Shown here: one piece after another, positions 1 through 64,000 of the stretch | Layout: each line of letters starts with the position of its first letter | Position numbering within the stretch: position 1 is the stretch's first letter | DNA from: Tubulanus polymorphus | Lineage: Eukaryota; Animalia; Nemertea | Direction: 5' to 3' | NCBI RefSeq assembly: GCF_964204645.1 | Contig: NC_134030.1 | Location: forward strand, 231,355 to 295,354 | DNA length: 64,000 nucleotides | Program-made: the position numbers and the translations under genes | The notes under the pieces: model-generated | Databases searched by the model: none | What the model was told of the DNA's origin: nothing | What the model saw: only the letters and a program-made list of their open reading frames with translations

Positions 1-295
1 CGTAAAATTTGAAAAGTGAAAGAAATGGATTGAATGAATAATTTGATTTGTAGGTTATAAACGAGAATGAAAGGTTCTCAACAATAACGTGCGCTGGTTA
101 TTTACGTATTTGCGAATTCTACTTAGCGTTGTATCAGCAGAAATATCTGTGTTATAATGTGTTTAATGAATTACTCACTCACTCACTCACTGTATGTATA
201 TATAACATGTGTACATAGTGAGTATAGTACCGGGTGACGCGAGGCGGTATTCCTTTCATCTCTGACTATAGCGACTACTGTGTGTGTGGACGATA

Positions 296-378
296 TAGGC
301 GACACAGGGCGCAGAACACAGGGCGCAGGACACAGGGCGCAGGACACGGGGTACAGAACACAGGGCGCAGGACACGGA
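296..378. repeat. 14-bp minisatellite (cagggcgcaggaca-like), about 6 copies
   Basis: Direct repeats visible. Confidence 0.8.
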
Positions 379-1608
379 GGATTCGGTCCAAATGGTTACA
401 AAAATGATCCAGTACACAATGTACAGGGGTAAAAGAGAGACAGAGTCTGACGTCATCGGTCGGCGAGGTCTAATAGGAGATCAACAACTTGTATTTGGTT
501 ACAAAGTTTATGAAACTCAATTAATCTCCTAAATACTAAATCAATATGGCCAACGGGCGACCATCTGGACAAATTCTCACACATTGGGATTGTACAGCAC
601 TACTCAAGGTCGTGGATCGCGTGCTCCCGTCACCGTATAGAAATAGAAACATCCAAAACCAAAAAGTGAAAATAGATTTTCATTTTTTGTTTTGGTTTGC
701 GAAATGAGCAAGCAATACACGCACACGGTAGCGGCGGCACACGGGGCACACGATCGACATGCGCACGCGCACGAGCCGCAATCGTCTGCGTTAGAGAGTG
801 TTATTATATGTTTAATGGTTGATGATGTTTGCAAACACTGTTATAACCACTCAGTGAACAGGCTCTGAGAGACCACTCGATTATACCGCTACATAACTTC
901 TATAAGAACAGTAAGAACACTACTACATCAGCGGTGACGACAGCTATTGAACCCTGTTAACCTCCATTTACACTAACCCCCCTCTACACCAGCAACCCCG
1001 GCCTACTCAGTGCGCACATCTCCATCAAATCTCGCACCGAGACTCGAAACGAGACTTCGTTGTAACGAGACGGCGTTGTTTTTTTTAAAACGTTAAAAGC
1101 GTCCAGAACCGGTTCCCATTGTTGCGTCAACCAGTCTATTGTATAGTTTATAATTGTGGCGGGTACCAGTCTATTGTTGAGAAATGTCAATATTATTTTA
1201 ACACCGCTTCGACTTTTTGAACGAAGAGAATAGAAAGACTTTCTCTCTCCCGATAAGTACTGAGAGACGACAAGCGAGCCCTCGAGGCAGGCGGACTCTT
1301 TTTGTGTCGCAAGATTATCCATTTCGCAAACTGTCGTGCGGCGCGCACGGATTTGAGTTTAATTTCGAACAATTAAAACCGTTGTAATTCGAACTTCAAT
1401 CGATCGATAGAATAACCGCTTAACGAACACGTGACCAGGAGGACAATAGGTGTGAATTGTAGAGCGGCGCCGAACAAATTTATAAAATCAGTCGCAGACG
1501 AAATGAAAATATAAATAAAACACTACAACGACAAATATTTAATTCAAGGTGACAAAATCGGGAGCCCGAGAAACTGAAGGCGTCCGGCGTTTATTTCTAT
1601 AGCGGCGA

Positions 1609-1898
1609 TTTAAAACGACAATATCATGAGAACAGACTGTAGTCTATAGTTTAAAACGACAAAATTATGAGAACAGACTGTAGTCTATAGTTTAAAACGA
1701 CAATATTATGAGAACAGACTGTAGTCTATAGTTTAAAACGACAAAATCATGAGAACAGACTGTAGTCTATAGTTTAAAACGACAATATTATGAGAACAGA
1801 CTGTAGTCTATAGTTTAAAACGACAAAATCATGAGAACAGACTGTAGTCTATAGTTTAAAACGACAAAATAATGAGAACAGACTGTAGTCGATAGTTT
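1609..1898. repeat. 41-bp minisatellite, 7 copies
   Basis: tttaaaacgacaa(t/a)at(c/t)atgagaacagactgtagtctatag repeated with period 41; internal inverted repeat AGACT-GT-AGTCT. Confidence 0.95.
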
Positions 1899-2435
1899 CC
1901 GCTTTCTTCAATTTCCCACGTTCAATTCAATTCAATTCAATTATATTTAATGGATAATTGTTGAAATGGACAACACTTTATTGATTTGGTTTAATGTAGT
2001 GATTTGCATCTTAACTTTCTGTCAATTCAATAAACATTTTTGATTTGATTTAATTTTACCCCGTTGTTGCGCACGCATTATTTCTAACATATTTGAACAG
2101 CGTAAAAATCAAACTAATATCCGGGTAACTCGCCATACAAATCCGACCCTGGCAACCGAGGTTTTTCATATATTGTCGTCCCTTATCTCCGGAACGATTA
2201 GTTATACTGTCACGGTACCCGCCTGCCAGAGCTCGCTTCTTCAAATATACGTCTGCGCAATAGGAATTATGTGTGTTTATTTCATCATAGAAAAAAGTTG
2301 AAGTCATAATTTGTTTGTAAAAACCGATTTTTTCCTCCATTTTCTAAAGGCATAGATTTTGTATACTTGAGAATTTTACACAAAAAAAGAAATAATAAAA
2401 ATCTAATTGTTTTTCTGAAATGATTCATTGTTGTA

Positions 2436-2478
2436 TATTCGACGTTTCGACTCAGTTTTCCTGAAGTCATAGGATATA
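2436..2478 (-). repeat. Degenerate solo copy of the hammerhead/Penelope-like motif (core deleted)
   Basis: Minus strand TATATCCT-ATGACTTCAGGAAAACTGAGTC-GAAACGTC-GAATATA keeps the helices and GAAACGTC but lacks the GAAG of CTGAAGA. Confidence 0.45.
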
Positions 2479-3059
2479 CATTAAATAAACTACACTAGTT
2501 CAATGACACATTTTCACACTCTTTTTATCAATTCTTATTATGGGATTTTATATTACAACACGGACTCGGAGTGTTTCATCAATGGTTATGATTATATTAC
2601 CGACATTTCAGACCTATTGTGAGATTTTTATTCATATTTACAACACGTAATAGCGTTTCATCAAGGTTGTCGACATAATTTATTAATTGTGAAGTTCGAT
2701 GAAGTCGCGTTTATTCAGGCGTCCCCCGCCCGCGCTCCGAATCGCGGCAGCGGCTTCGATTGAAGTGAGACGAGTGAAAGTTATCACAGTTTTGTGAAAC
2801 CAGAACAAACACCGGCCGTATATAGAACACCTTCCGCTCTGTGTCACCTTCTCCCGGCCTTCCCGACCCCCGGGCCACATTCACACATATACACCACAGT
2901 CATAGACCTATACACAGCTATAATACATACATGTTTATATGATATATTTGAACAAGAAATTCGTGTGTATTTAGTAGAGAATCTCGCGTTCTAATTTTAA
3001 TGTTTATTTCGCCCAGTAATATATATATGTATGTATATATCAGCAATGAGGAATGTCCC

Positions 3060-3190
<131 letters not shown>

Positions 3191-3763
3191 AGACAATAGA
3201 CACGAATAGTCGAAAATCGGGCAAAAGACACGAAATCCATGCTTCGAACAAAATAAAGATGTTCTCGCTCGGATTCAGGGCCATAAATTATAACTTTTAT
3301 AAACCGTTCATAAAACTGACGACGTGACATTAGACAGCGTCAGGCGGGTTCGAGCGAGTGAGCGAGTGTTCACTGGGCGCCCGGTAGTGACTTCGATTCG
3401 TGACAAAAGTTAAAACGTGACCTTTCATACTTAACGTGTTAATTAAAAAAAGCAGGTGTGTTTTTCCGGTCTGTTTACCGCTGAGTCCTCTCCAGCCCTC
3501 GCCCCTCCCCCCAGCCCTCACCCCCTCTCCAGCCCTCGCCCCCCTCTCCAGCCCTCCCCCCTCCCCAGCCCTCGCTCTCCCTCTACAGCCCTCGCTCGCA
3601 CCGGTACACTTTAAATAACTTATATTTATTATAGAATCGAGAATAAAAAGAAGCTGAAATGTTTCCTCCAGTTTTTCGCGATGTTTTGATTAATATCTTA
3701 ATATCAGAGTTTCCTAATATAATCATGAATCAGGGATTCGTTAAAATCGTGATATTCAAAATA

Positions 3764-3872
3764 CTGGGCCCGGTTTTATAGACTGGTATTACCTTTAACC
3801 CGGGGGCTAACTCAATTGAAAATTAATTGAATTAACCCCCGGGTTAAATAAAATCTATAAAATCAGCCCCAG
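3764..3872. mobile_element. Palindromic MITE-like element
   Basis: Ends ctgggcccggttttataga / tctataaaatcagccccag plus internal inverted arms ttaacccgggggctaa / ttaacccccgggttaa. Confidence 0.6.
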
Positions 3873-4751
3873 GAATATTATTTTTGGAGACTATTGATGA
3901 AACAATCCGAGTTCGTGAACGAGAAGAGTCCGATATTTTATACTTAGTAGTTTTGACTCTGATTCATCTTCAGGAATAGTCGAAACATTGAACATTTAAA
4001 CACTCGCGCATGGAGGAAACATTACGGTTTTGTATTGAGTGTTTCTATATAGAATCCCATAATGAAAAGAGTTTGAAGAAATGTATTGTTGAACTATTCG
4101 ACTATATCCAAATAAGTCATCTATATTCATACATTTGATATAACTAAACAAAACGCCTCCCTCCCCAGAAAACGGGTTTCCATTCCCCGCAAACCACCTC
4201 CATCTCGTCAAACCATCTCCCTCCCTATCGAAACTGATTCTTAAAAATACACAGAAATCCTTAGAACTTAATTCTATCGAATTCTTTGCAACAAACACAG
4301 TCCTAATTATTACAAAATGAAAAAATATATCGTTAAATCGACAACCCGTCATTTTTAGTAGTGACGTTTACTCTTAATTCAAATGGCTCGTAGAATCTAG
4401 ACGTCACTAGTCTCATAGTTTTGAAAATGTATATTTATTTCTCTTAGTTTTTTCTTCGATATCAATAGTTTGTTTTAGAATATATTTCTATAAGATAAAT
4501 TACAGCAGCGAACTTATAGTAAATACTATAAATCCGCGACCAAATTCTTATTCCTTCAACTTTCCGTGAAATTTAAAATTCTTTAGTTTTATGTCCTGAA
4601 TCAATTAGAATTTATTCGTCGCTTTTTCATTCAAACAAATTAAATTATATCGTTTTGTGTTTTAGTCAAGTTTTCCGTGGAAACTAATGATAATTATTGA
4701 TATTTTCAGACCCGGCACAAACAGATTGATTGACCGAGCAGCCTCACTTAC

Positions 4752-5072
4752 CTGAGTCATAATATGATCTTCTCCGGTCCCTTCCTCGTCTTTGAATACT
4801 ATATCAGTGTTCTCATTAACAACCAGATCTTTAAATAGTTTATCTTTACGGGTAATTCTACCGTCTGCGGGACCACTTCCGCCTAATGTGTTCTCCGATA
4901 CGTTCGGAACGTGTTGTTTGAAAACTAACGGCGTCATTTTGCGATTACGTTTTCTCCAACCCGACCCTCGACCCGGCCCGCATTGGATACACGGTTCTGA
5001 TAATAGCAGAAAAATCAACACGAAATCGTAAATAAACTGTTTATAATTCATTATGGTTGCGTTCAGCTGCAT
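4752..5072 (-). CDS. hh: Hedgehog protein, first coding exon (signal peptide plus N-terminal part of Hedge domain); remaining exons lie left of the window
   Basis: Translation: hydrophobic signal then CGPGRGSGWRKRNRKMTPLVFKQHVPNVSENTLGGSGPADGRITR...DIVFKDEEGTGEDHIMTQ, the Hh N-terminal signature. ATG ACT CAG is followed by GTAAGT (donor G at 4751), the conserved phase-0 intron after MTQ. No RCKDKL-type exon 2 recognised in 1-4750. Confidence 0.95.
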
Positions 5073-7795
5073 TGTCTCTCATTACAACTTGTGACTCTTG
5101 TCGTCGTCATCCGTTTTATAGAAAGTAAAAACATTCGCGGAACAGTTTTTAGAGTTTCTTTGAGTATATAAATCCTGTGGACGCGCTTGCGCATGCGTGC
5201 GTGTTCGTGTAAGATTGAGATCTCATTTACAGTTTATTAGTTAACGGATTCTCAAACTATATCATAATCCCTGCCTCGTTTCTAATATCGTCTGGTCAGT
5301 GGTCGGTGAGAACTTTCTGAAACTATGCACGTAGCTGCTGCTGCTGCTGCTGGTACCGCGAACCCGTTACTGCTGCTGCTGCTGCCGCTACTGCTGATAT
5401 TTTTTATCCGCTGTGACTATCACTAGTAGCGACCGGTGATTAAAGTGAGCGATTGTTGCGACATTTCTGACCGCTCGCTCTCTCTCTCCCTCTCTCTGTC
5501 TGGCTGAATGAGTGAGTCGCCCCTTGTTTGTTTCAGTGTGTATAAGTCTGATTCGACGGTGTCGTGTTAATTTCACAAGTTCCTATTGGTTAGATTCCCC
5601 GTCGTCTTGTCTCGTTGTCTTTATGATATCAGTTTTCTCGTCGGTGTCGTCGCCGCGCTTGGAGAGAATCTTTCGCCACCCGAAATGGAACAAACACTTT
5701 CGACTCAGCACAAACTCTACCTGTAAGAATAGTAATAATAATACATCCTACACATAAAATACACCCGAAACGCTTCAATAGGAATTAAAGTCCAAATGTT
5801 GTGTGACCTTTATATATATGTATTCCTGATAAAAAGACAAATAGAAGAAACTGATTAAACTTCGAGAAAGAATTCCTGAATACCACTGCCACCAGACAAA
5901 ACAAATAAATGAAATGAAAGTGAAAAAAAACCTCCGTAATAAAGGAAATAAAGACAAGGGGCTGTTTGATGAGAGTCCCGCAGGGGTAAATAGTAAGCCT
6001 AACGTAGTTCACAGTAGAGTTTTATTACGTCACTTGTTAAAATCGATATTATTGACCGATCGGTTCTCAGTAGATTATACGCGTTTATATAAATGCCGTA
6101 GAACTGACGGTGTTTTTATATTTAACTTGACTCATTGAACTCACGCGAAACTAACTCAAACTTTCAAAAATTCCAAAACGATAGATTCTCAAATTCGTAG
6201 TGACTCACTGCCGCCATTTAACCTCGGAAAAATCAGTTTATTTTGAAATCCAAAAAATTCTGAAAATAGCAACAACGACAAATCGATAATAAAGATAATT
6301 TTGTTTACAATGTAACAAAATTTCTGTAAAAATGTAGATAGATAATTTATTCATAAATAAATCAATACAGAAATCAATACACAATGCAAAATTAGATATA
6401 CGACGGGTTTGTGGGTGAGTAATAGAGCAATCACTGGCAGGCGAGGATTGTCCGGATAGATTAGTAGTAAATGTCGTCCGTTCGTCCCGCACAATTGCCT
6501 CCAGACCTCGATTCCTTGTCAAAATATTGTAAACATGTCCCTGATTCCCTCCCTCATAATACTTCAATTATAATTAATAACATCTACCACTGCTACTGCT
6601 GCTGCTGCTGCTATAATTAATGGCGCATGAGATTATAATTACACATATATCAGATATATCAAAATGTGATATATCAATTGATGGAATTGTCGGTGTGTCT
6701 GTGCGTCTCGCTGTCAGGGGTCTGTCTGTGAGGGGTCTGTCTGTTAGGGGTCAGTCTCAGTGATCCATTATTCGACGCTGAGAAAAGTCGGTAAAATTAA
6801 AAAATCCTGTTGATCTTGGATTATTTTACTCGCTATTTAAACTCGATTCGGGTTTAATTGTCCACGTCCGTTCGATGGCGATCTTCAGTAGGAAAACATG
6901 CGATTTCGGGTAATCTGATATTCGTGTCGGTGTCGTTGGAAGCCTAGTTGACCCAGGGTAACAGGGTGGGCGAACAAACCACTTCATGCATGTAATCCTA
7001 GTTTCTGAGTGGAACTGAGTGTAATTCTATATTCTAATATCCACCGCTACCGCTACCGCCACCAACCCCGCCGTTAAAACTATCCCGGTTTAAGACAATA
7101 TTGATTTATTCAAATTAGCCAACTTTATTTCGAAGGCACAATATATCGAGCACCTTGCGCGCACCTTGTTTGATTGACAGGTTTTATGTAAATACGACGC
7201 GATGTATTACTTACTTATATTGATTTGTATTAAAGGACTAATTGATTAATCGATACTAAAAAACAAAATGGCGGCCGTGTGAAAATAAATTCTGTTCAAT
7301 CGGTAATTATTAAGATTGTTTGTCGTTTGGATCGATTAGAAAAAATGACGGTTTAAAAAGTTCTAAAGACGTTACTAGATTCACTCGATGCATGTTGTAT
7401 TAGTTCAGAAATTTCGTGGTTGAAATCTGACTCTAAATAAAGAGTTAAACTCATTGAAAATAAACCCATTCTAATGTCTATTTCACGGGGACTTGAGAGA
7501 ACATCGGGTGGCGCCTAGCTCAGTGGAACTGTGGAACTTAGTCTGATGTGTGGAACTGTGGAACTAAGTGTGATGTGTTGAACTGTGGAACTTAGTCTGA
7601 TGTGTGGAACTTAGTCCGATGTGTGGAACTTATACTTGATATTTTGTTTAAAATCACGGCGAATGTTTTTTTTTTAAATAGTAACTTATATTCATAATGG
7701 AGCGGCTCATTTCGTTTACATCATATCCTTCCCTTCTACGGGTCTCTGGTGACAATTCACCTATAACTTATTTGTAATTGGTATCTACCTGCAGC

Positions 7796-7857
<62 letters not shown>
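7796..7857. repeat. (CAG)n microsatellite, about 20 units, non-coding context
   Basis: Pure CAG run with no flanking ORF support. Confidence 0.95.
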
Positions 7858-7858
<1 letters not shown>

Positions 7859-10009
7859 GTCTCGATGTCACCGGCACATTTTTACACTTTCTACTTAACG
7901 GTCACAAACGCGACTGTCATCGTGCATAAAAATATCTAACTCGGAGCCATGGAGTTGGACAATGACGACGACTGGTCTGTAAGACAAATCTCCTAGTAGC
8001 TATTTTATAGCCTATCAACTTAATATACAACACCTCAACTTTTACCCCCATCGTCGCCATCTTAATTCTTAGTCTGGACTGAACGTTCCACGTTGATACG
8101 TATAACTATAATTTTTTGCACGGTTTGTATTATTGTTTTATTAACAGTCAGACGTTAACGTCTGTTACGTTTACGTAGCGCCGTCATTTATTATGCAGCG
8201 TCGCTGTGACTGGCGGTAGTAACTATAACGTAACGCTGAAACGCTGAAACGTGAGGTTTTTACGTACGAAAAAATTCGGTCGTCTGGCCGGAAGTGACGT
8301 ATACGTAACTTTGTTTGGAAAACTTTCTCCGTTTCTCGATCCGCGCGCGCATGCGCATAGATGGAAAAATGAAAGAAGTTAAGACTATAATCGTAGACTA
8401 ACCGTTAATCCTAGACTAACACAACTAATCTAGACTGAACGTATATGATTTAAATTGATTATTGATCGCGGTGTTTATGAAGCGTATAATCCGGGTATTT
8501 AATCGTCTGCTACACTAATCAGCAGTGGCGCTTGGCGGCCATCTTTAATTAGTTCTATCGTTATCTTACAGACAATGTAAATGATTCGGTTCACAGTCGA
8601 TTTCCGATTTCTATCGTGTAATTTAATTAATGATGAAATAAGTATTACTAGTATAATTATTATAATTATGATTATTATTATACATTATTATTTTTATCAT
8701 TTTCTTTATGGATTTTGACTAAAAATGTTAAATACTGAACAACCTTTAAATTTACTTAACATGTTTTCAGATGTGTTTTAAGACTGGAGCAGAGGGGCGA
8801 AGTACGGGGAGGAGGGTAGAGGGAGGGGGTAGGGGGAGGGTAGAGGGAGGGGGTAGGGGGAGGGTAGAGGGGCTGTAGAGGGAGGGGGTAGGGGGGTAAA
8901 GGTGCTGTCGGACCGTAACATTGAGTTCAGACGTCGTCACATGACACGTGACAACATAGTTATCTGGCGCAGATTATTCACCTAATTCCAGGCTGCACGT
9001 GACTGTGCTGGCGGGAACACGGTGTAAGTTCATCCAGGACTAAATACAACAAACACATTTATTCTCTCGGCTGGTTATGGCTAAAATATTATTTACATCG
9101 ACGTGTATTGATGTGTAGCGTTCGTCGGTTCAGCTAATGCTTTCTGTTTTCTTCAGTGGAGACTATTTGAATTAATTTTCCGTCAGCAAGCACACGTGAC
9201 CGGAATAGGCCGATAACACGTGACCTCAGTCACGCGCGTTCAACGACCGAGCTCATTTACATATCGATCGCGGATCGTTGTATGCAAATTACGATTGAGT
9301 TTCTAATGGCAACCTTCTCAATGAACTTAAACAATTAAAAAAATTAATTTTAATAAGTTATTTAAAAACCTTAAAACGTATGTCTCCACGGACAACAGCA
9401 ATTTCATTGTGTTATTGATTGATTGGAATCACGGAAGCAGAAAGCAGACTTAAGTTCTGTTTTCAGGACATTCGCTAGTGGACATTACTCTCGGAGTAAG
9501 TGGACAGTACTCCCGGAGTAAGTGGCCGACGTATTGAATATCCGCTGCAACCTTGGTCCGTCGTCGTGTGAACTAAGTTACCCTAATCCACCGGCGCCAT
9601 AGAGTACAACTCTTACCGCAGATATGGGCGCCGTCGGTCGAGACGCCGCCATCAGCACACTCTACTCAATTCTCTATTCATATGGTTATCTGACCGCCGG
9701 GATATTGATTTATTTAATTTGTTTCTCCCAGTGACCGCATAACTGCGACTCACGTGCCAGTGGTGGCTGATTACTCGGTGTAGGAAACTAGATTCAGTGT
9801 GTTGTTGTTTGCGAGTCTGATGTCCCGGGTTCGAACCCCCGTTCGTATAATGAAATAAATACAAGCGCACTGAAGTTCCCGATCGAATGAACCAGCCACT
9901 TGTAGAAATAGAGCAGAAATATGCCGATTAAGTGCACCACCACCACAGACCGACCACACACAGTTTGACTTTCTAGTTTTTGAATTTTTGAGTTGAAATC
10001 TTTACTAGC

Positions 10010-10300
10010 AACTGGATCCACAACTGTGGAACTGGGTTCTGGACTGTGGAATTTGATCCACAACTGTGGAACTGGATTCTGGACTGTGGAACTGGATCCA
10101 CAACTGTGGAACTGGATTCTGGACTGTGGAACTTGATCCACAACAGTAGAAACGGATTCTGGACTGTGGAACTTGATCCACAACAGTGGAAACGGATTCT
10201 GGACTGTGGAACTTGATCCACAACTGTGGAAACGGATTCTGGACTGTGGAACTTGATCCACAACTGTGGAAACGGATTCTGGACTGAGGAACTTGGATCA
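10010..10300. repeat. 40-bp minisatellite, about 7 copies, built on the actgtggaac motif
   Basis: Unit acttgatccacaactgtggaaacggattctggactgtgga; the same actgtggaac core recurs at about 7525-7630, 21530 and 26090. Confidence 0.9.
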
Positions 10301-11949
10301 AGACTCATGAATGATGAAGAAGTCGATCAATCCATCTATCAATATATAACTCCCCACTCCCGACTCCCCTCCCCCACTCCCCCACTCCCCTCTCCCACTC
10401 CACCCTCAGTGAATAGTTAGTAACGACTCAATCTGTTCTTCTTCTTTTCTGTCAATTACCGGAAATTTGACTTCTTTAAATCATCATCTGTTAAACACGA
10501 TCAACTATCATCATCAGCGCCGCATCACACACACATTCAAATTATTGAGATATCAATCTCAAAACAAATCGATCGATATCTCATCGTGAGATTAACAGTG
10601 AACAAATCACTGATGATCATTCTTAGAACTGATCGCTCATACTCACATCGGCAACCAGTCCATCTCAACAGGCGGTAACCAGTCCCATCGATAAACAACT
10701 ACTTATCTGAAATTACCAGTTAAACTGTACAGGGAACTAGTCTAACTATACAGGGAACCCGTCCATTCTGTGCTACTTATTCGAGATTGAATGTTTTCTC
10801 AAGGTCGAATTTCTGTTATTTGCGTGTTCAAGGTCGATAATGATCGACAGCGAGGCTATACTGGTCAGTGTTGTGGTCAGTGTAGTGGTCAGTAAAGTGA
10901 CCATTGAGGTTAAACCTGTGTGAGTCAAACTGTTGATTAACTATAAACACCTCTGAGTGTTCTTAGAATCTGCTCGTCATACTCTCTCAGAGCTGCTGCT
11001 GCTGCTGCTGGATCTCAGATATATCACTCTCATGTTCTCGATAATCTCTCAATATCACATCCTCCTCGGTCCTACCGAGCAGCGACCGCTGCAGATTAGT
11101 TTAAGTTGTTTTTCCGGTAAAACAGTAAAACAAACACAGCAGATATTTACAAATGCCGTGGTTGACATACAACTTAGAGTGTAATTAGAGGGAGTAGGGG
11201 GAGGAGGGAGGAGGGAGGAGGGAGGAGGGAGGAGGGGGAGGGGCTGGACGAGGTATGGGTTGTTTGATATGAGTGAAGTCATTCTCAGAAAATATCAACT
11301 CATTAACGGTGTCACGTGACCTATCTGTGACTGTTACGCGAACAAGAATTGATCTACTTTTTCAGATATCTCAAAACATCAAGATATCTAGATATCGGAG
11401 ATTGTGATAACAAGATCGAGATATCAGACACCGAGAAATACGCGATTGAGATTTCAGAAAGCGAGATATCAGAGATTGAGAGAGTAGAGATTGAGATAGA
11501 ACAGATATTGGGCGAGTAGAAATTGAGATATCAGAGAGCGAGATATCAGAGATAGAGAGCTCCAAAATCGATATCTTCGAGATTCGAGATATTTCTTTCT
11601 AAACTGTAAATCAATAAGTTATACGCACGCATAAAAAAGAAAGAAATGTAATTTTCAGTTTCGAGGAAGAAACCATGTTAGACTGGTTACCGTTAATTCC
11701 CGAAAGCGTTCAAATTACCGCAAACCAGTCTAACGTACGCTGTCATTTAACAGAAGCGTTTTACGGCGATAGCGTTGTCGCAGTTTTTACGTTAGATACA
11801 ACGTTACGGCGAGTGTTTGACGTTTATTCGAGATGACACAGTCAGTATCGCGCCGTTTCTTAGGTTACATAGTAAAACTGTTACATTGTAACAACCATTC
11901 ACTCCTTCCTTCCTCAATCAAATAGACTCACTCTATAAACTACTCAGGC

Positions 11950-12195
11950 CTCTCCCTTACTCCCTCCTCCCTCTCTCTCTCTGTCACCCTCTCTCCCTCT
12001 CTCCCTCCTCCTCTCCCTCTCTCATCACCCTCTCTCCCTCCCTCTCCCTCCTCCTCTCCCTCTCCATCTCTCTCTCCCTCTCCCTCTCTCCCTCCTCCTC
12101 TCCCTCTCCCTCTCTCCCTCCCTCTCTCTCTCTCCATCACCCTCTCTCCCTCTCTCCCTCCTCCTCTCCCTCTCTCCATCACCCTCTCTCCCTCT

Positions 12196-12291
<96 letters not shown>

Positions 12292-12447
12292 TCCCTCTCC
12301 CTCTCCCTCTCCCTCTCCTCCCCTCTCCCTCTCCCTCCTCCCTCTCCCTCTCCCCTCTCCCTCTCCCTCTCCCTCTCCCTCTCCCTCTCCCCCTCTCCCT
12401 CTCCCTCTCCCTCTCCCTCTCCCTCTCCCTCTCCCTCTCCCTCTCCA
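11950..12447. repeat. CT-rich microsatellite complex ((CT)n, (CTCTCC)n)
   Basis: Polypyrimidine simple repeats. Confidence 0.97.
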
Positions 12448-12569
12448 TCGGCTCTGCTTCATGGAAAAAATCTTTATTAAAGGATATTTGCCAACTCATA
12501 GAGAAATTTTCCAGAAAAATAGAAATAAAACAATTCTGCACTACTATCCAATATTATACAAATGTCTAG

Positions 12570-12705
12570 CCCAAGCAAATAACCCCAGCTCGACCTAAAT
12601 CGGTAACCCTAACCCTAGGTCCATTGTAACCCTATCCCAAGCAGGACTCGAACCAGCGACATCCGGCATACCAGCAAAGTATGCTAACCACTAGACCATA
12701 GACCG
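12570..12705 (-). mobile_element. tRNA-derived SINE-like head with a TAGGGTTAGGG tail
   Basis: Minus strand TGGTCTAGTGG (A box) ... GGTTCGAGTCC (B box), then TAGGGTTAGGGTT; homologous to 23231-23345. Confidence 0.55.
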
Positions 12706-12919
12706 GTAGTTACTGACGGGGTTTTGTAAGTTTGTCTGGTCAGTGTGGTGGTGGCTGGTGACTATATACCCGCTCTACCATTTTCAAAGTAGATCTTAAA
12801 TCAGTGAATTACATACGAAATCATAGATCACTATTGATAAAACACTATGAACCGTGTTGAAGCGATATTTGAGACAATTCCAAAATAATAACGAAAGAAT
12901 AGTCCGAAAATGTAACTGA

Positions 12920-13662
12920 AGCTAGTGTAGTTTATTCAACGTTTCGACTTTATCCTAATAGTCATCTTCAGGAATACTGTATTCCTTGAGCTAGTGTAGT
13001 TTATTCAACGTTTCGACTTTATCCTAATAGTCATCTTCAGGAATACTGTATTCCTTGAGCTAGTGTAGTTTATTCAACGTTTCGACTTTATCCTAATAGT
13101 CATCTTCAGGAATACTGTATTCCTTGAGCTAGTGTAGTTTATTCAACGTTTCGACTTTATCCTAATAGTCATCTTCAGGAATACTGTATTCCTTGAGCTA
13201 GTGTAGTTTATTCAACGTTTCGACTTTATCCTAATAGTCATCTTCAGGAATACTGTATTCCTTGAGCTAGTGTAGTTTATTCAACGTTTCGACTTTATCC
13301 TAATAGTCATCTTCAGGAATACTGTATTCCTTGAGCTAGTGTAGTTTATTCAACGTTTCGACTATATCCTAATAGTCATCTTCAGGAATACTGTATTCCT
13401 TGAGCTAGTGTAGTTTATTCAACGTTTCGACTATATCCTAATAGTCATCTTCAGGAATACTGTATTCCTTGAGCTAGTGTAGTTTATTCAACGTTTCGAC
13501 TTTATCCTAATAGTCATCTTCAGGAATACTGTATTCCTTGAGCTAGTGTAGTTTATTTCAACGTTTCGACTATATCCTAATAGTCATCTTCAGGAATACT
13601 GTATTCCTTGAGCTAGTGTAGTTTATTCAACGTTTCGACTATACCCTAATAGTCATCTTCAG
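12920..13662 (-). ncRNA. Tandem array (11 x 69 bp) of minimal type I hammerhead ribozyme motifs, Penelope-like-element type
   Basis: Minus-strand unit: UAUUC-CUGAAGA-U-GACUAU UAGGAU A(U/A)AGUC-GAA-ACGU-U-GAAUA. This gives helix I UAUUC/GAAUA, core CUGANGA and GAAA, a helix II hairpin, palindromic ACGU helix III and a GUU cleavage triplet. First motif spans 12933-12976. Confidence 0.75.
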
Positions 13663-14042
13663 CAATGAAATCTACGAAATCACATAACTGGTCAAATGTT
13701 TTTTTTTTATTAACAAAAAAGTATATAAACAAATTGCTGAATAATTCAGTGTATCACATAATTACAAAGTGTATGAATTTCTGATGATAAATTCTTCCTA
13801 AACTTTGCGAGGAATAAATAGTTATTTGAGGGGATGAAGTCATATGTATCATAGCTATAAATATATCATACATACAAATATCTGATCAAATCATGTCAAT
13901 CATTAATACGTGATGAAAAAAACAGTGTATGATCTAATCCTACCACCCCCGTCCCCCTGGGGCGATAGACAGATTGCCATGACCTATCAATATATCTGTA
14001 GCTGATCATTACCTGCAGCCAGCACACATACACACTGAGTGA

Positions 14043-14426
14043 GTCAGTGTACTGGTCAGTCAGTGTACTGGTCAGTCAGTCAGTCAGTGTACTGGTCAGT
14101 CAGTCAGTGTACTGGTCATGTCAGTGTAGTCAGTCAGTGTACTGGTCAGTCAGTCAGTCAGTGAACTGGTCAGTCAGTCAGTCAGTGTACTGGTCAGTCA
14201 GTGTACTGGTCAGTCAGTCAGTGTACTGGTCAGTCAGTGTACTGGTCAGTCAGTCAGTCAGTGAACTGGTCAGTCAGTCAGTCAGTGTACTGGTCAGTCA
14301 GTCAGTCAGTCAGTCAGTCAGTGTACTGGTCAGTCAGTCAGTCAGTGTACTGGTCAGTCAGTGTACTGGTCAGTCAGTCAGTGTACTGGTCAGTCAGTCA
14401 GTCAGTGTACTGGTCAGTCAGTCAGT
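14043..14426. repeat. (CAGT)n / gtcagtgtactg compound satellite
   Basis: Visible repeats. Confidence 0.95.
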
Positions 14427-14775
14427 GATTATAGATAGAGCTCAGTAAGTACACACACTGGTGTATATGACCTTATACTGTTCGGTACGAGTGTAGGGTA
14501 TGAGTACACATACACATAGAATCACAAGTGGTCTTTTAGACTGTTCACACCTCCTGATAAGAGTGTCTCAGGATAAGTTCCTACAGCCATCACTTATCAT
14601 CACCAGTTAATAATATATATATCATCATCATTATTACTATCCGCGTCTTGTCAAAAAATGTCTCGAATTTCAATGAATTGTATGTCGAATGTTGAAAATT
14701 TGATGTCGATTTAAGTTATCAGTTAAATAGTTAATTAAACTGTTAAATCTATTGAATATTGATAGTATGAATATT

Positions 14776-15075
14776 GATAGTCCCACAGTCCAACAGCTGG
14801 GCCGATAGTCCCACAGTCCAACAGCTGGGCCGATAGTCCCACAGTCCAACAGCTGGGCCGATAGTCCCACAGTCCAACAGCTGGGCCGATAGTCCCACAG
14901 TCCAACAGCTGGGCCGATAGTCCACAGTCCAACAGCTGGGCCGATAGTCCCACAGTCCAACAGCTGGGCCGATATTCCCACAGTCCAACAGCTGGGCCGA
15001 TAGTCCCACAGTCCAACAGCTGGGCTGATAGTCCCACAGTCCAACAGCTGGGCTGATAGTCCCACAGTCCAACAG
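14776..15075. repeat. 28-bp minisatellite, about 10.5 copies
   Basis: gatagtcccacagtccaacagctgggcc repeated. Confidence 0.95.
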
Positions 15076-15367
15076 TTTTTGGAATCTTATTTAACAAGGA
15101 AACCTTGAACAAGGACCTGGATTTGAATAGTTTTCTTTTACCTTAAAAGTCAAGTAAAAACTGATTCGATTTAAACAAAATCTTTTAGGAACCTTTTAAA
15201 ATCTTGAATTCCATCTGCAATTTTTCATTTGTTTTCTCTGTTGTTCATTAATTTAAAAAAATCAAATTCGAAACAAGTGAATAAAACTTGTTACCAACGA
15301 AAATCGAAGGAACATTTATTAATGAACATTTAGGCTAAAAACAATTTATACCTTGTATCTCAGTCTG

Positions 15368-15511
15368 CAGGGGCCGGTTGCATGGTCACGGCTTTGACTT
15401 AATACCAGTCTAAGACCATCTTAGTTCTATAGCTAATCTAACGACTTAAGACCAGTCTTAACATTTAAGACCGCTTTTTGACTTAAGTCACGACTGTGCA
15501 ACTAACCCCTG
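15368..15511. mobile_element. MITE with terminal inverted repeats (family also at 28675-28795, about 34150-34270 and about 37053-37175 in opposite orientation)
   Basis: TIRs caggggccggttgca / tgcaactaacccctg; internal cttaag/taagacc repeats; reverse complement matches the spacer copies. Confidence 0.75.
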
Positions 15512-16035
15512 AGTTTTAAAGTTGACCCGGCCGGTAACGTGTACATTACTTTTTTAAAAATTATGATCAAGCTAACCACAGACCCGGCAGTTTTATAGAA
15601 ATGAACTGTGATTATAAATTTTATTGCAAAATGACCTCGGTTGATTACAACAGCATGAACAAACAGATAAATTATTGAAATCATCAAAATTCTTTCAACA
15701 AAATTATATGAATAATGTTACATTGGTCAAACTTGTGGTCAAATCGTCTTTAGTTGTGACCACGATCACTGAGATGTGATCTAACGACTTATCCTAATAA
15801 TGACTTACACTTAGTAAACTGAATTAGAAATAGAAATTGAGACTTAAAAATAGAGATGACTTCAGTAATGTAACGACTTATCCTAATGATGACTTACACT
15901 TAGTTAATTGAATTAGAAATTGATTCAAAATAGTGATTCAAATTATTTTTCCAGGGTTGGATATAAGTTAATTTATAAGTTACAAAGTAACTTTTGATGA
16001 TTTTATTCGGTTTTGAATAAACAAATAGAGAATAA

Positions 16036-16307
<272 letters not shown>

Positions 16308-17492
16308 AAGAAGACTCACAGTTTGTATAGTCGATTGACCCCGTACTAAACGCACTCAGTTCCACTGTCAGCTACTTGTTGCACACATAGCTGCATCTAA
16401 TGGCTTTTATACTGATCACACGATGAAGAGGGTGATGTCGCCGGTGACGCGTCGCGGGGGAGGGGTGGTAGCGGGAGGGTGGTAGCGGGAGGGTGGGGAG
16501 GGGTGGTAGCGGGACTGGGAGGGGTGGTAGCGGGAGGGAGGGGAGGTGTGTCAGTTCAGGATTCCGATAGATTTCGGTAACGCGTGTATCAAATCGGGTT
16601 TTCAGATTTATTACAAAATATAACGATTTACAATTAACTGTTGCAATTAATACATTTAAATATCGTAGCTCTTTTTGAAGTTTTGTATGATATTGTTTTC
16701 TGTTATAATCAGCTGCAGACAGCAGCAGTTGCGACTGGTGCCGTTCGTATCCTATCGTAACTGCTGTCGTCTGCAGGTGCACCGCACCAGTCGTAGCAGC
16801 TGCCGGTTGCAGCTGCATCGGTACCAGTCGAAGGTCACATGTCGTTACAGTTCCAACAGGTGCAGGAGTACCAGTATAAACACCTGCAGCAGCTGTTCCA
16901 TCCGGTACTAGCATCGCACCCTCTATTGGCAGACGGGGCGCCCTCTATTGGCACAAGTTCGTGTGGTCGTATAATTTTCTGAAATAAATTAAAAATTGAA
17001 TAAAGTTTCACCTGTAATTACTTCACTCAGTCCTGGCAGTAGTTGTCTCCACAGAGATCAGCGATCTCGGTGACAACAAAGACACGCACTCCCACCCGGC
17101 ACCCCGCACCCCCGCACCCCGCACCGCATTACAGGACAACACTTTCTTCAACCTTGATTCAGTTTATTCGACATTTTATGAATTAATGAGGTATAGACTG
17201 AATCGGGTTCGTTGTACTGTGCCGTTATACTAATCCACCCCCGCTCGTAACCACTAAATTACTCTTGGAGTAAAGTTACTCACTCTCTCTCCTGAGAACG
17301 TTTCGGTGTAAAGTGTTTTTCTATGAATGTTTAATAGTTGCACCGATAAGAAAAGTCTGGGTAGCTGCAGGTTGAGGTGAGAGTGTATCAGAGAGAGAGA
17401 GAGCCATGCTAGTTCTCAACATATAGTACGCGCATATTCCGGTAGACGGCGAATTCGTCGAACACGTCGCAATTTCTGTCGTGATGTTCCGC

Positions 17493-17628
17493 CGTGAGTG
17501 TCCAGTCGTGAGTGTCCAGTCGTGAGAGTCCAGTCGTGAGTGTCCAGTCGTAAGTGTCCAGCCATGAGTGCCCAGTCGTGGGTGTCCAGTCGTGGGTGTC
17601 CAGTCGTGAGTCTCCAGTCAGTGTCCAG
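17493..17628. repeat. 14-bp minisatellite (ccagtcgtgagtgt)
   Basis: Visible repeats. Confidence 0.9.
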
Positions 17629-17879
17629 CTAGAAAACAGCAGGCAGTGAGTGGAGCCTGTATTAGTGTTTGTTGTTGACCCGTGTCTACAGCGGTCACTG
17701 CTCTCAACTGAACCGTCCTCAGTATCAACGTATTTTGCAATAATCCACCATAATCCGATTAGTGCGGATTAGTAGTTCCGCGACGACTAACCTAAAATGA
17801 TACTTGTATTGTTCAAAAAAACTATTGTTTAGAGGGAAATTAGGATTTCACAGTGTGAACCTCAGGGTTCAATGGCCCT

Positions 17880-18110
17880 GTTTGTCAGCCTGTCTGTTGC
17901 CCGTCTGCCTGTCTGTCTACTCTGCTATCTGTCTGCCTGTCTGTCTATCTCTCTGTCTATCTACCAGTCTACTATCTGTCTGTGGCTGCCTGTCTGTCAA
18001 GCTGCCTGTCTGTCTGTCTGTCTCTCTGTCTATCTACCTGCCCGTCTATCTGTCTACAATCTGTCTGTGGCTGTCTGTCTGTCTGTTTGCTTTCCTGTCT
18101 ATCCGTCTGT
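17880..18110. repeat. Degenerate (TCTG)n microsatellite
   Basis: Visible repeats. Confidence 0.85.
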
Positions 18111-18703
18111 TCACCACGCTGTAAGCAGCACACACGTGTACGTAGCGTTAACGTAACGTAACGCTGTAACCTATCTTCAGGTCGTGCTCGCGAGTATCGA
18201 ACGCTTGGGCGTGACAGTAACATCGTCATCGTCGTTCAATACGTCATAACGTTAGCGTTAACGTAAACGTTGATTCGGAGATAAAGAAATAAAATACAAT
18301 CAAAGATGAATAGAGACGTGACGGATACGTAGCAACAGCGTCAACAAAATGAACGTCATTGTTGCATTTAGATCTCTTACGTGTAAACCCGTAACGTTGA
18401 AACCATAGCGACAACGGTAAGACTTTGTTGTTTATATTGTTATAGCTGTTGAGCATAAATTTGACAACGTTGCAATATTTTATTTTATTGTATTTTATTC
18501 TAACGGTTCAAACTTGCACTGTTGCGTCCTGTTCCGGTTCCGGTACCAGTCCAAACTATGACACGTGACCCGAGGGTTGTATTTTGTATTTCAAATTACT
18601 GAAATTTGCTGTGTGTTTCCTCCATAAAATCCCTCATGGTAACGAGGTGTCACCATGGTTACAGAGTATCTCCGCCGTTATGGGGAAACGGGTATCCTCA
18701 TCT

Positions 18704-19067
18704 TTATGGGGTATCCCATGTGGGTATTGGGGTATTCTCGTTATGGGGTATCCCATGTGGGTAATGGGGTATTCTCGTTATGGGGTATCCCATGTGGGTA
18801 TTGGGGTATTCTCGTTATGGGGTATCCCGTGTGGGTAATGGGGTATTCTCGTTATGGGGTATCCCATGCGGGTATTGGGGTATTCTCGTTATGGGGTATC
18901 CCATGTGGGTATTGGGGTATTCTCGTTATGGGGTATCCCATGTGGGTATTGGGGTATTCTCGTTATGGGGTATCCCGTGTGGGTAATGGGGTATTCTCGT
19001 TATGGGGTATCCCATGTGGGTATTGGGGTATTCTCGTTATGGGGTATCCCGTGTGGGTAATGGGGTA
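18704..19067. repeat. 37-bp G-rich minisatellite, about 10 copies
   Basis: ttatggggtatcccatgtgggtattggggtattctcg repeated. Confidence 0.95.
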
Positions 19068-19652
19068 TGAGAGGGTGAGGAGAGAGTGAGGAGAGAGTGA
19101 GAGAGGGGAGAGTGAGTGAGAGTGGAGAAAAGAGAATGAGAAAGTGAGAGAACAGAGAATGAGAGAGAGAGAGAGTGAGAGGAAGAGGGAGAGAGTAGAG
19201 GGAGATGAACACGGAAAGAGTATAAAGACAGTAGTATATGTATTGCGAGTAATAGTATTTAACAGTGTTGTGAAATATTGATTGATGGAATTCATTTTTA
19301 CAAAGAATCATGTAATAATGTATCATATGTGATTGTGTGTGTGGAGGCCTCAGGGGTTTAGATAAAGTCAGTAGTGTGTATGTATATATCCTTAGGGCTT
19401 TATTCTTTTCAGTTACCAGCTTGAAAAAAAAAATCCAATATTCCCGTTTGACTTGCAGTTTTATGGGGGTTCAGTTTTTTTGTTTTCGTTTCTACCGGTT
19501 ATGAAATTTCATATCATACAATGTATCATACAATGTATTTGTAGTTTAACGCAACTGTGTCCAATACAATGCATTTGTGTCATGATTGTAATGATTATTG
19601 TAGAACTTTATCAAAATTTTGAAGAAGCCACCATTATTATTTAAAGAGCAAT

Positions 19653-20178
19653 ATTAACATATTCAAATAATCTATATGACTCAGCAATTAACATATTCAA
19701 ATAATCTATATGACTCAGCAATTTACATATTCAAATAATCTATATGACTCAGCAATTTACATATTCAAATAATCTATATGACTCAGCAATTAACATATTC
19801 AAATAATCTATATGACTCAGCAATTTACATATTCAAATAATCTATATGACTCAGCAATTAACATATTCAAATAATCTATATGACTCAGCAATTTACATAT
19901 TCAAATAATCTATATGACTCAGCAATTAACATATTCAAATAATCTATATGACTCAGCAATTAACATATTCAAATAATCTATATGACTCAGCAATTTACAT
20001 ATTCAAATAATCTATATGACTCAGCAATTTACATATTCAAATAATCTATATGACTCAGCAATTTACATATTCAAATAATCTATATGACTCAGCAATTTAC
20101 ATATTCAAATAATCTTTATGACTCAGCAATTAACATATTCAAATAATCTATATGACTCAGCAATTTACATATTCAAAT
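19653..20178. repeat. 34-bp minisatellite, 15 copies, each with ATGACTCAGCAATT (ARE/AP-1 motif)
   Basis: att(a/t)acatattcaaataatctatatgactcagca repeated; TGACTCAGCA counted 15 times. Confidence 0.95.
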
Positions 20179-20237
20179 GATCGGCATTGAAATCTTCACA
20201 AATTAAGATTTTAATAGTTTTCTTTATTGTTGCAGAT

Positions 20238-21023
20238 ATGGTTGTTGGTAGTAACAATGTCGACCTAACGGTGGCGCCACTGAGATCTTCGCGACAAAAA
20301 CGTTGCGGTCAAATTCAGTTGTTGCTAGGCGTCGGGGAATTGATAACGATATTCGTGTTCGGGTCGACTGTAGTGAAATGGGATTCGATGATTTATGCAG
20401 TGCTGACCTCTACATGTATCGGGTTTAGTTTATATACAGTAGCGGGCACTCTGGCTGTTAACGCGTCTAAAGTCACTAGACATCATCGATGGGTTTCAGC
20501 TTGTCTCGCATTCTCCGTTCTATCCGCGATACATACCGTATTCCAGATATGTATCTGTGCGACGGTGGCGTCCCCTGTCCAGCAGTCCGGTAGTATCGTG
20601 ACCACGTGGGGTATAGCCGCTGCTGGTATGTTGTCTGTTGTAGAACTCTGTGTCAGTTCCGTTCAGATGTTAGAATGCTGTAATATGATGGATAAATTTT
20701 TCGAATATAAAGAATCGTCAACAGCGCCCCCTACATACGAGGAAATATACATGTCGACCACTTCCGGTTCCATATCGGACGTGAACTATAATACGAGTGC
20801 AGGGGGTGTAGCGGGAGTGCCCCCTAGCGGCAGTTACGTCAGCTCGGCTGCCAATAGTAAAATAGTCGGTGAACCTCCCCCGAGTTACGACGAGTTCTTA
20901 AAATATTTACAACAGCCTAAATTAAACCCACCGGGACGAACTCAAAATGAACCCGCAGATTCTGGCGGCAACCAGTCTACTGATACAGTTCCCGCGACAA
21001 CCAGTCCAACTACAGCGTCGTAG
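20238..21023 (+). CDS. CD20/MS4A-like four-transmembrane protein with two PPxY motifs (paralog 1), single coding exon
   Basis: ATG at 20238 follows a polypyrimidine/TGCAG acceptor ending at 20235. Four hydrophobic segments; TM1 GQIQLLLG and TM2 GFSLYTVAGTL resemble CD20-family motifs. Cytoplasmic tail has PPTY and PPSY. Confidence 0.7.
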   Translation: MVVGSNNVDLTVAPLRSSRQKRCGQIQLLLGVGELITIFVFGSTVVKWDSMIYAVLTSTCIGFSLYTVAGTLAVNASKVTRHHRWVSACLAFSVLSAIHTVFQICICATVASPVQQSGSIVTTWGIAAAGMLSVVELCVSSVQMLECCNMMDKFFEYKESSTAPPTYEEIYMSTTSGSISDVNYNTSAGGVAGVPPSGSYVSSAANSKIVGEPPPSYDEFLKYLQQPKLNPPGRTQNEPADSGGNQSTDTVPATTSPTTAS

Positions 21024-21889
21024 GCGAATAATGACGTCATAGATATCGGCCATTATTAACAGGTGACGTCACATATATGGATAAAATCCGTCGAATACGT
21101 ATCTTGATCGATATGTATCTGTATGTAACCATGGTAATTTGAAGATAATAGCCCCACCTGGCGGGCAAGCTGGTTATAATCGATGTAACCATGGCGATTA
21201 GAAATTCATAGCCCCACCTTGCGGGAAAACTGGTTATTGGTGCTAAATACACTTCAATAAATTCCTCAAATTAATCTAGGTTTTTTCTCTTTCTTTTGTC
21301 TACTTTCAATTCAATTCAATTTTCATAGATGTCACGTGTCATATTGATTGTTTCAAATTTGTGGATTTTCGAGTTTAAGTTCAAACTGTTTAATTGTTGT
21401 TTTAAAGATTTGTATTGTTTTCAGTAACGCCTGTTTGTATTTCATTTTTGTGAACATTTGTCTCTAGCGTTCGGGATTCGACAGTTCAACAGTGTTCAGG
21501 ATTCAGACCTGTGCAACTCAAGGAAGAACTGTGGAACTGGGTCGTGAACTGTGGAAGTGGATACAGAATTGTGGAATCGGTCTAATGTATTTTATGTATC
21601 GTGGTTTTTGTGTAGTGTTAGTAATAGTATGTCTAATGTAATATACTGTCGACATATGTAATCATAAAATCAATACTGTCGCCGACAGGTAAATTGTACA
21701 ATGTATCACTAATGAGTGTGAATGAGAATTAACACTAATGAGATTCTTGAAATAATTAAATATTAATATCACCATCCTGTCAAAATAGAACGCAATTTGT
21801 AAATTATGAAATTTATTCTATCGGGCAAGAATAGTCATAAACACCTGAAAATAAATCTGTTCATTCGTATCATTCGTATTGGTTTTTAT

Positions 21890-22414
21890 CTGTGGTTCTC
21901 TTAGCTGTCCATCCCCAAACAACCAGACAGTGACAGAGTTTCTTCCTGTAGTTCCTCTCTTAGCTGTCCATCCCCAAACAACCAGACAGTGACAGAGTTT
22001 CTTTCTGTGGTTCTCTGAGCTCTCCAGCCCCGACACTTGATAGTTTAAATCCTGACAGTGACAGAGTTTCTTTCTGTAGTTCTTCTCTGAGCTCTCCACC
22101 CCCGACAATTGATAGTTTAGATCCTGACAGTGACAGAGTTTCTTTCTGTAGTTCTTCTCTGAGCTCTCCACCCCTGACACTTGATAGTTTGAATCCTGAC
22201 AGTGACAGAGTTTCTTTCTGTAGTTCTTCCCTGAGCTCTCCACCCCCGACAATTGATAGTTTGAATCCTGACAGTGACAAAGTTTCTTTCTGTAGTTCTT
22301 CTCTGAGCTCTCCACCCCCCTACAATTGATAGTTTGAATCCTGACAGTGACAAAGTTTCTTTCTGTAGTTCTTCTCTGAGCACTCCACCCCCGACAATTG
22401 ATAGTTTGAATCCT
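21890..22414. repeat. 72-bp minisatellite (about 6 copies) plus two related 60-bp units
   Basis: tagttcttctctgagctctccacccccgacaattgatagtttgaatcctgacagtgacagagtttctttctg repeated. Confidence 0.9.
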
Positions 22415-23029
22415 AGTAATCTATCCTGTACTAAGCTTAATAAATCGGAATTTTACCCAGCACCCGTCAGTCAAAACATACCTTAAACTGACTCTAACAC
22501 GTACATGACACTAGCAGGAGTTTTGTGCAGTAGAAAACAATAGATTATCTGATATAATTTCATGTTCAGAAGGCGTTTTCCTGCGCGGTTCTTTCTGCTG
22601 GAGGTGATGTAGAATCGATTGTAACGCGGCTGATTCTGATGTGTGATGATGTGTTTTGGGTGTGGACTCTAATTCTAACAGTTTATGTAAGGCAAGGATA
22701 CCGACTGAGGAGATGTTGCTGTTATGAGAGGATAATGCGGATGAATGTCGCAGCTGATGCTGCTGATGAGGTTGGTAATTATCTGGTAAGTGTATTATGT
22801 AACAGATATCATCACCTGACACTTAGCTCAGTCTAGAGTTTATGCTAATTTTTTTTCACTTTCAATGATTCAAAATGTATTGTAGCCCAGTAAGTTTTGA
22901 GAGTAGCATCATGTTATATACTCTGTTTCCAATTATTGACACCTTTCTTATCTGCACTCAATCGAGACATAATTAATATAATTACTCAGATATTAACTGT
23001 AAGTCCGCAGTTACAAACAGATTCCCTTA

Positions 23030-23180
23030 TCACCAGTCTCCACCCCTGACCGGTCACCAGTTACCACACCTGTCTGGTCACCAGTCACCACACGTGACTG
23101 GTCACCAGTTACCACACCTGACTGGTCAAAAGTCACCACACCTGACTTGTCACCATGACCACACCTGACCGGTCACCAGT
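23030..23180. repeat. About 24-bp minisatellite (accagtcaccacacctgactggtc)
   Basis: Visible repeats. Confidence 0.8.
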
Positions 23181-23230
23181 CGAACGGCACTGACCATACT
23201 GACTTAAAACATGTACAATCACTACTGATC

Positions 23231-23470
23231 TATGGTCCAGTGGGTAGCATGCCCACCTGGCATGCTGGACGTGGCAAGTTCGAGTCCGGTTAGGTTTACG
23301 GGCGAGTTAGGGTTAGGGTTATTGGTGACTGACGCTGAAGGGTTAATTTTTTTGTGGAGCTAAGGTCACCACACCGAACACTGTCTAGGTTGATATATGG
23401 TCTGGTGGGTAGCGTGCTTGCCTGGCATGCTTGAGGTCGCAGGTTCGAGTCATCAGGGCTCTAGGTTAGG
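23231..23470 (+). mobile_element. Two tandem tRNA-derived SINE-like heads
   Basis: tggtccagtgg...gttcgagtcc followed by ttagggttaggg; second head tggtctggtgg...ggttcgagtc at about 23397-23452. Confidence 0.55.
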
Positions 23471-23948
23471 CCTATGTCCTTGGGTTACAATTATTTTGGA
23501 GGTTGGAGATTCTTTATTCTGTATTTGGTAGATGTTCCTCTTTTGACCCGAGGATCACCACCAGCCCTTGTTTTTGCGATATTGGACCGGATCGACGAGC
23601 TTTAACCCCGACAGAAACAACGAACTTAACTTCGTTAATTATAAAAGTTTCATCCATTATTTTCAGCGCATCCTCGCCGTGCAAGAGATGATTACAATAG
23701 AAACGACTGTTTGATGTCATAGAAACATAGAATAAAACAATTAACAAGCGAAAAACCAGCAAATACAAATAATGGGTGTATCCAGCATTCCGAGTGTATC
23801 AGCACTGTATCCAGTATCCCGGGTCTATCCAGCGCTGTATCAAGAATCTTGAGTATCCGATGGGTGTATTCCTGGCAGGTATCCAGCACCCAGAATCGTG
23901 ACTGTATCCGGTAAATAGTATCCGCGGTATCCTGGATGTGAATCAGGT

Positions 23949-25391
23949 ATGGTCACTGATACAGCATCTGTAGAGTATACTGATACAGTATCTGTAGACC
24001 GCAGAGGTGTTCCTGTTATCCGCTGTAACAGAATGAAATTCTACAGTTTCGCGTCGTTCGTTTTATGTTTGTCGGATTTGATGATAGTTTTAATCATATC
24101 GCTAATCTGGCGGAGGAATACAAGCGCGTCGGTAACGGCGGTGAACGTGGTACTATTTCTCGGGTTTATGTTGCACGCTATGATCGGAACTTTAAGTCAT
24201 AATTGCGTTACCATCACGACTCACCGTAAATACCTAATCGCATGTTTAGCGTTCTTAATCCTCGGATTAGCGCAATGTATTGTTCAGTGCGGATTAGTTA
24301 TATCTACTTATGATTGGCTGTTGCTAAGTGGATTACAACAAGGATATAAATCACGCTCGATTAGAATTGTTCTGGTAGTAATAATAGTTGTTGGATTTCT
24401 AGGGCTGTTCGTCGACGTGTTGGTACTATATCAGATCGGAAAGTTACACGAGCAATTCGTCATTCGTGAGGCTTACTACGCGGATGAACTGGCCGAATCA
24501 CCGCCTAATTATCGACAAATATTTCACACGGATTCATCCGCCAATACAGTATCGCCCTCTGTCGGCGATAGGACTTTCGATATGCAGCGATTTAGTTCGT
24601 ACTATGCCCGCGAGGATGCGCCACCGCCGTCGTACGATTACGCCATGAAATATTTAGTAAAAAACGAAGCCTTACAAACAATAAGACACAGTGGTGTGGA
24701 GACGGCCCCCGAGGTCCCTACAGCAGGAACCGAGGCCGCTGGTGTGGAGACGGCCCCCGAGGTCCCTACAGCAGGAACCGAGGCCACAGGTGTGGAGACG
24801 GCCCCCGAGGTCCCTGCAGCAGTAACCGAGGCCGCTGGTGTGGAGACGGCCCCCGAGGTCCCTACAGCAGTAACCGAGGCCGCTGGAGTGGAGACGGCCC
24901 CCGAGGTCCCTACAGCAGTAACCGAGGCCGCTGGTGTGGAGACGGCCCCCGAGGTCCCTACAGCAGGAACCGAGGTCCCTGCAGCCGGTGTAAAGACGGT
25001 TCCTGAAGCCACGGATGTTGAGAGGGTCCCAGCTGCTGCTGCAGCCACAGTGACCAATGAATCACGTGTTGTTAATGCAGGAAGTGACGTCAAATCAGCG
25101 AATAGAGCAACGATGTCTTGTGATACGGATAGTGACCACCAGCAAACTACTGACGCAAAAGAAGTTCAGGGCGGCTCCGGGGTCGGTGCTGCAGACCCCG
25201 GGGTCGGTGCTGCAGACCCCGGGGACCCCTTGGTCAGTGCTGGGGGTTCAGGAGATATGGTTCACGTCAGTAAATCGGTTACTGTGATTAACGATGGAGA
25301 ACAAACTGAAATCAGTAACAAACCTGTAAAACCACACGTAAAACTGAGGAGGTTAGTTAGAAAACCACCTCCTCCAACTTCACCTTTCTAA
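23949..25391 (+). CDS. CD20/MS4A-like four-transmembrane protein with two PPxY motifs and a 16-aa repeat tail (paralog 2)
   Basis: 480-aa ORF with four TMs. GFMLHAMIGTLSHNCVTITTHRKYLIACLAF aligns with paralog 1 GFSLYTVAGTLAVNASKVTRHHRWVSACLAF; PPNY and PPPSYDYAMKYL match PPTY and PPPSYDEFLKYL. True start may be the downstream MKFYSF. Confidence 0.7.
   Translation: MVTDTASVEYTDTVSVDRRGVPVIRCNRMKFYSFASFVLCLSDLMIVLIISLIWRRNTSASVTAVNVVLFLGFMLHAMIGTLSHNCVTITTHRKYLIACLAFLILGLAQCIVQCGLVISTYDWLLLSGLQQGYKSRSIRIVLVVIIVVGFLGLFVDVLVLYQIGKLHEQFVIREAYYADELAESPPNYRQIFHTDSSANTVSPSVGDRTFDMQRFSSYYAREDAPPPSYDYAMKYLVKNEALQTIRHSGVETAPEVPTAGTEAAGVETAPEVPTAGTEATGVETAPEVPAAVTEAAGVETAPEVPTAVTEAAGVETAPEVPTAVTEAAGVETAPEVPTAGTEVPAAGVKTVPEATDVERVPAAAAATVTNESRVVNAGSDVKSANRATMSCDTDSDHQQTTDAKEVQGGSGVGAADPGVGAADPGDPLVSAGGSGDMVHVSKSVTVINDGEQTEISNKPVKPHVKLRRLVRKPPPPTSPF
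24692..24975 (+). repeat. Coding 48-bp minisatellite (GVETAPEVPTAxTEAA, about 6 copies) within MS4A-like paralog 2
   Basis: In-frame 16-aa repeats. Confidence 0.9.
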
Positions 25392-25454
25392 TATCAACTC
25401 GAGACATTGACCTCTAAGTGAAAGGTACAGAGGTTGGTTAGCCAAGAGGTCAGG

Positions 25455-25920
25455 AATGGGAGGAGTTACCTCTGAATGGGAGAGGTTACCTCTGAATGGG
25501 AGGAGTTACCTTTGAATGACAGGAGTTATCTCTGAATGGGAGGGGTTACCTCTAAATGGGAGGAGTTATCTCTGAATGGGAGGAGTTATCTCTGAATGGG
25601 AGGAGTTACCTCTGAATGGGAGGAGTTACCTTTGAATGGGAGGAGTAACCTCTGAATGGGAGGAGTTATCTCTGAATGGGAGGATTTATCTCTGAATGGG
25701 AGGGGTTACCTCTGAATGGGAGGAGTTACCTCTGAATAGGAGGAGTAACCTTTGAATGGGAGGAGTAACCTCTGAATGGGAGGAGTTACCTTTGAATGGG
25801 AGGAGTTATCTCTGAATGGCAGGAGTTACCTCTGAATGGGAGGAGTTACCTTTGAACGACAGGAGTTATCTCTGAATGGGTGGAGTTACCTCTGAATGGG
25901 AGGAGTTACCTTTGAATGAC
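25455..25920. repeat. 20-bp minisatellite (tgaatgggaggagttacctc), about 23 copies
   Basis: Visible repeats directly 3' of paralog 2. Confidence 0.95.
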
Positions 25921-26391
25921 CTGTCAATCTAAATCTGTTCTTTAATCTTTGTAGTTTTTCACGAACACTTTAACGAACTCAGTTCTAATAGTTTTTAATT
26001 TCTCTTTAATCATTTCCACCTTTCGTTCTATAGTTATTCAAGCACAAACTGTGATTATTCCACCTTCAGGCTACAGTTTTATCGTTCCACTGTGGAACTG
26101 TCATCAAAAGAGATTAGAATATCAAATATGATTTTATTAAAATAGATATTTATTGGGAGATTGATGTATTATTGATTTTCTGCTGTTAGTCATACAGTCG
26201 CTGTTACTGTCTTTCTGAAAATTCGGGACTCGAACTTCACCACACGAGATATTTGATAGACTGGTTGCCTGTCTAATTTTGCAATCGGAGCCAAATTCGG
26301 TTCTCGTATAGGCGACTAGAGAAAGAAAAGAAATAAAGTAAAGATTCGTGGACCACAATCTAATCGCGGTTCTTGAAGGAACATTTATCCG

Positions 26392-27624
26392 TCAGATTTT
26401 TCTATTCCTTACAGATTCTTTTTTACAACAAAAACAAAAAGTAAATAGTTTAATAAATTCTTTCCGGAAAACTTTCAATGTCCCGATGTAAATAAAGAAA
26501 TTCACGCAGAAAACGAAATATCGTAACGTCCGCAGAAATTGGTCTAAACCATGCCATAAAGTTTTGAGAAAGAATAGTATATGATGATCTGTTAAACTGT
26601 TTGCAAAACCGGATATGAACATTGGATAATTTCTATAAAGCGAGTATCCAATAATGTACGAAAAGTTGAGGATGCATTTAACTGCAGCATACGGCAAAAC
26701 AAGTAAAACATACACAATAACTACAACTAGAAGAGTTTTACTGGCTGAAGATCGATGACGATCTGTTCTCTTCGCTCTCATCTCAGATCTCTTATTGCGT
26801 AATGAAGCAGTTAACACTGATAATATTACAATCATTATAGAAGGAAATATATCTTGTAAAAATGTTTTACCAGCAGCTATCGCTGTTGCCTGGGAATAAT
26901 GCAAAGGAGGGATTGACGTTTGACACCAAAAAGAATCAAATGTTTCGTTGTATCTGCGAATTTTGCGGAAATAAACACGACTGCGCATGATCGCTGAATC
27001 CAAGTTCATAAAATACGCCCAGAAGATGACAAAACCTACTGCAATTTTACGCCGAGTGACGGTGAAATGTTTCATGTGAAAGAAAGGAAAACGAATAGAA
27101 ACAAATCTCTCGATAGCGATCACTATAACTGTGTAGTTTGATACAGATATTGCCTGGTTATTAAATAGGTTTGAAAATATACACGCAGGAAACACTCGAC
27201 TGGGCAGATAGCTGAAATAGTAATAGAAATAGTAAAGTGATGGACATAGTTTACTGTGTTTAGCGAATGTCATATAACCGCTGAGACAGTCTCTATAAAA
27301 TCCTAGACGAACTACAAACTGTCTCAAAATAAAAGGGAATTTCTGTAACTCAAACAAGACGAAAATTTGATCTGAAAACGCGAGAGTTATGAGATAAGGG
27401 AACGTGTAACGAACCGACTGATATCTGCGACACTTTATCAGTAGAATTATTGTCAGAAAGTTGAACACACTTAACGGTGGAATTAAGAAGAGACTTTTGA
27501 ACGTCTCGTTATATCTGAGAATGAAGTTAGTAAATCTACTGAAAGCTATGATATAATCCGGTGTCTTCACAGGAATCCAGTATATTCTACGAGTTGTGGT
27601 GACGATAGCGGTAAAATTATCCAT
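26392..27624 (-). CDS. Class A (rhodopsin-like) 7TM GPCR, FMRFamide-receptor/Srw-like orphan, array copy 1 (subtype E)
   Basis: Motifs: TM1 N, TM2 LAFSD, TM3 IAIERF (DRY variant), TM4 W, TM5 P, TM6 LP, TM7 NFFIY, helix 8 FRKEF, CFCC. Start placed at the ATG of MDNFT (GTCATGG context). Confidence 0.9.
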   Translation of the reverse strand: MDNFTAIVTTTRRIYWIPVKTPDYIIAFSRFTNFILRYNETFKSLFLIPPLSVFNFLTIILLIKCRRYQSVRYTFPYLITLAFSDQIFVLFELQKFPFILRQFVVRLGFYRDCLSGYMTFAKHSKLCPSLYYFYYYFSYLPSRVFPACIFSNLFNNQAISVSNYTVIVIAIERFVSIRFPFFHMKHFTVTRRKIAVGFVIFWAYFMNLDSAIMRSRVYFRKIRRYNETFDSFWCQTSIPPLHYSQATAIAAGKTFLQDIFPSIMIVILSVLTASLRNKRSEMRAKRTDRHRSSASKTLLVVVIVYVLLVLPYAAVKCILNFSYIIGYSLYRNYPMFISGFANSLTDHHILFFLKTLWHGLDQFLRTLRYFVFCVNFFIYIGTLKVFRKEFIKLFTFCFCCKKESVRNRKI

Positions 27625-28134
27625 GACAAGAACAGAACAGTTTGACGCGACAATCTGTGTAGTAACTGCGTCCCTCACATTGTGGGTTACAGCCGCGGTA
27701 CCACGATTTCAAAATACTTCCATCAAACTCCTCCTACAGAACACACTATAATCATCTGAAGATTTCACACGCTCTGTTGAAATTACTACTCACACGATTC
27801 GCTCTGAGAGTTTACTAAAAATCCATCTGAAATAATCTAAGTTTCATATGTAAATTCGCAGCAGTTTTAGACTCGAGTTTATATACAGCCCACTGTAGAA
27901 CCACAAAGTTTGAATTTCGTGAATACAGGTCTCTGTGGTAACACGCGAGGCGTGAAAACTAATATATACCAGTATTAAAAATATACCAGCACTGATACAC
28001 TTCAAGTTCCATTGAGACACAAGAGGCGAAATGCAACAAACAGCATTTGGAAAATTTACTTATTTCCGATTATGTATTTGATTCAACTTTTTTACTGAAG
28101 CATTTCGTGTTTTCATATAGATGTACATAGACTA

Positions 28135-28272
28135 CGGGGAGCAGTTTCACCAAATAGTTTAAGCCTAAAACGGTTAAGTTTGAATTGCTGTCCTCATTGA
28201 AAACATGAAGTAACCAATGGCGGCAATTACACCAAAAATTTGAGTTTAACTTGTTTGTGAAACTGGGCCCTG
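28135..28272. mobile_element. 138-bp Tc1/mariner-type MITE in GPCR upstream region (11 copies starting at 28135, 31039, 33610, 36514, 39448, 42207, 48966, 51715, 56335, 61108, 63855)
   Basis: TIRs CAGGGAGCAGTTTCAC / GTGAAACTGGGCCCTG; several copies are flanked TA...TA (e.g. 33610-33747). Confidence 0.7.
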
Positions 28273-29330
28273 CAGGAAGTTACTGTCAGTACTATCAGAT
28301 CGATGAGACATATTTAACGACCATACGACATACATCGCGCCCGATCTACAATCGTTACCCCCACCGTCCTTGAAGTGGTGCTTGTATACCACAATGCTGA
28401 TGGGATAGCAGGAGTTTCTGCGTCTCAACAAAAAACACAACAATTATACCCGTTATCTCTCTGTACATAAATGTTTATAACTTTATTTTCTTTGAACGAA
28501 TTTAATTTGGTAAAAATGTTTTACAACATATCTATATCAATGATTCAATTGCATCTGTTATGAAGATATTTGATAGACTGGTTGCCTGTCTAATTTTGCA
28601 ATCGGGGCCAAATTCGGTTCTCGTATCTAGTCGACTAGTGGTCGGAACTAATAACCGAATACGCTTAATATTTCCGGGGCCAGTTGCACAGACTTAAGTG
28701 CAAACGTGGTTTCTTAAGTTGTTAGATTGGCTATAGAGCTAAGTTGGTATTAGAGTGGTCTTAAGTCTAAGCCATGACTATACAACCGGACCCTGGACTA
28801 TATTTCCGGATAACTGACATTCGGTTTCACTCAGATAACCGAAGTTGGCCCAGAATAGGACGGATTAACCAGTCCGCCATCTTCCGTACGGAATATACGG
28901 ATCCAATCAGATTTCAGTATTTCATCACGTGAACAATGTAACATGGCCGCCCTCTGATTCACGTGAATCGCGGTTTTCCATCAATGAAGAAAAAAACTCC
29001 ACTAAAGTTGCCGGGGTAACGCGGCGGTGAGTGCGCGGTTCCAAACACATTCAAATAATTCGCTTTATGTATAATTATAACAACACATGCTCGATCACTT
29101 CAGGGGGAACCGGCAACACCAGATATCCGACAAGATGGCTTGACGAACTCTCGACCAGACCTTGTCAAAACAAGTTTCATTCATGAATTCAGAACCGGTC
29201 ACCAATCAAACAATCAATTCATTTATCTAGTTTTCATTTATCTAGTTTTCATTTATTTAGTTTTCATTCGATATGAAATCTATAATATCAAACTCGGGCC
29301 AATCACGGATCCAGGTTTTTTAAAGGAACA

Positions 29331-30557
29331 TCAATTATCCGTCGGATTTTTTTTCTGACTCACAGATTTTATTTTACAACAAAAACAATGAGTAAATAGT
29401 TTGATAAATTCTTTCCGGAAAACTTTCAATGTTCCGATGTAGATAAAGAAATTCACGCAAAAAACAAAGTGTCGAAATGTTTCCAGGAACCATGATAAGT
29501 AGATCCATAAAGTATCAAGAAAGAAGCCTAAATGAGGTTTTGATCGGTCATTGATGTCTATACCATAATCTCTTTTAAGCACTGGGAGTAAGGCGAGTAG
29601 TATATACTCAATGCATTTAACTGCAGCATGCGGTAAAACTAGTAAAATATACACAATAACTATAACTAGAAGAGTTTTATTGACTGAAGATTGATGACGA
29701 TCTGTTCTCTTCGCTCTCATCTCAGATCTCTTATTGCGTAATGAAGCAGTTAACACTGATAATTTCATAATCATTATAGATGGAAATATATCTTGTAAAA
29801 CTGTTCTCGCAACTGTCATTGCTCGTGCTTGGGTTCTGCTTATAGCGATTGACTGACGACACGTAAAAAGTTCGTATGTTTCGTTGTATCTATGAATTTT
29901 AACGAATTTAACACGACTGCTCAAGATTAAAGACTCCCAATTCATAAGATACGCCCAGAAGATGATAAAAACTACTGCAATTTTACGGCGAGTGACGGTG
30001 CAATGTTTCATGTGAAAGAAAGGAAAACGAATAGAAACAAATCTCTCGATAGCGATCACTATAACTGTGTAGTTTGATACAGATATTGCCTGGTTGTAGA
30101 ACAGGGTCCGAAGCAAACACTTCGGAAACAGTTTATTGGGCAGATGATGGAAATAGTAATAGAAATAGTAAAGTGATGGACATAGTTTACTGTGTTTAGC
30201 GAATAGAAAATAACTGCCACATCCTCTATAAAATCCCAGATGATAAACAACAAAATCTCTCAAATATACAGCGAAAGTCTGTAACTCAACCAAGACGACA
30301 AGTTGATCTGAAAACGCGATAGTTATGAGATAAGGGAACGTGTAACGAACTGACTGATATCTGCGACACTTTATGAGTAAAATTATTGTCAGAAAGTTAA
30401 ACACACTTCCCGGTGGAAGTAAGAAGAGATATTTGAATGTTTCCCTAAATACAACAGTGAAGGCTGAAAACCCCTTGAAAGCTAAGATGTATCCCGGTGT
30501 CTTCACAGTGGTGCGGTATATTCGAGTTGTAGTGACGATAGCGGTAAAATTGTCCAT
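29331..30557 (-). CDS. Class A GPCR, array copy 2 (subtype A)
   Basis: Same 7TM motifs; intact ORF from MDNFT. Confidence 0.9.
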   Translation of the reverse strand: MDNFTAIVTTTRIYRTTVKTPGYILAFKGFSAFTVVFRETFKYLFLLPPGSVFNFLTIILLIKCRRYQSVRYTFPYLITIAFSDQLVVLVELQTFAVYLRDFVVYHLGFYRGCGSYFLFAKHSKLCPSLYYFYYYFHHLPNKLFPKCLLRTLFYNQAISVSNYTVIVIAIERFVSIRFPFFHMKHCTVTRRKIAVVFIIFWAYLMNWESLILSSRVKFVKIHRYNETYELFTCRQSIAISRTQARAMTVARTVLQDIFPSIMIMKLSVLTASLRNKRSEMRAKRTDRHQSSVNKTLLVIVIVYILLVLPHAAVKCIEYILLALLPVLKRDYGIDINDRSKPHLGFFLDTLWIYLSWFLETFRHFVFCVNFFIYIGTLKVFRKEFIKLFTHCFCCKIKSVSQKKNPTDN

Positions 30558-31869
30558 GACAAGAACAGAACAGTTTGACGCGACAATCTGTGTAGTGACT
30601 GCTTCCCTCAAATTGTGGGTTACAGCCGCGGAACCACGATTTCAAAATACTTCCATCAAACTCCTGCTACAGAACACACTATAATCATTTGAAGATTTTA
30701 CACGCTCTGTTGAAATTACTACTCACACGATTCGCTCTGAGAGTTTACTAAAAATCCATCTGAAATAATCTAAGTTTCATATGAAAATTCTCAGCAGTTT
30801 TAGACTCGAGTTTATATACAGCCAACTGTAGAACCACAAAGTTTGAATTTCGTGAATACAGGTCTCTGTGGTAACATGCGAGGCGTGAAAACTAATATAT
30901 ACTAGTATTACATATACCAGCACTGATACACTTCAAGTTCCATTGAGACACAAGAGGCGAAATGCAACAAACAGCATTTAGAAAATTTACTTATTTCCGA
31001 TTATGTATTTATTGATTCAACCTTCTGTACATAGACTACAGGGAGCAGTTTCACCAAATAGTTTAAGCCTAAATCGGTTAAGTTTGAATTGTTGTCTTCA
31101 TTGAAAACATGACGTAACCAATGGCGGCAATTACACCTAAAATTTGAGTTTAACTTGTTTGTGAAACTGGGCCCTGCAGGAAGTTACTGTCAGTACTATC
31201 AGATCGATGAGACATATTTAACGACCATACGACATACATCGCGCCCGATCTACAATCGTTACCCCCACCGTCCTTGAAGTGGTGCTTGTATACCACAATG
31301 CTGATGGGATAGCAGGAGTTTCTGCGTCTCAGCAAAAAACTCAACAATTCATCGTTATCTCTCTGTACATAAATGTTTATAACTCTATTTTCATTGAACG
31401 AATTTGATTTTGTAAAAATGTTTTACAACATATTTGAATGATTCAATTGCATCTTCTATCAAGGTATTTGATAGACTGGTTGCCTGTCTAATTTTGCAAT
31501 CGGGGCCAAATTCAGTTCTCGTATCTAGTCGACTAGTGGTCGGAACTAATAACCGAATACCGACTGCACCGACTGACTGTATAACAATACATATGCTACT
31601 TGATTCCTTCAATACCAGCTATCCCGCCAGATGGCGTGACGAACTCTCGATCATGAATTGTCAAAACAAGTTTATTTTCATCGATATATCATCACAGGAC
31701 TCGTCACCGTAACCAAATAAACAATCAATTCGTTTATCTAGTTTTCATTACCTTCGATATAAAATCCACAATATCAAACTCGTGGCCTAAATTTGGAAAT
31801 CCCTCGAGGAATAAAGTAAAGATTCGTGGGCCACAATCTAATCCCGGTTCTTGTAGGAACATTTATCCG

Positions 31870-33099
31870 TCAGATTTTGTTTCTTACAGATTTTATTTTA
31901 CAACAAAAACAATCAGTAAATAATTTAATAAATTCTTTCCGGAAAACTTTCAATGTTCCAATGTAAATAAAGAAATTCACGCAGAAAACGAAATATCGTA
32001 ACGTCCGCAGAAATTGGTCTAAACCATGCCATAAAGTTTTGAGAAAGAATCGATTATGATGATCTGTTAAACTGTTTGCAAAACCGGATATGAACATTGG
32101 ATAATTTCTATAAAGCGAGTATCCAATAATGTACGAAAAGTTGAGGATGCATTTAACTGCAGCATACGGCAAAACAAATAAAATATACACAATAACTACA
32201 ACTAGAAGAGTTTTACTGGCTGAAGATTGATGACGATCTGTTCTCTTCGCTCTCATCTCAGATCTCTTATTGCGTAATGAAGCAGTTAACACTGATAATA
32301 TTACAATCATTAAAGATGGAAATATATCTTGTAAAAATGTTTTTCCAGCTGCTATTGCTTGTGCCTGGGACCAATGCAAAGGAGGGATTGACTGTTCACA
32401 CACAAAAGAATCAAAGTTTTCTTTAAATCTGCGATGTTTGTGGAGATTAACACGACTGCGCATGATTACTGAATCCAAGTTCATAAAATACGCCCAGAAG
32501 ATGACGGAACCTACTGCAATTTTACGGCGAGTGACGGTGAAATGTTTCATGTGAAAGAAAGGAAAACGAATAGAAACAAATCTCTCGATAGCGATCACTA
32601 TAACTATGTAGTTTGATACAGATATTGCCTGGCTATGAAATAGGTTTGAAAATATACACGTAGGAAACACTCGACTGGGCAGATAATAGAAATAGTAATA
32701 GAAATAGTAAAGTGATGGACATAGTTTACTGTGTTTAGCGAATGTCAGATACGCACCGCGACATTCTCTATAAAATCCTAGATGATGAACTACAAAGCTT
32801 TTCAAACGATGAGGGAATCTGATCAACTCAAACAAGACGACAAGTTGATCTGAAAACGCGAGAGATATGAGATAAGGGAACGTGTAACGAACTGACTGAT
32901 ATCTGCGACACTTTATCAGTAAAATAATTGTCAGAAAGTTGAACACACTTAACGGTGGAATTAAGAAGACACATTTGAACATATCGTTATATCTGAGAAT
33001 GAAGTTAGTAAATCTCTTGAAAGCTAAGATGTATCCCGGTGTCTTCACAGTGATGCGGTATATTCGAGTTGTGGTGACGATAGCGGTAAAATTGTCCAT
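31870..33099 (-). CDS. Class A GPCR, array copy 3 (subtype E, mosaic)
   Basis: Same 7TM motifs; intact ORF; TM6-TM7 like copy 1, ECL2 start like subtype C. Confidence 0.9.
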   Translation of the reverse strand: MDNFTAIVTTTRIYRITVKTPGYILAFKRFTNFILRYNDMFKCVFLIPPLSVFNFLTIILLIKCRRYQSVRYTFPYLISLAFSDQLVVLFELIRFPHRLKSFVVHHLGFYRECRGAYLTFAKHSKLCPSLYYFYYYFYYLPSRVFPTCIFSNLFHSQAISVSNYIVIVIAIERFVSIRFPFFHMKHFTVTRRKIAVGSVIFWAYFMNLDSVIMRSRVNLHKHRRFKENFDSFVCEQSIPPLHWSQAQAIAAGKTFLQDIFPSLMIVILSVLTASLRNKRSEMRAKRTDRHQSSASKTLLVVVIVYILFVLPYAAVKCILNFSYIIGYSLYRNYPMFISGFANSLTDHHNRFFLKTLWHGLDQFLRTLRYFVFCVNFFIYIGTLKVFRKEFIKLFTDCFCCKIKSVRNKI

Positions 33100-34805
33100 G
33101 ACAAGAACAGAACAGTTTGACGCGACAATCAGTGTAGTGACTGCTTCCCTCACATTGTGGGTTACAGCCGCGGTACCACGATTTCAAAATACTTCCATCA
33201 AACTCCTGCTACAGAACACACTATAATCATTTGAAGATTTCACACGCTCTGTTGAAATTACTACTCACACGATTCGCTCTGAGAGTTTACTAAAAATCCA
33301 TCTGAAATAATCTAAGTTTCATATGAAAATTCGCAGCAGTTTTAGACTAGAGTTTATATACAGACAACTGTAGAACCACAAAGTTTGAATTTCGTGAATA
33401 CAGGTCTCTGTGGTAACATGCGAGGCGTGAAAACTAATTTAATACTAGTATTACATTTACCAGCACTGATATACTTCAAGTTCCATTGAGACACAAGAGG
33501 CGAAATGCAACAAACAGCATTTGGAAAATTTACTTATTTCCGATTATGTATTTAATTCAACTTTCTTTACTGAAGCATTTCGTGTTTTCATATAGATGTA
33601 CATAGACTACAGGGAGCAGTTTCACCAAATAGTTTAAGCCTAAATCAGTTAAGTTTGAATTGCTGTCCTCATTGAAAACATGAAGTAACCAATGGCGGCA
33701 ATTACACCAACAATTTTAGTTAAACTTGTTTGTGAAACTGGGCCCTGTAGGAAGTTACTGTCAGTACTATTAGATCGATGAGACATATTTAACGACCATA
33801 CGACATACATCGCGCCCGATCTACAATCGTTACCCCCACCGTCCTTGAAGTGGTGCTTGTATACCACAATGCTGATGGGATAGCAGGAGTTTCTGCGTCT
33901 CAACAAAAAACACAACAATTATACCCGTTATCTCTCTGTACATAAATGTTTATAACTTTATTTTCTTTGAACGAATTTAATTTGGTAAAAATGTTTTACA
34001 ACATATCTATATCAATGATTCAATTGCATCTGTTATGAAGATATTTGATAGACTGGTTGCCTGTCTAATTTTGCAATCGGGGCCAAATTCGGTTCTCGTA
34101 TCTAGTCGACTAGTGGTCGGAACTAATAACCGAATACGCTTAATATTTCCGGGGCCAGTTGCACAGACTTAAGTGCAAACGTGGTTTCTTAAGTTGTTAG
34201 ATTGGCTATAGAGCTAAGTTGGTATTAGAGTGGTCTTAAGTCTAAGCCATGACTATACAACCGGACCCTGGACTATATTTCCGGATAACTGACATTCGGT
34301 TTCACTCAGATAACCGAAGTTGGCCCAGAATAGGACGGATTAACCAGTCCGCCATCTTCCGTACGGAATATACGGATCCAATCAGATTTCAGTATTTCAT
34401 CACGTGAACAATGTAACATGGCCGCCCTCTGATTCACGTGAATCGCGGTTTTCCATCAATGAAGAAAAAAACTCCACTAAAGTTGCCGGGGTAACGCGGC
34501 GGCGAGTGCGCGGTTCCAAACACATTCAAATAATTCGCTTTATGTATAATTATAACAACACATGCTCGATCACTTCAGGGGGAACCGGCAACACCAGATA
34601 TCCGACAAGATGGCTTGACGAACTCTCGACCAGACCTTGTCAAAACAAGTTTCATTCATGAATTCAGAACCGGTCACCAATCAAACAATCAATTCATTTA
34701 TCTAGTTTTCATTTATCTAGTTTTCATTTATTTAGTTTTCATTCGATATGAAATCTATAATATCAAACTCGGGCCAATCACGGATCCAGGTTTTTCAAAG
34801 GAACA

Positions 34806-36032
34806 TCAATTATCCGTCGGATTTTTTTTCTGACTCACAGATTTTATTTTACAACAAAAACAATGAGTAAATAGTTTGATAAATTCTTTCCGGAAAACTT
34901 TCAATGTTCCGATGTAGATAAAGAAATTCACGCAAAAAACAAAGTGTCGAAATGTTTCCAGGAACCATGATAAGTAGATCCATAAAGTATCAAGAAAGAA
35001 GCCTAAATGAGGTTTTGATCGGTCATTGATGTCTATACCATAATCTCTTTTAAGCACTGGGAGTAAGGCGAGTAGTATATACTCAATGCATTTTACTGCA
35101 GCATGCGGTAAAACTAGTAAAATATACACAATAACTATAACTAGAAGAGTTTTATTGACTGAAGATTGATGACGATCTGTTCTCTTCGCTCTCATCTCAG
35201 ATCTCTTATTGCGTAATGAAGCAGTTAACACTGATAATTTCATAATCATTATAGATGGAAATATATCTTGTAAAACTGTTCTCGCAACTGTCATTGCTCG
35301 TGCTTGGGTTCTGCTTATAGCGATTGACTGACGACACGTAAAAAGTTCGTATGTTTCGTTGTATCTATGAATTTTAACGAATTTAACACGACTGCTCAAG
35401 ATTAAAGACTCCCAATTCATAAGATACGCCCAGAAGATGATAAAAACTACTGCAATTTTACGGCGAGTGACGGTGCAATGTTTCATGTGAAAGAAAGGAA
35501 AACGAATAGAAACAAATCTCTCGATAGCGATCACTATAACTGTGTAGTTTGATACAGATATTGCCTGGTTGTAGAACAGGGTCCGAAGCAAACACTTCGG
35601 AAACAGTTTATTGGGCAGATGATGGAAATAGTAATAGAAATAGTAAAGTGATGGACATAGTTTACTGTGTTTAGCGAATAGAAAATAACTGCCACATCCT
35701 CTATAAAATCCCAGATGATAAACAACAAAATCTCTCAAATATACAGCGAAAGTCTGTAACTCAACCAAGACGACAAGTTGATCTGAAAACGCGATAGTTA
35801 TGAGATAAGGGAACGTGTAACGAACTGACTGATATCTGCGACACTTTATCAGTAAAATTATTGTCAGAAAGTTAAACACACTTCCCGGTGGAAGTAAGAA
35901 GAGATATTTGAATGTTTCCCTAAATACAACAGTGAAGGCTGAAAACCCCTTGAAAGCTAAGATGTATCCCGGTGTCTTCACAGTGGTGCGGTATATTCGA
36001 GTTGTGGTGACGATAGCGGAAAAATTGTCCAT
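34806..36032 (-). CDS. Class A GPCR, array copy 4 (subtype A)
   Basis: Near-identical to copy 2. Confidence 0.9.
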   Translation of the reverse strand: MDNFSAIVTTTRIYRTTVKTPGYILAFKGFSAFTVVFRETFKYLFLLPPGSVFNFLTIILLIKCRRYQSVRYTFPYLITIAFSDQLVVLVELQTFAVYLRDFVVYHLGFYRGCGSYFLFAKHSKLCPSLYYFYYYFHHLPNKLFPKCLLRTLFYNQAISVSNYTVIVIAIERFVSIRFPFFHMKHCTVTRRKIAVVFIIFWAYLMNWESLILSSRVKFVKIHRYNETYELFTCRQSIAISRTQARAMTVARTVLQDIFPSIMIMKLSVLTASLRNKRSEMRAKRTDRHQSSVNKTLLVIVIVYILLVLPHAAVKCIEYILLALLPVLKRDYGIDINDRSKPHLGFFLDTLWIYLSWFLETFRHFVFCVNFFIYIGTLKVFRKEFIKLFTHCFCCKIKSVSQKKNPTDN

Positions 36033-37715
36033 GACAAGAACAGAACAGTTTGACGCGACAATCTGTGTAGTGACTGCTTCCCTCACATTGTGGGTTACAG
36101 CCGCGGTACCACGATTTCAAAATACTTCCATCAAACTCCTGCTACAGAACACACTATAATCATTTGAAGATTTTACACGCTCTGTTGAAATTACTACTCA
36201 CAAGATTCGCTCTGAGAGTTTACTAAAAATCCATCTGAAATAATCTAAGTTTCATATGAAAATTCGCAGCAGTTTTAGACTCGAGTTTATATACAGACAA
36301 CTGTAGAACCATAAAGTTTGAATTTCGTGAATACAGGTCTCTGTGGTAACATGTGAGGCGTGAAAACTAATATATACCAGTATTACATATACCAGCACTG
36401 ATACACTTCAAGTTCCATTGAGACACAAGAGGCGAAATGCAACAAACAGCATTTGGAAAATTTACTTATTTCCGATTATGTATTTATTGATTCAACTTTC
36501 TTTACATAGACTACAGGGAGCAGTTTCACCAAATAGTTTAAGCCTAAAACGGTTAAGTTTGAATTGCTGTCCTCATTGAAAACATGAAGTAACCAATGGC
36601 GGCAATTACACCAAAAATTTGAGTTAAACTTGTTTGTGAAACTGGGCCCTGCAGGAAGTTACTGTCAGTACTATCAGATCGATGAGACATATTTAACGAC
36701 CATACGACATACATCGCGCCCGATCTACAATCGTTACCCCCACCGTCCTTGAAGTGGTGCTTGTATACCACAATGCTGATGGGATAGCAGGAGTTTCTGC
36801 GTCTCAACAAAAAACACAACAATTATACCCGTTATCTCTCTGTACATAAATGTTTATAACTTTATTTTCTTTGAACGAATTTAATTTGGTAAAAATGTTT
36901 TACAACATATCTATATCAATGATTCAATTGCATCTGTTATGAAGATATTTGATAGACTGGTTGCCTGTCTAATTTTGCAATCGGGGCCAAATTCGGTTCT
37001 CGTATCTAGTCGACTAGTGGTCGGAACTAATAACCGAATACGCTTAATATTTCCGGGGCCAGTTGCACAGACTTAAGTGCAAACGTGGTTTCTTAAGTTG
37101 TTAGATTGGCTATAGAGCTAAGTTGGTATTAGAGTGGTCTTAAGTCTAAGCCATGACTATACAACCGGACCCTGGACTATATTTCCGGATAACTGACATT
37201 CGGTTTCACTCAGATAACCGAAGTTGGCCCAGAATAGGACGGATTAACCAGTCCGCCATCTTCCGTACGGAATATACGGATCCAATCAGATTTCAGTATT
37301 TCATCACGTGAACAATGTAACATGGCCGCCCTCTGATTCACGTGAATCGCGGTTTTCCATCAATGAAGAAAAAAACTCCACTAAAGTTGCCGGGGTAACG
37401 CGGCGGCGAGTGCGCGGTTCCAAACACATTCAAATAATTCGCTTTATGTATAATTATAACAACACATGCTCGATCACTTCAGGGGGAACCGGCAACACCA
37501 GATATCCGACAAGATGGCTTGACGAACTCTCGACCAGACCTTGTCAAAACAAGTTTCATTCATGAATTCAGAACCGGTCACCAATCAAACAATCAATTTA
37601 TTTATCTAGTTTTCATTTATCTAGTTTTCATTTATCTAGTTTTCATTTATCTAGTTTTCATCTATCTTGTTTTCATTCGATATGAAATGTATTTATAATA
37701 TCAAACTCGCGCCAA

Positions 37716-38966
37716 TCACGGAGCCGGGTTTTTTAAAGGAACATCAATTATCCGTCGGATATTTCTTCCCACAGATTTCATTTTACAACAAAAACAATCA
37801 GTAAATAGTTTAATTAATTCTTTCCGGAAAACTTTCAATGTTCCGGTGTAGATAAAGAAATTCACGCAAAAAACAAAGTGTCGAAATGTTTCCAGGAACC
37901 ATGATAAGTAGATCCATAAAGTATCAAGAAAGAAGCCTAAATGAGGTTTTGATCGGTCATTGATGTCTATACCATAATCTCTTTTAAGCACTGGGAGTAA
38001 GGCGAGTAGTATATACTCAATGCATTTTACTGCAGCATGCGGTAAAACTAGTAAAATATACACAATAACTATAACTAGAAGAGTTTTATTGACTGAAGAT
38101 TGATGACGATCTGTTCTCTTCGCTCTCATCTCAGATCTCTTATTGCGTAATGAAGCAGTTAACACTGATAATTTCATAATCATTATAGATGGAAATATAT
38201 CTTGTAAAACTGTTCTCGCAACTGTCATTGCTCGTGCTTGGGTTCTGCTTATAGCGATTGACTGACGACACGTAAAAAGTTCGTATGTTTCGTTGTATCT
38301 ATGAATTTTAACGAATTTAACACGACTGCTCAAGATTAAAGACTCCCAATTCATAAGATACGCCCAGAAGATGATAAAAACTACTGCAATTTTACGGCGA
38401 GTGACGGTGCAATGTTTCATGTGAAAGAAAGGAAAACGAATAGAAACAAATCTCTCGATAGCGATCACTATAACTGTGTAGTTTGATACAGATATTGCCT
38501 GGTTGTAGAACAGGGTCCGAAGCAAACACTTCGGAAACAGTTTATTGGGCAGATGATGGAAATAGTAATAGAAATAGTAAAGTGATGGACATAGTTTACT
38601 GTGTTTAGCGAATAGAAAATAACTGCCACATCCTCTATAAAATCCCAGATGATAAACAACAAAATCTCTCAAATATACAGCGAAAGTCTGTAACTCAACC
38701 AAGACGACAAGTTGATCTGAAAACGCGATAGTTATGAGATAGGGGAACGTGTAACGAACTGACTGATATCTGCGACACTTTATCAGTAAAATTATTGTCA
38801 GAAAGTTAAACACACTTCCCGGTGGAAGTAAGAAGAGATATTTGAATGTTTCCCTAAATACAACAGTGAAGGCTGAAAACCCCTTGAAAGCTAAGATGTA
38901 TCCCGGTGTCTTCACAGTGGTGCGGTATATTCGAGTTGTGGTGACGATAGCGGTAAAATTGTCCAT
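37716..38966 (-). CDS. Class A GPCR, array copy 5 (subtype A, longer C-tail)
   Basis: Near-identical to copies 2 and 4 up to helix 8; different C-terminal frame. Confidence 0.9.
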   Translation of the reverse strand: MDNFTAIVTTTRIYRTTVKTPGYILAFKGFSAFTVVFRETFKYLFLLPPGSVFNFLTIILLIKCRRYQSVRYTFPYLITIAFSDQLVVLVELQTFAVYLRDFVVYHLGFYRGCGSYFLFAKHSKLCPSLYYFYYYFHHLPNKLFPKCLLRTLFYNQAISVSNYTVIVIAIERFVSIRFPFFHMKHCTVTRRKIAVVFIIFWAYLMNWESLILSSRVKFVKIHRYNETYELFTCRQSIAISRTQARAMTVARTVLQDIFPSIMIMKLSVLTASLRNKRSEMRAKRTDRHQSSVNKTLLVIVIVYILLVLPHAAVKCIEYILLALLPVLKRDYGIDINDRSKPHLGFFLDTLWIYLSWFLETFRHFVFCVNFFIYTGTLKVFRKELIKLFTDCFCCKMKSVGRNIRRIIDVPLKNPAP

Positions 38967-40168
38967 GACAAGAACAGAACAGTTTGACGCGACAATCTGT
39001 GTAGTGACTGCTTCCCTCAAATTGTGGGTTACAGCCGCGGAACCACGATTTCAAAATACTTCCATCAAACTCCTGCTACAGAACACACTATAATCATTTG
39101 AAGATTTTACACGCTCTGTTGAAATTACTACTCACAAGATTCGCTCTGAGAGTTTACTAAAAATCCATCTGAAATAATCTAAGTTTCATATGAAAATTCT
39201 CAGCAGTTTTAGACTCGAGCTTATATACAGCCAACTGTAGAACCACAAAGTTTGAATTTCGTGAATACAGGTCTCTGTGGTAACATGCGAGGCGTGAAAA
39301 CTAATATATACTAGTATTACATATACCAGCACTGATACACTTCCAGTTCCATTGAGACACAAGAGGCGAAATGCAACAAACAGCATTTGGAAAATTAACT
39401 TATTTCCGATTATGTATTTATTGATTCAACCTTCTGTACATAGACTACAGGGAGCAGTTTCACCAAATAGTTTAAGCCTAAATCAGTTAAGTTTGAATTG
39501 TTGTCCTCATTGAAAACATGAAGTAACCAATGGCGGCAATTACACCAAAAATTTGAGTTAAACTTGTTCGTGAAACTGGGCCCTGTAGGAAGTTACTGTC
39601 AGTACTATCAGATCGATGAGACATATTTAACGACCATACGACATACATCGCGCCCGATCTACAATCATTACCCCCACCGTCCCTGAAGTGGTGCTTGTAT
39701 ACCACAATGCTGATGGGATAGCAGGAGTTTCTGCGTCTCAACAAAAAACTCAACAATTCATCGTTATCTCTCTGTACATAAATGTTTATAACTCTATTTT
39801 CATTGAACGAATTTGTTTTTGTAAAAATGTTTTACAACATATTTAAATGATTCAATTGCATCTCTGCAATGACTAGATTTTACACCCCAGCGCCCCCCCC
39901 CCCTTACACTCCCCTCCGAGTCGAATACGAACTGTATATCTGTGGACTGAGCATTTACTGAGTATTTACTATAAATACAATTTCCTTGTTCTCCTGCAGA
40001 ATATGACTTAAGGCCTAGACCGACGTTTTTGGTTGGCCCAAATAGGCCCATTCGGGACCAGTCTGAACAGGGCCAAATTTGGCACGGACCAAAAATGCTC
40101 TCGTGTGATCGGGGCTATGGGTGGAAATCATACACGGATAGTGATTTCTGTTAGTGGAATCGGTGGAG

Positions 40169-40193
40169 TATTTATATCAGGGAAGTGACGTCA
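40169..40193 (-). promoter_or_regulatory. Candidate CRE (TGACGTCA)/ETS plus TATAAATA module, repeated in six spacers
   Basis: Minus strand GTGACGTCACTTCCCTGATATAAATA, oriented with the GPCR genes; motif match only. Confidence 0.3.
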
Positions 40194-40425
40194 CAGCTTA
40201 GCTCCTTACGGCTATTGTTGGAATTAACATTTGTGGAGATTAAATCACCTACATAAACATTAATTCTATTTATAGTTTCGAAAGCATTGAATTTCCGTAG
40301 AAATTAATGGACTACAATTTAATCCAACTTTAAAGGAGTCACGTGGAGTAATCAATATTTCAGTCCCCTGTATAAATAGTTCACTGATGAAATCCAGGTT
40401 CAGGAATTTCGAAAATGAAAATGAA

Positions 40426-41697
40426 TCACACAAATTCGGGTTCTTTGGCGTTTATACGACAGATTATGTTCCCTATTTTACAACAAAAACAATCAGTAAA
40501 TAGTTTGATAAATTCTTTCCGGAAAACTTTCAATGTTCCGATGTAAATAAAGAAATTCATGCAGAAAACGAAATGTCGAAACGTTCGCAGGAAAATGTCT
40601 AAACCATACCATAAAATTTTGAGAAAGAATCGATTATGGTGATCTGTTAAACTGTTTGTAAAACTGTTTGTTAAATAGGATAGCATCCACATTGCATAAT
40701 TTCTATAAAGCGAGTATCCAATGACGTGCGCTAAGTTTTGGATACAATTACATGCTGCGTGCGGCAAAACTAGTAAAATATACACAATAACTACAACAAG
40801 AAGAGTTTTACTGGCTGAAGATTGATGACGATCTGTTCTCTTCGCTCTCATCTCAGATCTCTTATTGCGTAATGAAGCAGTTAACACTGATAATATTACA
40901 ATCAATAAAGATGGAAATATATCTTGTAAAAATGTTTTTACAGCGTCTATTGCTTGTATCAGGGACCCATTGGAAATATAGATTGACTGTTCACACACAA
41001 AAGAATCAAAGATTTCTTTATATCTGCGATGTTTGTGGAGATTAACACGACTGCGCATGATTACTGAATCCAAGTTCATAAAATACGCCCAGAAGATGAC
41101 AAAAACTACTGCAATTTTACGCCGAGTGACGGTGAAATGTTTCATGTGAAAGAAAGGAAAACGAATAGAAACAAATCTCTCAATAGCGATCACTATAACT
41201 GTGTAGTTTGATACAGATTTTGCCTGGCTATAAAATAGGTTTGAAAATATACACGCAGGAAACACTCGTCTGGGCAGATAATAGAAATAGTAATTGAAAT
41301 AGTAAAGTGATGGACATAGTTTACTGTGTTTAGCGAATGTCAGATAAACACTGCGACATTCTCTATAAAATCCTAGATTATTAACTACAAACATGTTCAA
41401 ATAATTGGGGAATTTTTCCAATTCAAACAAGACGACAAGTTGATCTGAAAACGCGATAGTTATCAGATAGGGGAACGTGTAACGAACTGACTGATAACTG
41501 CGACATTTTATCAGTAAAATTATGGTCAGAAAGTTGAATACACTTCCCGGTGGAAACAAGAAGACACATCTGAATATATCGTTATATCTGATCATGAAGT
41601 TAGTAAATCTTCTGAAAGCTATGATATAATCCGGTGTCTTCACAGGAGTCCAGTGTATTCTACGAGTTGTGGTGGCTATAGCGGTTAAATTATCCAT
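40426..41697 (-). CDS. Class A GPCR, array copy 6 (subtype C)
   Basis: Same 7TM motifs; intact ORF. Confidence 0.9.
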   Translation of the reverse strand: MDNLTAIATTTRRIHWTPVKTPDYIIAFRRFTNFMIRYNDIFRCVFLFPPGSVFNFLTIILLIKCRSYQSVRYTFPYLITIAFSDQLVVLFELEKFPNYLNMFVVNNLGFYRECRSVYLTFAKHSKLCPSLYYFNYYFYYLPRRVFPACIFSNLFYSQAKSVSNYTVIVIAIERFVSIRFPFFHMKHFTVTRRKIAVVFVIFWAYFMNLDSVIMRSRVNLHKHRRYKEIFDSFVCEQSIYISNGSLIQAIDAVKTFLQDIFPSLLIVILSVLTASLRNKRSEMRAKRTDRHQSSASKTLLVVVIVYILLVLPHAACNCIQNLAHVIGYSLYRNYAMWMLSYLTNSFTNSLTDHHNRFFLKILWYGLDIFLRTFRHFVFCMNFFIYIGTLKVFRKEFIKLFTDCFCCKIGNIICRINAKEPEFV

Positions 41698-43191
41698 GAC
41701 AAGAACAGAACAGTTTGACGCGACAATCAGTGTAGTGACTGCTTCCCTCACATTGTGGGTTACAGCCGCGGTACCACAATTTCAAAATACTTCCATCAAA
41801 CTCCTGCTACAGAACACACTATAATCATCTGAAGATTTTACACGCTCGGTTGAAATTACTACTCACACGATTCGCTCTGAGAGTTTACTAAAAATCCATC
41901 TGAAATAATTTAAGTTTCATATGAAAATTCGCAGCAGTTTTAGACTCGAGTTTATATACAGACAACTGTAGAACCATAAAGTTTGAATTTCGTGAATACA
42001 GGTCTCTGTGGTAACATGTGAGGCGTGAAAACTAATATATACCAGTATTACATATACCAGCACTGATACACTTCAAGTTCCATTGAGACACAAGAGGCGA
42101 AATGCAACAAACAGCATTTGGAAAATTTACTTATTTCCGATTATGTATTTGATTCAACTTTTTTACTGAAGCATTTCATGTGTTTCATATAGATGTACAT
42201 AGACTACAGGGAGCAGTTTCACCAAATAGTTAAAGCCTAAAACGGTTAAGTTTGAATTGCTGTCCTCATTGAAAACATGAAGTAACCAATGGCGGCAATT
42301 ACACCAAAAATTTGAGTTAAATTTGTTTGTGAAACTGGGCCCTGCAGGAAGTTACTGTCAGTACTATTAGATCGATGAGACATATTTAACGACCATACGA
42401 CATACATCGCGCCCGATCTACAATCGTTACCCCCACCGTCCTTGAAGTGTTGCTTGTATACCACAATGCTGATGGGATAGCAGGAGTTTCTGCGTCTCAG
42501 CAAAAAACTCAACAATTCACCGTTATCTCTCTGTACATAAATGTTTATAACTTTACTTTCTTTGAACGAATTTGTTTTGTAAAACTGTTATACAACGTAT
42601 TTGAATGATTCAATTGCACACCCAAAGCGCCCCAGCCCCTTACCCCCCCCCCCCTTACACCCCCCGAGTCGAATACGAACTGTGTTTCTGTAGACTGAGC
42701 ATTTACTGAGTATTTACTATAAATACAATTTCCTTGTTCTCCTGCAGAATATGACTTAAGGCCGATACCGACGTTTTTGGTTTGGCCAAACAGGCTCGGG
42801 CCCATTCGGGACCAGTCTGAACAGGGCCAAATTTGGCACGGACCAAAAATGCTCTCGTGTGATCGGGGCTATGGGTGGAAATCATACACGGATAGTGATT
42901 TCTGTTAGTGGAATCGGTGGAGTATTTATATCAGGGAAGTGACGTCACAGCTTAGCTCCTTACGGCTATTGTTGGAATTAACATTTGTGGAGATTAAATC
43001 ACCTACATAAACATTAATTCTATTTATAGTTTCGAAAGCATTGAATTTCCGTAGAAATTAATGGACTACAATTTAATCCAACTTTAAAGGAGTCACGTGG
43101 AGTAATCAATATTTCAGTCCCCTGTATAAATAGTTCACTGATGAAATTCAGGTTCAGGAATTTCGAAAATGAAAATGAATTCCCGGACCAA

Positions 43192-44440
43192 TCACACAGA
43201 TTCGGGTTCTTTGAAGTTTATACGACGGATTATGTTCCTTATTTTACAACAAAAACAATCAGTAAATAGTTTGATAAATTCTTTCCGGAAAACTTTCAAT
43301 GTTCCGATGTAAATAAAGAAATTCATGCAGAAAACGAAATGTCGAAATGTTTGCAGGAACCATAATAACATGAGCCATAATTCATAAAGAAAGAATCGTA
43401 CATGATGTCTAGATGGGTCATAGATACTTATACCTTTTCTTTTAAGCAATTGGTGTAAGGCGCGTAGTACATAGTAAATGCTTTTAACTACAGCATGCGG
43501 TAAAACAAGTAAAATATACACAATAACTACAACAAGAAGAGTTTTACTGGCTGAAGATTGATGACGATCTGTTCTCTTCGCTCTCATCTCAGATCTCTTA
43601 TTGCGTAATGAAACAGTTAACACTGATAATATTACAATCATTATAGATGGAACTATATCTTGTAAAATTATTTTTCCAACTGTAATTGCTCGTAACTGGG
43701 GCCAGCTTGTAACGAATGCGGCGTTACCACACACAAAAATGCCGTATGTTTCGTTGTATCTAGGAGTTTCAAAGAAATGAACGCGACTGCGCAAGATTAA
43801 AGAATCCCAGTTCATAAGATACGCCCAGAAGATCACGCAACCTATTGCAATTTTACGGCGAGTGACGGTGAAATGTTTCATGTGAAAGAAAGGAAAACGA
43901 ATAGAAACAAATCTCTCGATAGCGATCACTATAACTGTGTAGTTTGATACAGATATTGCCTGGTCGCAAACTAGGTTTGAAAACAAACACCTAGGAAACA
44001 ATCGTCCTGGAAGATAATAGAAATAGTAATAGAAATAGTAAAGTGATGGACATAGTTTACTGTGATATTTAGCGAATGTTGAATATAAATTACTATGACA
44101 TGCTCTATAGAATCCTAGATGATTAATAACAAAAGTTTTCAAATATTCAGGGAAAGCCTGTAACTGAAACAAGACGACAAGTTGATCTGAAAACGCGATA
44201 GTTATCAGATAAGGGAACGTGTAACGAACTGACTGATATCTGCGACACTTTATAAGTAAAATTATTGTCAGAAAGTAAGTTAAACACACTTTCCGGCGGA
44301 AACAAGAAAAGATATTTGAATATTCTGCTATATTTAACATTGAAGTTTGCAAACCCCTTGAAAGCTAAGATGTATCCCGGTGTCTTCACAGTGGTGCGGT
44401 ATATTCGAGTTGTGGTGACGATAGCGGTAAAACTATCCAT
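43192..44440 (-). pseudogene. Class A GPCR, array copy 7, frameshifted by a 4-bp duplication in TM1
   Basis: Split over ORFs 44147..44494 and 43192..44352. Plus strand reads gtcagaaagtaagttaaac where other copies read gtcagaaagttaaac (AAGT duplicated at 44273-44280). Confidence 0.85.
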
Positions 44441-45244
44441 GACAAGAACAGAACAGTTTGACGCGACAATCTGTGTAGTGACTGCTTCCCTCAAATTGTG
44501 GGTTACAGCCGCGGAACCACGATTTCAAAATACTTCCATCAAACTCCTCCTACAGAACACACTATAATCATCTGAAGATTTTACACGCTCAGTTGAAATT
44601 ACTACTCACACGATTCGCTCTGCTGTAGAACACCAACTGAACTTTGGTATGTAGGCATGGAAACACATTGTTAAACTGTCAAATCATGGAGTCTCTTTCT
44701 CTAATGAACCCCTTTCAATGAAGACTTATTGGATATCCTTCAATAAAGTGAAGAATGGATTAAAAAACAATGATTTTAGCCAAAGAGTCCTTTTTGGTCC
44801 TAATACGACTTCTGAAATAGACATTAGTTTATCTAGTTTTCATTAACGTAGTTAGATTCTGGGTGCTCGAATCCGTACACCGCTTTACAAGCATTCAGAC
44901 GCTTTTGTTTGTAACTTATGTTGTAATTATATATTATTCAAACTGCATATATACATGGTGATATAAATATAATAAATAAATCTACGGTCATCATGAACGA
45001 CGATCACGCGGACACGATTTGGCCCGGGCCAAATTGGCGCGGATCAGACTCGAGCCAAATTATGGTCCGTGCCGAATTAGAGAGCGCGTTCACACGTAAA
45101 CCACTCACGATATAAATAGCGATATGACCGATATGAGACCCGCAATATCGAACTCGCGCCCTTAATTCGGAACCCCTCGAGGAATAGATTAAAAATCTAC
45201 GGACCACAATTCAATCCGGGTTCTTTAAAAGGGACGTTCATCCG

Positions 45245-46462
45245 TCAGATTGTTTTATTTCTTACAGATTTTATTTTACAACAAAAACAATGAGTAAATA
45301 GTTTAATAAATTCTTTCCGGAAAACTTTCAATGTTCTGATGTAGATAAATAAATTCACGCAGAACACAAATTGTCGAAATGGTATCAGGAACCATTGTAC
45401 GTCGGTCCATAAAGCAATAAGAAAGAAGCCTAAATGAGGTTTTGATCGGTCATAGGTGTCTATACCATAATCTCTTTTAAGCACTGGGAGTAAGGCGTAT
45501 ATTGTATACTGAATGCTTTTAACTGCAGCATGCGGGAAAACTAGTAAAACATACACCATAACTACAACTAGAAGAGTTTTACTGGCTGCAGATTGATGAC
45601 GATCTGTTCTCTTCGCTCTCATCTCAGATCTCTTATTGCGTAATGAAGCAGTTAACACTGATAATATTACAATCATTAAAGAAGGCAATATATCTTGTAA
45701 AGATGTTTTCCCAACTGTTATTGCTCGTGTCCGGGTTATGCTTGTAGCGATTAACTGATCACACCGAAAAAAGTCGTATGTTTCGTTGTATCTAGGAATT
45801 TTATCGAAAGTAACGCGACTGCGCAAGATTAAAGAATCCAAGTTCATAAGATACGCCCAGAAGATGACGGAACCTACTGCAATTTTACGGCGAGTGACGG
45901 TGCAATGTTTCATGTGAAAGAAAGGAAAACGAATAGAAACAAATCTCTCGATAGCGATCACTAAAACTGTGTAGTTTGATACAGATATTGCCTGGTTGTA
46001 AAATAGGGTCCGAAGCAAACACATAGGAAACAGTTTATTGGGCAGATGCCGGAAATAGTAATCGAAATTGTAAAGTGATGGACATAGTTTCCTGTGTTTA
46101 GCGAATAGAAAATAACTGGCACATGCTCTACTATAAAATCCTAGACGATAAACAACAAACTCTCTCAAATGTAAAGGGAAACCCTTTACCTCAAACAAGA
46201 CGACAAGTTGATCTGAAAACGCGATAGTTATCAGATAAGGGAACGTGTAACGAACTGACTGATAACTGCGACATTTTATCAGTAAAATTATTGTCAGAAA
46301 GTTGAACACACTTCCAGGTGGAAGTAAGAAGAGATAATTGATTGTGTTGCTAAATAAAAAACTGAACTTTGCAAACCCCTTGTAAGCTATGATATATCCC
46401 GGTGTCTTCACAGTGGTGCGGTATATTCGAGTTGTGGTGACGATAGCGGTAAAATTGTCCAT
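45245..46462 (-). CDS. Class A GPCR, array copy 8 (subtype B)
   Basis: Same 7TM motifs; intact ORF. Confidence 0.9.
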   Translation of the reverse strand: MDNFTAIVTTTRIYRTTVKTPGYIIAYKGFAKFSFLFSNTINYLFLLPPGSVFNFLTIILLIKCRSYQSVRYTFPYLITIAFSDQLVVLFEVKGFPLHLREFVVYRLGFYSRACASYFLFAKHRKLCPSLYNFDYYFRHLPNKLFPMCLLRTLFYNQAISVSNYTVLVIAIERFVSIRFPFFHMKHCTVTRRKIAVGSVIFWAYLMNLDSLILRSRVTFDKIPRYNETYDFFRCDQLIATSITRTRAITVGKTSLQDILPSLMIVILSVLTASLRNKRSEMRAKRTDRHQSAASKTLLVVVMVYVLLVFPHAAVKSIQYTIYALLPVLKRDYGIDTYDRSKPHLGFFLIALWTDVQWFLIPFRQFVFCVNLFIYIRTLKVFRKEFIKLFTHCFCCKIKSVRNKTI

Positions 46463-47266
46463 GACAAGAACAGAACTGTTTGACGTGACAATCTGTGTAG
46501 TAACTGCGTCCCTCACATTGTGGGTTACAGCCGCGGAACCACGATTTCAAAATACTTCCATCAAACTCCTGCTTCAGAACACACTATAATCATCTAAACA
46601 TTTCACACGCTCAGTTGAAATTACTACTCACACGATTCGCTCTGCTGTAGAACACCAACTGAACTTTGGTATGTAGGCATGGAAACACATTGTTAAACTT
46701 TCAAATCATGGAGTCTCTTTCTCTCATGAACCCCTTTCAATGAAGACGTATTGGATATCCTTCAATAAAGTGAAGAATGGATTAAAAAACAATGATTTTG
46801 GCCAAAGAGTCCTTTTTGGTCCTAATACGACTTCTGAAATAGACATTAGTTTATCTAGTTTTCATTAACGTAGTTAGATTCTGGGTGCTAGAATCCGTAC
46901 ACCGCTTTACAAGCATTCAGACGCTTATGTTTGTAACTAATGTTGTAATTATATATTATTCAAACTGCATATATACATGGTGATATAAATATAATAAATA
47001 AATCTACGGTCATCATGAAAGACGATCACGCGGACACGATTTGGCCCGGGCCAAATTGGCGCGGATCAGACTCGAGCCAAATTATGGTCCGTGCCGAATT
47101 AGAGAGCGCGTTCACACGTAAACCACTAACGATATAAATAGCGATATGACCGATATGAGACCCGCAATATCGAACTCGCGCCCTTAATTCGGAACCCCTC
47201 GAGGAATAGATTAAAAATCTACGGACCACAATTCAATCCGGGTTCTTTAAAAGGAACATTTATCCG

Positions 47267-48484
47267 TCAGATTGTTTTATTTCTTACATATTTTATTTTA
47301 CAACAAAAACAATCAGTAAATAGTTTAATAAATTCTTTCCGGAAAACTTTCAATGTTCCGATGTAGATAAAGAAATTCACAAAGAACACACAGTCTCGAA
47401 ATGGTATCAGGAACCATTGTACGTCGGTCCATAAAGCAATAAGAAAGAAGCCTAAATGAGGTCTTGATCGGTCATAGGTGTCTATACCATAATCTCTTTT
47501 AAGCACTGGGAGTAAGGCGTATATTATATACTGAATGCTTTTAACTGCAGCATGCGGGAAAACTAGTAAAATATACACCATAACTACAACTAGAAGAGTT
47601 TTACTGGCTGCAGATTGATGACGATCTGTTCTCTTCGCTCTCATCTCAGATCTCTTATTGCGTAATGAAGCAGTTAACACTGATAATATTACAATCATTA
47701 AAGAAGGCAATATATCTTGTAAAGATGTTTTCCCAACTGTTATTGCTCGTGTCCGGGTTATGCTTGTAGCGATTAACTGATCACACCGAAAAAAGTCGTA
47801 TGTTTCGTTGTATCTTGGAATTTTATCGAAAGTAACGCGACTGCGCAAGATTAAAGAATCCAAGTTCATAAGATACGCCCAGAAGATGACGGAACCTACT
47901 CCAATTTTACGGCGAGTGACGGTGCAATGTTTCATGTGAAAGAAAGGAAAACGAATAGAAACAAATCTCTCAATAGCGATCACTAAAACTGTGTAGTTTG
48001 ATACAGATATTGCCTGGTTGTAGAATAGGGTCCGTAGCAAACACGTAGGAAACAGTTTATTGGGCAGATTACGGAAATAGTAATCGAAATCGTAAAGTGA
48101 TGGACATAGTTTCCTGTGTTTAGCGAATAGAAAATAACTGGCACATGCTCTACTATAAAATCCTAGACGATTAACAACGAACTCTCTCAAATGTAAAGGG
48201 AAACCCTTTACCTGAAACAAGACGACAAGTTGATCTGAAAACGCGATAGTTATCAGATAAGGGAACGTGTAACGAACTGACTGATATCTGCGACATTTTA
48301 TCAGTAAAATTATTGTCAGAAAGTTAAACACACTTCCCGGTGGAAGTAAGAAGAGAAAATTGATTGTGTTGCTAAATAAAGCAGCGAACTTTGCAAACCC
48401 CTTGAAAGCTAAGATGTATTCCGGTGTCTTCACAGTGGTGCGGTATATTCGAGTTGTAGTGACGATAGCGGTAAAATTGTCCAT
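47267..48484 (-). CDS. Class A GPCR, array copy 9 (subtype B)
   Basis: Same 7TM motifs; offset 2022 bp from copy 8. Confidence 0.9.
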   Translation of the reverse strand: MDNFTAIVTTTRIYRTTVKTPEYILAFKGFAKFAALFSNTINFLFLLPPGSVFNFLTIILLIKCRRYQSVRYTFPYLITIAFSDQLVVLFQVKGFPLHLREFVVNRLGFYSRACASYFLFAKHRKLCPSLYDFDYYFRNLPNKLFPTCLLRTLFYNQAISVSNYTVLVIAIERFVSIRFPFFHMKHCTVTRRKIGVGSVIFWAYLMNLDSLILRSRVTFDKIPRYNETYDFFRCDQLIATSITRTRAITVGKTSLQDILPSLMIVILSVLTASLRNKRSEMRAKRTDRHQSAASKTLLVVVMVYILLVFPHAAVKSIQYIIYALLPVLKRDYGIDTYDRSRPHLGFFLIALWTDVQWFLIPFRDCVFFVNFFIYIGTLKVFRKEFIKLFTDCFCCKIKYVRNKTI

Positions 48485-49962
48485 GACAAGAACAGAACAG
48501 TTTGACGTGACAATCTGTGTAGTGACTGCTTCCCTCACATTGTGGGTTACAGCCGCGGAACCACGATTTCAAAATACTTCCATCAAACTCCTGCTACAGA
48601 ACACACTATAATCATCTGAAGATTTTACACGCTCTGTTGAAATTACTACTCACACGATTCGCTCTGAGAGTTTACTAAAAATCCATCTGAAATAATCTAA
48701 GTTTCATATGAAAATTCGCAGCAGTTTTAGACTCGAGTTTATATACAGACAACTGTAGAACCATAAAGTTTGAATTTCGTGAATACAGGTCTCTGTGGTA
48801 ACATGTGAGGCGTGAAAACTAATATATACCAGTATTACATATACCAGCACTGATACACTTCAAGTTCCATTGAGACACAAGAGGCGAAATGCAACAAACA
48901 GCATTTGGAAAATTTACTTATTTCCGATTATGTATTTATTGATTCAACCTTCTGTACATAGACAACAGGGAGCAGTTTCACCAAATAGTTTAAGCCTAAA
49001 TCGGTTAAGTTTGAATTGTTGTCTTCATTGAAAACATGAAGTAACCAATGGCGGCAATTACACCAAAAATTTGAGTTAAATTTGTTTGGGAAACTGGGCC
49101 CTGCAGGAAGTTACTGTCAGTACTATTAGATCGATGAGACATATTTAACGACCATACGACATACATCCCGCCCGATCTACAATCGTTACCCCCACCGTCC
49201 TTGAAGTGGTGCTTGTATACCACAATGCTGATGGGATAGCAGGAGTTTCTGCGTCTCAGCAAAAAACTCAACAATTCATCGTTATCTCTCTGTACATAAA
49301 TGTTTATAACTTTACTTTCTTTGAACGAATTTGTTTTGTAAAACTGTTATACAACGTATTTGAATGATTCAATTGCACACCCCAAGCGCCCCAGCCCCTT
49401 ACACCCCCCCCCCCCCCCCACTTACACCCCCCCCCCGAGTGGAATACGAACTGTATATCTGTGGACTGAGCATTTACTGTGTATTTACTATAAATACAAT
49501 TTCCTTATTCTCCTGCGGAATATGACTTAAGGCCGAGACCGACGTTTTTGGTTTGGCCAAACAGGCTCGGGCCCATTCGGCACCTGTCTGAACAGGGCCA
49601 AATTTGGCACGGACCAAAAATGCTCTCGTGTGATCGGGGCTATGGGTGGAAATCATACACGGATAGTGATTTCTGTTAGTGGAATCGGTGGAGTATTTAT
49701 ATCAGGGAAGTGACGTCACAGCTTAGCTCCTTACGGCTATTGTTGGAATTAACATTTGTGGAGATTAAATCACCTAAATAAACATTAATTCTATTTATAG
49801 TTTCGAAAGCATTGAATTTCCGTAGAAATTAATGAACTACAATTTAATCCAACTTTAAAGGAGTCACGTGGAGTAATCAATATTTCAGTCCCCTGTATAA
49901 ATAGTTCACTGTTGAAATTCAGGTTCAGGAATTTCGAAAATGAAAATGAATTCCCGGACCAA

Positions 49963-51234
49963 TCACACAGATTCGGGTTCTTTGAAGTTTATACGACAGA
50001 TTGTGTTCCCTATTTTACAACAAAAACAATCAGTAAATAGTTTGATAAATTCTTTCCGGAAAACTTTCAATGTTCCGATGTAAATAAAGAAATTCATGCA
50101 GAAAACGAAATGTCGAAACGTTCGCAGGAAAATGTCTAAACCATACCATAAAATTTTGAGAAAGAATCGATTATGATGATCTGTTAAACTGTTTGTAAAA
50201 CTGTTTGTTAAATAGGATAGCATCCACATTGCATAATTTCTATAAAGCGAGTATCCAATGACGTGCGCTAAGTTTTGGATACAATTACATGCTGCGTGCG
50301 GCAAAACTAGTAAAATATACACAATAACTACAACAAGAAGAGTTTTACTGGCTGAAGATTGATGACGATCTGTTCTCTTCGCTCTCATCTCAGATCTCTT
50401 ATTGCGTAATGAAGCAGTTAACACTGATAATATTACAATCATTAAAGATGGAAATATATCTTGTAAAAATGTTTTTACAGCGTCTATTGCTTGTATCAGG
50501 GACCCATTGGAAATATAGATTGACTGTTCACACACAAAAGAATCAAAGATTTCTTTATATCTGCGATGTTTGTGGAGATTAACACGACTGCGCATGATTA
50601 CTGAATCCAAGTTCATAAAATACGCCCAGAAGATGACAAAAACTACTGCAATTTTACGGCGAGTGACGGTGAAATGTTTCATGTGAAAGAAAGGAAAACG
50701 AATAGAAACAAATCTCTCGATAGCGATCACTATAACTGTGTAGTTTGATACAGATATTGCCTGGTTATAAAATAGGTTTGAAAATATACACGCAGGAAAC
50801 ACTCGTCTGGGCAGATAATAGAAATAGTAATTGAAATAGTAAAGTGATGGACATAGTTTACTGTGTTTAGCGAATGTCAGATAAACACTGCGACATTCTC
50901 TATAAAATCCTAGATTATTAACTACAAACATGTTCAAATAATTGGGGAATTTTTCCAATTCAAACAAGACGACAAGTTGATCTGAAAACGCGATAGTTAT
51001 CAGATAAGGGAACGTGTAACGAACTGACTGATAACTGCGACATTTTATCAGTAAAATTATGGTCAGAAAGTTGAACACACTTCCCGGTGGAAACAAGAAG
51101 ACACATCTGAATATATCGTTATATCTGATCATGAAGTTAGTAAATCTTCTGAAAGCTATGATATAATCCGGTGTCTTCACAGTGGTCCAGTGTATTCTAC
51201 GAGTTGTGGTGGCTATAGCGGTGAAATTATCCAT
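49963..51234 (-). CDS. Class A GPCR, array copy 10 (subtype C)
   Basis: Near-identical to copies 6 and 15. Confidence 0.9.
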   Translation of the reverse strand: MDNFTAIATTTRRIHWTTVKTPDYIIAFRRFTNFMIRYNDIFRCVFLFPPGSVFNFLTIILLIKCRSYQSVRYTFPYLITIAFSDQLVVLFELEKFPNYLNMFVVNNLGFYRECRSVYLTFAKHSKLCPSLYYFNYYFYYLPRRVFPACIFSNLFYNQAISVSNYTVIVIAIERFVSIRFPFFHMKHFTVTRRKIAVVFVIFWAYFMNLDSVIMRSRVNLHKHRRYKEIFDSFVCEQSIYISNGSLIQAIDAVKTFLQDIFPSLMIVILSVLTASLRNKRSEMRAKRTDRHQSSASKTLLVVVIVYILLVLPHAACNCIQNLAHVIGYSLYRNYAMWMLSYLTNSFTNSLTDHHNRFFLKILWYGLDIFLRTFRHFVFCMNFFIYIGTLKVFRKEFIKLFTDCFCCKIGNTICRINFKEPESV

Positions 51235-52578
51235 GACAAGAACAGAACTGTTTGACGCGACAATCTGTGTGTAGTTAGCGACTTCCCTCAAATTATAGGT
51301 TCAGCGGTATCACAATTTCAAAATACTCCCATCAAACTCCTGCTACAGAACACACTATAATCATCTAAACATTTCACACGCTCTGTTGAAATTACTACTC
51401 ACACGATTCGCTCTGAGAGTTTACTAAAAATCCATCTGAAATAATCTAAGTTTCATATGAAAATTCGCAGCAGTTTTAGACTAGAGTTTATATACAGACA
51501 ACTGTAGAACCATAAAGTTTGAATTTCGTGAATACAGGTCTCTGTGGTAACATGTGAGGCGTGAAAACTAATATATACCAGTATTACATATACCAGCACT
51601 GATACACTTCAAGTTCCATTGAGACACAAGAGGCGAAATGCAACAAACAGCATTTGGAAAATTTACTTATTTCCGATTATGTATTTATTGATTCAACCTT
51701 CTGTACATAGACAACAGGAAGCAGTTTCACCAAATAGTTTAAGCCTAAAACGGTTAAGTTTGAATTGTTGTCCTCATTGAAAACATGAAGTAACCAATGG
51801 CGGTTAAACCAAAAATTTGAGTTTAACTTGTTTGTGAAACTGGGCCCTGTAGGAAGTTACTGTCAGTACTATCAGATCGATGAGACATATTTAACGACCA
51901 TACGACATACATCGCGCCCGATCTACAATCGTTACCCCCACCGTCCTTGAAGTGTTGCTTGTATACCACAATGCTGATGGGATAGCAGGAGTTTCTGCGT
52001 CTCAGCAAAAAACTCAACAATTCATCGTTATCTCTCTGTACATAAATGTTTATAACTTTACTTTCTTTGAACGAATTTGTTTTGTAAAACTGTTATACAA
52101 CGTATTTGAATGATTCAATTGCACACCCCAAGCGCCCCAGCCCCTTACCCCCCCCCCCCCTTACACCCCCAGAGTCGAATACGAACTGTGTCTCTGTGGA
52201 CTGGGCATTTACTGAGTATTTACTATAAATACAATTTCCTTGTTCTCCTGCAGAATATGACTTAAGGCCGAGACCGACGTTTTTGGTTGGGCCAAACAGG
52301 CTCGGGCCCATTCGGCACCTGTCTGAACAGGGCCAAATTTGGCACGGACCAAAAATGCTCTCGTGTGATCGGGGCTATGGGTGGAAATCATACAAGGATA
52401 GTGATTTCTGTTAGTGGAATCGGTGGAGTATTTATATCAGGGAAGTGACGTCACAGCTTGGCTCCTTGCGGCTATTGTTGGAATTAACATTTGTGGAGAT
52501 TAAATCACCTACATAAACATTAATTCTATTTTTTATTTCGAAAGCATTGAATTTCCGTAGAAATTAATGGACTACAAT

Positions 52579-53832
52579 TTAATCCAACTCTTTGAAGTTT
52601 ATACGACGGATCATCTTCCTTATCTTACAACAAAAACAATCAGTAAATAGTTTAATAAATTCTTTCTGGAAAACTTTCAATGTTCCGATGTAAATAAAGA
52701 AATTCACGAAGAACACAAATTGTCGAAATGTTACCAGAAATTGGTCTAAACCAAACCATAAAGTATTGATAAAGAATCGTTTATGATGATCTGTTAAACT
52801 GGATGTTGTTATCAAAATGAGCCACATTGCATAATTTCTATAAAGCAATCTTCCAATAACGTATGTAAAACTGTAGATACAATAAACTACAGCATGCGGT
52901 AAAACTAGTAAAACATACACAATAACTACAACTAGAAGAGTTTTACTGGCTGAAGATTGATGACGATCTGTTCTCTTCGCTCTCATCTCAGATCTCTTAT
53001 TGCGTAATGAAGCAGTTAACACTGATAATATTACAATCATTATAGAAGGAAATATATCTTGTAAAAATGTTTTACCAGCAGCTATCGCTTGTGCCTGGGA
53101 CTGATGCGAATAAGAGATTGACTGTTTACACTTAAAATTGTTAAATGTTTCGTTGTATCTGCGAAATTTACCGAGATACACACGACTGCGCATGATTGCT
53201 GAATCCAAGTTCATAAAATACGCCCAGAAGATGACAAAACCTACTGCAATTTTACGGCGAGTGACGGTGAAATGTTTCATGTGAAAGAAAGGAAAACGAA
53301 TAGAAACAAATCTCTCGATAGCGATCACTATAACTGTGTAGTTTGATACAGATTTTGCCTGGTTATAAAATAGGTTCCGAAATATACACGCAGGAAACAC
53401 TTGTCTGGGCAGATAATAGAAATAGTAATAGAAATAGTAAAGTGATGGACATAGTTTACTGTGTTTAGCGAATGTCAGGTAACTAACGTAACATTCTCTA
53501 TAAAATCCTAGACGAGTAGTTACAAACCTTTTCAAATAATTGGGGAAACTCTGTAACTCAAACAAGACGACAAGTTGATCTGAAAACGCGATAGTTATCA
53601 GATAGGGGAACGTGTAACGAACTGACTGATATCTGCGACACTTTATCAGTAAAATTATTGTCAGAAAGTTAAACACACTTCCCGGCGGAAGCAAGAACAC
53701 ATTTCTGAATATGCTGTTATATCTGATAATGAAGTCAGTAAATCTCTTGAAAGCTATGATATAATCCGGTGTCTTCACAGGAGTCCAGTGTATTCTACGA
53801 GTTGTGGTGACGATAGCGGTAAAATTATCCAT
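52579..53832 (-). CDS. Class A GPCR, array copy 11 (subtype D)
   Basis: Intact 417-aa ORF from MDNFT; C-end altered by a 3' deletion. Confidence 0.9.
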   Translation of the reverse strand: MDNFTAIVTTTRRIHWTPVKTPDYIIAFKRFTDFIIRYNSIFRNVFLLPPGSVFNFLTIILLIKCRRYQSVRYTFPYLITIAFSDQLVVLFELQSFPNYLKRFVTTRLGFYRECYVSYLTFAKHSKLCPSLYYFYYYFYYLPRQVFPACIFRNLFYNQAKSVSNYTVIVIAIERFVSIRFPFFHMKHFTVTRRKIAVGFVIFWAYFMNLDSAIMRSRVYLGKFRRYNETFNNFKCKQSISYSHQSQAQAIAAGKTFLQDIFPSIMIVILSVLTASLRNKRSEMRAKRTDRHQSSASKTLLVVVIVYVLLVLPHAVVYCIYSFTYVIGRLLYRNYAMWLILITTSSLTDHHKRFFINTLWFGLDQFLVTFRQFVFFVNFFIYIGTLKVFQKEFIKLFTDCFCCKIRKMIRRINFKELD

Positions 53833-54635
53833 GACAAGAACAGAACTGTTTGATGCGACAATCTGTGTAGGTCGCGGCTTCCCTCAAATGATAGGTTCAG
53901 CGGAACCACGATTTCAAAATGCTTCCATCAAACTCCTGCTACAGAACACACTATAATCATCTGAAGTTTTCACACGCTCTGTTGAAATTACTACTCACAC
54001 GATTCGCTTTGCTGTAGAACACCAACTGAACTTTGGTATGCAGGCATGGAAACATATTGTTAAACTGTCAAATCACGGAGTCTCTTTCTCTCATGAACCC
54101 CTTTCAATGAAGACTTATTGGATATCCTTCAATAAAGTGAAGAATGGATTAAAAAACAATGATTTTGGCCAAAGAGTCCTTTTTGGTCCTAATACGACTT
54201 CTGAAATAGACATTAGTTTTTCTAGTTTTCATTAACGTAGTTAGATTGGTGCTCGAATCCGTACGGGACACCGCTTTACAAGCATTCAGACGCTTATGTT
54301 TGTAACTTATGTTGTAATTATATATTATTCAAACTGCATATATACATGGTGATATAAATATTACAAATAAATCTACGGTCATCATGAACGACGATCACGC
54401 GGACACGATTTGGCCCGGGCCAAATTGGCGCGGATCAGACTAGAGCCAAATTATGGTCCGTGCCGAATTAGAGAGCGCGTTCACACGTAAACCACTCACG
54501 ATATAAATAGCGATATGACCGATATGAGACCCGCAATATCGAACTCGCGCCCTTAATTCGGAACCCCTCGAGGAATGAAATAAAAATCTACGGACCACAA
54601 TTTAATCCGGGTTCTTTAAAAGGAACATTTATCCG

Positions 54636-55853
54636 TCAGATTGTTTTATTTCTTACATATTTTATTTTACAACAAAAACAATCAGTAAATAGTTTAATAA
54701 ATTCTTTCCGGAAAACTTTCAATGTTCTGATGTAGATAAATAAATTCACGCAGAACACAAATTGTCGAAATGGTATCAAGAACCATTGTACGTCGGTCCA
54801 TAAAGCAATAAGAAAGAAGCCTAAATGAGGTCTTGATCGGTCATAGGTGTCTATACCATAATCTCTTTTAAGCACTGGGAGTAAGGCGTATATTGTATAC
54901 TGAATGCTTTTAACTGCAGCATGCGGGAAAACTAGTAAAACATACACCATAACTATAACTAGTAGAGTTTTACTGGCTGAAGATTGATGACGATCTGTTC
55001 TCTTCGCTCTCATCTCAGATCTCTTATTGCGTAATGAAGCAGTTAACACTGATAATATTACAATCATTAAAGAAGGCAATATATCTTGTAAAGATGTTTT
55101 CCCAACTGTTATTGCTCGTGTCCGGGTTATGCTCGTAGCGATTAACTGATCACACCGAAAAAAGTCGTATGTTTCGTTGTATCTTGGAATTTTATCGAAA
55201 GTAACGCGACTGCGCAAGATTAAAGAATCCAAGTTCATAAGATACGCCCAGAAGATCACGGAACCTACTGCAATTTTACGCCGAGTGACGGTGCAATGTT
55301 TCATGTGAAAGAAAGGAAAACGAATAGAAACAAATCTCTCGATAGCGATCACTAAAACTGTGTAGTTTGATACAGATATTGCCTGGTTGTAGAATAGGGT
55401 CCGTAGCAAACACGTAGGAAACAGTTTATTGGGCAGATGCCGGAAATAGTAATTGAAATCGTAAAGTGATGGACATAGTTTCCTGTGTTTAGCGAATAGA
55501 AAATAACTGGCACATGCTCTACTATAAAATCCTAGACGATAAACAACGAACTCTCTCAAATGTAAAGGGAAACCCTTTACCTGAAACAAGACGACAAGTT
55601 GATCTGAAAACGCGATAGTTATGAGATAGGGGAACGTGTAACGAACTGACTGATAACTGCGACACTTTATCAGTAAGATTATTGTCAGAAAGTTAAACAC
55701 ACTTCCCGGTGGAAGTAAGAAGAGATAATTGATTGTGTTGCTAAATAAAACACCGAACTTTGCAAACCCTTTGAAAGCTATGATATATCCCGGTGTCTTC
55801 ACAGTGGTGCGGTATATTCGAGTTGTGGTGACGATAGCGGTAAAATTATCCAT
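54636..55853 (-). CDS. Class A GPCR, array copy 12 (subtype B)
   Basis: Same 7TM motifs; intact ORF. Confidence 0.9.
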   Translation of the reverse strand: MDNFTAIVTTTRIYRTTVKTPGYIIAFKGFAKFGVLFSNTINYLFLLPPGSVFNFLTIILLIKCRSYQSVRYTFPYLITIAFSDQLVVLFQVKGFPLHLREFVVYRLGFYSRACASYFLFAKHRKLCPSLYDFNYYFRHLPNKLFPTCLLRTLFYNQAISVSNYTVLVIAIERFVSIRFPFFHMKHCTVTRRKIAVGSVIFWAYLMNLDSLILRSRVTFDKIPRYNETYDFFRCDQLIATSITRTRAITVGKTSLQDILPSLMIVILSVLTASLRNKRSEMRAKRTDRHQSSASKTLLVIVMVYVLLVFPHAAVKSIQYTIYALLPVLKRDYGIDTYDRSRPHLGFFLIALWTDVQWFLIPFRQFVFCVNLFIYIRTLKVFRKEFIKLFTDCFCCKIKYVRNKTI

Positions 55854-57317
55854 GACAAGAACAGAACAGTTTGACGCGACAATCTGTGTAGTAACTGCGT
55901 CCCTCACATTGTGGGTTACAGCCGCGGTACCACGATTTCAAAATACTTCCATCAAACTCCTGCTACAGAACACACTATAATCATCTGAAGATTTCACACG
56001 CTCTGTTGAAATTACTACTCACACGATTCGCTCTGAGAGTTTACTAAAAATCCATCTGAAATAATCTAAGTTTCATATGAAAATTCGCAGCAGTTTTAGA
56101 CTCGAGTTTATATACAGACAACTGTAGAACCACAAAGTTTGAATTTCGTGAATACAGGTCTCTGTGGTAACACGCGAGGCGTAAAAACTAATATATACTA
56201 GTATTACATATACCAGCACTGATACACTTCCAGTTCCATTGAGACACAAGAGGCGAAATGCAACAAACAGCATTTGGAAAATTTACTTATTTCCGATTAT
56301 GTATTTATTGATTCAACCTTCTGTACATAGACTACAGGGAGCAGTTTCACCAAATAGTTTAAGCTTAAATCAGTTAAGTTTGAATTGTTGTCCTCATTGA
56401 AAACATGAAGTAACCAATGGCGGCAATTACACCTAAAATTTGAGTTAAACTTGTTTGTGAAACTGGGCCCTGTAGGAAGTTACTGTCAGTACTATCAGAT
56501 CGATGAGACATATTTAACGACCATACGACATACATCGCGCCCGATCTACAATCGTTACCCCCACCGTCCTTGAAGTGGTGCTTGTATACCACAATGCTGA
56601 TGAGATAGCAGGAGTTTCTGCGTCTCAACAAAAAACTCAACAATTCACCATTATCTCTCTGTACATAAATGTTTATAACTTTATTTTCATTGAACGAATT
56701 TGTTTTTGTAAAAATGTTTTACAACATATTTGAATGATTCAATTGCATCTCTGCAATGACTAGATTTTACACCCCAGCACCTCCCCCCCCCCTTACACCC
56801 CCCGAGTGGAATACGAACTGTATATCTGTGGACTGAGCATTTACTGAGTATTTACTATAAATACAATTTCCTTATTCTCCTGCAGAATATGACTTAAGGC
56901 CTTGTCCGACGTTTTTGGTTGGGCCAAACAGGCTCGGGCCCATTCGGCACATGTCTGAACAGGGCCAAATTTGGCACGGACCAAAAATGCTCTCGTGTGA
57001 TCGGGGCTATGGGTGGAAATCATACACGGATAGTGATTTCTGTTAGTGGAATCGGTGGAGTATTTATATCAGGGAAGTGACGTCACAGCTTAGCTCCTTG
57101 CGGCTATTGTTGGAATTAACATTTGTGGAGATTAAATCACCTACATAAACATTAATTCTATTTATTATTTCGAAAGCATTGAATTTCCGTAGAAATTAAT
57201 GGACTACAATTTAATCCAACTTTAAAGGAGTCACGTGGAGTAATCAATATTTCAGTCCCCTGTATAAATAGTTCACTGATGAAATCCAGGTTCAGGAATT
57301 TCGAAAATGAAAATGAA

Positions 57318-58577
57318 TCACACAGATTCGGGTTCTTTGAAGTTTATACGACAGATTATGTTCCTTATCTTACAACAAAAACAGTCAGTAAATAGTTTAA
57401 TAAATTCTTTCCGGAAAACTTTTAATGTTCCGATGTAAATAAAGAAATTCACGAAGAACACAAATTGTCGAAATGTTACCAGAAATTGGTATAAACCAAA
57501 CCATAAAGTATTGATAAAGAATCGTTTATGATGATCTGTTAAACTGGATGTTGTTATCAAAATGAGCCACATTGCATAATTTCTATAAAGCAATCTTCCA
57601 ATAACGTATGTAAAACTGTAGATACAATAAACTACAGCATGCGGTAAAACTAGTAAAACATACACAATAACTACAACAAGAAGAGTTTTACTGGCTGAAG
57701 ATTGATGACGATCTGTTCTCTTCGCTCTCATCTCAGATCTCTTATTGCGTAATGAAGCAGTTAACACTGATAATATTACAATCATTATAGAAGGAAATAT
57801 ATCTTGTAAAAATGTTTTACCAGCAGCTATCGCTTGTGCCTGGGACTGATGCGAATAAGAGATTGACTGTTCACACTTAAAATTGTTAAATGTTTCGTTG
57901 TATCTGCGAAATTTACCGAGATACACACGACTGCGCATGATTGCTGAATCCAAGTTCATAAAATACGCCCAGAAGATGACAAAACCTACTGCAATTTTAC
58001 GGCGAGTGACGGTGAAATGTTTCATGTGAAAGAAAGGAAAACGAATAGAAACAAATCTCTCGATAGCGATCACTATAACTGTGTAGTTTGATACAGATTT
58101 TGCCTGGTTATAAAATAGGTTCCGAAATATACACGAAGGAAACACTTGTCTGGGCAGATAATAGAAATAGTAATAGAAATAGTAAAGTGATGGACATAGT
58201 TTACTGTGTTTAGCGAATGTCAGATAACCACTGAGACATTCTCTATAAAATCCTAGACGAGTAGTAACAAACCTTTTCAAATAATTGGGGAAACTCTGTA
58301 ACTCAAACAAGACGACAAGTTGATCTGAAAACGCGATAGTTATCAGATAAGGGAACGTGTAACGAACTGACTGATAACTGCGACATTTTATCAGTAAAAT
58401 TATTGTCAGAAAGTTAAACACACTTCCCGGCGGAAGCAAGAACACATTTCTGAATATGCTGTTATATCTGATAATGAAGTCAGTAAATCTCTTGAAAGCT
58501 ATGATATAATCCGGTGTCTTCACAGGAGTCCAGTGTATTCTACGAGTCGTGGTGACGAAAGCGGTAAAATTATCCAT
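57318..58577 (-). CDS. Class A GPCR, array copy 13 (subtype D)
   Basis: Intact 419-aa ORF; near-identical to copy 11. Confidence 0.9.
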   Translation of the reverse strand: MDNFTAFVTTTRRIHWTPVKTPDYIIAFKRFTDFIIRYNSIFRNVFLLPPGSVFNFLTIILLIKCRSYQSVRYTFPYLITIAFSDQLVVLFELQSFPNYLKRFVTTRLGFYRECLSGYLTFAKHSKLCPSLYYFYYYFYYLPRQVFPSCIFRNLFYNQAKSVSNYTVIVIAIERFVSIRFPFFHMKHFTVTRRKIAVGFVIFWAYFMNLDSAIMRSRVYLGKFRRYNETFNNFKCEQSISYSHQSQAQAIAAGKTFLQDIFPSIMIVILSVLTASLRNKRSEMRAKRTDRHQSSASKTLLVVVIVYVLLVLPHAVVYCIYSFTYVIGRLLYRNYAMWLILITTSSLTDHHKRFFINTLWFGLYQFLVTFRQFVFFVNFFIYIGTLKVFRKEFIKLFTDCFCCKIRNIICRINFKEPESV

Positions 58578-59380
58578 GACAAGAACAGAACTGTTTGATG
58601 CGACAATCTGTGTAGGTCGCGGCTTCCCTCAAATTATAGGTTCAGCGGTACCACGATTTCAAAATGCTTCCATCAAACTCCTGCTACAGAACACACTATA
58701 ATCATCTGAAGTTTTCACACGCTCTGTTGAAATTACTACTCACACGATTCGCTCTGCTGTAGAACACCAACTGAACTTTGGTATGTAGGCATGGAAACAT
58801 ATTGTTAAACTGTCAAATCATGGAGTCTCTTTCTCTCATGAACCCCTTTCAATGAAGACTTATTGGATATCCTTCAATAAAGTGAAGAATGGATTAAAAA
58901 ACAATGATTTTAGCCAAAGAGTCCTTTTTGGTCCTAATACGACTTCTGAAATAGACATTAGTTTATCTAGTTTTCATTAACGTAGTTAGATTGGTGCTCG
59001 AATCCGTACGGGACACCGCTTTACAAGCATTCAGACGCTTATGTTTGTAACTTATGTTGTAATTATATATTATTCAAACTGCATATATACATGGTGATAT
59101 AAATATTACAAATAAATCTACGGTCATCATGAACGACGATCACGCGGACACGATTTGGCCCGGGCCAAATTGGCGCTGATCAGACTAGAGCCAAATTATG
59201 GTCCGTGCCGAATTAGAGAGCGCGTTCACACGTAAACCACTCACGATATAAATAGCGATATGACCGATATGAGACCCGCAATATCGAACTCGCGCCCTTA
59301 ATTCGGAACCCCTCGAGGAATAGATTAAAAATCTACGGACCACAATTCAATCCGGGTTCTTTAAAAGGAACATTTATCCG

Positions 59381-60598
59381 TCAGATTGTTTTATTTCTTA
59401 CATATTTTATTTTACAACAAAAACAATCAGTAAATAGTTTAATAAATTCTTTCCGGAAAACTTTCAATGTTCTGATGTAGATAAATAAATTCACGCAGAA
59501 CACAAATTGTCGAAATGGTATCAAGAACCATTGTACGTCGGTCCATAAAGCAATAAGAAAGAAGCCTAAATGAGGTCTTGATCGGTCATAGGTGTCTATA
59601 CCATAATCTCTTTTAAGCACTGGGAGTAAGGCGTATATTGTATACTGAATGCTTTTAACTGCAGCATGCGGGAAAACTAGTAAAACATACACCATAACTA
59701 TAACTAGTAGAGTTTTACTGGCTGAAGATTGATGACGATCTGTTCTCTTCGCTCTCATCTCAGATCTCTTATTGCGTAATGAAGCAGTTAACACTGATAA
59801 TATTACAATCATTAAAGAAGGCAATATATCTTGTAAAGATGTTTTCCCAACTGTTATTGCTCGTGTCCGGGTTATGCTCGTAGCGATTAACTGATCACAC
59901 CGAAAAAAGTCGTATGTTTCTTTGTATCTTGGAATTTTATCGAAAGTAACGCGACTGCGCAAGATTAAAGAATCCAAGTTCATAAGATACGCCCAGAAGA
60001 TGACGGAACCTACTGCAATTTTACGGCGAGTGACGGTGCAATGTTTCATGTGAAAGAAAGGAAAACGAATAGAAACAAATCTCTCAATAGCGATCACTAA
60101 AACTGTGTAGTTTGATACAGATATTGCCTGGTTGTAGAATAGGGTCCGTAGCAAACACGTAGGAAACAGTTTATTGGGCAGATTACGGAAATAGTAATCG
60201 AAATCGTAAAGTGATGGACATAGTTTCCTGTGTTTAGCGAATAGAAAATAACTGGCACATGCTCTACTATAAAATCCTAGACGATAAACAACGAACTCTC
60301 TCAAATGTAAAGGGAAACCCTTTACCTGAAACAAGACGACAATTTGATCTGTAAACGCGAGAGTTATGAGATAGGGGAACGTGTAACGAACTGACTGATA
60401 TCTGCGACACTTTATCAGTAAAATTATTGTCAGAAAGTTAAACACACTTCCCGGTGGAAGTAAGAAGAGAAAATTGATTGTGTTGCTAAATAAAGCAGCG
60501 AACTTTGCAAACCCCTTGAAAGCTAAGATGTATCCCGGTGTCTTCACAGTGGTGCGGTATATTCGAGTTGTAGTGACGATAGCGGTAAAATTGTCCAT
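59381..60598 (-). CDS. Class A GPCR, array copy 14 (subtype B)
   Basis: Same 7TM motifs; intact ORF. Confidence 0.9.
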   Translation of the reverse strand: MDNFTAIVTTTRIYRTTVKTPGYILAFKGFAKFAALFSNTINFLFLLPPGSVFNFLTIILLIKCRRYQSVRYTFPYLITLAFTDQIVVLFQVKGFPLHLREFVVYRLGFYSRACASYFLFAKHRKLCPSLYDFDYYFRNLPNKLFPTCLLRTLFYNQAISVSNYTVLVIAIERFVSIRFPFFHMKHCTVTRRKIAVGSVIFWAYLMNLDSLILRSRVTFDKIPRYKETYDFFRCDQLIATSITRTRAITVGKTSLQDILPSLMIVILSVLTASLRNKRSEMRAKRTDRHQSSASKTLLVIVMVYVLLVFPHAAVKSIQYTIYALLPVLKRDYGIDTYDRSRPHLGFFLIALWTDVQWFLIPFRQFVFCVNLFIYIRTLKVFRKEFIKLFTDCFCCKIKYVRNKTI

Positions 60599-62102
60599 GA
60601 CAAGAACAGAACAGTTTGACGTGACAATCAGTGTAGTGACTGCTTCCCTCACATTGTGGGTTACAGCCGCGGTACCACGATTTCAAAATACTTCCATCAA
60701 ACTCCTGCTACAGAACACACTATAATCATCTGAAGATTTTACACGCTCTGTTGAAATTACTACTCACACGATTCGCTCTGAGAGTTTACTAAAAATCCAT
60801 CTGAAATAATTTAAGTTTCATATGAAAATTCGCAGCAGTTTTAGACTCGAGTTTATATACAGACAACTGTAGAACCATAAAGTTTGAATTTCGTGAATAC
60901 AGGTCTCTGTGGTAACATGTGAGGCGTGAAAACTAATATATACCAGTATTACATATACCAGCACTGATACACTTCAAGTTCCATTGAGACACAAGAGGCG
61001 AAATGCAACAAACAGCATTTGGAAAATTTACTTATTTCCGATTATGTATTTGATTCAACTTTTTTACTGAAGCATTTCATGTGTTTCATATAGATGTACA
61101 TAGACTACAGGGAGCAGTTTCACCAAATAGTTTAAGCCTAAAACGGTTAAGTTTGAATTGCTGTCCTCATTGAAAACATGAAGTAACCAATGGCGGCAAT
61201 TACACCAAAAATTTGAGTTAAACTTGTTCGTGAAACTGGGCCCTGTAGGAAGTTACTGTCAGTACTATTAGATCGATGAGACATATTTAACGACCATACG
61301 ACATACATCGCGCCCGATCTACAATCGTTACCCCCACCGTCCTTGAAGTGTTGCTTGTATACCACAATGCTGATGGGATAGCAGGAGTTTCTGCGTCTCA
61401 ACAAAAAACTCAACAATTCACCGTTATCTCTCTGTACATAAATGTTTATAACTTTTATTTTCATTGAACGAATTTTTTTGTAAAAATGTTTTACAACATA
61501 TTTGAATGATTCAACTGCATCTCTGCAATGACTAGATTTTACACCCCAGCACCTCAACCCCCCCCCCCCCCTTACACCCCCCCCCCCCGAGTCAAATACG
61601 AACTGTATATCTGTGGACTGAGCATTTACTGAGTATTTACTATAAATACAATTTCCTTGTTCTCCTGCAGAATATGACTTAAGGCCGATACCGACGTTTT
61701 TGGTTGGGCCTAACAGGCTCGGGCCCATTCGGCACCTGTCTGAACAGGGCCAAATTTGGCACGGACCAAAAATGCTCTCGTGTGATCGGGGCTATGGATG
61801 GAAATCATACACGGATAGTGATTTCTGTTAGTGGAATCGGTGGAGTATTTATATCAGGGAAGTGACGTCACAGCTTAGCTCCTTGCGGCTATTGTTGGAA
61901 TTAACATTTGTGGAGGTTAAATCACCTACATAAACATTAATTCTATTTATAGTTTCGAAAGCATTGAATTTCCGTAGAAATTAATGGACTACAATTTAAT
62001 CCAACTTTAAAGGAGTCACGTGGAGTAATCAATATTTCAGTCCCCTGTATAAATAGTTCACTGATGAAATCCAGGTTCAGGAATTTCGAAAATGAAAATG
62101 AA

Positions 62103-63374
62103 TCACACAGATTCGGGTTCTTTGGCGTTTATACGACAGATTATGTTCCCTATTTTACAACAAAAACAATCAGTAAATAGTTTGATAAATTCTTTCCGGA
62201 AAACTTTCAATGTTCCGATGTAAATAAAGAAATTCATGCAGAAAACGAAATGTCGAAACGTTCGCAGGAAAATGTCTAAACCATACCATAAAATTTTGAG
62301 AAAGAATCGATTATGATGATCTGTTAAACTGTTTGTAAAACTGTTTGTTAAATAGGATAGCATCCACATTGCATAATTTCTATAAAGCGAGTATCCAATG
62401 ACGTGCGCTAAGTTTTGGATACAATTACATGCTGCGTGCGGCAAAACTAGTAAAATATACACAATAACTACAACAAGAAGAGTTTTACTGGCTGAAGATT
62501 GATGACGATCTGTTCTCTTCGCTCTCATCTCAGATCTCTTATTGCGTAATGAAGCAGTTAACACTGATAATATTACAATCATTATAGAAGGCAATATATC
62601 CTGTAAAAATGTTTTTACAGCGTCTATTGCTTGTATCAGGGACCCATTGGAAATATAGATTGACTGTTCACACACAAAAGAATCAAAGATTTCTTTATAT
62701 CTGCGATATTTGTGGAGATTAACACGACTGCGCATGATTACTGAATCCAAGTTCATAAAATACGCCCAGAAGATGACAAAAACTACTGCAATTTTACGCC
62801 GAGTGACGGTGAAATGTTTCATGTGAAAGAAAGGAAAACGAATAGAAACAAATCTTTCGATAGCGATCACTATAACTGTGTAGTTTGATACAGATATTGC
62901 CTGGTTATAAAATAGGTTTGAAAATATACACGCAGGAAACACTCGTCTGGGCAGATAATAGAAATAGTAATTGAAATAGTAAAGTGATGGACATAGTTTA
63001 CTGTGTTTAGCGAATGTCAGATAAACACTGCGACATTCTCTATAAAATCCTAGATTATTAACTACAAACATGTTCAAATAATTGGGGAATTTTTCCAATT
63101 CAAACAAGACGACAAGTTGATCTGAAAACGCGATAGTTATCAGATAAGGGAACGTGTAACGAACTGACTGATAACTGCGACACTTTATCAGTAAAATTAT
63201 GGTCAGAAAGTTGAACACACTTCCCGGTGGAAACAAGAAGACACATCTGAATATATCGTTATATCTGATCATGAAGTTAGTAAATCTTCTGAAAGCTATG
63301 ATATAATCCGGTGTCTTCACAGTGGTCCAGTGTATTCTACGAGTTGTGGTGGCTATAGCGGTAAAATTATCCAT
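62103..63374 (-). CDS. Class A GPCR, array copy 15 (subtype C)
   Basis: Near-identical to copies 6 and 10. Confidence 0.9.
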   Translation of the reverse strand: MDNFTAIATTTRRIHWTTVKTPDYIIAFRRFTNFMIRYNDIFRCVFLFPPGSVFNFLTIILLIKCRSYQSVRYTFPYLITIAFSDQLVVLFELEKFPNYLNMFVVNNLGFYRECRSVYLTFAKHSKLCPSLYYFNYYFYYLPRRVFPACIFSNLFYNQAISVSNYTVIVIAIERFVSIRFPFFHMKHFTVTRRKIAVVFVIFWAYFMNLDSVIMRSRVNLHKYRRYKEIFDSFVCEQSIYISNGSLIQAIDAVKTFLQDILPSIMIVILSVLTASLRNKRSEMRAKRTDRHQSSASKTLLVVVIVYILLVLPHAACNCIQNLAHVIGYSLYRNYAMWMLSYLTNSFTNSLTDHHNRFFLKILWYGLDIFLRTFRHFVFCMNFFIYIGTLKVFRKEFIKLFTDCFCCKIGNIICRINAKEPESV

Positions 63375-64000
63375 GACAAGAACAGAACTGTTTGACGTGA
63401 CAATCTGTGTGTAGTTAGCGACTTCCCTCAAATTATAGGTTCAGCGGTACCACAATTTCAAAATACTCCCATCAAACTCCTGCTACAGAACACACTATAA
63501 TCATCTAAACATTTCACACGCTCTGTTGAAATTACTACTCACACGATTCGCTCTGAGAGTTTACTAAAAATCCATCTGAAATAATCTAAGTTTCATATGA
63601 AAATTCGCAGCAGTTTTAGACTAGAGTTTATATACAGCCAACTGTAGAACCATAAAGTTTGAATTTCGTAAATACAGGTCTCTGTGGTAACACGCGAGGT
63701 GTAAAAACTAATATATACTAGTATTACATATACCAGCACTGATACACTTCAAGTTCCATTGAGACACAAGAGGCGAAATGCAACAAACAGCATTTGGAAA
63801 ATTTACTTATTTCCGATTATGTATTTATTGATTCAACCTTCTGTACATAGACTACAGGGAGCAGTTTCACCAAATAGTTTAAGCCTAAATCAGTTAAGTT
63901 TGAATTGTTGTCCTCATTGAAAACATGAAGTAACCAATGGCGGCAATTACACCTAAAATTTGAGTTAAATTTGTTTGTGAAACTGGGCCCTGTAGGAAGT

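Follow-up and report, generated by a model that had tools for sequence, protein, structure and literature searches.

A tandem array of about 21 single-exon units, 19 of them intact, encodes class A (rhodopsin-type) G-protein-coupled receptors (GPCRs) in which three short core blocks are nearly identical between copies even at silent sites, while the blocks between them have diverged widely. The array has probably been shaped by region-restricted concerted evolution acting together with purifying selection, the variable blocks evolving at omega values of about 1-1.4. On this reading it offers a clear example of a known evolutionary route of sensor gene families.

The list of open reading frames for the 64-kb window, the whole stretch of DNA analysed, holds 15 minus-strand frames of 382-423 aa at the positions given below, which represent intronless GPCR units arranged head to tail. 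The tandem array described in the earlier note stands, with its 15 genes amended to 14 intact genes and one frameshifted copy (g7), and the subtypes A-E and the separate copy 7 proposed there were recovered by amino-acid identity. Subtype A (97-99% identity) comprises g2 (29331..30557, 408 aa), g4 (34806..36032, 408 aa, 99-100% identical to g2) and g5 (37716..38966, 416 aa), in which the C-terminal tail is replaced. Subtype B (94-97%) comprises g8 (45245..46462), g9 (47267..48484), g12 (54636..55853) and g14 (59381..60598), each of 405 aa, with g8 serving as the reference copy for the structure model and residue numbering. Subtype C (97-98%) is formed by g6 (40426..41697), g10 (49963..51234) and g15 (62103..63374), each of 423 aa, and subtype D (96%) by g11 (52579..53832, 417 aa) and g13 (57318..58577, 419 aa), the latter having a C-type tail and, in ECL1, a 15-nt patch identical to the E1 copies. 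Subtype E is a looser group (86%) of g1 (26392..27624, 410 aa, E1) and g3 (31870..33099, 409 aa, E3), g3 being a mosaic with an A/B-like N-terminus and E-type TM6-TM7. Copy g7 (43192..44440) stands alone as subtype F; four inserted nucleotides near 44280, within TM1, break its frame, the canonical ATG lies at 44440, the 382-aa frame begins at an internal Met at 44340 and the remaining frame is open. As had been guessed, the array extends past position 64000, with one disrupted and five intact units beyond the window end, reaching C6:314,413.

All 28 family members examined match Pfam 7tm_1 (E about 1e-12, over the gathering score) and carry the class A hallmark residues in invariant or nearly invariant form. 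The AlphaFold model of g8 (pLDDT 78.9, pTM 0.76) has seven TM helices and helix 8, with ECL2 forming a beta-hairpin; in Foldseek it aligns best with peptide receptors of class A, at target-normalised TM-scores of 0.63-0.71. The closest solved structures by sequence are the adenosine A2A, NPFF1 and beta-1 receptors (E=5e-7 or weaker), and identity to solved structures is 14-20%. At least 103 copies are present in the 268-Mb genome. The protein libraries searched yielded no close relative of the family, and among 1.84 billion representative proteins no relative better than E=1.6e-13 was found. The family is a lineage-restricted orphan group of class A GPCRs encoded by self-contained intronless genes in tandem, in agreement with the lineage-specific receptor repertoire envisaged in the earlier note. 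The affinity to Srw-like and FMRFamide receptors suggested there serves as a lead only: none of the 28 members matches Pfam Srw, though it is carried by part of the closest remote relatives and language-model clusters. The nearest remote matches include a Lingula 'probable GPR139', and among the nearest language-model clusters are one of molluscs named 'putative FMRFamide receptor' and a 'GHSR-like' one of nemerteans.

When differences between copies were mapped on the AlphaFold model, the outward half of the receptor showed pN 0.227 and pS 0.275 and the inward half pN 0.062 and pS 0.125, amino-acid differences thus being about fourfold greater outside (0.23 vs 0.06). The proposed contrast of an invariant intracellular with a hypervariable extracellular face holds broadly, with two exceptions: an invariant 12-residue block, FAKH..CPSLY (g8 residues 120-131), is extracellular and lies within the 54-residue ECL1, and the cytoplasmic C-tail is variable. 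The near identity of the constant motifs at the DNA level was borne out, 60-nt windows over TM3/ICL2 and ICL3 being 96-99% identical between subtypes and all eight subtype representatives having stretches of 60 nt and 53 nt in common without a single mismatch. Helix 8, also described as constant, is so as protein but less so at silent sites (pS 0.10, and 0.20 for the TM7-H8 block); the TM3/ICL2 and ICL3 segments, at pS 0.00, lie below TM7-H8.

Synonymous divergence, proposed earlier as a check, varies greatly along the gene, with pS of about 0.00-0.04 in core blocks C2-C4 (ECL1 core, TM3-ICL2 and TM5-ICL3-TM6), 0.16-0.20 in constant blocks C1 and C5 and 0.26-0.36 in variable blocks V1-V5. On the minus strand of g8, C2 (46070..46105, residues 120-131) is the extracellular ECL1 core with Cys127 and has pS 0.00; C3 (45881..45994, residues 157-194) covers inner TM3, the ERF motif and ICL2, with pS of about 0.01 between subtypes; and C4 (45560..45697, residues 256-301) covers inner TM5, ICL3 and inner TM6, with pS 0.03-0.06. 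Variable block V4 (45698..45880) spans TM4, the ECL2 hairpin and outer TM5, and V5 (45371..45559) spans outer TM6, ECL3 and outer TM7 and reaches pS 0.33 and pN 0.29 between subtypes. Among degenerate codons for invariant amino acids, 3 of 78 vary silently in the core and 33 of 106 elsewhere (Fisher p=1.3e-6); the equivalent counts in a paralogous cluster on contig C5 are 3/83 and 46/159. An ordinary birth-and-death family kept constant by purifying selection on the protein, with no exchange of sequence, could account for the conservation of the constant motifs as protein throughout the family, down to 42-45% overall identity. Such selection alone is insufficient for the constancy observed because the core synonymous sites are identical too; the non-uniform synonymous divergence contradicts this explanation, as do the recombination signal, block-type mosaic and donor-matched patches described below, and it is regarded as very improbable.

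A strong recombination signal was obtained with the PHI test (z=-14.8; none of 1000 permutations as low). Block types are incongruent between copies, some V-block types occur also at loci 2.5 Mb away, and short patches in some copies are identical to other subtypes. Homogenisation extends to the flanks: between -730 and -231 the 5' flank shows 95-98% identity from one subtype to another, while the 3' flank is homogenised only within groups of subtypes. A conserved 5' proximal block of about 225 nt (46463..46690 in g8, minus strand; 84-94% identical between subtypes) is probably the core promoter or 5'UTR; it carries TGATTATAG at -130 in g8, a sequence present in all 20 array genes examined. 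The homogenisation of intracellular segments suggested in the earlier note fits these data, as the silent sites of the core blocks are identical too.

Flanks and core both at 1-5% divergence in many pairs could also be expected of a young array of recent duplicates, the V blocks of which diverged by positive selection and/or local mutation with no homogenisation, and the omega above 1 in V blocks of clade A/B/G and the 23:0 ratio in V5 between A and B (see below) are in line with this. However, V-block silent divergence is 0.44-0.46 in pairs with 97-99% identical 3' flanks; between C- and F-type units, for instance, the 3' flank is 98.7% identical, the silent core sites are identical and V-block pS is 0.46. 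Selection on a protein cannot raise silent divergence, and we know of no mechanism for block-limited germline hypermutation except templated conversion. The constant blocks C1 and C5 likewise have diverged silently, at an omega of 0.2, and the recurrence of V-block types at the distant loci also speaks against a young array, which we consider quite unlikely.

The core codons are not frozen. In C3, pS is 0.01 within the array but 0.09 when array copies are compared with the contig-C5 cluster, 0.24 with the C7 cluster and 0.26-0.67 with distant subfamilies; 9-10 core silent variants are specific to the C7:15.4 Mb cluster and others to the C3 cluster. Between subfamilies, 24-40% of the invariant-residue core codons differ silently, and a separate subfamily at C9:2.6 Mb shows equivalent pS dips around a different ICL3 sequence. 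These observations bear on the possibility that the silent sites are held by an RNA or DNA element in the coding core (mRNA structure, a small-RNA target or a regulatory/choice element) and not by conversion. Such constraint would agree with the short perfect runs (53-60 nt) with sharp edges, with the unusually AT-rich core third positions (GC at fourfold sites 0.18 vs 0.34-0.48) and with the comparison of distant subfamilies on other chromosomes, where pS is 0.17-0.67 in the core and 0.7-0.95 in the TM7-H8 block. Because core pS lies below that of other blocks even at this distance, silent-site constraint or rare ectopic exchange is needed in addition. As the main explanation constraint is unlikely, since the clusters encode one and the same amino-acid sequence with silent differences of their own, the silently different codons and the C9 dips are found as given above, and non-coding flanks are homogenised as well.

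The cluster-specific variants retained in the core are equally difficult to reconcile with false identity introduced during assembly or polishing by multi-mapping reads that drew the repeats to a consensus. The identical blocks are indeed repeated more than any other part of the gene, but copies that are almost the same retain scattered differences, and the depth of raw DNA reads (same species label, different study) rises to about 85 in part of the core against 10-30 nearby; an artefact is thus judged extremely improbable.

The constant non-core blocks have omega values of 0.20-0.22. For V1-V5, clade A/B/G gives an omega of 1.41 (p about 0.01) and clade C/D/E one of 0.96. In V5, A and B differ by 23 nonsynonymous and no synonymous changes. 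Pairwise nonsynonymous excesses fail Bonferroni correction (best p=0.004 among 66 non-independent pairs), and a codon-wise test found no single site significant after correction. Positive selection, the other check proposed, is thus suggested for the variable blocks of one clade as a whole, not for single sites.

Under the preferred explanation of concerted evolution with purifying selection, the G-protein-facing half (ICL1; inner TM3 with ERF and ICL2; inner TM5, ICL3 and inner TM6; inner TM7 with NFFIY and helix 8) shows the low omega (about 0.2) of strong purifying selection, and the outward half (N-terminal helix, outer TM1, most of the 54-residue ECL1, the ECL2 hairpin with outer TM4/5, and outer TM6, ECL3 and outer TM7) evolves at or above the neutral rate. 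Paralogues would swap sequence by non-allelic gene conversion, the putative source of the mosaic, and unequal recombination, which would keep the silent sites of the three core blocks matched among the copies of a cluster and even out parts of the flanks, the 5' proximal block less tightly. V1-V5 may escape either by selection against converted variants or by divergence that prevents pairing. The outcome would be receptors for different ligands, probably with one common G-protein signalling pathway and a putative sensory, most likely chemosensory, role. The tested stretch was absent from two possibly transcriptomic runs.

Tandem, lineage-specific expansions of class A GPCRs, proposed to be chemoreceptors, are known in lophotrochozoans including nemerteans, two nemertean genomes studied having large numbers of such receptors (PMC11886862). 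Like these, the present genes form tandem class A clusters with no orthologues elsewhere and are more variable at outer TM ends and loops; ECL1, however, has 15-20 residues in those receptors and about 54, with an invariant Cys-containing core, in the array. That study leaves gene conversion and recombination aside; neither term occurs in its text. Regional gene conversion is known in clustered protocadherin variable exons (PMC1852091, PMC3966226), the papers on which cite Noonan et al. 2004 for regional conversion in protocadherin clusters. There too one part is >99% identical in nucleotides including silent sites and the recognition part diverse, the homogenised sequence is subcluster-specific, and conversion and selection act jointly. 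The array differs in consisting of single-exon GPCR genes, not cadherins, with no shared constant exons or alternative splicing, and in having several short homogenised blocks (about 36-140 nt) that alternate with five variable ones, where protocadherins have a single long 3' tract. In the homogenised blocks GC3 is 0.28 and in the variable blocks 0.36; not being raised, it lacks the GC-bias signature used for protocadherins, which argues against conversion.

The FMRFamide-receptor-like and GPR139-like receptors of invertebrates resemble the family in remote matches, clusters and a peptide-receptor-like ECL2 beta-hairpin, but lie very far from it in sequence (best E=1.6e-13). Vertebrate olfactory and V1R genes and nematode Srw-type genes are likewise class A genes without introns or of simple structure, in large tandem arrays that turn over by birth and death and include pseudogenes; their binding pockets are diverse and their proximal promoters conserved. 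Membership by sequence is not supported for the array family, which has no match to Pfam Srw. For V1R genes, promoter conservation and gene conversion have reportedly both been discussed.

Fifteen minus-strand open reading frames (ORFs), each 382-423 aa long and set at intervals of 2.0-2.9 kb, occupy the window (C6:231355-295354) from position 26392 to its end and represent six receptor subtypes (A to F). The 15-gene array claimed in the earlier note is borne out as to the number of units (g1-g15), of which 14 are intact; the seventh (g7, the only F copy), with its canonical start at 44440, carries a 4-nt insertion within TM1 that shifts the frame and is otherwise open, its listed ORF starting at an internal Met at 44340. 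As had also been expected, the array runs past the window end on the same contig (C6), with one disrupted unit followed by five intact units up to C6:314,413 and unrelated sequence beyond. The entire array comprises 21 units in 88 kb, 19 of them intact, and two further copies (L009 and L012) lie inverted at C6:381-385 kb. The disrupted unit (C6:296212-298380, just past the window end) consists of two ORF fragments without the TM3-ICL2 part, one B-like and N-terminal and the other L009-like and C-terminal, with about 1 kb replacing the TM3-ICL2 core block between them.

A search of the 268-Mb assembly (77 contigs) indicated a family of at least 103 copies, this being the number of scored matches (all at E<=5e-73) among 458 candidates, in clusters on at least nine contigs including C5, C7, C8, C9, C10 and C12. 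The array members look like self-contained single-exon genes, since the 9-mer TGATTATAG lies at -127 to -130 relative to the ATG in each of the 20 array genes examined, and a poly(A) signal follows in most of them, 30-240 nt past the stop codon. Within the window the 9-mer occurs on the minus strand at 27754, 30687, 33229, 36162, 39096, 41827, 44570, 46592, 48614, 51363, 53959, 55983, 58704, 60728 and 63503. Paralogues on other contigs also have it upstream, and in a distant subfamily on contig C10 (L055-L057) its position is -77; it may act as a homeodomain-type site or as a TATA-like element of the core promoter. Three ORFs beside or inside the array, at 20187-21023 (+), 23949-25391 (+) and 61147-61728 (-), are candidate genes only; none has a usable family match in Pfam, the 480-aa ORF having a sub-threshold match to DUF5568.

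The encoded proteins belong to the class A receptors. Five copies tested scored 43-48 bits with Pfam 7tm_1 (PF00001), for which the cut-off is 30.5, and had no meaningful match elsewhere in Pfam, and all 28 members of a family alignment (42-79% identical to g8, the subtype B copy used for residue numbering) matched the same family, with a best E-value of 2e-15. Residues N54, D84, C148, C234, E172-R173 (of ERF), P260, P310 and N370..Y374 are invariant or at least 90% conserved among the 28 members and, placed in the helices of an AlphaFold model, correspond to the class A hallmarks N1.50, D2.50, the Cys3.25-ECL2 Cys pair, E/DRY, P5.50, P6.50 and NPxxY, the last appearing here as NFFIY with Phe replacing Pro. 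The model, built on the 28-member alignment (pLDDT 78.9, pTM 0.76), has seven helices and helix 8, an ECL2 forming a beta-hairpin and an unusually long, partly helical ECL1 (residues 93-146). The topology is supported in the sequence by N3 (NFT) and ECL2 NET sequons, basic ICL1, ICL2 and ICL3 and a Cys cluster after helix 8. ECL1 (window 45995-46195 in g8, residues 90-156) is about 54 residues long, with a Tyr/Phe-rich invariant stretch and two conserved Cys, C113 and C127, besides the canonical C148-C234 pair. Foldseek comparison with the PDB gave at least 500 matches at E<=0.001, headed by the class A peptide receptors SSTR1, CCR1, TRHR, NMUR2 and opioid receptors (TM-scores of 0.63-0.71 by target, 13-20% identity). 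Sequence profile matches to the PDB are weak, with A2A at 5e-7 followed by NPFF1, beta-1, GHSR and NMUR2.

Close relatives were not recovered: a word-indexed search of 5.8 billion proteins gave no match at E<=1e-3, and among 1.84 billion representatives a profile search reached a best E-value of 1.6e-13, with no match at 1e-30 or lower. Thus, no one-to-one orthologue outside the lineage was found in the protein libraries searched, which may or may not cover nemertean proteomes. Nearest in the profile search are unnamed proteins of metagenomic or Logan origin, a Globodera class A receptor and a Lingula 'probable GPR139', and several remote relatives (P0003-P0008) carry weak to moderate Srw matches. 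In the language-model Atlas, the neighbouring 7tm_1/Srw clusters come from molluscs, nematodes, rotifers and nemerteans, and one bears the name 'putative FMRFamide receptor'. The assignment to the FMRFamide-receptor/Srw-like group in the earlier note finds some echo in these relatives and clusters; however, none of the 28 family members matched 7TM_GPCR_Srw (PF10324) at E<=1, and the label is therefore a lead and not a membership. The other nematode chemoreceptor families of Pfam were likewise unmatched by the 28 members, but for a single Srx hit at E=0.54.

Variability was mapped on the model with eight subtype representatives. The outward half (N-terminus, outer TM halves and ECLs) has pN 0.227 and pS 0.275, as against 0.062 and 0.125 in the inward half. 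The proposed division into an invariant inner and a hypervariable outer face has two exceptions, one on each side: the ECL1 core (residues 119-137), though extracellular, is nearly invariant with pS 0.00, and the cytoplasmic C-tail is variable (pN 0.36).

Silent-site divergence is not uniform along the gene, contrary to the uniform dS by which the earlier note would have been refuted. Sliding-window Nei-Gojobori estimates for 28 between-subtype pairs gave pS 0.00 over alignment columns 121-140, 161-200 and 271-300, and 0.3-0.7 in the variable stretches. Within the array, pS is 0.00 in core block C2 (ECL1 core), 0.01-0.03 in core block C3 (inner TM3, ERF and ICL2) and 0.04 in core block C4 (inner TM5, ICL3 and inner TM6). 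The constant, non-core blocks C1 and C5 (TM7-H8) have pS 0.16 and 0.20 with low pN, and the mostly outward-facing variable blocks V1-V5 have pS 0.26-0.37 and pN 0.19-0.29. When only codons for amino acids invariant in all the eight subtypes were considered, 3 of 78 varied silently in core blocks C2-C4 as against 33 of 106 elsewhere (Fisher p=1.3e-6); the same test in a paralogous cluster on contig C5 gave 3 of 83 in the core and 46 of 159 elsewhere.

The core codons are not frozen. The pS of core block C3 rises from about 0.01 within the array to 0.09 in comparison with the contig-C5 cluster, 0.13 with contig C3, 0.24 with the cluster at C7:15.4 Mb and 0.26-0.67 with distant subfamilies, and 24-40% of the invariant-residue core codons differ silently between subfamilies. 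The silent variants of the core are specific to location: one Ile codon differs in 8 of 8 genes on contig C5 and in no gene on C6, and the C7:15.4 Mb and contig-C3 clusters each carry a private set. In a separate subfamily at C9:2.6 Mb, pS dips to 0.02-0.09 at ICL1, TM3-ICL2, TM5-ICL3-TM6 and TM7-H8, around a different ICL3 sequence and with no dip in its ECL1 core. The members of this C9 subfamily (L058-L069, C9:2605261-2657812) have QLLPTR-like proline-rich N-terminal repeats of varying copy number.

We read this pattern as region-restricted concerted evolution acting mainly within a cluster, in which exchange between paralogues would keep the core blocks alike and the five variable blocks would escape. 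Two observations speak against this reading or are left unexplained by it. Core pS is below that of the other blocks even between distant subfamilies, and some silent-site constraint, or rare ectopic exchange, may therefore also act on the core. Core GC3, examined as a sign of biased gene conversion, is not raised (0.28 as against 0.36 in the variable blocks). The GC bias of conversion is not universal, and the case for conversion is therefore weakened by this result but not excluded. The proposal of a receptor repertoire with shared signalling and diversified ligand binding, kept by homogenisation of the intracellular segments, is thus partly supported, and the observation from which it started holds with the corrections described.

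Signs of exchange between units are also seen in the alignments. The PHI test gave z=-14.8, a value reached in 0 of 1000 permutations, and block typing is incongruent, g1 and g3 sharing TM6-TM7 but differing in their N-terminal blocks. A copy at C6:2.78 Mb (L030) has one variable block in common with type C and a second in common with type D. Copies that are nearly identical are set apart by short patches exactly matching other subtypes, such as a 15-nt ECL1 patch of g13 equal to that of g1 and g20, and the C-terminal tails of these two copies, g13 and g20, also correspond to other subtypes. An apparent lack of alignable flanks between subtypes arose as an artefact when 900 nt of flank were multiply aligned, and an argument from it for old subtypes was withdrawn. 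Pairwise BLAST shows 95-98% identity in the 5' flank between -730 and -231 whatever the gene subtype (89-91% between two sub-types), except where the short B-type 3' flank intrudes, and four groups of 3' flanks, each common to several subtypes. Types C and F differ by 1.3% in the 3' flank and have pS 0.00 in the core and 0.46 in the variable blocks, so that the variable blocks stand out as deeply divergent islands in units that otherwise look young.

Parsimony counts on block-specific trees of 34 genes gave omega 0.14-0.37 in the inner TM segments and 0.94-1.08 in ECL2, outer TM5 and outer TM6. With 19 of the 21 units intact, decay is not the reason why omega is near 1 across about 45% of the protein. 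In the clade of subtypes A, B and G with L009 and L012, omega over V1-V5 is 1.41 (274 N, 54 S; p about 0.01) and reaches 1.77 in V5 (outer TM6, ECL3 and outer TM7) alone, as against 0.96 over V1-V5 in the C/D/E clade, with the constant non-core blocks at 0.20-0.22 in both clades. Comparison of A with B gave pN/pS 2.0 (p=0.0095), V5 contributing 23 replacements and no silent change. Among 162 single sites the lowest p was 0.014 and none survives correction; the pairwise excess over 66 non-independent pairs (best p 0.004) fails Bonferroni correction; and recent within-subtype pairs show no replacement excess (omega 0.46 outward, 0.34 inward). The positive selection anticipated on the extracellular side is suggested at the level of blocks in one clade and is not significant at any single site after correction, and diversifying selection on the variable blocks is plausible, not proven.

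Two nemertean genomes are reported to contain large tandem lineage-specific class A GPCR expansions proposed to be chemoreceptors, and entropy in such lophotrochozoan expansions is higher in the loops and extracellular TM ends, in a study that is silent on gene conversion or recombination (PMC11886862). The present array resembles them in its tandem clusters, the absence of detected outside orthologues and the greater variability of outer TM ends and loops, but has an ECL1 of about 54 residues as against 15-20 in those expansions (PMC11886862). In the clustered protocadherins, regional gene conversion homogenises one part of the tandem receptor paralogues and the recognition part stays diverse (PMC1852091; review PMC3966226). 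The array is similar in the silent-site near-identity of a sub-region of cluster paralogues and in the cluster specificity of the homogenised sequence, and unlike protocadherin-type concerted evolution in that its core lacks raised GC3. Both the kind of repertoire and its mode of evolution are therefore known, and the locus adds a new family. What sets it apart is the interleaving of several short homogenised blocks with the five variable ones within one 1.2-kb exon, together with an invariant core in a long ECL1 and a promoter motif at a uniform position.

To our knowledge, diversification of ribbon-worm class A families has so far been described only as high binding-pocket entropy. The array offers a clean, quantifiable case in which silent divergence differs more than 10-fold between blocks tens of codons apart, and in which paralogue exchange would, besides protein selection, shape the receptor repertoire; whole-gene trees and dN/dS scans of such families would be misleading unless the genes are partitioned. 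It also provides a natural set of chimeras for deorphanisation, with one signalling core and different pockets, and its conserved promoter block is a candidate for a role in receptor choice. We consider it improbable that the homogenised blocks are built-in pairing sites for germline cassette swapping of five ligand-facing modules, the alternating layout being functional and not a by-product, with the family-wide TGATTATAG promoter serving stochastic one-receptor-per-cell choice. If true, cassette shuffling and receptor choice would together parallel, in an invertebrate, the logic of olfactory receptors or protocadherins, in a family without close relatives.

In the search of sequencing runs, those matching the tested stretch were all DNA-like and none was recorded as RNA; two transcriptome-size runs with the same species label had nothing on 43000-48900, a result that does not argue for silence. 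In another study, raw DNA reads reach a depth of about 350 over the proximal 5' block, as against a local background of about 10-30, and pile up less strongly over a bin containing part of core block C3, consistent with both being common to many copies. In a DNA run with the same species label (X4), 4805 of 6216 reads on 43000-48900 match at only 90-95%, which could be due to paralogue cross-mapping, a very divergent individual, or both. Among the copies outside the window, L024 (C7:7.31 Mb) and L026 (C5:24.39 Mb) have nearly the same variable blocks, indicating a recent inter-chromosomal duplication of one family member. In the genome search the C9 cluster was listed twice, about 50.9 kb apart and with the same scores, suggesting either that a segment was duplicated very recently or that the duplication is one of the assembly. 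Three intergenic stretches downstream of B-type genes, at 44970-45166, 46940-47136 and 44576-44772, have a read depth 10-40 times that of the neighbouring DNA, with many reads joining opposite strands (e.g. 44634/46673), and look like a high-copy inverted-repeat (MITE-like) element.
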